A stretch of 63,973 nucleotides of DNA, the filler included, from Perkinsus olseni (taxonomy: Eukaryota): NCBI GenBank assembly GCA_013115125.1. It is 4 parts of 4 records of this genome, joined end to end, with 100 filler letters (N's around TTAATTAATTAA, not from the genome) between each part and the next. Parts side by side here need not be neighbours in the genome. Positions count along the whole stretch, not along the records: positions 17,399 to 34,652 come from JABANN010000651.1; positions 34,753 to 51,993 come from JABANN010000652.1; 2 more parts are not named here. One strand, 5' to 3'. Below, in pieces: positions 1 to 63,973 of the stretch. The stretch's first letter is position 1; each line of letters opens with the position of its first letter. A program made the translations under genes and the position numbers. Under the pieces are notes generated by a model. It ran no database searches, had not been told where the DNA came from, and was given only the letters and a program-made list of their open reading frames with translations.

Positions 1-19
1 TGTGGCGCGCGACGATTTG

Positions 20-66
20 TACGTACAGATGTGGATACGTACGGATGTTGATACGTACGGATGTGG
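20..66. repeat. Short tandem repeat, about 3 x 16 bp (ATACGTACGGATGTGG-like)
   Basis: TACGTAC recurs at 20, 36 and 52 with near-identical intervening sequence. Confidence 0.8.
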
Positions 67-1330
67 GACAACCCTCCGAGACTGGGTGCATATCTTGCGG
101 TTGGTCCGAATGCCGAGCTTAGCTCGGTGACCTGGATGTCATCGCCAGCACAAAGCGCCTGCGAATAGCATTGACGAGCATCACATGCTTTCATATGAGT
201 GGGATGGAAGCGTGGGTGAACACTTTGACTTCCTCGCGCGTGCTAGTGTGTTTGCCCTATCAAGCGTTCGTGCATTCGACTAAGTACAACTCGTAAAGAA
301 AATAGCAAACTGTTCAAATTCACGAACTTGTATCTGCCACGGGGAAAAACCGTCCTGTCTAGCTCGGGAACGTGAAGAAACTCAGCCAGTAAGATTATTA
401 GATCGGCCATTCTTGCGCTTGTTCGCGGACCATAACAGCAGGCCATTCCCGAGGAATGCGGTGCTATGAAGTCGATTCGCAACGCTAGCTCTTTTCCTAA
501 TATATGACGAGGTCGCGGTCGATTTACAGTCGTATAATGGCTGGTTGCCGACGGTCAATGCGGTGGCAGCGGCCCTGCCGCAGCGTAAGTCACCAATTAC
601 ACGGCAGACTCTGGCTGCCAGAGTTTCCTCTACAAACATACAACCTTCCCAAGCCTACGGGTCCTCATTCCGACGACCCTACTCTGCTATGTCCTTTCAA
701 GATGATTCCAGTCAGGGTATCCTGTGACAGTGGTGGGCCCTATTATCCTTCAAGGACCGCTCCTCTTACCTCTCATCTTGCAGGTGGAGTCCTACCGGGT
801 TAGCTAAGGGCTCACAATCATTCGTGAATCCTTCAATGTCTCTGCATTGATGGCGGCTGGGACGGTGACCGCGAGGATGGAGGAAGATGCAGATGAAGTC
901 GGTCGAAGCCTTAGAGCAGGAAGACGTGATGACTAATTCATGTATTGCTCGTTATTAAGGAACGTTTCAATCATTTTCTCTGCATCAATGCACCTGCTGG
1001 CCCCACGTTACAAGTAAAACTTCCAAAAGGAAATACCACAGTGATGACGAGGTTGTGAGAGATTTGTGTCACCGGTGCGCGGCAATGATATCGCGCACGC
1101 CGACCCGGATTCAACCCCTCAGTCGTACCACTGAAGGACGGGTTGGTCAATAGCTCAATTTTGAGATCCGTAACCAATTTCGGCGTCGATAATTCTCGTA
1201 CGTGGTCAGCTTTCGTTCGGCACTCCTAGAGAAAATATCAGGAAGGCTCTTCCCCGGCGATTCACTGCATGCCCTTGGTAGCCTAGTCCACGACAGGCTT
1301 AGTTTCTTCTTCCCGGAGTCACAGTCTCTA

Positions 1331-3002
1331 ATGCGCCTTGTTCGTGCTACACTACTCTCCGGTTTGTGCTTCTTCTACGGGAGAGCGTCGACAGAGGACC
1401 TCTTCGATGAAGACTGGGACGCTGAAGATGCCGAGGAAGATGATGATTTTGATACGGAAGGCGGTAGGCCAGGCTTGATACCTGTGTGCGACAAGCAACT
1501 ACTGGAGAACGCCTCGAGGAGCTGTGGGCCTCTTTGAGATTCGCTCAGTCGAAGGCCCAGCCTGATTGGTTGTTCCCTCAGAGTATGGTGATCCAGGCGA
1601 CTTTATGATGAATCAAATTCATCCTCTGGACAGTGACGATCTGCTGACCCTCTTCACCGAGTATCTTGATGTTGATCAGTGAGCAAGGCATGTGTAGTAG
1701 GGCTCTAGTAACACACTCAGGGACGGCTTCGTTACGCTACTAGAAATGCAGCAAGCTTCTCAAAGGGCCAAGAGGCTGGAAGCTCGCCAACAGGTTATTA
1801 CCCGTAATGATAAGCTTGCCTGCGTATTAACAGTGCCTCAGATCGAGGCAGAAAGGGAAGGTATGGATAAAGATGGAGACGGGGCATTGAGCCTAGTGGA
1901 GTTCCTGGCTATCTACGACCTGAGTGAAGGTGGGTGGTGCTAAGGGCTTTCTTCATCGCACTAGGTGCTGAGTTTAGGCGGCCCGGCGGGTGATGCGCGT
2001 CAGCCGTGGGTAGGTCATATTCTCCTAGCAGGCCGATCTCGCATGTTGATCGCTCAGGTTGATGCCAATAGGCGTGCCCTTGAAAGCTTGTTTGAAGCGG
2101 GAGATGCTGACAAGGACGGGAAGCTGGATTTCGATGAGTTCTCCTCACTAGTCAGCCCGACCCCAGGAACGGACTTGGCTAAGGTCCGTCGTCGCCGGCA
2201 CGCGCATCTTGTGGAACTCCAGTTGGTGGCTGGTCGCAGGCTCTGATGGCGGCGGAGTTCGTATATAGAGACCTAGATCAGGATGGTAAGCTAGACTCGA
2301 AGGAAAGGCAGCCAGTGGTAGGCGAGAAGAGCTTCGTTGCGGGGGAAGCATTTTTCAGCAGTATCCCGAGGAGGATGCGGCCGTGGACGAGATCGGAGAG
2401 GAGGAGTTCAAGAAATACGATGTTGATGGTTAGACGTGGCCGATGTTGCTTGGCTGCTTCCACGGCTGATGTTCCCTAGGCGATGGCTACCTGAGTATGG
2501 AGGAGTTCGAGAAGTATGGCAGCGAGATTGAGGCGGCGAATCTTGAGGTCAGACGTGACCTTCTGGAGGAGATCGACTCGGATAAAGACGGGAAAATCAG
2601 CATAAAGGAGGTGCTATACTAGCGTATCTTTGTTTGACGTGAGGCTCTTCGGCGACTGAGGAGTGTGTCTGTGCGGGATTCCACGGTTATTGATGGGCCC
2701 GGTTATGTGCGCTTCTCAGCTGGAGAAAGTTCTGGAAGTTTTGGGAGAGTCTCGTAGCCTTGGAACTCACCCGCTCGTCCAGGAGTGGGTCGTGCTGCTG
2801 CAGCAGGTAACGGGCCTGGTGGACCCTCTGTCCTGCTCCATTGGTAACACTTACCTACCGTGGTCCTTTCATCGTTCAGGATGGGCGTGGCGGGGGAAAG
2901 ACGACACCAGACTTCGGTGATGAGGTGGGTTGGCAGTAGAGTGTGGGGTGTCTGAGTATAGGGCTGTTACAGGAGAGCGAAGGTGATGACGAAGATCTCT
3001 GA
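1331..3002 (+). CDS. Multi-exon ER-lumen EF-hand Ca2+-binding protein (calumenin/reticulocalbin/ERC-like)
   Basis: Signal-peptide-like MRLVRATLLSGLCFFYGRAS followed by an acidic stretch. EF loops lie in successive exons (DKDGDGALSLVEF, DADKDGKLDFDEF, DLDQDGKLDSKE, DSDKDGKISIKE). Last exon reads ESEGDDEDL-stop (TGA 3000-3002). Confidence 0.85.
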
Positions 3003-3111
3003 ATCGCCCTCTACCTGTGTCATGGAATCTGTTGCTTGTTTTTATCCACTGGCATCGTGCGCTGCGTTGGACAGTCTTTGAAAAGCTAATCGGGAGGCGT
3101 TAGACGAGTTC

Positions 3112-3740
3112 ATGCCTGGCCAAGGGTTGGCCGAACAGGTGGAGGATCTTGGAGTTCTGGCGAGGGAGAGGATGGCGGAGTCCCAGCTCCTGTTAGCGGA
3201 GTCCGACCGTCTGCGAGCGCGAGCCGTGAAGGCCGCAGCCATGGTCCTCGTATCCCAGGTTAGCTTCGGATGATGCTCGTTCCTTGGTAGGTGGATACGG
3301 TACTAGGTCGCCTCGTCGCGGAAGCCAGGGAGAGCCTCGCGACAGCAGCCGGGACCCACTACCAGGTGAGATGGTGCCCTAGTTGAATGGAGAAACCGAG
3401 GTGCATGGCTAATCTACGAGGGGGGGGAGTGTGGATCTTTGCTTCGGTGTATCTTTGCAGGAGCTCCAGGGGATCGCGGCCTCGAGGCTGAGCGACTATC
3501 CTATAATGGCCAGACACCGGGAAGCTCGCAGGAGACGGATACGGGTATCCAGCGGCGGGGTTGTTGTTGTTATGGGGGTTGTTCATAACATTAGGATCTG
3601 ATCACCGACCTCGAGGTTTTGCAGCAGAGATTGAAGCGATTGGAAAGGCATGTTGGCATAGGGCGGACTATGGATAATCATGTTGGGTGCTGGGAAGCGG
3701 GGGATGAGTTGGTATTAATGGGGGGTAGTCGACGCTGAGG
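3112..3740 (+). CDS. Hypothetical small coiled-coil protein, multi-exon (ends approximate)
   Basis: Exons splice in frame across GT-AG introns: MPGQGLAEQVEDL...VLVSQ / VDTVLGRLVAEARESL...HYQ / ELQGIAASRL...RRIR / DLITDLEVLQQRLKRLE. Confidence 0.5.
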
Positions 3741-4595
3741 CTGCCTAGTACTAGTAGGAGCAAAGTCACCGCCGGATGGGGTTGCGATATGTCTGCTCGC
3801 CTTAGCAGTGTCTTAGCGATCTACTTCTGCTGCTGCTCCATGCTTGCGCCAGCGGACCCTGAGAGCTGCTCACGTTGCTGCTCGGTAGAACGATCGCGGA
3901 TTGTTTCATACCGAAGTCATGCTCGGGGGACGCCTGTTACCATGGCCAACAGCGGTGATTTAACTGCTCAGTAGGAGATGGTAAGGGCCCGACTTGTCAG
4001 GTAGGGGACGGAACCAGTGAAGAAGGTGTCTTGGTGAGCTGTTATCCAAGGTTTCGTGGTCACCTCGCTGTAATCGCACAATTTGGAAGCTTGGACTTCT
4101 GCAGCTTGAAGATAGTCCAGGGAAGTTACCCGTCATATTCAAGCGGACGGTGTTGTTTGTAGGTTACAAGTTGTGTAGTACGAAGGAACGCCGTTCGCGG
4201 GGCGATGGTTTTGTACCACGCGCCAGACAGCAGGTCGATCGATTCTCACCCACTGGCTCCTCCAACAAACGCGTGGTTATGATCATCTCTTGGAAGCCAT
4301 GAAAGCGCGAGACCTCCGAGATTCGCGGTGGTGATGCCATCCTATTACTATTACGTTGGAGAGCGTTTTTGTTCATAGCCAAGCCGCCGATCGGGAGATG
4401 CAGGTCCGCTATCGGACTATGATGGCGCATCCCTTCCGGATGCCCCTCGGCCCATGCTGCGGTCATGGTGAATATGTCGAGCTAGTGATGATGAGTTGGT
4501 GGCAAAGGGGTGACGGGCGTCGTTGAAACTGTACAGCAGGGACTGGGGCCCGCCCTTGGTGGTGAAGGGAAGTAAGTAGTTCCTCTCAGTTTATC

Positions 4596-5751
4596 ATGTC
4601 CTGGCGGTCCACCTTTACTCGTCACTTCCTCGAGCAGAGGTTCATGGAGGCGGCCAAGGTGGCTGGAGCTACTGGGGCCCTAGCCGCTTCAGGAGTTGTG
4701 CTGGTTGGCGGGGTTACCTTCTGTTACGAGACCGCCGGGCCGATGATCATCCGACGGGCTGTGCCAGAGTGGGATGCTGTGGCCCTACCATGTGTATCCT
4801 TCCACCTTCTCTCCAGGTACTCCAGCTTCCGGGACGACACTCCTTACATCGAGGAAACCCTGGGGGTGCAGTTCCCAACTAAAATAGCTGTTGGAGAGCC
4901 TCCCAACCTGAGGTCGTAGAACAGTAGCTGTTACCCTCGAGCCCGATTAGCCTCCCACAGGTCACACGTTATCGTCGGTGCAGCACCGAGATGCATGCAG
5001 GATGTCTGCTGGTTTCCACCGGCTCGGGCGTATGCCCTAGGTAGTGACGCGGGGCTTGATGGGGGCATTAGGCGCCGTTGCAGGCATCTACGTCTCCGAG
5101 GCCCATCTGAATCGCGTCAAAGCTGATGGTGGCTCTGCTGATAGCGTCTTCGCCCCAGCGGTGGAAAGGACTTTTTACTATAATTTCATTACAAAGAAGG
5201 ATTCCAAGTACCCCACTGCTCATCAGCTGCGGGCTGTTCGAGCTCTCCGGGCTCAGGCATGTTAGACAGGGCTTTGAGAGGTCCATGAACTCGTGTTTGG
5301 ATGTGATAGAGGTGTCTGGTAAGCAGAGGCCCGCCCAGGAGCAGGTGTCTGAGTTCATCGCTGTGCTGAAGGGGAAGGAGCTGCAGAAAGGTGACGTGTT
5401 GGAGGTGAGACTGCCACAGTACGGACTACTGAATCTCTCTGGCATCACCACCACCCCTAGGTGCAGTGCCTTCCAAGCGAGCGAAGGGTTGTTGTGAAGT
5501 TCAATGGCGAAGTAGAGGCCGACATACGAGGTGAGTGCGGAACGTGGGGCGCCTCTGCCTTTAGTCCCTTCTCGCTCAGGCACTGTCCTCATCCATGTTC
5601 TCCATGCTATATACTTCGGCAACGCTGCTAGAGGGCCAAAGCAGGGGGCTTGAGCAGCTGCCATTCTGGTTCACGGTGCTGTATCAGGTATCGTAACATG
5701 ACCGATCGATTCATCACCGGGGCTTCGAAGTGTCTGGCGGCATCCGATTAG
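4596..5751 (+). CDS. Chalcone-isomerase-fold protein (Aim18/Aim46/FAP-like), multi-exon
   Basis: EETLGVQFP, AYALGIYVS, HVRQGFERS, LQKGDVLEV and HVLHAIYFG follow the CHI-fold pattern. The N-terminus has a basic presequence and a hydrophobic anchor. Confidence 0.7.
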
Positions 5752-5856
5752 CATCTAGCATGATTGCTCTGACGTCGTTTCTGTATCCACTACCTCCCTA
5801 TTGAGTTATTATCACAGTGCAATATTTTTTTGCCTCGGAAGCTCTACTTGCCCTCC

Positions 5857-6845
5857 ATGCTGGGTGACCCTAGGGGAGTGTTCGGTAGCAGCCGTGATGC
5901 GATTGAGAATGACGACGAGGAGAAGGACCTCAACCCCGCTGACTTGGCCGTTGTGGTAGTTACTGGGCGTGAGGGGGTGGGGCGGCAGTCAGGGAGCGTC
6001 AGGTTGTTTCGGGGTTGGTTCGACCAGTGCGGCCAGCAGCAGTGACCAGGCTACTCACAAACAATAGCAGTGTACGGATAGTACGAGAATGGACGGAACC
6101 GGCCAAGAAGGTAGTGTGGTGGAGTGTTAGAAATTATGAGGGGCAACTGTTTCACCGTCAGAGTTTTGCGGTTGTCGAGTACTACGACGAGGGTACAGCA
6201 AGGCGGATGGGCAAAGCCATCCAAGACACCAAATGGAACCAGGAGCACAGACTCGTAGTGGACTTCCTTAGAAGGAGCCAGGTGGAGTTGCCTGCTTACC
6301 GCTCCGACGACTCGAGGGGGTCCATTTCAGTTTTCTGAGGTGGCCGTGGATCCAAAGGCTTCTCCAGCGGACCGAAAGCGTGGTGGGAGCTCGCCCGAAG
6401 GGGCCGACGAGTCGCGGAAGCGGCGCAGTGGGACGACCAGCAGCCGAACGCGCGAAGTGGACAAGCGGGAAATCGAAGAGATGGTCGAGGAGAAGCAACG
6501 AGTGCTGAGTGAACTGAGAAACGTATTGTCGGGTTGGCGTCACTCCTGTTCAATAGTTGTCTCTGTCCTGCAGCATAAATTCCTACCTGCCACGTCCACT
6601 GTTTCCAATACTACTCTGCTATGGATGCCATGCACACACAAGCAAACGGAGAAGCTGCAAGCTCAGGTCAGGACAACGCTGTGGTATGCTCGTGATCTTC
6701 ACCGATGAATTCTCGTTACTTCGAAATCCTTGGCCCTCGGATAGCATCTACTCGTTGTTTGCCCCTTCAGGTTTCAAAGAATGGTGGGAAGTTCCCGACG
6801 ATTCCGGCTCCCGCGGACTACCCTGCGGTGCGGAGTAGCCGATAG
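5857..6845 (+). CDS. Acinus-like RRM protein (ASAP/EJC-associated), multi-exon
   Basis: GLVRPVRPAAVTRLL...W...SFAVVEY...AIQDTKW...LVVDF resembles the Acinus RRM. C-terminal FLPATSTVSNTTLLWMPCTHKQ resembles the RSB motif. Confidence 0.55.
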
Positions 6846-7027
6846 TATCAACAGTCACAATTTATTCAGGATATTTGACAGGCGACCTGCTGACAAGAGT
6901 TAACTTTCACTGTTCCGTGAGGTGCTTGCAGTGCGGGTCAATTGAATCGGGTCTAACGCCTACTATGGTTGATTCTTCATGTCAGCATACGCGGGGACCT
7001 ACTCAGTCCGATTCGCTCTCCCGAACA

Positions 7028-10000
7028 ATGTCCGTATTCGTGGCAAGTGGGAACATCTTCCTATCCCTTATGATACTCCCCTGGTACGAGTTGGTACGTG
7101 CGCAGATTCCGTGCGATGTGAGACACGGGTCGCACATCGCTAGCGACTGTCGGTCGCCGGCTGGTGTTAGCCGATTTTCTCAGCCGTCGATAGACGTTTC
7201 ATGTTGTGGTGCTGGACAACGTTTAGACTCCTCTGCAGACTGCAAAAACTGTTCGAGAGGGCAATTTCAGGTGAGTAGTTGAATTGAAATATTCGACACC
7301 GGCAGGATTCGAACCTGCGCGGGCTGAGCCCATTGGATTTCAAGTCCAACTCCTTAACCACTCGGACACGATGTCTCTGTTTCTGTTGTGTACTGTTTCG
7401 ACTGGCCCCGTCCTCAGCCACTTCCAGGACAATCGACCTGCTTCCCTTGCCTACCAGGATCGTACACTGATTCAGAAGGACAGAGATCGTGCAAGCCCTG
7501 TCCTATCGGGACGTACGAGTCCAATTCTGGTAAGGCCACAGCCGGCTGCCGCGGCAGATGATCGGAATAGTCTTTCCTTTCGACTGTCTTCCGAAGATTG
7601 AACGCGAAGTGCTTTAAGTTTCGCTTTGGGAACTGCCTGTCAGGCTCGTCTGGCTGCGCACCCTGTCCTGAATCGGAGAAGCGGAAGACGATAGGCCCGG
7701 CCACACAGTCTGCGCAAGGGTGTGTGTGCGCAGAGGGATACTTCGTCTCCTACCCTACCCCTGAGGGGTTACTCCCGGTCTACGGACCATCCAACAGTAG
7801 CGAGCTTGCACCGTGCGAGGCATGTCCCGAGAGAATGACCTGCAGAGGTGGGGCAGAGTGGCGTGGTGAAGGTTCTTCCAGGGTAATAGAACCACGGGAT
7901 CTTCAACCTTCTCGTCCATCCAGTTGTTGGTAATGGCGGAAATTTGGTTCGTTCAGGTTGCCTACCACGCCCGTCCACTGGTACCATCCGGAAACTGGGC
8001 TACTCCAACAGACCCTTTCAGGCTTCGCAAGTGCCTCAGCGGGAGGGAATGCCCAGGCGGTGATCCACAGGCGGCTTCGCTCCTGTAGGCTCGCCCAGCG
8101 TCGTTCCTGAATCAGGCCCAGTAGGAGACCTGTGCTCGGACCATCGTCTCGGGTTGGTATGTGCTCTTTGTGAGTCCGGGTAGGGCAGTACCGTCGTTCT
8201 GCGACCTCGCCATGTCACCTTGCATGATAGATTCTACCACAGCGGAGGGGGATGTGCCCAATGCAGCGGATCAGACAGCGTCATTCTGCCTCTCGTGATC
8301 CTCTCGATCATAGTGGTTTACCATCTGACCTACAACCTCATGAATCGGGAAGTCCAACAAGTGTGTCCCGTCGTTCTTCGGGACGACCTCGAACCTGCGT
8401 AGGAGGGGAACATATAACCTCATTCGCTCAGGCCGTGACTGCTGACGTATCAATAGCGATGTCCATCGGCTCACTGGTAACATATCTCCAACTCATCGCC
8501 TTGTTCTCGGAGATTGGCTTTGACTGGTCCAGCGAAGTAGGGTTATAATACCCTTGCCTCTGGTCACTCCTATCATGTGGCTCAGATATCCACACTCCTG
8601 GACATTGCAAAGATATCGCTCTTCAATTTCGACATCCTCAGACTCGAGTGCTTCATGGACGGGCCTCAGCAGAGCCTCTGGCGATACCTCACGGGTTTCG
8701 CTCTGCCCTATGCAATCATAATGTCGGTTGGCAACCAGGGATACTCAGACTCTCGCGTATTCGAGCGCGCCTCTTCCGACTACACTCACTGTTTCGGTAT
8801 GGCCGAATCAAGTTGTCCATGGAGAGTCAACCTTCCTGATGACCAGGGCTCGTGTATGATAGGAAGATCGACCGGAACACTGCCTCCGATGTGTGCCTGT
8901 CTGTTAATATTCCTGCAGATATATTTGGCTGTTCTATCTCTTTGCCCGTGGTTCCAATGTAGCGTGGAGACTGGGAGTGACTAAAGACAAAACTATCAAC
9001 ATGACCGGCCAAGTGAGAGGTTGATCCGTTCGCCTGCTCCTAGCGTTACTCTCGAATTATCGGTCTCCTCATCGCAGGTCATATGCGTGATGCTGCTGGC
9101 AATGGTCTCAACAGCCGTGGCCCCCTTCCAATGCTACTCCCATAACGACCTCGGAGACCGCAGCCTCGTACGGTACCCCGACATCGAGTGCGGCTCCAAT
9201 GACCATCAAGCAAGTCCCGCTTAGTGCTCCCTGAGCCCCCCAGCTATCGCCGCCCTTCTCAGATAATGGTCGCGGTCGGTGTGGTATCATCCATCCTCAT
9301 CATCGTCTTTCTTTTATTCTGTTACCAGCTGAACCGTTGGGCTGGTGATGAGCTATCAGGCGAGCGTGGCGCCGTCTTCAGCGTTCGGTATCGCTTCCTC
9401 TTCTACCGACTGCGTCAAGACCGCTACCAGTTTGGCCTGTGGATGATGCTCCGTAACGTAGCCCTCGCCTTGGTCCCAGTCATCCGACCAGACGACCCCT
9501 ACATCAAGCTACTCCTCTTCGCGCTCTTCGGTGGTGCAGGCCTCGGTGCCCAGTGCTTTTTCTGGCCGTGGCGTACAAGCATGGCTAATGTTTGCGACCT
9601 AGGTTGCATGCTACTTATCATCTTCGTCTCTGCTGCGGCATCATTCTTCATCCCAGAAGTCGTCACTGTCGGTCCCGACGGTTACAAGATCGCGCTCGTA
9701 GTCTTCTTCTTCCTCGGGCTCTGTTACCTGTTGGTCCAACTGGGGTACTTTCTCTATCTGCTACGCGATAGAGGCCCCCTCGGCATCATATGCGATGATG
9801 TGGACCTCAGGCATGAGCTCAACGGCCTGTGGAACAAAGTGATGCTGGTGTGCTCTAAGGACAAGTCTGGCTATGACTTCACTGAGGAGATGAACCAATA
9901 CGAGCTCCGCCGGCTATCACTCTTGCTTGGTACGACTCACGTCTCTTCCAGTGCACCAGCGATGATTCGCCGGAAACTCTACTGTCGTTGTGCTCCCTGA
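7028..10000 (+). CDS. Cysteine-repeat (GCC2/GCC3, ephrin-receptor-like) multipass membrane protein, CRMP-like; 3' end uncertain
   Basis: Signal peptide, then spliced repeats CSRGQFQPLPGQSTCFPCLPGSYTDSEGQRSCKPCPIGTY and CVCAEGYF and GLVCALCESG. Many TM helices follow, with PFQCY...RYPDIEC, RYRFLFYR and FWPW. Confidence 0.8.
7294..7375 (-). tRNA. tRNA-Ser (anticodon UGA), 82 nt, intronic and antisense to host gene
   Basis: Reverse complement GACATCGTGTCCGAGTGGTTAAGGAGTTGGACTTGAAATCCAATGGGCTCAGCCCGCGCAGGTTCGAATCCTGCCGGTGTCG folds as a full cloverleaf with anticodon loop CTTGAAA, a long variable arm and discriminator G. Confidence 0.97.
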
Positions 10001-10404
10001 AATCCTTTCTCGGGATTTCCCCGTGGAAATAGCCGTATTGGCTGTTAGACAGCAGTTAAACCGTGTCCACGCCCCAGAGGTTGTTGCCCTGTGGAGCCGT
10101 ACGTCTTGCTGTCAGATGTGATCTCTCGGCACATACTCCTGCAGCCACCACCAGACCCGACACCACCTCGCCAACGCAGTCTAGTGAGACAACTCACGAT
10201 GGGAAGAGTCAATCGTGTCCACTATGAGCGTGGCCGTACAGTGATGGCGTAGCGGGGGTCTTCGATAGTTGCCACATGACCCTTTCCATGGTGTCAATCT
10301 TCTCGACTGTTGTGTTACCGTTTTGACTTCGTCCTTCTGTCCTGCTTTTCATCTACTGTTCGGCTTGACTTCGTCTTCCTGTGTAGCCTCTAGTACACCG
10401 TCTT

Positions 10405-11271
10405 ATGGCAGCCGACTCTAGGGTCGATATCAATGACCTCTTGAAGGCCACCAAGATTCCACCGAGGGCTCCGAAGTCCTGTCCCGTCTGCCACAAAATC
10501 TTTTCGAAGTACGCTGGACCAACGCAGCAGATGAGACATATCGAGGCTTGCCAGAGGAAAAAGCTGCTTGCTTCTCTTCCGAGGCCGTTGAGGGAAAAAC
10601 CGTACACAATGACGCCCGAATCAACGTCTCTTTCCTGCACATTTGCTCCGGAGAGCTCCGTCATCGGCGACGCGGCAGACGGCTCAGTCAACGGGCCAGT
10701 ACCATCAGGTAAAGCGAAGCATGCAACCCTGAACTTGGACCTCGTCCGGCTAGCTAAGGACCGGGCGATACCCCTCGAGTGCCTCTCCAGCGGGGTAGCC
10801 AGTCTCGGACGGTGGGAGGAGGTCAACAAGTACAGATCACAAATTCTGGAGGATACCAGGAACTTGGCGGCCAGAGTACGGCAGCTGGCATCGGAGACGA
10901 GCCCTATCCCGCTGGAGGACTCATCTTGGATCCAACAGTTCCCCCGGGCGACCATCTTATGGGGTACGGAGGGCTATGTAACGGATGCCAAGGTGCCGCT
11001 TGGGAGGGCGTGGCAACAGCGCTGTCGACAGAGACAGTCGGACATATTGGAGCTGGAGGCCGACCCCCGGTGTGTGGTGGCTCTGGGCATGCTTGACCTG
11101 TCCAGCGCCTTTGCTGAATTGGAGTCCCGGTTCCGCGTGAACCCTCGGGAGAGGCTGAATGCCCGCCGACGACTCGAGCGGCAAATGAAGGCTAAAACCA
11201 AGAGCAAGCCCGAGGCTGAATCTACGATCGGCCCTACGAGTTCTACAGCTGAAGGCCATCCCAACGCTTGA
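10405..11271 (+). CDS. Hypothetical 288-aa protein with N-terminal C2HC (UBZ-like) zinc finger
   Basis: Uninterrupted ORF containing CPVC-x15-HIEAC near the N-terminus. Confidence 0.65.
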   Translation: MAADSRVDINDLLKATKIPPRAPKSCPVCHKIFSKYAGPTQQMRHIEACQRKKLLASLPRPLREKPYTMTPESTSLSCTFAPESSVIGDAADGSVNGPVPSGKAKHATLNLDLVRLAKDRAIPLECLSSGVASLGRWEEVNKYRSQILEDTRNLAARVRQLASETSPIPLEDSSWIQQFPRATILWGTEGYVTDAKVPLGRAWQQRCRQRQSDILELEADPRCVVALGMLDLSSAFAELESRFRVNPRERLNARRRLERQMKAKTKSKPEAESTIGPTSSTAEGHPNA

Positions 11272-11502
11272 TGTTGCCTTTCGGGCCACAAAGTTACTGC
11301 AGCGACAAGAAGGTCACGCCGTGGCCGTCACCGAGTCCATCGATCTTTCTTGAGAGACGACGCCTCATGTGTTACTTGATCAGAACATGACCTGCATGTG
11401 ACTCCACTGGACCATTCTTGTGTTGGCCATGGGAGGGTATCGAAACATGCTGCCGTCCTGTCTGTTGTGACCAGCGGATTTTCCCGTGTGAGGGCTTCGC
11501 CG

Positions 11503-13975
11503 ATGCCTTCCGACATGTCCAGGATCGACCTAGAGGAGGAAGACCTGGTTGAGGAGGATCCCGAACAGTGAGTTCCCTATTACTGCTCTCACCCGTAGAG
11601 GATGCCTTCTCGTCCAGTATCAGCGCTGTAGTGAACTTATCGCAACCTACGTGAAATCCAAGACTAGCGGGTGGCGACCCTCTGCGGTTCGCCGGGGCCC
11701 CAGATGATGCCTGGTTTCGTTTCAGCGTGGTCGTTCATCGCCCTACCTATCCGACCCTGGCCGACGTGGATGAGGGGCTCGCCGAGGACGCCGAGGAGAG
11801 GGGCTTGGCCTCGACTATTGATTACAACGAAGTCCAAACCTACCCAGAGAGGCCTACGTTCGAAACCAAACCGTTACCACTAAGATATGAAACCCAATGT
11901 AAGGCGTCGGCTCGGTGGGTGCTATACATGGGCACCGTTACGGCTTCTTCACGGTTTACGTTACGGTGCGCGTAACGTAAATAGTTTACGGTTACGCTTA
12001 CGACTTTACGGTTGGTGAAGAACTGCCTTCTTGGAATTGTGGCGGAAACATTCGCTGTAAGGCATTCCACCATAGCTCAAATAGTTGTTAAACTCATTAT
12101 TGGTGGTTCGGATTCAACCGAACCGCTGGGAGACTAACATTTGGCTCCCCATTGCCTACTCGCCTCCCTTTGAATTCCATCCGTCCTACTCCCAGACTGA
12201 CCCGGAACTGCCGAGCCGGCCTCGTGTACGCATGCGCACTCACATGAAACAGACTTAAATCACTTGAATGGTAATTCCTCGTTTTGTCCATTACATCTCC
12301 GTAAGAGCCGTTAAGGCGCCGTAATTTTACGTTACGGGCCTTAAAGCGTAACCGTAAAAGTCAGCCGTAACAGTCCGTAACTTAATTCAGCCCATCTATA
12401 GTGGGTGCCTCATTCTGGGTACAGCCACCTGTAGCGTTCGTAATTGAAGTGTGCTTCCACAGTACGTGTTCTGATGCCATGGCAGGTGTGGCGTTCGACC
12501 CTTGCAAGGCTGACCCTCATCATCCCTCCAGCATGCCGATATACCAGACGGCCACTTTCGTCCAGCCTAGCATCGAGAGGTTTGGCCCCTACGACTATAC
12601 CAGATCAGGCAACCCTACTCGGACTGCTGTAGAGCAGCTACTAGCCGGTATGCGGTGGGTGAGCGGATCCATGCCTCCAACGGTTGAAATGACAGGCCTT
12701 GAGGGGGCCCACGCTGCCTTCTCCTTCAACACGGGTATGGCGGCACTGGCGGCGGTCACCCGACTCTGCAACGCGGGGGATGAGATAATCTGCGGAGACG
12801 ACATCTACGGCGGCATGCATCGGTAGGCTCGCGGCCTTCTACTCTTGAGTGACCATTTCCCTCAGCCTGCTGAGCCGCATCGTCAAACGATACGGCATCA
12901 AAGTCCATTTCGTCGACTTGAGTGATGCTGAGGCCGTGGCCGCAGTGCTCACTGAGCACACTCGCATCGTGCATTGCGAGAGCCCCTCCAACCCTTTGAT
13001 GAGAATCACCGATCTCCGAAGGTCAGTGTGGTCCCTCCGTGCAGCCCCAGTGCCCGTCCTGTTCTCAGACTCTCCGCTCAGCTCAAGGCGTTCTCGTCAC
13101 GCATAGTCCTCTCAGTGGACAGCACCATGATGAGTCCGTACTGGATGCAGCCCCTCCGCCTGGGTGCCGACATCGTAGTCCACAGCGCCACCAAGTTCCT
13201 CCTCGGACACAGCGACACCATGGCGGGCTTCGTTTGCACTTCTAGCCCAGAGCTCAGCTCTGCTATTGCCTTCGTCCAGAATGCTGAGGGAACAGCGTGT
13301 TCACCGTTCGACTGCTGGCTTATTCTGAGAGGCTTGAAGACACTGTGCATCAGACAGGACCGAGCTGAGGAGAATGCACGGAAGGTGGTGGCGTTCCTGG
13401 CCAACCATCCAATCGTCCGGGAGGTGAGATGGTCAATACTCCGAGATTCATACCACAACTTCCTCTAATTGTTCCGTTCGTCACAATTTGCCTCCCATGA
13501 AGCCCATCGAGCGTCTCAACGAGTCTCTCGGCTACTCAGCGTTCGATGACGTCTGTCTGTGTTCTCTGCCAACCCCACACTTCCTCGCCATTACTTGCTA
13601 CAGGTGTATTACGCATCGTACTGCCCTCCTGATGCCTCGGGAAAGCGTCTCCAAGACCAGCTCATACACCTCAGCCAGGCTCGTACGGGTGGCGCGGTTC
13701 TCAGTTTTACCACAGGGAGTGTCCGCCTCTCGCGGAAGATATGCGACGCCGTCCACCTGTTCAAGATCACCGTATCTTTTGGCTCGTGTAACTCTCTGAT
13801 CGAGATGCCGTGCGTGCTTTCGCATGCCTCTATCCCTGCGGAAATGCGCTCATTGCCGGAGGACCTTCTAAGACTGAGCATTGGCATCGAGCACTACGAA
13901 GATTTGATCGCCGATCTCGAACAGGCATTCCGTGCTGCCCTGCCCGGTGGAGCGCCCTCTCGAAAGTCTCCCTGA
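11503..13975 (+). CDS. Cystathionine beta-lyase (Cys/Met metabolism PLP enzyme), multi-exon
   Basis: PIYQTATF, YDYTRSGNPTR, TGMAAL, ESPSNP, PLP-lysine motif HSATKFLLGHSD, TVSFGSCNSLIEMPCVLSHASIP (plant/fungal CBL-like) and LLRLSIGIEH. Confidence 0.92.
11923..12400. mobile_element. Non-autonomous hAT-type MITE (478 bp) in a CBL intron
   Basis: TIRs TATACATGGGC and GCCCATCTATA (10/11 match). Perfect 8-bp TSD GTGGGTGC at 11915-11922 and 12401-12408. Many subterminal TTACGG (left) and CCGTAA (right) repeats. Confidence 0.92.
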
Positions 13976-14165
13976 AAGAGCACCGGTGTGAATCATGAAC
14001 TTCGCTCCGCTCGTCCAATTTTGTTTTTTCGTGGTCGCTGTTGCATTGCGTACAAGTCGTGCCCCGGGCCGAACTGAACGTTTGAAGGTTCCCCTACATC
14101 ACAAAAGTGCGCGAATCCTCGCTGCCTGGAGTACCGCCTGCGGCAGTAGCTATCTTCAAGCCCTC

Positions 14166-17110
14166 ATGTTCTCATCTCGAGCCCCGCGATTCCTCGCCGA
14201 CGAGATGGCGATCGACTCCGCACCCGCTGTGCTATCGGTTAGCTCATCCTCAGAGGTCCGGACCACACCTCAATTCAAGATAGGAACGACAGCTCGATGG
14301 GGCAATAGTAGGAGAGATACTCTGCAAGAGAGCACGCTAGAGGCCGTCCAGATAAAGGCGACAGCAGAACGGAGCCTGCTACCGACTGCCAAGGCGCCCC
14401 TCATTGGGACTGGGGCGAGAGGCTGGGTTCTGTGCAAGCGGGTTTTCCCCAGAGTGAGCGCTTCCATAACCCGAGGGCTGGAACAAAAGGCGTGAGTGGG
14501 CAGTCTCAGGAGCATCACTCCGAGGAGGCCAACGCTGCCTTACCGCTCTAGGCGTTTACCAATCCGGGAGACTCAGATCTCAACTTCTGTAAGCGGCAGC
14601 ATGGTCGCTGCTCAGCGGTGATGCGGAAGCCTGTCATTGATCGACGCCCTCCGATCACGTCGAGTCAATCCCGTTCGCGAGTGCCGAGAACACATCCGCC
14701 AGGGAAGCAACAAACCGTTGTTCCAAGTAAGCAGGAGATGGTGCCGTAGCGGACATTCTCACGCACTCAGCGCGCCACAGAGCTATAGGTCGTTCCGGCA
14801 GAATATCGCTTCTCCGACAGCCTGACGGTAGCTTCGGCCTTAAAGTCGTTGACGGCGAGCTGAGAACTCCGGGAGGTGAGCATAGAGTTGTGAGCATAGA
14901 CGGCAAGAGGCTCGATAATCGAAGGCTCATAGAGCTGGCCCGCCGGATATCACAGGGAACGACGGCCCGCTGCATGATGATAGAGAAAGGCCGGCCTCGA
15001 CCGCCACAGGAAGAGGAGCTCGGGGCAGAGAGTAGGGAAGCACATGCCGACGATGAGACAGATTCCACTGAGGGAGGATCCGGGGCTGATAGCATATCAG
15101 AACAGGAAAGGCCCGATGAAGAATGCCCGACGTTGCCGCGTGATGATTTGGGCAGCGGTGAAGCCTGTAATCCGCTGACAGCGGCCGCCCTCTCTAGACT
15201 TGCCGCACAGAAGTCACCGAGGTGCTTACCTTCTTTGGCGCGTGCAGCCCCGAATGTTGCAGCCTCGGAGATCTCCACCGGCGCTTCAACCACAGTCCAG
15301 CAGGAGAGGCCTGCTCGGTCCACCGCGACATTCGGACGATCAAAGACGGACAGGTTTGGGAGCTCCCATAACGAAGCGAGCCACGACTGGCCATTCAACC
15401 CCACCGGGCCGCCTAAGCGGGTGAAAGGTGGAAGCATTATGCCTCCCCACCGCTACGAGCGGAAATCTGTGGACCAGCAGGAGTTATCGGAGATTGACCC
15501 TAAGCTAGACTTGGTCAGAGAGCAAGTGCCCAGCGCGGTGATTACACCGGTACCCACACCGGTGGTGGTGACAGGGGGGTCATCTTGTGGGCCCGGAAGC
15601 TACGACCCAGCTCCGCCCTCTCCTGGGCCGTGCAGTGCTGTCATGAGAGCTTCCCAATCCCGGATTGGAGAGCAGCACGTATCCTGGGATCCATCTCGGC
15701 CTGGCCCGGGAACATACGAGGTCGCAGCCGATGAACGCTCGAGAGCGCCTTCGCTGAGCCTTGATAGAGTGCCAAGATTGACCAAGAGTGAGTGTGAACA
15801 TGTGGATGCCTTCCAGGCTCGGTGCTGCGTAGGTCAGTCCATGTTCTCCCATGAGATCGGAGGCTACGAGCGGAAGCCGCGGAGGAGGCGTGTTCCCAGC
15901 GTTGTCATATTGCCAGCGGGAGCTCGCCTCGCTACGATGGTGAGCAGGCTGGAGTGCTACGCCACCTTTCTATCAGCTAAAGGCCCTACTCAGTTCTTGA
16001 CGATTTACAGTGCAACGATGTCAGATGGAGGAGATCCATCCTGACCCCGCCACCTACACTCCGCACCACATCGACATCCACAGGCCTGACGTGGGCATCC
16101 TACACTGGAGTCGTGCTCGAGATGTGGCAATAAGATACGCCCATGAGCGTCTCTTCGGTCCAAGCCGGCGAGAAATCGACAACTGGGTATGAGGGTCTTC
16201 ACTTCTTTCTAGTGGCATCCTATCCATCAGGAAGTCCGCGGGATCAATTTGGCATCCCCAGGCTGTGACAAATGTATTCGACCCGGGAGCATATCGCTGG
16301 TGGATTATGGACGATCAGCGACGACGGCTGCTGAAGTCGCGTCACATGTGAGTTAACTTTTCTGGTTGCCGAATGCGACGCCGTCAGCTGGATTCCGCGG
16401 AGAATTCCCCGTGGAGTCAGGCCCCGTCCTCCAAGGTTTGTGAAAATACGTGGAGGTTCTACGACATCAAGGCCCCGGAGTGTGAGGAGTTCACGGCCTT
16501 CTTCGGCTGCAAACAAGATTTCGATCAATGGAAGAACGTCGCCAGACGCCGTGAACTACAACGCAGCATCGCTCGGCGACGCGACCACCCACAGTCTGAG
16601 CTTCTTGCATACTCGCTTCCCGAGTTGCCCAAGGGGGTGGAGGTTGATTTTAGTGCTGCTCCAGGACGCGTGGCAGGAGCAAGAGAAACTGAAGGCACCG
16701 CAGTCGAGGGAGACGTTCTAATGCTCGACCCAGAAGGATATTCCAAGAACGTTGGGGGAGTTCCATTCCGTCTGCAGAAGCCTCGGGATAACCCCGACAC
16801 AGAGGTGGAGGGTGACGTGTTGCTCCTATCGCCAAAGAAACTCCCGAAGAGTGTCGGAGGGGCTATCAAGCTAGACCTACAGCCGGTCAGAGAAACAAGG
16901 CTCAAGTGTGACGTGACGGGTGTTGGGCCAGGCGAGCAGATGTACACTACGGAGCCACCTCGGGCAGAAGAGGCTGATGATGCAAGTGATGAGTGTCTGC
17001 TACATTTCAAGGAAAGGGACCGCTGTCGGCCACTCGGTCATCTGCCGAAGTGGCTCCTCAAAATGAAGCAGCAGAGGCGTAGCGAGCTACCAGTCGTGCA
17101 TGAAAGTTGA
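14166..17110 (+). CDS. SHIPPO / sperm-tail PG-rich repeat protein (ODF3/STPG-like), multi-exon; start approximate
   Basis: Repeats GPGSYDP, PGPGTYE and HPDPATYTP within long plus-strand ORFs 14890-16044 and 16373-17110. Confidence 0.6.
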
Positions 17111-17298
17111 TGACTTCCAGTGTATTCCTGAGTGTTCGTGTTACCAAGTGCTGACTGCAGGAACTCAACTCATGAAGGGAATTCAAGAAAGTATTTAAAG
17201 CATCGTTGCACACGATCGCACATTGACCCGCCGTCGATGTCCCTGAAGCTGCTGTCCCATGCACAGCACTCTTCCATAACATATTCCTCGGTGACACC

Positions 17299-17398
17299 NN
17301 NNNNNNNNNNNNNNNNNNNNNNNNNNNNNNNNNNNNNNNNNNTTAATTAATTAANNNNNNNNNNNNNNNNNNNNNNNNNNNNNNNNNNNNNNNNNNNN
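17299..17398. other. Artificial contig linker (N-run, TTAATTAATTAA, N-run)
   Basis: Six-frame stop cassette at 17343-17354 within a 100-nt N spacer. Confidence 0.97.
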
Positions 17399-18526
17399 GA
17401 TCCCCCAACCCGAACCGGGCGGGAGGGCGGGTCCAAACGTGAACACGTCCAAGGTCGTTAGAGACCCAGGCACGCGGCCTGAACCCACCGTGGCCTTGTG
17501 ACGCGGCGGGGAGACGCGCCTAACGGGAGCACGCGAGCGCACAACCTCCTACCACTCCGAGCTTTACCTCGTTACACGCGTGTACCGACCAAAAAAAAAT
17601 TCCGCCGCAGAGATGCACGGGATTTAGGGCGAGCGAGGAACTAAATGCCATAGTTGGGGAATCTAGGGACTTGAATTTCGGTAGCGGGACCGCTAAGCCG
17701 ATCTTCTCGCAGTGCTCCCCTACTTCCTGCTCTGACCTGTCGGTTCGCTGGCTTTCAGGGAGGCATTGTTGTAGATAGAGCATGAGCTGTGCAAAGAGGT
17801 TCATGGCTGGTCTCCTTCGAGCATCAGAAAACACTCCGGCACCCGGTACTCGTCTCAGCTGTCAATTTTCTCGGATGACTCCCACAAACGCCCGAAGACC
17901 ATCCTTGCCGAGCAACTGCTCTACGGCAGGGACGACTCCTGGGACAGTAGGGAAATCGGTGGCGGTGAAATGAATTTTATGCACTTATGTTTTAGAAAGG
18001 CTCAGTACTGTTCGACGACGAAGAAATCAGACAGCAGCAGATGGCAATCCGAATGAGACACAGCGTTGATGGAGTCCCTAATGTCAGGGTGCCGCCTTGT
18101 CAGTGTGTTGAGAAGATGACACTGCAAGGGCTCGATTGCGTGGGCCTTATCCACGAGAATCCCTATAACGGGAGGAAAGTAATCAGCGGCGCCTCCCTGG
18201 ACGGTCGAAGAGAGACGCCTTGTCAGGTTGCCCTCATGCGTAATAGGAACGCTGACTGTAGCCGCCATGAGAAGGTCATAGCGAAGATTTGGCCAAATAC
18301 CCATCTCGATGCCACTCGCCAGGCCTTGGGCACTCGAGACGTCGAAAGCCGCATGAAAAAACTGGTGGGAAGCTCCAACGGAACGAGTGTCCTGCGACTT
18401 GCCACGGCTCAGGTGGTCGAAGACGCGGAGAGGGAGTCAATACTTCTGTCACAGTTGGCTGATGATGGCAATGGCTGTGCGGTAGTACGGGAAGAGGACT
18501 TGTTCTGTTAATGGAAGCTTTCCTTG

Positions 18527-18587
18527 TACATCGTGCTGTACATGATATAATCGCCACGTCTCTCAGCACAAAGGGCGTCGTCGGCTG
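18527..18587 (-). repeat. Dispersed conserved hairpin motif, copy A
   Basis: Reverse complement contains GTGCTGAGAGACGTGGCGATTATATCATGTACAGCACGATGTA, 41/43 identical to 44464-44506. Confidence 0.85.
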
Positions 18588-18634
18588 TCGCGCCAATAAA
18601 AAACGATAGTGGTCTTCAAAACCTTTCCGATTTA

Positions 18635-18950
18635 CCAGCTGCCGCGATCTTTCTCTTGTGAAGTCCTGGGCCTTCTGTTTGCANNNNNNNNNNNNNNNNN
18701 NNNNNNNNNNNNNNNNNNNNNNNNNNNNNNNNNNNNNNNNNNNNNNNNNNNNNNNNNNNNNNNNNNNNNNNNNNNNNNNNNGATCGCCAGCTGCCGCGAT
18801 CTTTCTCTTGTGAAGTCCTGGGCCTTCTGTTTGCATCGCCAGCTGCTGCGATCTTTCTCTTGTGAAGTCCTGGGCCTTCTGTTTGCATCGCCAGCTGCTG
18901 CGATCTTCCTCTTGTAAAGTCCTGGGCCTTCTGTTTGCATCGCCAGCTGC
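18635..18950. repeat. 52-bp minisatellite, interrupted by an assembly gap
   Basis: Unit CCAGCTGCYGCGATCTTTCTCTTGTGAAGTCCTGGGCCTTCTGTTTGCATCG starts at 18635, 18787, 18839, 18891 and partially at 18943. Confidence 0.95.
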
Positions 18951-18989
18951 GGCGATCAGTGACGTCTTCTGTGACAAGGAGTTGCTCAG

Positions 18990-20140
18990 GTGCGGCCATT
19001 GAAAACCTTTACGTGCCAACCTGGATCCGAGCCTGTACTGGTCAGCACTGGCTGCACTTCTGGTGCTACTTACTTCATAAGAGAATACTGCAACTACGGC
19101 GACCTCAGTCAGTATGTCACTCGTTGCCAGGATATGTGAGCATTCTCGACACATCCACGATTCCGTCTCACTACCTGACCTTCAGGTACCAGATCGAGGG
19201 CAGCCATCTAGGTCTACGATGGTATCTTTCAGCTAAGGATGCCGTAAGGCAGGCCATTGAATGCATCAGGACCGTTCACGATGCCGGGTGAGAGGAAGTC
19301 TATGCAGTCCCCTTTGGCCCAGTATCGGTAGGGGCACTCAGGTACGCCTTGCTGGACGTCGACATGAGTCAGTTCGGAGTGATGGACTTCCGCGGCTACG
19401 GCTCTGGTCTTGACCTTGATGGTCCCCAGCCGATCCAGGTCAAGATTATCGACGCTGGCCAAGCCACCGGTGAGCCGCCTCGGCACTTCCATCGTCACAG
19501 GCATGGATTCTGGTCTGTTCCTTCGTCAGGTCTCTCGACCAACTCCGGATCGACCATCGGTAAGCCCTCCACGCGGTGCCCGGAGGCACAGAAAGCGGCT
19601 GTCCAAGCCGAAAGGGGCATCCCACCTGGAGAGAGGGTAGTACACCATCACTTCCCAGCCGCGTGGCTAACAGCGCATCGCACTCTCAGAAACACTGGTC
19701 AGCGGTTCGTCAGGATACCTGGGCGGTCGGGTTGATGATTTTCGACCTCCTATGGAACTCCCCCTGGCAGCTAGCGAGCGCCGATGATCCGCAATACCGA
19801 CTGTATCGCGAGCGAGGGGTGAGCGACGCTCTCGAGTCACTTTTCATCTCTAGTTGGAGCGTTCAGGTCAGAACCCTGGTCAAGCGCGTGCCCAGCTCTA
19901 GCAACAGATTTGGTGTTGCCCCCCGCGGTGTCGATATGACTATGTCATTACGCGATTTGCTCCGAGGAACGCTCACGGCATGCGATAAGCCCGGGATGTA
20001 GGCCCTCGATGACTGGCCAATCGCCGAGTCTCGCCCCTCAGCTTTCCCTGCGCAGGTTCCTGTCTCTAGGAGCAGTGCTGGCCTCGCCGTGGTGGCAGGA
20101 AAATGATCACCCAGGCGAGAATGTCGATACTCCAACGACG
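18990..20140 (+). pseudogene. Atypical Ser/Thr protein kinase, apparently 5'-truncated or frameshifted
   Basis: Hinge YFIREYCNYGDL, catalytic-loop equivalent HDAGYALLDVDMSQF, VKIIDAGQA, IGKPSTRCPE and DTWAVGLMIF. No Gly-rich loop or VAIK lysine found, and the frame changes near 19040-19060. Confidence 0.6.
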
Positions 20141-20723
20141 ACCGGGGCCCTGGATTGACCTATTAAGGCGTATCATTCATCATCACTAAGGAATTCCCTC
20201 ATTTTCATGTGTATACTAGTAGCTTTCACAAGCCCCCTTCTTCCACTGCCTCGTCCCTAGTCATAACGCATTTTCTGATCTTATTTTTCACCTAACTGCC
20301 TTTTTCACCATCACGAGCAGATAGTTCCTGAACTGTTGCCGGTGGGGTTGTGGACCAGAAGATTCCAAGTCTTCGTCATCATCACCATAGTCGTCTGCGG
20401 TCCGTCTTCCGCGCTGTAAACTTTGCCTGCCTCACTGATTGGCTGCCTGTTGCATTGAAATCAAAAGTATCATCTCAGGACCTCGACCGTCCCCGATAAG
20501 CTGCGTTGTTAATCTCAGAGGGTTGCACTGGAGGTGCCCGGCTTGGTCCTCTCGCTGTGGGGGTGAAGGGTATCGCTCAATGGCGGTAGTACTCGCAGGC
20601 AACGGAGGGACTGTTGAGGGCTAGAAGCGTTCGCATCGCTGACCTCAGCCGCCCTCGGAATCCGAGCTCTCGGGAGGATTTGTTTCCAGTTGGATTTGCA
20701 GTTGATACTCTCTCCACATTCCA

Positions 20724-23648
20724 ATGGCTCAAGACTCGAGGCCCGCTACAGCAGTGAGTCTGCCGAGGCTGGCCAAGGTCAGCAGCAGCAGCAAGCAAGA
20801 GGGAACTGCAGCAGCAGCCCTGACCGTTAGTGAAGATGATGACGGGCCTCAGCCTGTGAAGGTCCTTATTGAGTACTGCCAGCGGTGCTACAGACACCCT
20901 TGGTGCGTCAACCACAGCGAGGAACGCTACTTCTCTCAATTCATGGACATCGCCGGCCGCATCAGCGAGGCCTTTCCCGAGGTGGACGAGATCGTCGCCG
21001 TTAAGGACCCGCGTATTGGTGCATTGGAGGTCACAGTGGTGCATGGACAGCATCAGCAAGTTGTGTTCTCCAAGCTACAGTCGGACAGATGGCCGAATGT
21101 GGCTAAGATTCTGGAGAGGATCAGGCGAGTCGCCCGAAGGATGATGAGCCCCGACCCTCGCAACACGCTGCTGATTGAGAATGAGTTCCTCACGCCGCGG
21201 CATCATACAGTGGAAGTCAGTCTGGCCGCGGAGACCCCTGTCCCGTTCGCCCTGGGCCTCGAGATCACGGATAGGCCTCCCTTTTTGGTCACCGTAGCGC
21301 AGGAAGGGAAATACGGTGCTGAGTGTGGTGTCGCCAGAGGGGATGTACTCCATTGTATTAACGGCAAGGCTTGTGACCGTATGGACCTCGAGGGGCTGTT
21401 GGTGGAGCTCAGGAAGCGTCCCATGCGCCTCTACTGTCGCCGCTTTGATCGGACGAAAAGACGACGCCGCGCTGGCGGAGCGATGTCATTCACCAGACTC
21501 TTCGGAAGAAGGCCGGCATCAATGAGAGCTGAGAAGGCCACAACAGATCACTACCAGAGGCAGCGCAAGGGCATGACGACGATCGACACAATACCACCGA
21601 GGCCTCCACCCAGTCGTAGGCTACCCAAGCCGGCATACCAAGTGAAGCGTACGGACAGGAGCGGAGAGATGATGGGGCCGAGGCTAGGCCCTGTACCGCA
21701 CCCGAGGTCCGCCCCTGACCAGGTTCGCAATGCCCGGTCGAAGACGATGGAAGGACAGCGACCATCGGGCGGTCGACGAACGCAGCCCGGGTCTGAGATG
21801 CTCCTGCAGGGTGAGCGTGGTGGACCCTCGAGGCACAGCGTGAAGAGGATTGGTGCTAGGGCTGCATCAAGCTCCCTGAGTCAGAAGAAGGATCTTACGG
21901 ATACCGCGGGGGACACTGAGGAGTCGCGTATAGAGGAAACTCGCCCTGAGGCCTTAGCCGCGAATGGAACCGGGCTCGCTGCGACTGGTGGAATCGTCCA
22001 AGCTGAAGAAGCAGCCCCTGGACCGGTTGAGGGGGCTAAAGAGGCCAGTTCGATCGATGAGTCTACCGGTGTGCCGAAGCTGCCAGTTGTAACTGACAAC
22101 GGTAGTGCGGGTGAGACCCAGCATAGCGGCCAGAATACTGCTGCTGCTGCTGCTGCTGCTGTAGAGAATTATTACGACGAGGATTTCGAGTCGGATAACG
22201 AGACCTGGGAGGACGAGGATCTCCCTGCTTCCGAGCAGGCTGCCAGGGCTACGACTTCGTCCCCCTCTGTGCCGCCCGTCACTACCAAGGTCCTTGAACC
22301 ACAGCTAGGGAGCAACTCTGCCCCTCTCGAGACGCAAGAGAGGACCGAGATAGCCAATGCTGATTCGAGCGTTGCGGAGGCACCTCAAGAAAGCACGACG
22401 GTAGCGGGTCATGCCATGGCCACTGCAGCGGACATGGGTGAACCCGCTCAGTCTGTGGCGTCATCTCCAGGCCCCAACGGCGGACTCGAGTCACTCGTGA
22501 CAGGTGTAGAGAGTATCGATGGGGACGGAGAAGAGGGTACACCACCACAAGAGGCCGTTGTCGCCACTGCTGCCAACACTGAGGAAGTACCCGAACGAAC
22601 TGCTGGGGTTGCCACCGAGGCCCAAGTTGAGTGCACCGAAGACAGCAGCGGAGCGGAGGAAGGCACCGAGCCTCACAACGCAGGCGAAGGCCCGGAGGTG
22701 GATATCACTGCTCGCGATGTCGGGCAGGCCCCTGCGTCATCCACTGGAACTGACCACGAGCAAGGACCTGATGCCCCCGAGTCAGTTGACGCCGATGTGG
22801 ACAGTCGTGTCGTGCTCGGCGATGACAGTGAATCGACAGAGTTGACCGCAGGCAGGGAAGCCGACTCATCAGCGAACGCCATAGCGACGGAAGGTATCGC
22901 TGAGGCCGGCACTCCCCTACCGGAAACTTGCGCTGATGGAGGCAATGGGGAGGTCGCCGGGCCGGGAGGATCCGAGACTTCTCACGCTGCTGTCGACGCA
23001 GCAGAGGTTGAGGGCCCACAAGCGGCGACCCCGGCTCTCCAGAGTGAGGTTCCTGAGATCGACGACGGTCTCGAGGTCGCAGGCGGAGCGACGCAGCCAG
23101 AGGCCATGCAACCAGGTGTAGAGGAGGCGCCGGACGAAGTCGGGCATGATACTCTCTCCGATGGGGCGCGGGAGATGATCTCCAGCGTGGTAGGCATGGT
23201 GGTCAGGCAAGCGTCAGACCGCATCTCGCCGACTGTGGAAACGGCTCCTGTGGTGGAGGACCCTCCCCAGGCGGGTGGTTCGGAGCAGGCCGAGGAGACG
23301 AAGGACGGCTACGACGATGACTTTGAGGAGTACCTCCCCTCCGATGAAGAAGTGCCCGAGGAACCCAAGGCCAATGCAATGGCTCGTGAAGAGGAGGTCT
23401 GGGGAGGTGCGGGCGATACTCCCCGCCCAGGGAATGAGTTCGAATCGAAGGATCAAGGCCATGACAAACATCGGTCGATTGATGAACCAAATCCTACGAG
23501 TCCAAGGAAGCCTTTCCGTGGAGAACATGCCAATGAAGCCGCGCCCCTGACTGGGGTCGCTGATTTCCCTACTGCGGAAGCCACAGAGGAACGACCCAAG
23601 GCGAGCGATGGCGAGTCTGACTACGACGATGATTTCGAGTCTGACTGA
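20724..23648 (+). CDS. 974-aa protein: Rdx (SelW/SelT/SelH-like) domain, PDZ domain and long acidic disordered tail
   Basis: VLIEYCQRC...PRIGALEVTV...VFSKLQSDRWP (Rdx). LGLEI...VTVAQEGKYGAECGVARGDVLHCING...LRKRPMRL (PDZ). Three YD(D/E)DFE motifs. Confidence 0.85.
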   Translation: MAQDSRPATAVSLPRLAKVSSSSKQEGTAAAALTVSEDDDGPQPVKVLIEYCQRCYRHPWCVNHSEERYFSQFMDIAGRISEAFPEVDEIVAVKDPRIGALEVTVVHGQHQQVVFSKLQSDRWPNVAKILERIRRVARRMMSPDPRNTLLIENEFLTPRHHTVEVSLAAETPVPFALGLEITDRPPFLVTVAQEGKYGAECGVARGDVLHCINGKACDRMDLEGLLVELRKRPMRLYCRRFDRTKRRRRAGGAMSFTRLFGRRPASMRAEKATTDHYQRQRKGMTTIDTIPPRPPPSRRLPKPAYQVKRTDRSGEMMGPRLGPVPHPRSAPDQVRNARSKTMEGQRPSGGRRTQPGSEMLLQGERGGPSRHSVKRIGARAASSSLSQKKDLTDTAGDTEESRIEETRPEALAANGTGLAATGGIVQAEEAAPGPVEGAKEASSIDESTGVPKLPVVTDNGSAGETQHSGQNTAAAAAAAVENYYDEDFESDNETWEDEDLPASEQAARATTSSPSVPPVTTKVLEPQLGSNSAPLETQERTEIANADSSVAEAPQESTTVAGHAMATAADMGEPAQSVASSPGPNGGLESLVTGVESIDGDGEEGTPPQEAVVATAANTEEVPERTAGVATEAQVECTEDSSGAEEGTEPHNAGEGPEVDITARDVGQAPASSTGTDHEQGPDAPESVDADVDSRVVLGDDSESTELTAGREADSSANAIATEGIAEAGTPLPETCADGGNGEVAGPGGSETSHAAVDAAEVEGPQAATPALQSEVPEIDDGLEVAGGATQPEAMQPGVEEAPDEVGHDTLSDGAREMISSVVGMVVRQASDRISPTVETAPVVEDPPQAGGSEQAEETKDGYDDDFEEYLPSDEEVPEEPKANAMAREEEVWGGAGDTPRPGNEFESKDQGHDKHRSIDEPNPTSPRKPFRGEHANEAAPLTGVADFPTAEATEERPKASDGESDYDDDFESD

Positions 23649-24214
23649 GGTAAGTATCCCGCTGAGTTCATTCTCGGATGCGAGTCCTCAGGTTCGTCTC
23701 ATCCCTGTGGCCGATGAATTCAACCTGAGTAGCTCCATGGCATGTAGCATTCAAGTTGTTCAAGTGCTCTCGAGAGTCGTGTGGTGTTCAGTGGCATTAC
23801 AGCTCGGTTCCTCGGGCCAACCAAATCATTGCCATCATCATTGTGGACAGAAAACATTTCATCCGCAGTCCAATACCACTTGCAGCCAAGCGACGGCATG
23901 GCGTTGGTATCCGGCCAGACGGGCTGACTCCTAAACTGTGTGACGGTTCCTCAGTTGCACGTCTACTTCTGCTTCGTTCGTTCACAATCGCAATGGGAAA
24001 TTGTCACCGATCGGGAACCGCTTGGAGCGCAATTTCCTCAGCTACAATTGACCCGAAAGCTTCCTAGCCGGGATGACTTCTGGCTGTGCAACGGTAGCTG
24101 ACCCACGCTGTGCTTCCACCGGAGAGCCCCTCGCTCATGCAACTAGAATGCAACAAGACAACAATGAAGACAACAACATGGGCCAGGACTGTCTAAAATT
24201 CACACTATAAATGA

Positions 24215-25406
24215 TCACTCAAGTCGCTTATGTTTGCTCCCTGGGAATAGACTTCTGAGCCGAGAGAAGCGTGTCCTGGATCTCTTCTCTTGTGAATTTG
24301 CCTCAAGAACCAACCCAATCTTCCCTTCCTGGGCATCGGAGCGTACAGTCCTGTTCCTGAACAGTGACCGGCCCAGCGTCCACATGCTCCCGACACGCTC
24401 AGTGATCAGGAACTCGCAACCGAGCTCCCCTTTCCCTCTTGAGGTCTCTTGAACGAGCAATTCACCACGGATGGACAAACGCATTGGCAGCAGTCGCGCC
24501 TGTAGACAACTTCAGCTCGAGGTCTGGCAGGTACTTAGTATCATCGCAGCGTAAATAATGATATCCTGTCGTTGTTTTTAGTACAACTTTCTTAGCCGCT
24601 TTATTGGCTCTCTTGAAGAAATCGGATATGAGCTTTCTGGCTTCCTCGGGTGGTCCGGCTATATACCCAGCTCCAGAGTCCACCACCGCGAGGCTGTTAA
24701 TATCGATCTTGTCTCGATCTCCCACGGACATGCTTGACAACATAACAGCCCACTTTCGCTTATTGGATGCATCCGCTCCGATTGGGAGGTAGACCAGGTT
24801 CCCAGCCTCGGAAGCTTCCTTGCTCTCCAGTCTGCCTAACGTGAGTTCACCGCGGCCAGGGTCGCCGGCTGGCAGCTTCAAAGTGAATACGGGATGGCTG
24901 ATGACGCCGTGCTCAACTAACTGTGCTAAGAAAGTGTCCGATTTCTCCCGAGGGGGGCCTAAACCGAGACTCGCTTCAGGCATGGCTTGGTCGCTTTCCC
25001 AACTTCCCGTTTTGGTTCTCTGCTTGGCGCGAACAACAACGTAAAGCCTCATTCCAATACTTGCGGGTTTTGGCATTCCAACGACTTCAACTTGTCCTTC
25101 CATCGGTCGCATTTTCTCTTCAACTTCAACATACCCTCGCGTCTTACCCTTTCTCTTCTTCAGCGCTTCCAGCTCGTCAGGAGACAATTCGTAACAGTTT
25201 TAAGGATAATGCCGACACCAGTGTGGGAAGAAGTTCTGTCCAACCACGTGAAAGCTGACGGAGCCTGTGTCCACAACAAGATGGATTGCTTTCCCACCGA
25301 GGAGCAACTCGGTGCGGAGAAAACCTTCCTCGTAGAAGACAGGAAGCTTGATGGAACACCAGATTCGTACCGGGGCGAGGAAAAGAGAACTTTTCCGGAA
25401 CTTTAT
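24215..25406 (-). pseudogene. Pepsin-like (A1) aspartic protease pseudogene
   Basis: VVDTGS and VVDSGA motifs present. In-frame TAA at about 25200-25202 where the paralog has Tyr, a frameshift near 24480, and ATA at the position of the paralog ATG. Confidence 0.88.
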
Positions 25407-26455
25407 ATCGAAGCAAAAAACCAACGGAACCAGCAAGAGGCTGTGAACTGAGCAGTCAATGACTCTATCTTCCAGGAGCGCGTGTTCCCCAATAGTAGAC
25501 TGTTCAACTAGTACACAGTACGTCACATATTACACGACCGCCGTGGTGATAGACTCGGTCGCAGTGAGGTGGATCTGCTGCCATTTTACGACATGAGAGC
25601 TGATGTTAACACACGACAACAACCGATATGAATCTCGGCTTCAATCATCTCTATTGGATAGATCATGCAAGGCTATTGCTGGCCCAATACGATCAAGAGC
25701 TGTCAGTATGTACAGGATGAGGAGAGCTGTGCGTCTCTGGAAAACCATGTCTCGAGCGATCGCCTATGCTCAATTCCTGGACTTTCTTGGGTGCGGGAAG
25801 CCCCCTCAATTGGAGGTCGTTCGGTGAGTCGCCAAATAACCTCCAATTGAGGGTGCTTCACCGACGGCGAGACTGTAGCAGAAAGTGAGCACCTCCGATG
25901 CTGGTCTCCTGAAGCCTTCCCTTAGGAGGGCCGGCATATGGACGGAACGTCTTTGGATAACGCGATAGGGCGTTCGGTGTCTCTTGGCTCAAGGTCGAGT
26001 CTTCCCAGTGCTAGCTCAAGGGCGTCATTGACTACGGAGTTAACCATTAGGAAATGAGAGTGATACTAACTACGAATGGGATATCATCAAATAAATCATA
26101 CTCATAGTCCGATGATTCGGGAGTAATCCGCAGCTGCGGCACGCATATGCATAGCCCAGTCCGCTATGTTCCTGCGTGCAGCGGAGCGGTCGTCAGCATA
26201 TTCATGAAAAGTAGGTTGGGCTTCAATAAGGAGCCCTTCCTAGAGATAGTGCGGTGCGCAGCACCAACGGCAGGCGTATTTAGAACAGCGCAGACTCTTG
26301 AGTGCCCTTTTCGCGCTACGCGCAACTGACTGAGCTATGTAACGCCCGCCGACAGAGCATGTCGGATAGACTAGAACGCAACAGTTCAGGGGACAGGACA
26401 GCTCGACTCACAACATCCACACCAGGAGCATCACAGTCGTGGCCATTCAGGGCTT

Positions 26456-27613
26456 TCATTCGAGAAGGGAGTTATCTCCTTGATCACTGCTCCGCTCTGA
26501 CGGTTCTTCTTGGTCAACAACGAGGCCAATTCTTCCTCCTCTGGCGTCGAAGCGTATAGTCCTATTCCTGAAAAGAGGCATGCCTAAGCTCCACATACTG
26601 CTAGGGTGTTTCAGGATTCTTAGGTGGCACTCTGGTTTATCTTCCAGCCCGGGAAACTTCTGGGACAGCAGTTCGCCAGGAATGGATAGGGTATAAGGAC
26701 TGTCCGCCTCCGATGTGAACTTTAGTTCGAGATCTGGCAGGTACTTGGCGTCGTCACACAATAACCAATAGTAGTTGCCCGACTTGCCCCTTTGGACTAT
26801 CTTCCTAGGCATTTTATTGGCTTCCGTCATAATATAGGAAATGAGCTTCTCGACCTCTTCCGGGGGCCCGCGCAAGCACGGATCTCCCGAGTCCACGGTA
26901 GCGAAGTTGTCGATGGGTAGCTGATCGTTTCCTCTCACGGATATAGCGGACAACATAACAGACCATTTTCGCACGCCTAAAGTATCAACTCCGACGGGGA
27001 AGTAAACTAGAGCTCCGCGCTCGGAAGGCTTCTTCGGTTCCAATTCACCCAATGTGACTTCGCCGTGTCCCGCCAAGGTCTCTGGCAGCTTGATAGTGAA
27101 AACGGGCTCATCAATAATCCCGCTCTTGGTCAGCTGTTCCAAGAATGTATTCGACCTCCTACGAGGCAGACCCAAGCCAAGGATTGCATCCGGGCGTGCT
27201 TTCCCGCTCTCCCAAACTCCCTCTACCGACTTCCACAAGGCGCCGACCACGACATTGAGGCTCATCTCAGTTTCGAATCCACCCGAGGCGGATTCAACCA
27301 GCCCATCCATTGAGCGTATCTCCTCTCTTGACCTCCTGTAATTCTTGAAGGTGACCATTCCAGTCGCGAGGGCTTCCAGCTCGTCGAGGGACAAGTCGTA
27401 GCAGTTGTAAGGGTAACGCTCACACCAGTCCGGGAAGTAGCACCGTCCAACGGCATGAAAGCTGATAGAGCCCGTGTCCGCTACAAAGCGGACTCTCTGA
27501 CCACCCAGGAGCAGCTCAGTGCGCAGAAAGCCCCGCTCGTGGAGGAGTGGAAGCCGGACGGAACACCAGACTTGTAGGGGGATGATGAGGGTGCAACTAG
27601 TCCGATACTTCAT
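26456..27613 (-). CDS. Pepsin-like (A1) aspartic protease, single exon
   Basis: Intact ORF with signal-like MKYRTSCTLIIPLQVWCS, VADTGS, DAILGLG, ATVDSGD and WSLGMPLFRNRTIRFD...RIGL. Confidence 0.93.
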   Translation of the reverse strand: MKYRTSCTLIIPLQVWCSVRLPLLHERGFLRTELLLGGQRVRFVADTGSISFHAVGRCYFPDWCERYPYNCYDLSLDELEALATGMVTFKNYRRSREEIRSMDGLVESASGGFETEMSLNVVVGALWKSVEGVWESGKARPDAILGLGLPRRRSNTFLEQLTKSGIIDEPVFTIKLPETLAGHGEVTLGELEPKKPSERGALVYFPVGVDTLGVRKWSVMLSAISVRGNDQLPIDNFATVDSGDPCLRGPPEEVEKLISYIMTEANKMPRKIVQRGKSGNYYWLLCDDAKYLPDLELKFTSEADSPYTLSIPGELLSQKFPGLEDKPECHLRILKHPSSMWSLGMPLFRNRTIRFDARGGRIGLVVDQEEPSERSSDQGDNSLLE

Positions 27614-30600
27614 AGCAAAGCGAATAACAATGGAATCTGCGCCATTCAATCGGTTCAGCGGTAAGACGGCGCGCCCTACTCTAGAGCATGGATTCAGTTT
27701 CCAAGCGCGCCATCAATTCACAGGATGCCGCGCGAGCGTAGAACTGGAAGGCTCCCACTTGCGAGGTTGACCCCTACAACACGTCTAACAAGGTGAACTT
27801 TCTGATATTCCGGGCAACGCAGACACTAGCACTCCCATGGTCTTCGCAACCTCCTGCATGGCCTCCCCTTCGCTGCTTGCTTGAAACGCCTATGGGCATC
27901 AGAGGCCTCAGTATTTGTTACTATGAATCAGGGATGAACCCCCGGAAAGACAATTTCTCGAGCAATTCCGGCTCAATTCCTGGGCGTGACAAGAGCGCGC
28001 TCCTGGTATCATGGTGATCCTCACGGAGCGGCTCGGTCTAAGAGCTGGTTGTTGGCCCGCGGTCAAAGCCCAATGGTCGTTGCGGAGATAATCGCCATCC
28101 TGATTTTCGACTTAGCAGCATTCGTATCCAGGATCACCTTGGCAACGGAAGCCGGATGAGCACTCATCGGAACTATAGTTCATTCACTTGATGCCAGTCG
28201 CCTTAGCGCGCCTCATGCTGGCCAATGAGGGATCGGCTCTTACCCCCGACACTCCTAGGGAGGACGCCAGACATTCCTGGGACGGCCTTGGCTCGTCGTC
28301 GAACCACAGACGAAGCCGCGAAGCTAGTGATGGCGACAGGCCTCTCATGCGGTGCTTCACAGCTAGAGGAGAGCCCAAGAATCGGGGTAGCATTCTCAGT
28401 GAGTTCCCTCAGAACCGGTGGTTCCGTTGGCACTTCGTCGCGCTTAGAAGGCAATAATCCCTCGACCCAGTCGTGGTCGCTGCAGATCGTTACGTTGAAA
28501 CAACTGATAGACTCACAGTGCTTGGGGACTCTGAACTTCCAGATACTATTGTTGTCAACGGCTTCTGGTCGGCGAGGAGCGCTCTCACCGGATGCATCGG
28601 ACCCCTTCACAGGACTGCGCGTGAGCTTTCACGCTCTGTCTCCCGCGAGTTTGCAATTGGCGCTTATCAGCTGATCCGGGTGATGTCCAGACGAAGTTGC
28701 CGGAGAACAGCAGAAAAAGGAACGCCAGGGAAGCGTTGGCACATGAACTCCAGTAGGGTAGGGAGCTTCCCGATCCTTCTCCCCTTGGAGCTCCCCGCCT
28801 TGGAGCTCCCGGTTCGGCTTCGAGAAATCTCTCTTCCCGGATCAGAGTGTATCGGATCCCCTCCCACGACTTACCTTAGCTATGAAGGACTTGTATGATA
28901 TATGGTCCATGGCTGTTGGTCAGGTCTCGTGAGAGCTCCAAGGAAGTATCCTTCGACTATGAAAGTCGTGAGCCGCCATGGTCGACCACGTCACCCTCAC
29001 TGGAATGTTGGCATTCTTCTCAGAGCAATCAAACCCCGACGACAATTATCTTATACGATTGCTGAAGCCGATGAACGTTGAGAAGGCGAGTGCATGATCA
29101 TCTCTCGCTGTCACCAATCGTCTCTGTAGATCAAAGCCGCGATGCCTAGGGCGCTGATTGACAGCGTCATGGCCCACCAGGAGAATCTCCTTGCGAGGGC
29201 ACGCTCTCTCAAGCGACAACCTGGTTCCGCCGACGGTCAGCTCTCACTGAACGGGGTAGAGTCCCTCATCGGTGCTCGTCCTCGCAGCATGGCTATCGCA
29301 GGTACCAACGTCGTACCAAATCATTCTCAGGAATCTGTTCACGGCGTATGTCAATCGAGTCGCTGAAGGCGGTGGAACTGCCATCAAAGGAATGCGCATG
29401 TGTAGATAAGCGAGCCTCATCATCTTTGATTCTTCGAGGACGAAGAGTACAGCCCTGAGCTGGGCCTAGTCTAAGCTTACTCGTTCGAGTCGACGCTTTT
29501 TCTGACCGTTTGCCGAATCATGGGCCGCTCTATCGATTGCCTGACACACAGTTCATGCGGATGTCTTCAGAATGTATTGTCGTTTTCTAGCTCTCGAGTT
29601 TCCCCTCCATGTCAGGCACCTGGTTACGGCTATGCAGAGACTGCGGCATCTGGTCGGTGAAGAAAGATGCGACCGAGAATCGTCGTCAGTACACGTCTTT
29701 GCAGCTGCAGGATACCTACCTAAGACACTGCGAAGAAACGAGCCCATCGAGCGTGTACTCCCAGACCTCACAGTCCTTGTGTAAAGCGTCGGTTACAGAA
29801 CACTACATCTCTACGGCTTTGCGACCGCCCTCATCTCTCTTCTGCCGGACTTGCGCGGTCAAGCGGACACTTATATCGGCTTAACGATGGCTGCATGCGA
29901 CTCGGTAAGAGGCCCCGTGGAAGGACGCGTCTTGCCCAGTCTCTTTCTCTCTGTTCTATCGTGTTTCCGTAGCTCTCATCATCTTGTAGCTTTCCGTTCG
30001 TTCGTTATTTCTCCTTCTGGCTCGCGTTGATTCCGCGCGAACCCCGCCGTCGGGAACCTCTCTAGCCTCACTGCATCTTCTAGGATTATCTCTGACAGGT
30101 CGACGTGCCGATCTCCTTGGACCAAGATGAGAATTCCACAACTGCACTGCCGAGCGCGACAGCGAACTCTCCTGTCACCCAACAGTTCTCGAAAGTGAGT
30201 TGCGGTGCTGTTTAGACTCTCATCCATTCACGTCACTTGCTGCGTGTCAGTGTTACTCTGCCTTCACCCGTTTGCCAGGCGCTCGTAGCTATGCTTCGTC
30301 GCAAACAGTATGCGCCACACTCTCTCGGGAATCACATCTTGTCAGGCGCAGAGCAAGACTTGCGGGTCACCTCCGCCCGTGAACTCCGCTCCGGGGATAG
30401 CGGATAGACAAGTCGTCAGGAGCAATCCAGCAGGGTCCTCTTTTCATCGAGGATCGTGAGTAGCATTACCCTCCGCCAACGGAAGGCTTTTCGCTCTACT
30501 GTGTCCACCCCTGCCGCACATCCCAGCGAGATGTCGTTCAGGTTGGGCCATCTCATTCACGAAGAGCTGTGCGAACCTGGGGTGCAGCTGCTCTTATGCG

Positions 30601-32650
30601 AGTTTTTGGGCCCTCTGGAAAAGATCTTCGCGAAGTGAGCACTATGCTTGCTGGAATCTTCACGCCGTGGGGTTTTTCTGAATTTTCGGCATGTCTCTCG
30701 GGCCTCACAATTCCATTTGCCTGGCGGATTATCATTACACTCAGGTATGCCTGTGGGGGCCAGCGTTCGTCTCAGGACAAGCATAGGATGCATATCGATA
30801 TCTCCGGATGGACGAGATTTGCCGAAGATTATCAAATAGTAGGCCCCACACGAGAAACTCAGAGTTCTTACTCATTCCAATATTATCTGTTTTATTGTCC
30901 AGTCATTCACGTGGATCTCGCTGATACCCAATTCCCTAATGTTAGCGTCGCTCTTGATGCGGCAAAGAGTTCTGTTTAGCTTGGAGAAATCGATTAAGAC
31001 AAGCGAGAAAAGTTTGGCACCACTAATTCCGTTGAAAGAGTGTCCAGCTTGGCATCACCGGGCCCTTCTCCGATGTCTGATGACTCATCAGTGATGAGAT
31101 CAATGGGGGCGTTTCTATTGGAGTCCGACGTCCACAGCTCTTGCCGAGAGAGGCTCGCACCCTTAATCTAGGGATCGCTAATGCGTTCAGATATCTCCGC
31201 GAGGCAGAGGCTTGACTTCCCGTTGGGTGACCGAACAGGCGTTCGCCACGGCTCGGTGCCGTCGGGAAGACAAGAAAGTTTTGCGAGATGGCTTCATCGA
31301 AGCTATCTTGACGGTCCTCTTCTGGCACCTCCATCTGTCCGTATGTAAGGCAAGGTATTTCCTCGTGGTCCGGTGAAGTATGCTGGATCGCCATTGCGGC
31401 GTTCCATCAGGTTCTATCCAAAGCGACGCTCCAGCTATTGAAAAGGCCTTCTTCGCACTCTCGTGAGGAGCGAATACGTTTTGAATCGGCCGATTGGATG
31501 AGTGCCGCCGACTATCCTATTGCAGATACCTTCGTCTAGATATCTCAGATTGCGGGGTCAGTTGGACTTCGCCAAACATCAGCGTCGATGAGCTCGATCA
31601 ACTGCCTCTGAGAGAGCCTTCCCAGGTGAGGTGTGTTGAACCTCGGATCGCCTGCTGGTTCGCATCTGTTCTTCCCAGAGGCTCTCTCAGGTGCCACTCG
31701 CTCACATGCTGTCGGGGAGGAGATGATCTCATCATGTTCCTATGAGTTCTATATCGATCACATGCATAGCTTTGCCTGTCTCCCATCATGACTCTTGTGT
31801 CGCGTTGACTGTACTGTCCAGACGCCACTGAGCGAGCTGAGCTCGCTACTTTGATCTGCACCTCTTCGAGTGGTTGGTCGAACCCAGTGATTTCTTGCAG
31901 TAGTTGCGAGGGCAATGTTGGAGTCAGTGCGAGAAGTTTTTTTTCACGGAAACTTGAAGAGCCTGCAGGCTGAAAAAAGCTGGATACTGGCTTCAGCGGC
32001 GTGGATACTTGTGTGTGTGAAAAGTCTTCAGAAGACGCTTCTCTTCCGACTATAATATTGGTCTTCGCCCGCAATGAGGAGGGTGTCGTCTCGCTGCCAA
32101 ACGGAAGGCGTACCAGTATAGTGCAGAGGGTGAGTCGCACGGTTCAAGTGTCTCGCTCGTTCTGCTTCGGTACGCGAATCGCCGCCGACTTACGCAAGAG
32201 GGTTGAAATTCAAGACAACCACAATATCCATGATCTCTGGGCTTCCATTGAACCAATTGTGAGTTCACCTCACTCCGTGCAATTCACCGGCAAGCTGAAA
32301 GAAAGCACCTACTGGAAGCGAAGCGTCTCACCGAATGGTTGACAGCCACACCCCACGAACCGTAGGGAGTCTACGGCTCATCCCTATGGAGCTTCACTAA
32401 ATACAATCTAGGAAAGGTGCACATAGCCCTTCTGATGCAGAAGTTTCAAAGATGGACTTCGTCCCAGCTGGAAGACTCAAGCAGTGTGCAGGAAAGCTGA
32501 CTATCCGTACTCGCTCGCCCTCTGTATCGAGCGTATCTGTAATTCCGTGAATCCCCGCTTCCTCTCTCGTGAGTGTCTCACCGACTTCACAGTCCCTTGA
32601 CCTCCTATCTTTAAGTTATCGTTATAGTATAACGGTTATACGTCACGAGC

Positions 32651-33552
32651 ATGGACTACTTCGGCATAGTCCTCATTTATTTGACGATCGGTCCATCTTA
32701 CGGGGTCGAGTACATGCCATACGCTCGTCCTGTACCATGGCTCTTCGGCTCACCTGTCGCCAACGATAACCGTTACTATATCGAGCCTTTGAGAAAGAAC
32801 GAGGTATTAGGCGTGAGCGCTCCCGGGTCCTCGTCGTAACGACGACGTCGTTGATGCAGGACTCCACGGTAGCCGATGGGTTCGAATGCATTCCAGTGTT
32901 GCAGCTGGCTACCGAACCCAAGGATAGCCCAATCAGCGACGTCTGGGTGCATGGAATAGATGGGCAGACTAACAAACAGACGACCTACGTGGCAACGGCG
33001 CATGCCGATGATCCAAATCAAGAGTGCTTCTCATCTATCGACCCGCCCAGTGACGTCGCCCTGCGTGAGTTGAACGGGATCTGCAACACTGTGGGTTTCC
33101 GTGTTCTCAACACTTCTGATCCTTACGTGCTCAAGGATGGCACATACTCGGGAAATAAGGACTCTTCGATGGGACTCAAGGCTGACGTGAAAAGCGGCAA
33201 AATCAAGCGCTTGACAACTCACGATTTGATGGAATCGAGGAATGACGAACTTTACTACTTTGGAGTCGGTCACGTTATTTCGGTGATCGTCGGAAACCAC
33301 ATGAACTCCAACAGAAATGATACCCTTATTTTAGAGCCGGAGGTGAGAGAGCTGCCACTGGAATATGATGCAATCACATGGGAAAATCTAGGATCTTGGG
33401 ATCATGACGAATCGCGCTACGAAGATATCAATGAGAATGGGGGCCATGAGAAGGGCTCAGGCAAACGGTTGGGTAGAGTACGAAAAATGGTGCGAGGCGT
33501 GAAGAGAAGGGTCCATGCGCTTGGTGCGAAGAACTACAATCGTTTGGAGTGA
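32651..33552 (+). CDS. Hypothetical secreted protein, two exons (intron about 32804-32859)
   Basis: Signal-peptide-like MDYFGIVLIYLTIGPSYG. A GT...TGCAG intron joins in frame to the 233-aa ORF, which has a basic C-terminus. Confidence 0.65.
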
Positions 33553-34287
33553 AGGTTGAGTTAAGGTCAACGATGCTGTGAAATGCTTCGTTTTAACATG
33601 TGGATGTGCTGTGATGTTGCTGTTGTTTTTTGAGTGATGCGCAACGTGCTGTGTTGATAGTAAGACAATAATAGAGGAGGGAATGTTATCAACGGACTTA
33701 GTCTGTCGGACTCCCATTCCGTAGGTGTGAAGTTCATCACGAAGGCAGAACCGACGATTTCTGGACGCCAACTCTAACCTCTCGCCTCATCTTCGGGTGT
33801 CTTAGCATCCCGTAGTGGGCCTTACAACAGGATGCTGAGGCCTCACTACGTGGGGAAACAGAGAAGGAAAGCACGCCTCGACCACGGGTTGTTCTGTCGA
33901 TATCCGACCGTAGCCTTTCGACTACAACAGCAATGAGCAACCGCTAGTGAGGACGAGAATGGGACCCTGCGAACTGAGTCGCGACTCGCGACTCGCGAGC
34001 AATTCCCTTAGACATAGTGCAGGAGATATTCTGATGGTCAAAACTCCCGAACTCCTGTCCCACCATTCCAGAATGGCGCGGAGGCTGAATCACACGGTTC
34101 AAGTGTCTTGCCCGTTCTGCTACGGTTCGCGCGTCGCTGCCAACTAACGCAAAAGGCTTTAAATTCAAGGGAACAACATTTACAATATCAATGACGTAAC
34201 GGCATTGACGTTGGCGTAGGTCACGAGTATTAACGAACCGGAGCGAGTTTGCTGGCTCACAGCAGTCCAACAGCGCATCTTCCTGAG

Positions 34288-34478
34288 TTATCCCGGAGGT
34301 TTCGGCAGGCGAGTCGGTACGCTCGACGGTCGAACCTTGCCCGGTAGACTTTCCCCGAAAACCAATCCCATCCTACCCTCATGCGCATCGAAGTGTATAG
34401 TCCTATTTATAAACAGGTGTACTCCCTACGTCCACCGTATGTCTTCGCGCTCCTCAATTTTGAGCGTACAGAATGGTC
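34288..34478 (-). pseudogene. C-terminal fragment of a third pepsin-like protease with an in-frame stop
   Basis: Minus strand reads PFCTLKIEEREDIRWT*GVHLFINRTIHFDAHEGRMGLVFG, homologous to the C-termini of the two upstream proteases. Confidence 0.8.
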
Positions 34479-34652
34479 CCCGGGGTTGGGGGGGGGGGCG
34501 GGGCCCGGGCCGGGGGGGGGGGGGGGGGGCCCGCGGGGGGCCGGGGGGGGGGGGGGATGGGGGGGGGGGGGGCGGCCGGGCGGCGCCCCGGCGGGGGGGG
34601 GCGGCGCGGGACGAGGGGGGGGGAGAAAAAAAAAAAAAAAAAAAGAAAGTGG

Positions 34653-34752
34653 NNNNNNNNNNNNNNNNNNNNNNNNNNNNNNNNNNNNNNNNNNNNTTAA
34701 TTAATTAANNNNNNNNNNNNNNNNNNNNNNNNNNNNNNNNNNNNNNNNNNNN
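34653..34752. other. Artificial contig linker
   Basis: TTAATTAATTAA at 34697-34708 within a 100-nt N spacer. Confidence 0.97.
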
Positions 34753-34862
34753 CCTCAAACACGTAGTATGTGCTGAATTAGACTGATTTTTGTGATTTGC
34801 ATATCGAATTGGAACACCCTGTAGGTAGAAACTTATGCCGGTGAAACAAAAGAAACTCTAGA

Positions 34863-34880
34863 TTGCTATCTTGGCTCAAG
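34863..34880 (+). other. Spliced-leader-like relic
   Basis: TTGCTATCTTGGCTCAAG matches 16 of the last 18 nt of the Perkinsus SL ACCGTAGCCATCTTGGCTCAAG, with the last 13 exact. Confidence 0.55.
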
Positions 34881-35386
34881 GCTGGTTCTTTATTCTTTTG
34901 CTTTGGTTGCTCCACGCAACTACTCTGTCATCATTCATCAATGGCCAATAACGAGTTGCGCAACAGCAGTCGGGATATCTCTACAACATTCTACAACTTT
35001 AGATTGCGCGTACTGTATGCAGGTGCCACCCGTGCAAGGGACAACTCGCGTGCCTTCTCTGGTTGAATATAACCCTGAGAATAGCTTCTTGACAATCTAT
35101 CTGATCGCACCGCATGTCAATGCTACAGAGAGTCCCCGACTGTGCACATTGGCAAGAGTCTAACTGAGCCGGAACCGTAAGCGATGGACTATAAACTCAC
35201 ACACACAAACGCACACGCGTGCCTTCGATCATCGAGTGATCGATAATCCTCCCTGAGCTATCGAGGCGCATCGTAGCATTGCCCTCATCTTTACATTTCT
35301 GATGACCGATTGTTGGGACGCTCCGGCCCGTTTGCTCTACGGTTTCGCTGTTTCACAGTTCAAGAGTTTTTGACACTCAAGCGCCC

Positions 35387-37337
35387 TTGACTACGACAGC
35401 AACTCTCGGGACTCTGCTGCGCGCTGCTGGAACTCGGCCTCGGCGGCCATTCACGCTTCTAGCGGCGGTGGCACTCACCATGGTGGCGGTTCCCAGACTG
35501 GTCAGCTTGATCAGAACTATGCTGGCGCAATCCCGGAGTCTGCCGTTCCCCGGCCCGCGGGTGAGAAGGCTCGACGATATACATCATATCACGAGAGTCC
35601 TTCCTCAGGGCTTGCCCATCGTCGGCATGGCCCTCGAGCTAACTCCACATGTAGCGTTGAGGAAAATGATGATGTGGACTGACACGTATGGTGGAACGTT
35701 CGCTTTTTGGTGAGCCTTCCTGCGTCCTTTCCTCGCACCGTGAGCCTTCTCGCTAATTGCAGGATCTTCTTCACTCCCGTCATCGTCACGTCCGACCTTA
35801 AGGTCATAAGAGAAGTTATGCGCGACTCACCGAAGATCTACAGTCCGGAGATACGCAAGAGTCGGCGGTTGGACGAACTGGATATGCCAACTCTGTTGAC
35901 CGCCGATGGAGATGAATGGAAGATGCACCGCCGAATGACAGCCCCGGCATTCAGCGAGAAGAATGCTGATGCGATGCTGCCAACAATTGCCAAAATATCT
36001 CGCCGCTTGGTAGGGGTGAGAATATACATTTCTTATCGAGCGACTCTCCTCAGGTGAACCAGCTCTCGAAGGAGACAAGTCATTCGGGTACAGTCAGTAG
36101 ACGAGTAGATCCGCTCAAATGGTTTCGCCTGGTTACTCTTGACATCATGTTCGCAGTCTCTCAAGGAGAAGACTGGGGATTTCTCGACTCGAGTGAGTTT
36201 GACGACGCAGTTGTGTATGCACTTGACTTTTTCAGGCCCGAGAAGTGGCTTCGTTCTAGAGATGGTAGAGAACTTCCTCGATGGCATCACTTTCCTCATG
36301 ATGAACTCCGGCATGGCAATGATGATACAGCACCGATTTCCTTGGAATCTCAACCCACGCGTTCGCCGGGTAGCAGACCTTACGGGCCTTCGGACTCCTT
36401 AGACTTCGGTGAATCGTAGAGCTGCTCTGTTCAGGCGCATGCAGCACTTCAAAGGGCCGCCCATTTCACAAGGAACGCCATAGATAAGCGGAGGGCTGAG
36501 CTCGAGGCGGGAGAGGAACCCAGGAAGGATATCCTGGATCAACTGATCCAATCGGACACGGACGCCTTGGGGGGGGAACCTTCTGGGGTGAATATTTTCG
36601 TGAAGAAATTCTCTCTCTTCTTGATGATATCATGATGATCAGGTTCATTGTTGCCGGGAGCGAAACGGTAGCGATATCCCTCTCGTGGTTAACCTACACG
36701 TTGTGTAAGTACCCTGACGTCCAGGCCAAAGCTCGCGCGGAAGCCATGTCGCTTGGGCATGACCCCACAACAGCCGACGACCTCGCTAATCTCCCTTATC
36801 TGGAAGCATGTGTATTAGAAAATATCAGAGTACCAAGCTGGCTGTGTAGGCCGGCACTATCCCAACAGGATTCACGCTAGGTCCAAGCGGTAGACCAGAC
36901 CTTCCCCCGGGTCAACTCCGAACCATCGGAAATCGATAGCAAGCCAGTGGCGGCCAATACGGTCGTTATCCTGTTGCTCGGGCGCGCTCTCATACACCCT
37001 GCTCGTGGTGGAACCGACTTCAAGTAACACCCTCGATAGGAGTGCATCAGGGATACAGTTGTTCACTATTCTTTCTCATCTCAGACCAGAGCGGTGGCTG
37101 GGAAGCGACGGGAAAGTCGACAGGAACCACATGAGGGACATTCCTATTTTCGGCGACGGCCCACGAGTTTGTCCTGGGCGGATGCTGGCGGTGAAAGAGA
37201 TAGTTATCATCGCGGCTACATTACTTCGTCATTGCAGCGATATAAGACTTAGTCGCCAATATCTTGAGGTCGGCACTAGAATTAATTTGACCCGTACCCC
37301 GACCAATTTGTATCTTGACTTGGAGTTCAGAGTCTAA
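35387..37337 (+). CDS. Cytochrome P450, multi-exon (apparent +1 frameshift in a G-run; start uncertain)
   Basis: N-terminal TM and PGP, WKMHRR, I-helix AGSET, K-helix ENIR, PERW and heme motif FGDGPRVCPG. Confidence 0.92.
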
Positions 37338-37616
37338 GCCCTCTTCCGAATAAAACTTCCCTACGTCACGGTCCTTGGCGTTCACTGTTCGAAAAGAACT
37401 TTCTGAAGGGGACATTTCAAGGATTTGCATTAGTTGCCTTTGGGTACTAATGTCACCCTCTATACCGATGACCACCAAGAAGTCTCAATGATACGCCCAG
37501 GGCTTGTTGCTATCGGGTAGATGCGCTGTTTGATGTTTGCTTGAAGAACACTACACTGATCTTCTAATAGAGCCCTCAATACTAGCAGTGATTAGACAAC
37601 TTCCATTGCCAATAGT

Positions 37617-39395
37617 TGTCAATCTTATGGAAACCGCAACGGGGTTCCCGAAATACGAAATTCACGGGGAAACCCATAGACGCTGAGGTTGAGAGAGGCA
37701 TACGCGAAACCAGAACCCGTGGGAGGGGACACCTCCTCGAGACCAGATTCGCGAATGCAGACCCGGGAGTAGCTAGGGAAAGGAGATGACGTGGAGACCA
37801 TCAAACTCCAAAATCCCGAGCCGCTCCGGGTCCCCCAACGTCAAGGGAATGGGAGGGATGGGAAAGAGCTATAACACTTCTTCGCACATCCACCAACGCC
37901 TCCATGTATTACTCCACGACTAGCTCACTAGCCAGTCATCGGTGCCACAACCCGTACACGCTTTCGCGTTCGCCCGGGCCGCAAGGGTGATCCTAATCAC
38001 ATCGAACCACAGCTAGAGGTTTCCCCCGCAAGAAATCGTTCCGCATTTCTCTACGATAGAGATTTCAATTTCCACTTTTTTACCACCCCGAGCGCTATTC
38101 GCTCCTACAGTGAAGTAGAACTCCTACTCCCGAAGTTCCTCCTTCACGCGTCCGTCAAGACTCTTCCCTAGAGATGTGACCCTAGGCCCACACAACCGTG
38201 GCCCCTTAGAAGCGAAACTTTACCGGGCTCACTACGCGTGTGGCAGCTTATCTTCGACGGTAGCGTAGTGTCTCTCCGTTAGGTCTATAAATATGCAACT
38301 CCTGCACGGCTTTGCCTCTACTGTTGTTTCTTTCTAGTGGCACTGTACCCGAATAAACGTAGACGCGCTAGATTCCCTTCCTTGGCGCATCTGAAAGCTG
38401 CGTTTTGGCGCTGAGTAACCGACAGTTATTCCCATAAAATGCGTTCTGACCTTCTCATCCTCTCTACAGTAGTTCGTGTCTATGATCGCCAGTCGCAACT
38501 TATAGGCGTGGAGGGGAAATACGTCTACCGGAGTGCTCGTTGCACTGTTCTAGCTTCTGGACCACCTCCTCCCAGTCCCTCGCGGCCACGGTTTCACCGT
38601 ATCCATGAGGTGTGGCCGTATTCTATTTGAGAGCTGGAAACTGCTCGACGAGTTATTCCAGTGCTCGCACAGTTCGACGAACTGAGTTCGGTTCTCGGCA
38701 AAGCAGGCCGTGAACGTTTGTCCCCGTGCCCGAATTTCAGGACTTGTAGTTCAAAGCCTCCTTCGCCGTAGAAGCCTACCAAACACCACAGCTCTTCGAG
38801 CTGTGAGTGTTTGGTCTCGTCTGGCATGGATAAGGGTGTCTCAGAGATTGGTTTGATAGTCATAAGTTGAGAGTTTGGTTTATTAAGGAGTCTGGGTATT
38901 TGGGCCTGATACTCGGGCCGAAACTCGTTTCGTTGGGGTTGCGATGTACATCATACAGTACATTCACAAATATCCCCAACCCGAGTATCTAGCTGCACAA
39001 AACAGGCGATCTCATCTCGGACATTCACGACTCGAACTTAACCCTTCAAACAAGGGCACAACTCGCACAAGGTCTCTAATGCCCGAGAGATATATCGCTG
39101 ATTTGTGCTTGCCCAATAAATTGACCGCATAATCACACCGTTACCTCTCCGACGAACTTCGGATTCAACGTCCCTTCCCAATAGTGAATGGCTCAGCTGA
39201 ATACCGACACTAGATCCCGATCTGAGTAGGGTTTCCTGACTCGGGTAGTTGCTGAGTGAAGAGTAGAGATGAGGTTTTAGATGATCGTGGCTTGGCATGT
39301 AAGGTTACATGATCGGAATGGACTCGTTGGCTGAGGTCATGTGCTTAAGAGAGCTCACCCATGACACCTCGGTGATCTCGCAACTTTCGACCGTA
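37617..39395 (-). mobile_element. Decayed Gypsy-like LTR retrotransposon remnant (integrase C-terminus plus putative LTR 37617-38424)
   Basis: Minus-strand fragments YGRKLR, DLVSVF and TLNPKFVGEVTV resemble Gypsy integrase tails. TGTC...GACA termini bound a noncoding block, part of which recurs at 51922-51988. Confidence 0.5.
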
Positions 39396-39396
39396 A

Positions 39397-39640
39397 AGGC
39401 TGGATGACAGAGACTCGCCACCGAAGCTGAGTATCCTCGGGGAACAGCGCCGTTCAGCCCGACCAACTCATTCTACATGATCGAAGCTGTAGCTGGGTAT
39501 CCTCTGCTCGACTTCAGCTTCGTAATGGTAATGTTCGTCAGGTTGTTGACAACCTTCCACTGGTCGCCGCTAGGGCCTAGCGGCGCTGAGGAAATGGAGG
39601 GCGATCCCCGGTACATGACGATGAGAAAAAGTGAATAAAC
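39397..39640 (-). pseudogene. Internally deleted fragment of a GH18-like gene (paralog of 42617-43679)
   Basis: High nucleotide similarity to about 43090-43270 including the intron, then a jump to the start-codon region at about 43660-43700. Confidence 0.88.
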
Positions 39641-39802
39641 GTGGGTTGTGTCCCCGCTGTGCGCGGTCAAACGCGGGAAGTTCCTGCCGATCCCGCCGGG
39701 AACCGCTGGCGTAACTTACGCCGCGTTAGTCATCGGGGAGGGTAGTCGCAGACCCCTCGTTACCTTATTGCCGTAGTAACCTCCCTGTAGTCAAAGGTTC
39801 CA

Positions 39803-39845
39803 GTGCTGAGAAACGCGGCAAATATACCATGCACAGCACGATGTA
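39803..39845 (+). repeat. Dispersed conserved hairpin motif, copy B
   Basis: GTGCTGAGAAACGCGGCAAATATACCATGCACAGCACGATGTA, 37/43 identical to copy C. Confidence 0.8.
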
Positions 39846-39889
39846 TGAGGGGCGTTTCAAACAAACTCGCTGACTCAGCGCGTTTGCTC

Positions 39890-42335
39890 GAGTTTCTCAG
39901 AAATCGCTGAGCGATTTCTGAGAACGGCCAGCCTACAACAGTCGGACGTCAGAATCCGTCACTACAGCGAAATTGAATCCACTACCAGCGAAATTGATTT
40001 CCGCATTCTGTCGAGATTGGACTTACTTCGGTTGCGCCGGCGAAATTGATGCCAGTAACGTCGCTAAAGCTAGAAATGCGGTGGCATGTCGGCTTTCTTC
40101 AACGGACCAAACTAAACACACATGCATATCGCTGAGTATTGGATGCCTCAGCCATCAAAATGCATTATTGGCGAAATCGCTCATGGCAGAGGTCAACAAC
40201 ACATTATCTCTCGACGAACAAGAGGAAAACAGCAACTTCGAAGGGCAGTTCGGCGAGGTCACAGGCTGGTGCATGACGACATCCAAATTCCTCAGACAGT
40301 CATATATCAATAGACTCTACTCGTCGATGAAGGGAACCTTAGTTCCGACCATAGGGACGACGAGGTGGTTATCGTCAGTGACCTGTCTTCGCAAACTCCT
40401 CGATAATTGGGACACCATAAAAGTTCTCCTCGAAACCCTGAGAGAGCAGGAACTTGACAAGTACTAGATAGTGCCTAGTGGACGCGTCGCTCGCTACCTG
40501 TTCTTGATGTCATATACCGCCTCCTGACTCGTCATATATCATCTTTCAGTCTAAATGACAAGTTGCTCAAGAAACTGGAGACCATGGAGGAGCTGTGAAC
40601 CCCTGAGAACCGGGAGAGAGCGACGGAAACCTACGAAATAATGCGACCATTAGCCGATCTCAACTATTTCCTTCAAGCAGACGACACTACTCTGTTCGAG
40701 GGGATTAAGAACGTTGTGGACGTGTACACCAAACTATCACAAGATGAGAGGCTCTCCGCTGAGTCCCGAAAAATCGTCAAGAAAAGGTAATTCACCAGCG
40801 CTCTCGAACGGTGCTCAGCCGCAACCCACGAGAGGAGTAATGGATGTACTCAGGATCAAGAATAAGAACATCAAGAAATACAGATGGATCCTTCACTTCG
40901 ACCCGGTTCAGCATGCTCTCACGGCAGAGCCATCGCGACGTGCCGAAGTCCTAGCCAGCATCAGCCAGGGCATCAAAGACTTCAGCGAGACTCAGCCGGA
41001 AGGAATCTCCATGGAAAAGGGCTTGAGAGATATCGCAGACTACCTAAACAGGACAGGTAATGCCTCAAGATGAGCAAGGATACGCACCCGAGAATCGAGT
41101 GGAATCCACTCAGTGGATGTTCTCTACTAGGTAATCACAAGAAGATCCCAATCGAAGCGCTATCAACGATGTCCGCTAAAGATTACTGGGGGCAGTTCAA
41201 CGCAGACAGTCGCTTGGCTTACTTCTTGTACTTGACGACCATATCACCGTCTGGAACGGCTGCACAAGAGCGCTTCTTTTCATCAGCAAAATTCGTCGCT
41301 AGGTGAGCCGCAGCGAAAAGTAGCGCCCGCCATCACAATCGAGCCAGTGGGTGCGTTCTCAAACGTTTCCTACTAAAGCTGCACTCTGCGGGATTTGAAC
41401 CCGCGTCAATCGCACGATGACTATGCGTATCACTTGCTACGCTAAATTTGCGCACGTACTAGCGCCTGCCCATTAACCATGAACATACAACTGCACTAGT
41501 TCCTATTTTGGTGGCATACGCGAGATTAGCTGAGTATTCGCTTCCGTAATACTTTGCATTTGAATGCGGCTCCTCGGCTATGGAGCCATATTTGATTGGC
41601 AGGGAGAACCTGAAGACGCGGAAGATCTTCCGTGATGCCTTCCTCAAGTGGACAACGCGGAAAAAAATGCAAAGCAAGACATCGAGCGGCTCGGCAGTAG
41701 CGCTAAGTGGAGAGTCTGATACGTCCTAGATATCCAAATCATTTGATCACCGACTTTCGGTAGATGCAATACGACATATTGTTATTGTTCCCGTCAGCTG
41801 TGAAGATGAATGAAGCTGTTATGTTGTTGTGAAGATGCTTTTGTTGTTAAGGTGTTAACGAGATATAGCGGGTTGCGCTCTTAGTCCATCTCCTTACCCA
41901 TGAAGTCAGCCGTGTGCCGTCGAATGAGTCAACGGATAGAATTCCTCAATTGTAGCAATCAAATTGTGTACATTTTACTGAGCCGGATGTACCCAACGCG
42001 CACTCAACGCAACGCTGATGGTGAAGACTGACGTGTAGTTGAATTTCCGTATCATTCCAGGATAGACAGGCGGTCCGCCAGGGGCGGACCTTGAGAGAAA
42101 ATTGAATCTTTTCATTATTTCCTTATTTTTTCCTATTTTTCCTATTTTTCCCTATTTTTCCTCTATTTTTCTTTTATTCTGTCCGGAAATTTTACGAAGG
42201 AAAGAATCGGTTTTCTATCTTTCCGTCAGCCACCCTGTATCGCGCGCACTGGCGAAATTGATCTTACTAAGGCATATCTTGGCGCGGGTAATCGCTCGCC
42301 CTGCGAAATTGATCTTACTAATCGCGAAATAGGCC
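39890..42335 (+). mobile_element. Defective hAT DNA transposon with intron-containing transposase remnant (about 40040-41729); termini unresolved
   Basis: DASNVAKA, CLSH (CxxH), TRWLS and C-terminal ISPSGTAAQERFFS. GCGAAATTGA repeats occur at both ends (about 39967-40050 and 42252-42313). Frameshifts and stops are present. Confidence 0.82.
41380..41451 (-). pseudogene. Degenerate tRNA-like element inside a transposase intron
   Basis: Reverse complement GCAAATTTAGCGTAGCAAGTGATACGCATAGTCATCGTGCGATTGACGCGGGTTCAAATCCCGCAGAGTGCA has a perfect T-arm/B-box and a GCGT/ACGC D-stem, but mismatches in the acceptor stem. Confidence 0.65.
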
Positions 42336-42616
42336 TTGAAAAGGTGTAGTCACGGACGAGTGGGATCTCTAGTAAAGATCCCTCACCGAAGCGCACTGAT
42401 AACTCAAGTCTTGTTTGGCTCCAAGAATAGACTGATTCGAAGGGTACAATCCCTCCCGACAACGTGCTCGATATTTTGAAGTAGTCAGTCATCGGGTGAT
42501 TACAGCCAAGAATGTTTTCGACAAAATGATGAAGATCAAGCTTGAGGTAACAGAAGCCGGACTGATCGGGAATTGAGAGGCTCCCAAATTCAGTCTCACT
42601 GAGGGTGATTCCCGAG

Positions 42617-43679
42617 CTAGCCCTGTAGAGCAGCGTGTAGCAGAGAAGATGCGTTGTTAGGAGGTAGATCGAAGGCAGGGAACAATATACCCAAGCCGTG
42701 CAAACTCCTGTTTCTGATAAGTTGGGCCTTCCCTTCAACTTGCTTTTGCGAGTTATAATAGAAGTCCTTGAAGTGCCCATCCCCATACGCCGGCGCTCCC
42801 GCATCGATCAAATTTCTATAAGACTCAGCGTTGCTGAGATTATCGTAGCGGCCGTCAGGGATTATCTGAGAACAACTGCCAATGGACCGCACCCTCGAGC
42901 TGTGAATATCTGCAAACTCACAGTGAAGGAAAGATGCGAGATGTTGGCGGAGTAGTTGAGCAAGCGAGTCGTTATGTTTTCTGCCCAATCCACGCTTATT
43001 TGGGTCTTGTAGTCCACGGAGTCGGTGTCGAGCAGGCAGTAGTCCCGATCCGTATAGTTCCACGGCTGGTGAACCTTGAGGTCTTCCCAAAGGCTAGATG
43101 ACAGAGACTCGCCACCGAACCTGAGTATCTCCGAGGTACAGCGCTTTTCAGCTCGACCAACTCGTTTTACATGATCGAAGCTGTAGCTGGGTATCCTCTG
43201 CTCGACTTCAGCTTCGTACTGGTAATGTTCGTCAGGTTGTTGACGACATTCCACTGGTCGCCGCTGGGCATCACTGCTTTGACCCACAACTCGAAAAGAA
43301 GGCCGTCAGCGTTGTAGTCCTTGATGGTAGCTTGAGCTTCGGCGGCGAAGTCGGAGAGACTCCTGCTGCTATTAACGATGAAGGGCTGCGGGACAACGCC
43401 TAGCGACACACTGCCATTGTACTTCACGGCATAGTTGTGTATTTCCTCAGCAAGAGGGATCGTCATCCATTTGCGAGGGAAGATAATAGACCCGTCGGGC
43501 CCGAGCCAGTTCCCGGCCAGGATGACATGCTCAACGCCTGCCTCGAACAAATCACGATAACCGCTCGCATTGAGTTTATCGATCGCAGTGACGGCAACCG
43601 TCACGGGCACAGCCTCGGCTGCCGGTATCCACAGAAGTGCAACGCTGAGAAGATGCATGAAGGGCGATCCACGGCACAT
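42617..43679 (-). CDS. Secreted GH18 chitinase-like protein lacking the catalytic motif, three exons
   Basis: Signal peptide. YNADGLLFELW sits at the FDGIDIDWE position. C-terminal FYYNSQKQVEGKAQLIRNRSLHGLGIL...FDLP. Two short GT-AG introns join the ORFs. Confidence 0.72.
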
Positions 43680-44445
43680 GACGATGAGGAGAAGTGAGAA
43701 AGTGAAAACTGAGAAGATCCACGAGCTCTCACTAGTCATAGCTGGAAGGAGGTTGTTTATTCTAAGGATGCTCTTAACAGGCAAGAGCAGTTAATGATCA
43801 GTCCATCAGTTAAACTGATCGGCCGCCCAGAATGACTTAGTGAGGTGGCGTGCACGCATGATACGGAGCGCACGTATACCAACGCTCAACTCTCGGTAAG
43901 GGTAATGTTTTGAACCTTGACAAGTTTAACTTGTAGGAAGAATTTCCTGGAGAGGATGAGTATGCGATCAGCACTCGTATTAAGACAACCAGTTGAAGGA
44001 ATGTCGAAGTACTCGGAATAGGGATCAAAGAGTAACGAGGAGAGAACGAGGGACCCGGTGCACGCGCGGCTGCAGGGACAATTTGTCCTGGACAAATGGC
44101 TCCGCTGGCGACGGCAGTTCGAGAGATGATAGCCGCTCCCTATTCAGTGCTTCCTCGTTGCAGTGTAGTGCTTGACTGATATCGCAGTATCTCCAACTTC
44201 CGTCACAGCAATCTGCACTCTGACAGCCACTGTAAAAGGTTTTCCAAAACCTCGTGAGCACTTTTGGGTACGTGCAAGTCGGGGCTCTGTGAGAGTTTCG
44301 GATCAAATGTTTGGGGTGTTATGGCCCATCAATCGGCATGATGCCGAATTACGTAGCTGGCGATGTAAGAAAGACCATTCAACGCGCTCCTAGAGGTGGG
44401 TGGCTAAGACGATCATGGTTCGGCGCAATTAAGTTATCGGCGGGG

Positions 44446-44506
44446 CAGCTGGTGACGCCCTTTGTGCTGAGAGACGTGGCGATTCTACCATGTACAGCAC
44501 GATGTA
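44446..44506 (+). repeat. Dispersed conserved hairpin motif, copy C
   Basis: GACGCCCTTT followed by GTGCTGAGAGACGTGGCGATTCTACCATGTACAGCACGATGTA. The 5' extension is shared with copy A. Confidence 0.85.
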
Positions 44507-44701
44507 TAAAGGAAGTTTCAATCTCACTCGCCGAGATCGATCTACTTCATCTTCACGTATATATATTGGCGAACCGAACCCTGACGGCTCTGCTGTTAAC
44601 AGTGCTAACTTAGCACTAACAGAGTTCCGCAAATCTCCTTCCGTTGCTTGGCGAAAGTTGCGGGAGCATCTTCCGAGGCATGTCGAATCCGCCTTCTCCC
44701 A

Positions 44702-46526
44702 ATGAGCTCGAACCTCCATAACGACGGCGTCCGTATGAAACGCAAACGAGCGTTATGCGTCGGTTGTAACTATCCTGCATCTGACACACCTCTTCGTGGT
44801 GCCTGTGCTGATGCTTTCCTCACAGCTCACACACTGCAGTCCTTGCTCGACTTTTCCGTGGAGGATATTTGTGTAAGCTGACTTCTTCAAGGCTTTGAGG
44901 TTGCCTTGTGAAGCTAGGTACTCTACGACGAGCATCCACCTCTAGGGCCTGGCAGGCCTTTGCAGATCGACCCGGTCCGCTTGCCCACCAGGATGAATCT
45001 TTTACGAGCTCTGCGATGGCTGGTACGGAATGACTCAATGCCGCTCCCGAGCCTCTACGGACGGTCAGTTTACTCACGGCTTGAGAAGCGTGCCCCACAG
45101 GTGCAGGATGCGCGTGATGGTGACGTCCTCTTCTTCTCATTCTCGGGGCGAGCCTGTCAGGTGATCGCTCCGCTATCCTCACGGAAGAAGTTCCATCGCT
45201 CTCTCTAGGTTGACGATCTTGATGGCTACGAAGGCGAGGGTTTCAGCTCAGCTATTCTGCCATCAGATTATTCCAATGAAACTGAGCAGGGGGCCTTGCG
45301 GGTTATCCCCACTCAGAACATTCGGGACGTAAGAGGGCCGAAAGCAGCTTCCTGTGCTCACAACAGTGCGCGCAGGGTCTTTCATCATAATGCGGGATCC
45401 ATGGGCATCAACGGAAACGAAATCGAAAGTTGGCTTTCGCGGGAAGCCCTGCTGAGATCGTCCGACGCGGCAGCAACAACTCGTACTGCATACTATGCAC
45501 CACTCAGGTGCTTCTGTCGGTGCCTGCAGGGGTCACTCTTCATTTGCTGATGGACACTGACTATGCCACCGATGTCGTGGATGTTTCTGGTCAGCTCAGC
45601 AAGCTGCGGCTGCGCACCTCCCGAAATTCCTATTTCACACGTAGGTGTGTCAGACGGGAGAGCCCTCGTAGCAGGGCTGAAGCAGAGCGTTATGTGCGGC
45701 CTCAATCTGCTGCCTTGGCAGCTATTCTCAGATCACACCGGCAAATACGACCGTGAGTGGAAACCTCGTCTGCATTGGCTGGTGGGACTCGGTAGAGAAC
45801 GTGTACGCTCGATAGTACGCACGCACGCACGCACGCACGCACGCACATCCCGGGCCTCCTCGGATGCCGTCTGTGTTCTCTCGCAGATTCCGAGTTTAGT
45901 CGATTCGCCAGTTTAGTCAGCGCTGGCTTGGCCAGAGGGGGTACCTCTTGCTGGCCGTGTTGATGGCCGCGATAGATTTTCTGAGGCCCTATGTGTCGCC
46001 CTCCCTTACGGGATGACCCGTCAGCCGTTTCGTTCAACATGCGAGGACAGCTCGCAGCCTGGCACTCTCCTCAGTTGCTCAACACGACGACGCCTGGTTG
46101 GCCTCTCCCGAGAGCATACGGGTTGAGGCTCGCTTCAAGCACAGCGTCCCAACGGTCCTTGAGGTCGACCTGTCAGCCTTGAGGCGCGCTCCCAACACTG
46201 TACCGCAGACGGGCACCCGCTATCGTTATATTCACTGTTTTCTCGCTCCTTTTGCAGAGGGAAACCACAGCTTTCATGAGAAGGCCTCGCCCCACCGCTT
46301 TCTGCCTCTCTGCGAGCGACCACGGGCAAACGGCTCTGGAGATGCTCCTGCCGACCGACCCTGTACTCCACCTCGGAGGCATCGACGTAGTGCCTCCCTT
46401 AACGGCACTTCCACGCCATCCAGGCCTAATCATTCAGCCAGCAAGGAGCTTCGCTCAGTCGCAGAGAAGCTCTCATCACGGTTTGCTGACTTGGTCGTGG
46501 TGGAGGGCCCTCCAGTCCCTGTTTGA
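44702..46526 (+). CDS. Metacaspase-like protein (clan CD, C14) with both catalytic residues substituted, multi-exon
   Basis: KRALCVGCNYP...LRGACADA, PTRMNLLRALRWL, DGDVLFFSFSGRACQVDDLDGYEGEG...ILPSD and LHLLMDTDYATDVVD align to metacaspase p20 motifs. Confidence 0.85.
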
Positions 46527-47158
46527 GGCAGACCAGGCTCACCCCTCAGTTTCCGAGGTACCACCTCGAAGTGCCCGTGATGTGCAAGTTGTCTGAGACA
46601 ACTTGTCTCAGGTTCGCCAGCGTGTCAGTGAGATCATTGAAGTGGTGAAGGTTGGGTACAGCCCGGAGTGTGACCAGCTCTGCGTCCTGACTTCCACTAT
46701 GCCCTGTAGCGTTCCTGAAGACACCCCATACTGCTGCTGCTGCTGACAGCATTCTGCCCCGCATGCTCTCTATTGTGTTCTTTCTCCCGACCACTTGTCT
46801 TTGTTGTCTCAATTAACTCTGCAGTAGACAATGCGTGAGCCTGGCAGTCCGCATCGGAAGCAACGATGATCTCTGCTCATCACACACCGTAGCCTCCACT
46901 CAGTCGCCCCGCCTTGGAGCCTGGTCGGAGGCTCCGTGATCCCATCGGCCTGCCTCCCAACGGCATTCCTTTGTGTAGTCGAAATCAGAAACTACGTTAA
47001 GGACCTTGATTACTAATTTCCCGTGAAACACATCTGAGGACATCTCACCAGCTGATCAGCAGCCTTCCTTGAGAGCTCCTCCTCGTCCACTCTGCGAGGT
47101 CTCTCGAGTGCTTTCTCCGGAGCCGCAAACCTCGTAGTGTTAAATTAATTTATTTTTG

Positions 47159-50100
47159 ATGTCTAGTTCGCCGTCCTCAACATCGAGTGACACCTCCTTC
47201 ACCTCGGTGGAAGGGGAAGACGTCTTCGAGTACATCCCGGTAAGCAGGCAAGGTTGCCCCTCCGGTCGCGTCAAGTCCATCTCAGAGCTCACAACAACCC
47301 AGGGGGCAGCGACTGAGCGGCGAGACGACTCGAAGGGTGTCTATCCTCTCAGCTGTTGATGTGAAGGAAAGTGAGATTCTATGCTGTTCAAGAGCATTTC
47401 TGGGCCCAAGCTGGCGACCGTAAACATTCTGAATCAGAATTTTTACGGTCAGAATTTCTTATCGTGGAAGTTCTGGCCTCCTTTCTTTTCTCTCTCCAAC
47501 CGTCACCGGTGCGCTTCTCTCAGTGGCTCGGCGTTCGTCGGATGTCAACGACTTCATTGACGATAGGAGGGAAGATGACATGACATCAGATGTGAGTTTG
47601 CCTACGCTCGTGCAAGCGACCGCTGCGGCTGCTTCACGGCTGAGTAGAAAGTTTTTACTAGAAACCCCATCACCGTTTCAGGATGGATCGAACTCCTCTC
47701 GAGCGAACGGCACTTCGGACGACGAAGGCGAAGAGGAACATGAGACGAGTTGCCGCAGAGATAGCAGCGCCTCCAACTCTGTGGCTGATACCGTAATTTG
47801 CGCTCTTCCAGTTCCAAGCTTCGATGGTCCCTCTCAGAGCTGCGCGAGCTTCATTGACGACCTCACTACCGTCCGGAGGGCACACAGCGCGGAGACGTCC
47901 CGACTACTCCGGCAAGGCGGTTTGAACAAGACAACCCCGCCGGAGTCCTCCCGGTCGTCCCTGGCCAGTAGTGTGTCTACGGACTCGGCACCTAAGCGGA
48001 GGAAGTCCGGTCATGAAGAATCGAGACCGTCGAGTTCCGGAAGGAGGCCCAGTATCTTCGACCGATTAATAAAATCAGCGCCAGTTAATCCACTGCGGCC
48101 AGTTCAAAGATCTCCTGGTGATGCGTGCACTACTAAGAAGGAGGCCAACTTGAACGAGATAAGTGTCATTGAGAGAAAGAGAAGGTACCTCGATGAGCAC
48201 GAGGACCTCCACATAGATGCCGTGGCCGAAAGGGCTGAGCTAAGCTACTACCAGCCCATGCCACAGGAGAGCGATAACTTGGAGGAGCTCTTGAGTGAAA
48301 CCCGGAGACAGGAAGAGGAGAACAACCCGGGTCTAGCTAACGTGACGAAGTCGCCAATGGTGGCTCAGTCATCATCGGAGAAGAAGAATCTTTTCGACTC
48401 CTTTGAAGGCATTGAGACTGCTGCTGGCGCAGATGGTCAGGAAAGGAAGACAGCGGAGGATGATGTCGTGGAGATATCGAGCGACTCTCCGGTACCGCCA
48501 ACGGCAGCGGGTGGGCGTCGCTTGAAGAAGGGGTTCCGGAGGAGTAGTTCGACTGGGAGCCTCTTAGTGGACGAGTAGGTCACGGCGATCCCTTCTTTCT
48601 CACGTGGTAAACTTCTTCAGAATACGACGGAGTCTGGGGAGAAGGCCTGACTCCATTGGACGGGGTGGCGTGGCCTCTCTCTTCAGTAGAAGTAGGCTCC
48701 CATCGAGGCGAGCGGTGAGAAGGTGTTGTCTCAGAATCCGAAGGGCCGGATAGTTTACAACGGAGAAGCTCCGGCTGCAGCGCGGTAGGTGAGCATGTGG
48801 TTCGCTGGAGGCAAATCTCTGATCAGCCTCTCGATGAAAAGGACGGCAAGAGAGAAGAAGAGGACATTATTGAAGGGGACGTCGATGAGTTCGGCTTCAC
48901 TGTGGACAAGAAGTGAGATCGCTTAAGGTCATTGTGTGCGTCAGCTTCGAGTCCCACGCCGTCGCCTAAGGGCTCAGTTATATTAGACTGATGGCCACGG
49001 TTGGCAGCTTTCTTCTGCTCATCGTGAATTGGTCATGTTCAGGTACGCCAGACTCGCTGGTGGCTGGAAGGTAGATCGGAGGAAATACGATTCTTTGTAT
49101 GACTACCAAAAGGAAGGCGTGAAGTGAGGTCTCTCTATCCTCGCCTTGCTGGATCACTGTTCAGGTGGATGTATGGTCTGTTCAAAGAGGGCAAGGGAGG
49201 GATACTGGCAGACATCATGGGTATGGGCAAGACTGTGCAAGTAGGTGGCTCGCCCTGGGGGGTTCTGTACTCTTCCGATCAGATTTGCATCTTGCTTCGG
49301 GGTCTCCTCAAAGGCGGGCTGGCCTGTAGGGTCCTCATTCTCTGCGAGAAGTCACTGCGAGGTAGGTCGGTGGGCTCACTCTCGAGGATGATCAGAATAC
49401 ACAGCACCACCACCATCGTCGTCGTCGGGCACTCCTGTTGTGTCGGTTTTCTCCTGTGCGAGATACGTGGGAAAAGGAGACCGCCAAATGGTGTGGCAAT
49501 TGGCACATAACTTCCCTTTGCGCTTACAACTCCGCACCGCAAAGAGAGAAGAAATTAAGGTAAGCCCTACTCCTTTGGCGGCCCGTGAGCTTCGCTTCGC
49601 TTTTTTCAGACACTCCTGGCTGGCTAGGAACTGCATCGTTATCGCCAATCAGACGTTCATCAGAGACGACAACCTGCGACTGTGGGGTCCCTCCGAGGCC
49701 TCTTCCAACCATCTCCGAGAAGTTCAGTTACTCGGCCTGTCATGAGGGTGACGGTAGGTGGGAAGAAGCCGACAGGGTGCCCTGGGATATCATCGTCTAT
49801 GACGAAGCACAGAGAATGCGCAACCCCAGTACCGCACTTTTCCGGCATGCTACTCTCATGCGGGCGAAATCTAAGTAGGAGCTGAAGCGATCGTCTCTGC
49901 CGCTGCTTCAGCCATTCAGGTTCCTCCTCACTGGTACGCCGATCCAGAACACCCCTTCTGACCTGTGGGCCCTCATGGAGATAGGTAAGATTGATAGGCG
50001 TCAGCGTGGGCAAGCGATGGGGTTGTGTTGTTGCAGCGGTACCTGGGCTGCTGGGCGAGTTCGCCACCTTCAAGAACACCTTCGCGGAGGTTATCAAGAG

Positions 50101-51883
50101 AGGGAATCGACGCGAGGCTACTGAGACACAGGTGAGCTGCACTAGACTGCGTATTCAAGGTTGGTAACACGTATATCGATTCCTCCTTTACGCAGCGCAG
50201 AAGCATTACCTCCTCTCTTAATGATAGTGCCCGGCGACCTGTCTCAGTCGGTACTACGCGGTGAGCCATTCGGTGTATCCTGTTCTAGTATTGAGTTCAT
50301 TTAACCGAAGGGACGTGACGTTATGTGAAGAATCCACCCCTTCTTTCAACTCTTGTCATCGATGAAGGAAATTTAACTTCAATCTGTGATTTACGTGCGT
50401 ATTTTAAGCTAGCGTGACTTCCATTCGGTAACCAACTGCTTCGTTCGTGGCAGGAGAGAAACAAGGACCGGGCGGTGGAAGAGCTGAACGCCCTCATCTA
50501 CGACTACGTCTTGAGGAGGGAAAAGTATGTCGATGAGATAACAGAAGGAGACGTAAGAAGACAGTCGAGGATGATGGCGATGACGCTGCTGCATAGGTGT
50601 CCAAGTTGGAAGTGATCGTCTGGATCGGCCTCTCGGAAGAGCAGCTGGGCATCTACAGGGAGTACATCACCACCAGAGTAGTGGCTGCTGTCTCTCGAGC
50701 CTGTGGCGACCATGTCACCTCAGCAAGTGCGACGGGCATGTTCGAAAGGCAAGGATCAGCAGAAGGGTATGCACGCCCTTCGGTGCATTTCCAAGTTGAG
50801 GAGCCTCTGTAACCATCCTCTTTTCCTTCTCCCCTCGGAGGAGCAGGGGTGGTGAGCAGAGCCCGGCACCGCATCGAGTATGTCCGGGCTGACGATCTCA
50901 GGCGGGCGGCCTTCGGTGTGACTTGTGACGCCTCGGCACAGGACATCCCTGAGCAAGACGACCTCCAGCTCGCTTTGGACAACAGCGGCAGCAGCGAGGA
51001 GCCTGACTGGTATCACCACGGCTTCCCTAAGACTCTCCTAGAAAATCCCAGTCCAGGGGGGTGATCTTGTCTCGTTCAGGATCGACAACGAGGATGATGG
51101 CGCGATGGACAACTACAATCGTATGATCCGTGCCTTACCCCAGGACGACGGTCGCAAGATAGAAGCGCTGAGCTCTAAATTACAGGTGGATCCCTCTGCC
51201 CCGTCATCACAAGCAGCAGCACCCTCGTTGCTAGGTTCTGCATTGTCTCTTACGCCGCCTGAGAGACGGCGGGCACCGGGTGCTGCTCTTCTGCCCGTGG
51301 ACAAGCATGCTGGACTTAGTCCAGGTAGGTGGCATTAGGGGCCTTCACCTGTCCTCAGTGTTGCTGCCCTTCAGTATACGATTCTGCGAACGGATGGTAT
51401 GACCTGCCTGCGCATAGACGGCAACACTTCTTCTAACGACAGGCAGCGGAAAATTCGAAAATTTCAAAACTCTAAGAAGTGGCTCGCCGCCCGCTCGTGG
51501 AGGCCTCGAGTTGTTCCCTCTAGGTACTTCGCCTTCGTTCTGTCCACCCGGTGCGGCCACGTCGGTCTAACTTTAACGGCGGCAGACAGAGTCGTGTTAA
51601 TTAGTCCAAGCTGGAACCCCAGCGATGACGATGTGAGGAAGAAGTGGTAGAGCCTTTCTTCATGGCTTGTTCTCTTCAGCAAGCAGTGGCCCGAGCCTAC
51701 CGGATAGGGCAGAGTAAAGATGTTATCGCCTACCGCCTTGTCTGCAGTGGTATAAGCGACAAGGAGCGCTTGCGGTGGCGCCAGATGCTCTCAGGCACCA
51801 TCGAGGAGAGAATCTTCCAACGCGAAGTCACCAAAATCGGTGACTCGAAAGTTATACTCGAGGACAAGGACCAGGCTAAGTGA
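47159..51883 (+). CDS. SNF2-family helicase/translocase, ERCC6L(PICH)/ERCC6-like, multi-exon, truncated at contig end
   Basis: LYDYQKEGVKW, GGILADIMGMGKTVQ, YDEAQRMRN, LTGTPIQN, LRIDG and [35 protein letters not shown], after a long low-complexity N-terminus. Confidence 0.92.
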
Positions 51884-51921
51884 GTTGCGTCGACTGTTTA
51901 TATTGCAGGGGAGAACTAAAA

Positions 51922-51988
51922 GGGAAACCCATAGACGCTGAGGTTGGGAGAGGCATACGCGAAACCAGAACCCGCGAGAGGGGACACC
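51922..51988. repeat. Second copy of the LTR-like repeat, in an SNF2 intron at the contig end
   Basis: GGGAAACCCATAGACGCTGAGGTTGGGAGAGGCATACGCGAAACCAGAACCCG nearly identical to about 37667-37733. Confidence 0.85.
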
Positions 51989-51993
51989 AGGTG

Positions 51994-52093
51994 NNNNNNN
52001 NNNNNNNNNNNNNNNNNNNNNNNNNNNNNNNNNNNNNTTAATTAATTAANNNNNNNNNNNNNNNNNNNNNNNNNNNNNNNNNNNNNNNNNNNN
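51994..52093. other. Artificial contig linker
   Basis: TTAATTAATTAA at 52038-52049 within a 100-nt N spacer. Confidence 0.97.
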
Positions 52094-52500
52094 TTTGCTA
52101 ATCTTGCTAACCAGATTGATACATCATTCCAGAATCTTGTGGATGAGGCTAACTAATGACAACAACCACCACAACAACAACATCATCATCTGCACTATCA
52201 TCGATAGTATGAGCGGCACGTAGCGTGCGGCAGTGGTAGCGGCCTTTCCTGCCTCGGCCATCTGATATTGGTCATTACTACATGATGAGTCATCAATGGG
52301 TAGTAGTTGATTCTTGATTCGATTTATATGCTTTACTACTACTAAGTAGTGATTATAGAGAAGTAAGGTTATTTGCACTGGTAGTAGTACTACTGTTGTA
52401 CAGAATAATAATCATTATTGAGCATCATTATCCACTGCCACTGCCTGATATCATCTTGTGTTGTTACTATCGTCAGCAAGGGCCATTGGTATTCTCATCC

Positions 52501-54496
52501 ATGAGCATCGATTCTCATCCTGCTTTTACTACTCGTCTCGCTGCTGCTGTTGACGATGATGCCCACTCCCCGAGTAGTGGTCAACATGGTGGCCGCCAAG
52601 ATCTCCCAAAGATTGATATACATACCCACATACTACCTCGAGAATGGCCATCTATTGTGAGCATCAACAACATCAACAACAACTACAACATTATCATGAG
52701 CATCCTTCTCCCACTGTACCCCTCAGGGTGGCTTCGATCTTAGATTGGTGGACTTACCCCAAGATGATGAGCTTGGACGTAAGGCTGGGTTTATCAAAAG
52801 AATGGAATGGGGAGATGGCAAACTATTCAGGAAGGTAGTCACCAATAGCACCATCAACACCACCATCATCATGAGTATCTACTAACAACTGTATTATTAT
52901 TAGTGGTAGGTTAAACCCAACTGCATCGACCCTGATGTCATTATGAAGGAGTGTGATTCATGGGGAGTTCATGTAATCATCATTGTCATTTTTGTTATCA
53001 TCATCATTGCCCCCATAGCCACCATTGTCAGGTTCAAACAGTATGTACAGTACCTGTCCTTTTCAACTACCATTTAGATCCGACATCCGGGGTACAGTGG
53101 TCAAGGTAGTAGTATTACTGTGTATGCTATCCTTCACATCTTCGTAGTAGGTTTATTAATGATTCCCTAGCCGAACAAGTGAAGCTGCATCCTAGAAGGA
53201 TGGTTGCTCTAGGTTACCCACACCTAATCAGTAGTTGGAAGTGTTGGTCATCATACCGGTAGTATTCAGGAACACTACCTTTACAGCATCCACAAGAGGC
53301 TGCAAAAGAGATGAAACGAGCGGTACTTGAGAAGGGCATGAGAGGCTTTCAAATAGGAAGTCATATTAACTCATGGAGGCCCTGTAGTGGGGGGACAGGG
53401 AGTGTGGAGAATATCATGTTGAATGATGAGAGGCTGATGCCGATATGGCAGACTGCTAGGTAACAATAACAGCAGCACTGTGAAGAGCAGCAGCAGCACC
53501 TGCTAGTAGACACAGAAGACTCTTAACATTTACAGTCCATACAGTTCATTGTAGTGGTGGTGGTGGTGGTTGTCAGATCACTTGACGTCGGTATATTCGT
53601 ACATCCATGGGATATGGAATGGTGCTGGCAAGGGTAATATTACCATGACTCTTCCTCCGCTAGTATCATTATTATGATAGTATTACTTAAGATACTGGTT
53701 ACCATGGTTGGTTGGTATGCCTGCTGAAGTCAGCCTGGCTATGTGTTCTGTTATGCTAGGAGGTATAATAGATAAGGTATCAACAACAACAACAACACCA
53801 TCCTACAACTGCTGTAATCATGTCTATCATCATCATTAGATACCGGACCTCAAAGTGATGTTTGCTCATGGTGGAGGCTCCGTACCAGGTAGTAGTCATT
53901 AACAGTAGCCAATGGTAGTGATTGTTGGATAATACAGGGACACTCGGTAGAATTGAATGGGGATGGAGATGTCGACCGGATCTAGTTGCTAAGGATTCTA
54001 AACTCAACCCTAGAGAGTAACACAGCCTGCCACTACTACTACTACCATCAAGAAGAGTTCTATCATCAACATGCTGCCTACTCAGTGCCGTGAGGAAGCT
54101 CTATGTGGACAGCATCTGCCATGACCAGAGAATGCTACAAATAATAATCGATATGGTATGCAGGCTTAACATCATCAAATGATCACCATGTTGTCTGTAG
54201 TTCGGTGCTGATAGAGTAGCCCTTGGATCGGACTATCCCTTTCCTCTTGGTGAGGTGCCCAGCATAGCACCAGTCACAGGGGAGATACTCAACACCTATC
54301 CTGGACAGTTACTTGAAACATCGCCTCATCTATCCCATCAAGTATGATCATTATCATCATCATCATCAACAACAATCGTTATCATCCTGGTATAATAGCA
54401 TCTTAGGTTAAAGCTCGAGTACTATGTGGTACAGCCGTCGAGTTCTTAGGGATAAACCCTATGGATTATGATCTGCCACCACCAACCCTCCAATAA
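52501..54496 (+). CDS. ACMSD: 2-amino-3-carboxymuconate-6-semialdehyde decarboxylase (amidohydrolase 2), many exons
   Basis: KIDIHTHILPREWP, GFQIGSHIN, IFVHPWDM, YWLPWLVGMPAE, FAHGGGS, CRPDLVA and LGSDYPFPLGE. Confidence 0.92.
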
Positions 54497-54728
54497 CAAC
54501 AACAACAACAACAGCCCATCATGCTGTTGCTCCTCCTGCTCCTCCTCCTCCTCCTCCCACTCATCATCCTTTTTGTCTGCTGCTCGCCGTTTGTCATGCA
54601 TCATCGATATGCATATTGATTTCTTAATACAAGGCCTTATGACCGCCAGTTATGTCATAATATAACATCATCATCATAGTATCAACAGTCTTTCTACTTC
54701 ATTATGGTTTATCGCCGCATCGACCGCG

Positions 54729-56064
54729 ATGCTACCGCCACCATCTTCCGGGAGGAGGCTCATCGCCTACTACAACGAAATCATCACAACTAGAATGATA
54801 TCATCAACTCATAATACCAGCAACAACATCAAGAAGAAGAGCTACGGTGTTGACGGGTCTGTTGAAGAGAGTAAGGAGAAGATGCACGTAAGCTGCTGCT
54901 GCTGCTGCTCGGTGAGGTGGCTCGATGTTACATCAGGGTGCTCTCAGAGTATCTCTGCCTTCACCTCTGGCAAACTACAACAGGAAGAGAAGGAAGGGAA
55001 TGTTGTTCTGTAGTCCTGCTTATCAATTACCACGTCATGCATCATTAGCATCAGTAGTAAGATTCTGTCACAAGAAATGGGCTATACAAGAAAGGCTCAG
55101 ACAACAACAGTAAGAGCGGCAAGAGCGGCAAGAGTAACATTGCTGCTACACATGAGGGAGAGGACATACAAATAGGGCGGGCATCATCATCATCATCATC
55201 ATCATTACCTCCCTCCCCGATCGTATCATCACAAATCATAGTTGCGTTTTTATCTGCGTAGTTATCTCACTCAGCTTCATATCATTATTATTATCATCAT
55301 CATGCATACTATCACCCCAACCTCCATCATTCTATCGGTATGCCGATACCCAACTTGATGCTCCAAGTTCACCACCTCTCATCATCATCAGGTCCTCCTC
55401 CTCTCCTCCCCTGTTGACTCATCCTGTGATAATCTAATAGATATCTGTTCCAAGGATTCAAGGGTTAGAAGCGCTAACACGTAGTCATGTTGATCATCAT
55501 GGCTACTCGAACGTAGTAGTGGTTGTAGGAGCGACCCTTCACAATTCTGTACATCATCATGTGTTGCCTACCATGTATGTACATCATCTCAAGATTATAC
55601 TCATCAAGAGGTAGTCGACAGTCAACATGCTGTTCATTCAACTATACGAGCCAACTCATTAAAGGTTCAACAATACTTTGATTGCCCGTTGGATGAACTC
55701 AAGCTCCAAATGAAAGTAAGCTGCTGCTGCTGCTGCTGCTGCTTGTAGTAATAATAATAATACCCTCACCACTACGCTTCTTCTTGTCTAGCGTCATCTG
55801 TATGAGATATCTTACAAGTTGAGGATGAATTGTCATCATACCTACTTGGATAATCAACCAGTTGAGTTCATTGGTGGTACCACCCTCGATGGAGGACTTG
55901 TACGTTATTTGAAGGATGTCTGCCCGGAGATGGATAATGTCTGGCCCAATGTAGTAGCCTCTAGTACTGCTCTACCTCCCTCCTAGTACCACTCCTCTGC
56001 CAACTCCTCAGGTCCCAATCTTCCAGGTTAATACCTCACCTCGCATTCATGCAACAACTACTAG
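54729..56064 (+). CDS. Hypothetical multi-exon protein (ends approximate)
   Basis: Short coding-like exons separated by microsatellite-filled GT-AG introns. No family recognised. Confidence 0.4.
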
Positions 56065-56319
56065 CGTATTCACCACTTGTGTAATACTCAGTATTTCGAT
56101 AGTCTTCGTAGCAACTCTGTAGTTATCTCGAACTCCATATGGATTCTTTCTTTTGCTCCTCGTTCATAACCGAGAGTATGTAAAGCATCATCATCATCAT
56201 CGTCATATACTATCACGACTACTACTCTAATTCATCATCATCATGCTGCATTGCATCTTCATCGTTGAGTTACATAAGCCACTATGCTCTCAACAGCCGC
56301 CATTCTTATCACAGTCATC

Positions 56320-57138
56320 ATGTCTGCAACTCCAAAGGCAAAACAACAGAAGTTGGCGGCCAAAGGTGTGATAACCTTTGTAACGGGTAACGTTAATAAA
56401 CTTAGAGAAGTACAACAGATAATAGGAGATACTATCAAGTTTGATAATGTTAAACTTGATCGTAAGACCTGCTGGTGAACATATTCGTTACTGTCTTAAT
56501 AGAGTACCTTAGTTCCTGAATATCAAGGGGCAAGTCCAGAGGAAATCAGTAAACAGAAATGCTTGGAGGCTTATAACAGGCTTGATGGATGTAGTAAAGT
56601 CATGGTAGAGGACACCTGTCTCGGATTCAATGCCATGCATGGCCTGCCTGGACCATATATGTAATAATGATGATTATTCATTGTCATTACATCGACATCA
56701 ATACTCATACTACTCAGTAAATGGTTTTTGGAGAAGTTAGGACATGATGGACTTAATCGTATGCTCGAGGGTTTTGATGTAGGTTTGTGAGGATGGGAGT
56801 TGATGACACTCTCCTATACTTCAGGATAAAAGTGCTCAAGCTAGATGTACTTTCGCCTATTATGATGGTACCACTGATGAGCCTCTCACTTTTACTGGTA
56901 TAACTAATGGTATCATAGTACCACCGAGGGGTCCAAATAATTTTGGATGGGATCCAATCTTCCAGCCCAATGAAGATGGAACTACTGGCAAAACGTAATC
57001 ATGTTATGTGTACTGTTCGTTATTTATCGGATCAGGTACGCTGAGATGACCAAAGACGAGAAGAATTCTCTCTCTCATCGTAGTAGAGCTCTCGACAAAT
57101 TGAAGGAATTCCTCCTATCCGATACTCATAATAACTGA
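56320..57138 (+). CDS. ITPA: Inosine triphosphate pyrophosphatase (Ham1 family), multi-exon
   Basis: [24 protein letters not shown]...[19 protein letters not shown] and YAEM...KNSLSHR. Confidence 0.96.
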
Positions 57139-57223
57139 GACAACTCTCTCTCGTTCCTTACAACTGAGTTACCGGAGATTGCGTTGACCAGTGCACATAT
57201 AAGCTGATAAATAACCAACTCAA

Positions 57224-60200
57224 TTACCTACACATGCTCGACTTGAGCAACGAATCCCCGGTACTTCTACTCAAGTATTCTGCAACTTGACAACACAATT
57301 CCGGTAACACATGGGCAGAAAACATTTTGACGTTGACAGCGTTAGCCGCCTTTAAGAACACTTGTGACTTCACTTGGTAACGATGATCTGTGGAGGAACA
57401 ATACAACAGTGGGACGGGTTATTAGGTTACTTACTGTAACCAAGTAGATTGGGGTAACCATACATCCACCAATTCTCGTGTGATATTATCATCTACACTC
57501 AATCCTATTTCGATAGCCATCCATGCACAATACTCGAGTTGTAGTCGTCCTTGGTGAGATTTCCTCAGAGTTGGAAGGAATACATCATACTCCATTACTC
57601 GGTTACGTAGTGATTCAATCTGATTCAATGAGAATGATGACGATGAAGACGCTAGCGGCTGCGGCTGCGGTGTAGTAATGATTACTAGTTTATTCTTAGA
57701 TTCCTCTTCACAAGATTGTAACCTCTCATAATTCCGTCTGGCATCAGCCATCCTTCGACGTACCTCCAATGGCTGTACCGCACCACCACCACTACCTGCT
57801 GCTAGTGATGATGATGATATGTAGTGAATAATAATACTGATGATCTCACCATAGTCCTTATATGATAACATGCATTCCTCCTCCTCACCAGCTGGTTGAG
57901 GGGCATCATTAAGTATTTGCACATGACGTTGATGCAGTATAGCATCTTGTACCAACGACTGTAACCATACTACTGAGTCCAATGTTTCATATACCTAAAC
58001 AGCAGCAAGAACAGAGACTACCCATTATCACCTATCCTACTACTACTACCACCACTACCGAGAGCATATCATCCAGATCTGATTGGCTGATACTTTGCCT
58101 TCCCTTCCGCCCTCCTGCATGATCACGAAGAGAGGATATCTCACGTTGAGTCTTCGCCATGCTTGTCCAGAAATGAGCTACATGAGTACAACATGACTGC
58201 GTGCGTATGATGATGTATTACGAGTAGCATCATTCTGAAGATGTATTGTGAGAAGATCTGAAGAGACCTTCTGATCCAATATGAACAACTCCAACAGAGG
58301 GTACACTAGGCAGGCACCTAATGATGATGAGTAGTCAAGAGGCACAATGATGCTGCCGACTTACACAGTGCTGTTGTCATATCAACATCTCCTCTCTTGT
58401 TGCTACTACTGGCATTCTCCTCCAAGGACTGCTGCTGCTGCTGCTGCTGGTCATGATTATGATTATGATCTCCTTCTTGTGTATAATAGGCCATCCACCA
58501 TGCTCTTACTAATGCTACGGCAGCGACTAGCTCTGCTGGGGTGTACTGTGATGAGCTCACACCCGTATCTGATGATCTACTTGGATAGAGGAAGAGAGGG
58601 AAGTACTACATTACCAAGTTGAATGGATGACGAGGATGAAGAAGCAACGACACCAACAGCAGCCTTGAGAGTATCATCATTAGGAGAGGTTTCTGCACAC
58701 AGAGCCACTACCTCTCGGAGTACCTGATAGGGTTTGATGAGCCTGATGATGCAACTAATGATGATGTACCTGTATGGCAGTCTCCGATTGAAACTTGACA
58801 ACGACTTTATCGGCTATAATAATACATAGAGGGCGGAGGACTGTAAAGAGGGTTTGGAGAGTATTAGGGGACACTGGGTTGGTTTGACTAGAAGCGAGAG
58901 CTGGTAGAGAACAGCAGTCGGATATGAGACACCTGAAGAGAAGAGAAGAGAAGAGAAGAGCATGAATGAGCCCCGACCTCTGGTGCTGGTATTACTTCCT
59001 AATAAACCATACCCATGCCTCCACCTGTGCCGAGGTACCCCTCATCATCTGGATGTGTGATGATGCATTGATAACTCTCTCTTTGAAAAGGTTGACAATA
59101 TAATCATCAGCCTCAAGAAACCCTGCTGCTGCTGCTGCCGATCTGCTGTACCCAGGCTGCCATTGTTGATGATGGTGGTGTTCATACTCCGCTGTTGCTA
59201 AGGATTGTTCTATAATAGATGCAGATAGCTGATCCTAAGGGAGACGAGCAGCAGCAGCAGCATGAGCAGGAGCAGGATGGTAGTGAGCATCGTATTACTT
59301 CATCATATTTCATATCATCATCAACTTCAAGTTTTGCCCGTATCAGGCCATTCAACAGAGCGTCTATATTAGTAGTACTAGATGGCTGCTCATGTTCCGT
59401 CATGCATGTATGATAGTAATAATAATATGGTAGGATCTCCTGACGGTAGAGTGTGGCCAAGTAGCCAGCAAACTGACTGGTCGTAACTGCATGATAGCCA
59501 TGATAGCCCTTGGCAGCAGGGAAGGGGCGTATTACACAAAGCCCCATCCTCCTCTTGTCGTGGTCGATCCTCATTATTAAGCCAATCCCATAGGAGAGTC
59601 AATGGTTTGGTCAATGCGTCCAAGATCCGTGATGATGATGATGAGGATGATAAACGCGGTGAGGAGGAGGACATGGCAGCTAGCCATGCTTCTTGGCTCT
59701 ATAACAACAACAGCACGATGAGGTCCTCTACTACTAATACCAGCCTTCTGCTACTGCTACTACTACTAATCTTTATTATCATCATTATTACCTTCCTGTA
59801 TACATGCATCACTCCAGTATCATCATCATCAGTGTCCATCATAACTTGTAGTAAGCCCTCCTGTATAGCAGTATTAAACCTAGCCTCTATTTCCTTTGCC
59901 ATAACATCATCATCATTATTAGCATATGCTCTCAATAATGCATCCCACCAACCTTTTAGATACTCTAGACTACCATACACCGATTTACCAGCATTCTCAC
60001 GAGGGCGGTGAGTCGCTGGAAATAGTCTAAAAAGATCCTAAGTGGTAGTAGGTGTGGTGGTGGTACTACCCTTCTAGAATAAGCTCAGTTGCCCACTCCT
60101 TGAGACAATGTAGTTTTATCCATTGGATGCTTCGTAAACGTCTATCATATGAATCCGCCTTATCGATTGTAGTGTCGTCACCCCAAGGAACAGTAGTTGC

Positions 60201-60229
60201 ATTATCTCTCCCTCTACTACTACGCCTAC

Positions 60230-60274
<45 letters not shown>

Positions 60275-61700
60275 GATTACGAGCCATACTGGATGATGAT
60301 GATGATGATGATGATGCTGCTCGCATCTTCATGGATGTACCCAACCAACAGTCCTTTGTAGATAATAATGATGATATATCAGCAGATAAGTATCTTGCAA
60401 AAGGGTATATTCTTAGTATCACAACTACTATACCACTCCTTCTGTAACTACCCCTAAAATTACTATTACCCTAGCCAGGCCCTCTCATCATCACTCAGAG
60501 TACCATCCTCCTCTCTTGTAGCGCCTCCTCCTGATAACTGTGCCAAGGCACCCTCCTTGACGAGTAGTCTTCGTGATGGTACGGGATGAATAACATCGGC
60601 AACAGTCCTCCGTTGTTGCTCTTGTCGCACATCTTGGTTATTATCAATACTGGTGTTGGTATTATTGGTAGTTGTATTATTCATAGCCTGAACATAGTGA
60701 TGACCTCTGTGATGCCCCCTCAAACCTTACCTTCTCAGTCCAATCCATATACAATTCCGACCCATCATCACAAGCACCATCCTCGAGAGTAGGTGCCCCT
60801 ACAACAAAGATGGGGTTATTAGTATTACCAGCCCCCTCCCCTCCCTACTACTACCCATAACAGCAGCTAGTTCGAGTGCTCTATACATATCCCCTGATGG
60901 TTGATGGGCTAAAGTCCTTATTGCAGCATCATCACCATCTGTGCCTGCATGATGATCATGACGATGATGATGATGATCATAATACCGACGATGACAACCA
61001 CTTACGGAGGATATCAAATAACGCCTTCAATACACCACCTAAAGAGGACCGTTGCTAATGCCATGCTAATCCTACTACTACTACCATGAATAGGGTTGTT
61101 GTTCTCCTTACCATTGATCGTACTACTATCCACCTCATCATCAGATTGTATTTGCCTCAGCCATCGTAATGTAGCCAACAACGTACGATAGGCTGGTATA
61201 TTACAATAAGCCCACCTTAGTCTCTGAATAATAATACTCTGATAATACTATTAACAGCCATACCACACCTTCCCAATATCTAGCCATCCTCCTTCACACG
61301 ACGACGTCTGGCGTGGGGGCGATCCAGAAGGAGGGAGTAGTGTATTAAATTGGTAGGCAGTCTCTAATGAGGGATGTTATCATCATCATCATCATCATGA
61401 CCATATCCCCCCTACGTTTAGCTGTGTATAATGACCATAGTAACAACCATGATGTTATGGCCTCTTTACCCACTCTAGTGGTACTATTATCACCATTCTT
61501 AACGGCTAGTGTATGATAATATCTAATAGTGACTAATGATGATGAGGAGTGTCATCATGATCATAATCATCATCATTACTCTATTGATTCTATTATATCA
61601 TTGAGCATCGTATCTTCACTTTTATCATCATCCATACAGGAGATGACATCATCATCCTCATCATCACCTGCCAGCTCATCACCAGCACCAAACATACCCA
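57224..61700 (-). CDS. Large helical multi-exon protein, possibly a divergent Nup107/Nup84-like nucleoporin (ends approximate)
   Basis: A chain of minus-strand ORFs bounded by splice sites. Weak resemblance only (LRWLRQ, MYRALELA, PSRRLL, DERAW, YLSADISSLL). Confidence 0.45.
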
Positions 61701-61935
61701 TCAACAACAACAAAGGCTCAACTGAAGGGACAACACACCACCACTGGACCACGGCAACAACATCCTCTTTCTTCCCACCACCTACCCGAAAAATGACGGA
61801 AAAAACTATTAGTACGTGGGATTCGAACTTGTGCAGGTTTGATGATGATGATTGAGTGCAGGACTGTCGTCGGCGGCCTTGAGCTATGTATGTTGACACT
61901 ATAGTTACTACTACATCCTTCTTTACTCTTCCCGA

Positions 61936-63742
61936 ATGACCGGTCAACAAAGTAATAATACTTGCCAAGGATGCCCTCAAGGGTCCACTCATTGCCCCAT
62001 GTGCAATAAGCCTACTACTGCCGAATGCACCCTTAAGTGCCCTACCTGTACTAAAATAGGTAATAACAACAACAACATGGTGATGATGATGATGATGATG
62101 ATGGCAAGGTGTGGTAGGTGTACCAGCATCGTATTTCTGTTGTCAAGCTTGTTTTAAGATGGCATGGGATCAGCATAAGGAAGTGCACAAGATCATGAAG
62201 CAGATGTTATCGGGTGGTAGTGGTAAGGCTGCCTTGAAGGAGGAAGTGGCACATGTTATTGCCGACAATAATGCTGATCAAGATGAGCATTTAGCCAAGT
62301 TCCATAACTATACTGGTTGGACAGGATCATTGAGGCCAGCTAAACTAGGTCCTCAAAGGGAGGTAGGCCTTATCACCTTCCTAACATCATCATGTTGGTC
62401 ATGTCGTCCGGAATCAGTTACCAGAATCTATTGCTAGACCTGACTATGCTGGTGATGGTATACCCCATAGTGAGGTGGCATTACGGAGATCTAACTTCAT
62501 TAAACAGCTTAATGATGAGGAGACGTCCAGGCTTAGGGAGTCTTGTGTACTACCCCGGCCACCACCACCACCTCATCATCATGACACCACCATCCTTGTC
62601 GTTGTAGTTACTGGGACGTAAATGCATTGATGAGTGCGGTAGATTGATCATGTCTGCTACTAAGGATCATCCTGTTAGAGGATGTGATGTTGATGAAGTT
62701 GTCCACAACTTCTGTGTAATACCAATCATTCAACTAATCCTATCATCATCATCATTATGGTAGGTACAACACGACTGCTACCCAAGTCCATTGAACTACT
62801 ACCACTTCCCTCGATCTGTATGTGTATCTGTTAATGAAGTTATTTGCCATGGTATGCCTGATGAGCGTGCCTTCGAGCCTGGTGATATTGTTAACGTTGA
62901 TGTAAGGTGTATCGGTGTAGCCCTCCCCCTACCTCCTTACTAGTATACCCTCTAGATAACCCTCTATCATAACGGGATGCATGCTGATCTCAACGAGACA
63001 TACATCGTCCCCGATCCAGAGGGAGTGGTAAGAAGAAGAAGAAGCCCTTGCCCCCCTTGTCCTCATCATTGGTAGCATTCTGAGTGTATAGGTTAACAAG
63101 GCATTAGCCCATGATACCAAACGGTTGGTAGAGGGTACATATGCTTCAATGATGTCGGCCATTGAGGAGTGTAAACCTGGTATCATGTACAGAGATCTTG
63201 GTAATACCATACAGAAGGTAGCCAATCATCAGGGGCTGTCTGTCGTTAAGAGGTACTACTACTACAACTAGCAGGCCAATCGTGATCCTTATTGTATCAT
63301 CATTATGACAGTTACTGTGGTCACGGTGTTCGAGATCTCTTCCATTGTGCCCCTAACGTCCCTCACTATGCTAAGAATAAGGCTATTGGTGTTATGAAGA
63401 AGGGCCATGCCTTTACTGTTGAGCCTATGCTCAACCTTGGTACATATAAGGATAGGACATGGCCTGATGATTGGACATCAGTCACTCTTGATGGAAAGTA
63501 ATCATCCATTACTAGTATCAGTTATGAGCATATGCTTTCATCAGGCGATCAGCTCAGTTCGAGCATACCATCATTATCACTGATAATGGTGTAGAGATCC
63601 TCACGGCCAGGCTACCGGAGTCCCCTTCATGTGGCTTTGACATGGATGCTGCGGTAATAACAACAACGACTAACCATCAGTTGGTATCGGATGGCTCGCT
63701 CTCTCAGCTCGCTCGATGCAAGCAAGAAGCTGGCCTCAATAA
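61936..63742 (+). CDS. METAP1: Methionine aminopeptidase 1 (type Ib, N-terminal zinc finger), many exons
   Basis: CPTC...[60 protein letters not shown] and SAQFEHT. Confidence 0.96.
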
Positions 63743-63904
63743 GCCTTCTAAGCACTAGTTCACCACGATTATTCGTCATTTATCGAGGACCTTTACTACT
63801 ACAAGTACATCAACAACAACAACAGCAGCATTAGACATACCACAGCTACGTATAAGATTCTCTCATATTCTGCCTACCTGTTTTGTTACAGTATTATTAC
63901 TCAT

Positions 63905-63906
<2 letters not shown>

Positions 63907-63973
<67 letters not shown>
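63907..63973. repeat. (GTT)n microsatellite running to the window end
   Basis: Perfect trinucleotide repeat. Confidence 0.98.

What the first reader, a model, noticed from the sequence alone, without database searches (positions are those of the whole stretch)
18527..44506. Conserved 43-nt hairpin in three copies, each just upstream of and co-oriented with a coding region
Seen: consensus GTGCTGAGARACGYGGCRAWTMTAYCATGYACAGCACGATGTA at 18527-18569 (minus), 39803-39845 (plus) and 44464-44506 (plus), on two contigs. The outer stem GTGCTG/CAGCAC and the tail GATGTA are invariant, and the differences fall in the inner stem and loop. Copy C lies about 195 nt before the metacaspase ATG, copy B about 200 nt before the transposase remnant, and copy A ahead of decayed minus-strand ORFs (17520-18500). 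No TSD or known RNA family was recognised. Inference: an undescribed structured ncRNA or cis-element (promoter, trans-splicing or processing signal), or the terminus of an unknown mobile element that captures or drives genes. This is my best candidate for a new system, but three copies cannot establish function.
Basis: partly seen in the sequence, partly recalled or inferred. Interest (0 to 1): 0.72.

Follow-up and report, generated by a model that had tools for sequence, protein, structure and literature searches.

The report
Dispersed hairpin repeat in Perkinsus DNA
The three look-alike 43-base hairpins are real, but they belong to a family of roughly a hundred or more copies scattered through this shellfish parasite's genome, one of them lying backwards inside an intron, so they look like a small mobile repeat with a protected hairpin core and not like a control signal placed in front of particular genes.

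Summary
A profile search finds a fourth, diverged copy at about 883-977 (+). The window is eukaryotic. Exons in it are 100% identical to a protein that NCBI names as Perkinsus olseni.

Contigs of one DNA run show the motif is a dispersed repeat. 155 contigs pile on 44456-44523, and summed depth is about 150 times the single-copy level. Only loop positions vary in 5% or more of copies.

The hairpin is selected. The diverged copy changes 7 stem bases yet keeps all 12 pairs (P about 4e-4).

It is not a gene-start signal:
- Copy A lies antisense inside an intron of a plus-strand kinase-like gene.
- Copy B is a decaying duplicate of the copy C region.
- Only C and D sit upstream of co-oriented genes.

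There was no Rfam match, no hAT-type ends, no match in the three sequence collections, and no hit for the sequence in the paper library.

Best reading (0.5): a new short non-autonomous mobile repeat whose hairpin, near a sharp right end, is the cis signal for copying. The element class and its partner enzyme are unknown. Interest is modest.

The parts
18527..18569 (-). Copy A, 43-nt core (two-stem hairpin plus GATGTA tail)
   Evidence: 0 mismatches; the hairpin is the minimum-energy fold, -13.4 kcal/mol, z -1.55. It differs from C at 2 of 43 positions.
18505..18634 (-). Copy A, extended element between the 52-nt tandem array and the inferred right end
   Evidence: A-C similarity is 85% over 18511-18599. 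A 30-nt upstream block is significant against shuffles. The left limit is inferred from where the tandem array stops.
18483..18989 (+). Host intron (GT..AG) of a plus-strand kinase-like gene; it holds copy A in antisense, a 52-nt tandem array and an assembly gap
   Evidence: exons on both sides match P0002 (49 of 49 aa identical after the intron). Searches show the donor GTAGTA at 18483 and an acceptor AG at 18988-18989. Other gaps and introns of this gene are 44-60 nt.
18635..18957 (-). 52-nt tandem array abutting the left side of copy A (interrupted by gap 18684-18781)
   Evidence: period 52, 3.4 copies, 96% matches.
39803..39845 (+). Copy B, 43-nt core, decayed
   Evidence: B is 37 of 43 identical to C. 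Two of its changes (T>C at 39816 and 39832) break inner-stem pairs. Fold is -9.2 kcal/mol, z -0.49.
39395..39873 (+). Region B as a degenerate duplicate of region C (two fragments of the first exon of a minus-strand gene, then the motif and 28 nt beyond it)
   Evidence: 39395-39589 matches 43089-43282 (89%), 39594-39634 matches 43657-43697 (88%), and 39803-39873 matches 44464-44534 (80%). One search shows shared peptide stretches on the minus strand.
44464..44506 (+). Copy C, 43-nt core
   Evidence: hairpin -16.2 kcal/mol, z -3.08 (2 of 200 shuffles fold as well).
44434..44527 (+). Copy C, extended element; 44456-44523 is the part shared with most genomic copies
   Evidence: tables 7 and 8: alignments of other copies mostly start at 44456/44457 and end at 44507, 44509 or 44523. 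Searches give the A-C similarity.
914..950 (+). Copy D hairpin (GAGCAG...TTGCTC outer stem, ACGTGA/TCATGT inner stem), diverged
   Evidence: nhmmer E 1.7e-5 with a profile made from A, B and C only; -12.1 kcal/mol, z -3.04.
848..976 (+). Copy D, possible whole element between two 9-nt direct repeats
   Evidence: TCTCTGCAT at 839-847 and 977-985. About 0.045 such matches are expected by chance in the windows compared (my estimate). This is suggestive only.
44702..44881 (+). First exon of the metacaspase-like gene downstream of copy C
   Evidence: Peptidase_C14, E 0.0025, 17.9 bits against a cut-off of 21.4.
43170..43710 (-). First exon of an unnamed minus-strand gene upstream of copy C and divergent from it
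   Evidence: 207-aa frame; contigs of X7, X8 and X9 cover it and all stop at 43710 while the DNA run goes on. No Pfam family.
40040..41306 (+). Truncated fragment of a transposase-like gene (with introns) downstream of copy B
   Evidence: P0003: 61% identity over query residues 43-179. The hAT-like reading rests on recalled motifs. No Pfam hit and no named homologue.
1331..2479 (+). EF-hand protein gene downstream of copy D (ATG inferred at 1331)
   Evidence: EF-hand_1, E 5.6e-06 at 1965-2246; EF-hand families at 1701-1943.

Best explanation
The 43-nt hairpin is the conserved core of a short dispersed repeat of at least about 95-130 nt. The genome of this Perkinsus olseni-type organism holds on the order of 100 or more copies.

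I read it as a non-autonomous mobile element. On the element's own strand, the two-stem hairpin sits about 22-27 nt from a sharply defined right-hand end. I propose it is the cis signal recognised by whatever enzyme copies the element, either a reverse transcriptase that reads a 3' stem-loop or a rolling-circle or other transposase.

On this view, lineages that still spread must keep the hairpin. That would explain why the core is nearly invariant among copies while the flanks differ. A copy that has landed then decays freely.

Copies land in non-coding DNA such as introns and gene-upstream regions, and are transcribed passively as parts of host RNAs.

Shown here: the multi-copy dispersed nature, conservation of the core with variation confined to the loop, compensatory changes in a diverged copy, one copy inside an oversized intron and antisense to its host, and decay of a duplicated copy.

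Inferred: the sharp right end, mobility itself, the role of the hairpin, and the class of the element.
For: 1. Copy number and spread. In one search, 155 contigs of DNA run X4 were laid on the 1601-nt stretch. Summed depth is 29,810 in bin 44464-44517 against 178-210 in single-copy bins. The table-8 rows of other copies cover only about 44436-44523, inside contigs of 1.3-10 kb.

2. Conservation pattern (table 3). Only 44484, 44485, 44487, 44488 and 44492 carry variants that reach 5%. Four of the five lie in or beside the loop. 44488 C>T turns a G-C pair into G-U.

3. Right end (table 7). The loose ends behind 44507 and 44509 share GGAAAGCTTCTATCG and then lose agreement (0.72 and 0.59 over 30 nt). 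Behind 44523 agreement is 0.40, about what unrelated sequence gives.

4. The structure is selected. On the four copies, 46 of 48 pair cells are standard pairs, and 3 pairs change on both sides, all in copy D (14 of 500 shuffles reach this; slid controls give 15-56% paired). Seven random stem substitutions keep all 12 pairs in 3.7e-4 of trials. D was found by a sequence-only profile.

5. Strand. G-U pairs occur on the motif strand in A, C and D. Those three cores fold better on that strand than on the other: -13.4, -16.2 and -12.1 against -8.6, -12.7 and -6.4 kcal/mol.

6. Insertion-like context. Copy A and a 52-nt tandem array fill intron 18483-18989 of a gene whose other introns are 44-60 nt. 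Only 22 + 32 nt of that intron lie outside them.

7. Decay in place. B is a duplicate of the C region. Its core is 86% identical to C (37 of 43), no better than the co-duplicated gene fragments (88-92%). Five of its 6 changes are not among the family variants that reach 5%, and two of them break stem pairs.

8. A 9-nt direct repeat brackets copy D at the expected right end.
Against: - No element class could be assigned. No perfect 8-bp target duplication with 9 of 12 terminal inverted repeats was found within 600 nt of any of the 4 copies. Looser inverted repeats differ from copy to copy and look like chance.
- No poly(A) or simple-repeat tail is seen, and no CTRR end (read).
- No reverse transcriptase or Rep/helicase ORF is in the window: 0 of 86 ORFs of 110 aa or more.
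- No empty site was seen, so mobility is not demonstrated.
- A core far better conserved than its flanks is also what selection on each copy in place would give.
- Flank similarity outside the core is significant only for A against C.
- The copy count comes from contig depths. The tool itself warns these are not copy numbers. Alleles and contigs split at the repeat may inflate it, so the range is perhaps 75-155.
- The covariation rests on one diverged copy.
- Copy B folds better on the opposite strand.
Confidence: 0.5

Rival explanations
1. The copies are individually functional RNA hairpins. Each is a protein-binding element carried in untranslated parts of many pre-mRNAs or mRNAs, forming a post-transcriptional regulon. 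It spread by duplication or by an old transposition and is now kept by selection at each site.
For: The core is nearly invariant, with only the loop varying, across roughly 150 copies while the flanks differ. D carries compensatory changes. G-U pairs point to one strand. Runs that behave like RNA at the neighbouring gene hold the motif inside longer contigs: 21 contigs in X8 (depths up to 314.6 and 170.1), 84 in X7 and 4 in X9. C and D lie 196 and about 380 nt upstream of co-oriented genes. The 3' arm carries an ACCATG in A-like and C-like copies.
Against: Copy A, which has an intact core, is antisense to the only transcript known to cross it. Copy B decayed as fast as the neighbouring pseudogene fragments. 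Contigs give no strand. X7 also holds an unspliced contig across an inferred intron of the metacaspase-like gene, so it contains DNA or pre-mRNA (record 15). No RNA run is on record as such.
Confidence: 0.15
2. The copies are dispersed copies (retro-pseudogenes) or genes of a small structured RNA of about 70-110 nt. The conserved master genes keep producing near-identical copies.
For: The unit shared by most copies is short (44456-44523, 68 nt) and has a sharp right end. The loop position 44485 falls into three large classes (G in 48 contigs, A in 35, C in the rest), as several master genes would give. D could descend from a variant master with compensatory changes. As recalled, not tested, the 5' stem GUGCU.../...AGCAC followed by AUGUAC resembles the start of U6 snRNA.
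Against: No Rfam family matches at the gathering threshold or at E up to 10. The sequence to the left of the core is also conserved in many copies (loose-end consensus ATTGGCG..GGCGG and AGACCAC in X4, X7, X8 and X9). That does not fit copies of a 68-nt RNA. No shared T-run terminator is seen. RNA-like contigs run 100-250 nt past the motif on both sides (table 7).
Confidence: 0.15
3. The motif is a DNA or RNA cis-element (promoter, trans-splicing or processing signal) serving the coding region just downstream of each copy.
For: C and D are upstream of and co-oriented with real genes, at 196 and about 380 nt from the ATG. An X7 contig for the metacaspase-like gene begins at 44537, just after the element, though a contig cannot show a start. 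The core contains GACGTGGC, which I recall as a bZIP-type site.
Against: A is inside an intron and antisense to its host. B precedes only a 5'-truncated fragment. A 43-nt invariant block with compensatory stem changes is not how promoters usually look. About 150 copies in roughly 58 Mb of contigs is far fewer than the number of genes.
Confidence: 0.08

Closest known systems
Pr77, the conserved first 77 nt shared by the L1Tc and NARTc retrotransposons of Trypanosoma cruzi (PMC3383444; I saw only the search listing and the start of the abstract)
   Same: A short, strongly conserved module at one end of dispersed elements in a trans-splicing protist, kept because the element itself needs it. In Pr77 that need is an internal promoter plus an HDV-like ribozyme.
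   Different: Pr77 lies at the 5' end and has assigned activities. Here the hairpin is near the right (probably 3') end. No ribozyme family matches, no promoter activity is known, and no autonomous partner was found in the window.
3' stem-loops shared by 'stringent' LINEs and their partner SINEs, recognised by the LINE reverse transcriptase (recalled, for example eel UnaL2/UnaSINE1; not checked in any call)
   Same: A conserved hairpin a few tens of nt from a sharp 3' end. Copies differ more towards the 5' side. The stem is kept by compensatory change.
   Different: No short tandem-repeat or poly(A) tail is seen, and no partner LINE is known. A target duplication is seen only as one 9-nt candidate.
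Helitron 3' ends (a hairpin about 10-12 nt before a terminal CTRR; recalled)
   Same: A hairpin close to a sharp end. The end is the most conserved part of the family. Non-autonomous copies lie in introns and near genes.
   Different: The consensus right end reads ...GCTTCTATCG, not CTRR. The hairpin is a 37-nt two-stem structure lying 22-27 nt from the end. No Rep/helicase gene was seen.
Introner elements of Amoebophrya, a related alveolate (PMC7789003; passages read)
   Same: Repeated hairpin-forming elements found in the introns of a myzozoan parasite, and thought to spread like transposable elements.
   Different: Those elements are whole introns. Their 8-20-nt inverted repeats join the two intron ends, and 3-5-nt direct repeats lie at the exon borders. 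Here the hairpin is internal. Copy A occupies only part of a canonical GT..AG intron, in antisense, and 3 of 4 copies are not in introns.
hAT-type MITEs
   Same: Short, non-coding, dispersed in introns and gene flanks. One copy lies beside a transposase-like gene fragment.
   Different: No terminal inverted repeats with an 8-bp target duplication surround any of the 4 copies.

Membership tests
Any Rfam RNA family | Covariance-model match at or near the family's gathering score | tested here: not met
   (whole window, gathering threshold): only two tRNA hits, both elsewhere. (44300-44720, E up to 10): 3 hits at E 4.5-8.1, all on the other strand and far below gathering.
hAT-type MITE | Terminal inverted repeats flanked by an 8-bp target-site duplication | tested here: not met
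   0 candidates around 4 of 4 copies (perfect 8-bp duplication plus at least 9 of 12 inverted-repeat matches, within 600 nt); looser inverted repeats (11 of 14) occur at B, C and D but are unrelated to one another and have no duplication longer than 2 nt.
tRNA-derived SINE | tRNA-related head with internal A and B boxes | tested here: not met
   Searches (ARAGORN; Rfam tRNA) find no tRNA-like sequence at any copy. I saw no A or B box by eye, judged against recalled consensus.
Non-LTR retroposon / SINE with LINE-type 3' end | Conserved 3' stem-loop close to a sharp 3' end | tested here: met
   The hairpin lies 22-27 nt from the point where loose-end agreement falls to chance level (table 7).
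Non-LTR retroposon / SINE with LINE-type 3' end | Target-site duplications of variable length, a tail repeat, and a partner LINE with the same 3' end | tested here: inconclusive
   There is one 9-nt direct repeat around D, none of 7 nt or more at B or C, and only a chance-level 7-mer at A. No tail repeat is seen. No reverse transcriptase ORF is in the window. The rest of the genome could not be searched.
Helitron (non-autonomous) | 3' hairpin followed by terminal CTRR, inserted between A and T | tested here: not met
   A hairpin is present, but the consensus end is GCTTCTATCG, and the ends in A, B, C and D show no CTRR.
Gene-proximal cis-element (promoter, 5' leader or processing signal) | Consistent position upstream of, and co-oriented with, the gene served | tested here: not met
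   Two of 4 copies (C, D) fit. A is intronic and antisense. B precedes a truncated fragment.
Structured RNA (generic) | Base pairs kept through compensatory changes | tested here: met
   3 of 12 pairs change on both sides and 95.8% of cells are paired. P about 4e-4 for copy D. The caveat is that all double changes come from one sequence.
Introner element (Amoebophrya type) | Inverted repeats at the two intron ends and short direct repeats across the exon borders | tested here: not met
   Intron 18483-18989 has ordinary GT..AG ends, and the hairpin lies 44-86 nt inside it. The definition is from PMC7789003.

The most novel reading that the evidence does not exclude
The hairpin may be a strand-specific single-stranded nucleic-acid structure kept by selection over a long time, as the compensated stems of copy D suggest. 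It would mark a so far unknown kind of very small eukaryotic hairpin element. One possibility is a eukaryotic counterpart of bacterial REP/REPIN-like hairpin repeats with its own dedicated enzyme. Another is a roughly 100-gene RNA regulon read by one RNA-binding protein in a parasite whose gene control is mostly post-transcriptional.
Probability: 0.15. Interest if true: 0.65.

Novelty: new member of a known kind. Interest (0 to 1): 0.33.

Why it matters
Perkinsus species are major parasites of clams and oysters and are early-branching relatives of dinoflagellates and apicomplexans. Their repeats and gene-control signals are almost undescribed.

A well-defined repeat of about 100 or more copies, with a hairpin that is clearly under selection, has several uses:
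- It is a marker for genome annotation, because copies inflate introns and sit in gene flanks.
- It offers a handle for finding the enzyme that moves it.
- It is a caution against reading three local copies as a regulatory signal.

If the hairpin turned out to be an RNA-protein recognition element, it would be one of the first cis-acting RNA signals known in this lineage.

Tried and rejected
- **Whole genome:** none is held for this window (error), so no census of copies was possible.
- **Sequence collections:** pattern scans found 0 loci in metagenome contigs, 0 in viral contigs and 0 in prokaryote genomes. Only exact matches to my degenerate patterns could be found.
- **Papers:** four 16-18-nt strings of the motif, both strands, gave 0 papers. 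Word searches on Perkinsus with motifs, repeats, transposons or promoters listed nothing on this element (listings only). I therefore saw no description in print in that library. Subscription journals and Repbase are not covered.
- **Protein route to more copies:** the 106-aa frame that runs through copy C has no relatives.
- **Earlier notes of this scan:** nothing on this motif by sequence, place or words.
- **Sequencing runs:** no RNA holder is listed. I treated X7, X8 and X9 as RNA-like only because all three stop at 43710 where the DNA run goes on. X7 also has an unspliced low-depth contig, so it is not clean.
- **Parts without cover in those runs:** for example 43762-44031. These say nothing.
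- **More copies in the window:** the covariance model with filters off gave nothing convincing beyond the four. The next hit scored 17.8 bits and lacks the hairpin.
- **Longer homology to the left of the core, including the 52-nt tandem unit against C and D:** not significant against shuffles, except for the A-C 30-nt block.
- **Thermodynamics in 80-nt context:** unremarkable, z from +0.17 to -1.54.
- **'Transposase remnant' and a chitinase-like reading of the minus-strand gene:** no Pfam support and no named homologue. I dropped the chitinase idea.
- **A conserved upstream ORF starting at the ACCATG in the 3' arm:** the peptides differ in length and end (11 and 14 codons in A and B, about 72 in C), and conservation is at the nucleotide level. 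I treated this as coincidental.
- **SECIS, hammerhead, C/D-box and U6-like readings:** considered by eye only and dropped because the required motifs or pairings are absent.


Full report
**What the window is.** It consists of four pieces joined by runs of N and TTAATTAATTAA linkers: 1-17298, 17399-34652 (with an inner gap at 18684-18781), 34753-51993 and 52094-63973. It is eukaryotic. ORFs match eukaryotic aspartyl protease, cytochrome P450, EF-hand, Rdx and Cys/Met-metabolism families, and genes are split by short introns. A plus-strand gene on piece 2 matches a protein that NCBI names 'hypothetical protein FOZ63_021921 [Perkinsus olseni]'. The match is 100% over two exon stretches (49 of 49 and 33 of 33 residues). 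A P. marinus protein matches at 71%. This agrees with earlier notes of this scan that call the genome P. olseni.

**The observation.** Each match has no mismatch, and none of 100 shuffles produced a match (sequences). A profile built from these three copies alone finds a fourth, diverged copy at about 901-985 (+), E 1.7e-5. The next hit is at E 3.4. A covariance model run with filters off over the whole window finds no further convincing copy. The next hit scores 17.8 bits and lacks the hairpin. I call the copies A, B, C and D. D's hairpin is at 914-950.

**The structure.** The core folds as two stems: GTGCTG/CAGCAC and ACGTGG/CCATGT (the latter has one G-U pair). An AGAG/A internal loop separates them and an 8-nt loop closes them.
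- On the four-copy alignment, 46 of 48 pair cells are standard pairs. Three of 12 pairs change on both sides. Sliding the partners by 1-3 columns gives 15-56% paired. 14 of 500 column shuffles reach the observed values.
- All three double changes, and one G-C to G-U change, are in copy D. D differs at 7 of 24 stem positions yet keeps all 12 pairs. In a simulation of 7 random stem substitutions this happened in 3.7e-4 of trials.
- D was found without any use of structure, so this is fair evidence that the pairing is selected. It still rests on one sequence.
- As 46-47-nt cores, the hairpin is the minimum-energy fold in A, C and D: -13.4, -16.2 and -12.1 kcal/mol, with z of -1.55, -3.08 and -3.04. 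These fold better than their opposite strands (-8.6, -12.7 and -6.4 kcal/mol).
- B is the exception. It folds at -9.2 kcal/mol (z -0.49) on the motif strand and -14.6 on the other.
- In 80-nt context the energies are unremarkable, with z from +0.17 to -1.54.
- Rfam has nothing at gathering thresholds. At E up to 10 around copy C it gives three chance-level hits on the other strand.

**Copy number and conservation in the genome.** No genome is held for the window. I therefore laid the Logan contigs of four public runs on 43600-45200 at 80% likeness.
- In X4, a DNA run that may be the source of the assembly, 155 contigs were laid. Nearly all lie on one short stretch.
- Summed contig depth is 29,810 in bin 44464-44517 and 3,496 in the bin before it. 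Single-copy bins read 178-210.
- The listed pieces of other copies span from 44436-44470 to 44498-44523 and lie inside contigs of 1.3 to 10 kb.
- The tool warns that these depths are not copy numbers. Alleles and contigs broken at the repeat are counted too. I take the family to be of the order of 100 copies, perhaps 75-155.
- Only five positions carry variants that reach 5% of the depth: 44484 T>C (10 contigs), 44485 C>A (35) and C>G (48), 44487 A>G (5), 44488 C>T (11) and 44492 G>A (2). Four of them lie in or beside the loop. 44488 C>T gives a G-U pair.
- Differences close to the ends of the short alignments are not listed by the tool, so this invariance is shown for the central part only.
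- The loose ends give the family's flanks. To the right, most copies read GATGTA, then about 2 nt, then GGAAAGCTTCTATCG. Agreement then drops (0.72 and 0.59 over 30 nt). Behind 44523 it is 0.40, about what unrelated sequences give. I infer a sharp right end 22-27 nt after the hairpin.
- To the left, the consensus strings of all four runs share ATTGGCG..GGCGG and, further out, A(A/G)ACCAC. Agreement is lower there (0.45-0.56), probably because of indels. The left side is conserved but looser, and its limit is unknown.
- Four joints that 'go back' 49-60 nt show that a few loci carry two cores in tandem.

**Genomic context of the four copies.**
Instead, 17875-18482 is plus-strand coding sequence of the kinase-like gene. 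The exon ends at 18482 before GTAGTA, and the next exon starts at 18990 after AG. Copy A lies 44 nt inside this intron, antisense to the gene. The other gaps and introns of the gene are 44-60 nt. This one is 507 nt plus an assembly gap. It is filled by the element (about 18505-18634) and an abutting 52-nt tandem array (18635-18957). Only 22 + 32 nt lie outside them, which is the size of an ordinary intron here. This looks like an insertion.
- Copies B and C. They are not independent. Region B repeats, in order, two fragments of the first exon of an unnamed minus-strand gene (39395-39589 and 39594-39634 against 43089-43282 and 43657-43697, 88-92% identical). It then repeats the motif plus 28 nt beyond it, at 80%.
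- Decay of B. B's core is 37 of 43 identical to C, no better than the co-duplicated gene fragments. Five of its six changes are not among the family's common variants. Two of them break inner-stem pairs. A landed copy therefore seems to decay freely.
- Downstream of B. An ORF becomes homologous from about 40040 to a small protein family (best hit 61% identical, 4 relatives among 1.84 billion representatives). Its motifs I recall as hAT-transposase-like. Pfam and the named-protein search give nothing. The fragment lacks the family's first 56 or so residues.
- Copy C. It lies between divergent genes. It ends 196 nt before the ATG (44702) of a metacaspase-like exon (Peptidase_C14, E 0.0025, below cut-off). 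It starts 754 nt from the point (43710) where contigs of X7, X8 and X9 for the minus-strand gene all stop while DNA goes on. That is a weak hint of a transcript end.
- Copy D. It lies about 380 nt upstream of the inferred ATG of an EF-hand protein gene.
- Overall, two of four copies are upstream of intact co-oriented genes, one is intronic and antisense, and one sits in decayed DNA.

**Transcription.** No run is on record as RNA. X7, X8 and X9 behave like RNA at the minus-strand gene. They hold the motif in 84, 21 and 4 contigs, at internal positions. Unrelated sequence of about 100-250 nt lies on both sides, and depths reach 314.6 and 170.1 in X8. Some copies are therefore parts of longer transcripts. 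Contigs give no strand, start or end. X7 also holds an unspliced contig across an inferred intron of the metacaspase-like gene, so it is not pure mature mRNA.

**Tests for a known element class.**
- No perfect 8-bp duplication with terminal inverted repeats surrounds any copy. Looser inverted repeats differ from copy to copy.
- A 9-nt direct repeat, TCTCTGCAT, brackets D at 839-847 and 977-985, exactly at the expected right end. By my estimate about 0.045 such matches arise by chance. B and C have none of 7 nt or more, and A has only a chance-level 7-mer.
- There is no poly(A) or simple-repeat tail and no CTRR end.
- There is no tRNA-like head.
- None of 86 long ORFs of the window matches a reverse transcriptase or Rep/helicase family.
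- The pattern was not found in metagenome, viral or prokaryote collections, nor as a string in the paper library.

**Interpretation.** The evidence fits a short non-autonomous mobile repeat best:
- dispersed copies, on the order of 100 or more;
- a sharp right end;
- a hairpin kept by compensatory change in a diverged lineage;
- free decay of a duplicated copy;
- an intron swollen by a copy in antisense.

I propose that the hairpin is the cis signal the element needs in order to be copied. That would explain why lineages that still spread keep it while the rest of the element drifts. Mobility, the enzyme and the class are inferred, not shown (confidence 0.5). Three rivals remain:
- Selection on each copy as an RNA-protein recognition hairpin (0.15). 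Copies A and B argue against it.
- Copies or genes of a small structured RNA (0.15). The conserved left flank and the long transcripts argue against it.
Copy A argues against it.

**Comparison with known systems.**
- By function it most resembles short conserved end-modules of retroposons. One example is Pr77 of trypanosome L1Tc/NARTc (PMC3383444; listing and abstract start only).
- It also resembles, from recall only, the 3' stem-loops that 'stringent' LINEs share with their SINEs, and Helitron 3' hairpins.
- It is not an Amoebophrya-type introner. Those carry inverted repeats at the intron ends and direct repeats at the exon borders (PMC7789003, passages read).
- I found no description of this element. 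It is a new family of a familiar kind, and its interest is modest unless the hairpin proves to be a recognition signal of a new sort.

Noticed in passing
window 18635-18957 (with gap 18684-18781): A 52-nt tandem array (at least 4 units, 96% matches) sits inside the intron of the kinase-like gene and directly abuts the left side of copy A. Whether it belongs to the element or expanded later is open.
   Followed up: partly
window 39894-39924: A perfect 31-nt palindrome with a 1-nt centre (15-nt arms, 100% complementary) lies 49 nt downstream of copy B. Its arms resemble the 5' arm of copy B (CTGAGAAA). Earlier notes of this scan describe 1-nt-centred palindromes in this genome as transposon excision scars.
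   Followed up: no
window 40040-41306 (+): Pieces of a 5'-truncated, intron-containing gene. They are homologous to a small protein family (P0003, 61% identity) whose motifs TDNAANV, CLSHQNAL and TRWLS I recall as hAT-transposase-like. No Pfam family matches the pieces or their relatives.
   Followed up: partly
window 41380-41451 (-): A weak tRNA match in Rfam (30.3 bits, gathering 29) that ARAGORN does not call. It lies just after the transposase-like fragment and may be a tRNA pseudogene or a tRNA-derived fragment.
   Followed up: no
window 44918-45208 (+): The second exon of the metacaspase-like gene reads FSFSGRACQ at the place where, as I recall, metacaspases have the catalytic SGHG. The protein may be an inactive protease homologue.
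   Followed up: no
window 44194-44355: A second low-copy repeat lies upstream of copy C. DNA contig depth rises to 700-945 against about 210, and a 6.2-kb contig matches 44230-44405 with 19 substitutions and 16 gap positions.
   Followed up: no
window 24465-25199 and 26459-27712 (-): Two neighbouring aspartyl-protease genes, 65-73% identical at the DNA level. This is a local tandem duplication.
   Followed up: no
window 52094-63973: The fourth piece has a clearly lower G+C content (41-45%) than the other three (49-59%) and few recognisable ORFs. It may be a different genomic compartment or a different origin.
   Followed up: no
window 44565-44617: About 60 nt downstream of copy C the block ATTGGCG recurs, followed by a small palindrome AGTGCTAA-C-TTAGCACT that reuses the GTGCT/AGCAC stem words. 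It may be a degenerate second copy, but the covariance model does not report it.
   Followed up: partly
window 43708-43712 (-): Contigs of X7, X8 and X9 for the minus-strand gene all end at 43710. This is next to an AG on the minus strand, and the X7 contig carries 21 further letters that do not lie on the stretch. That would fit a spliced-leader junction, but the letters were not shown.
   Followed up: no
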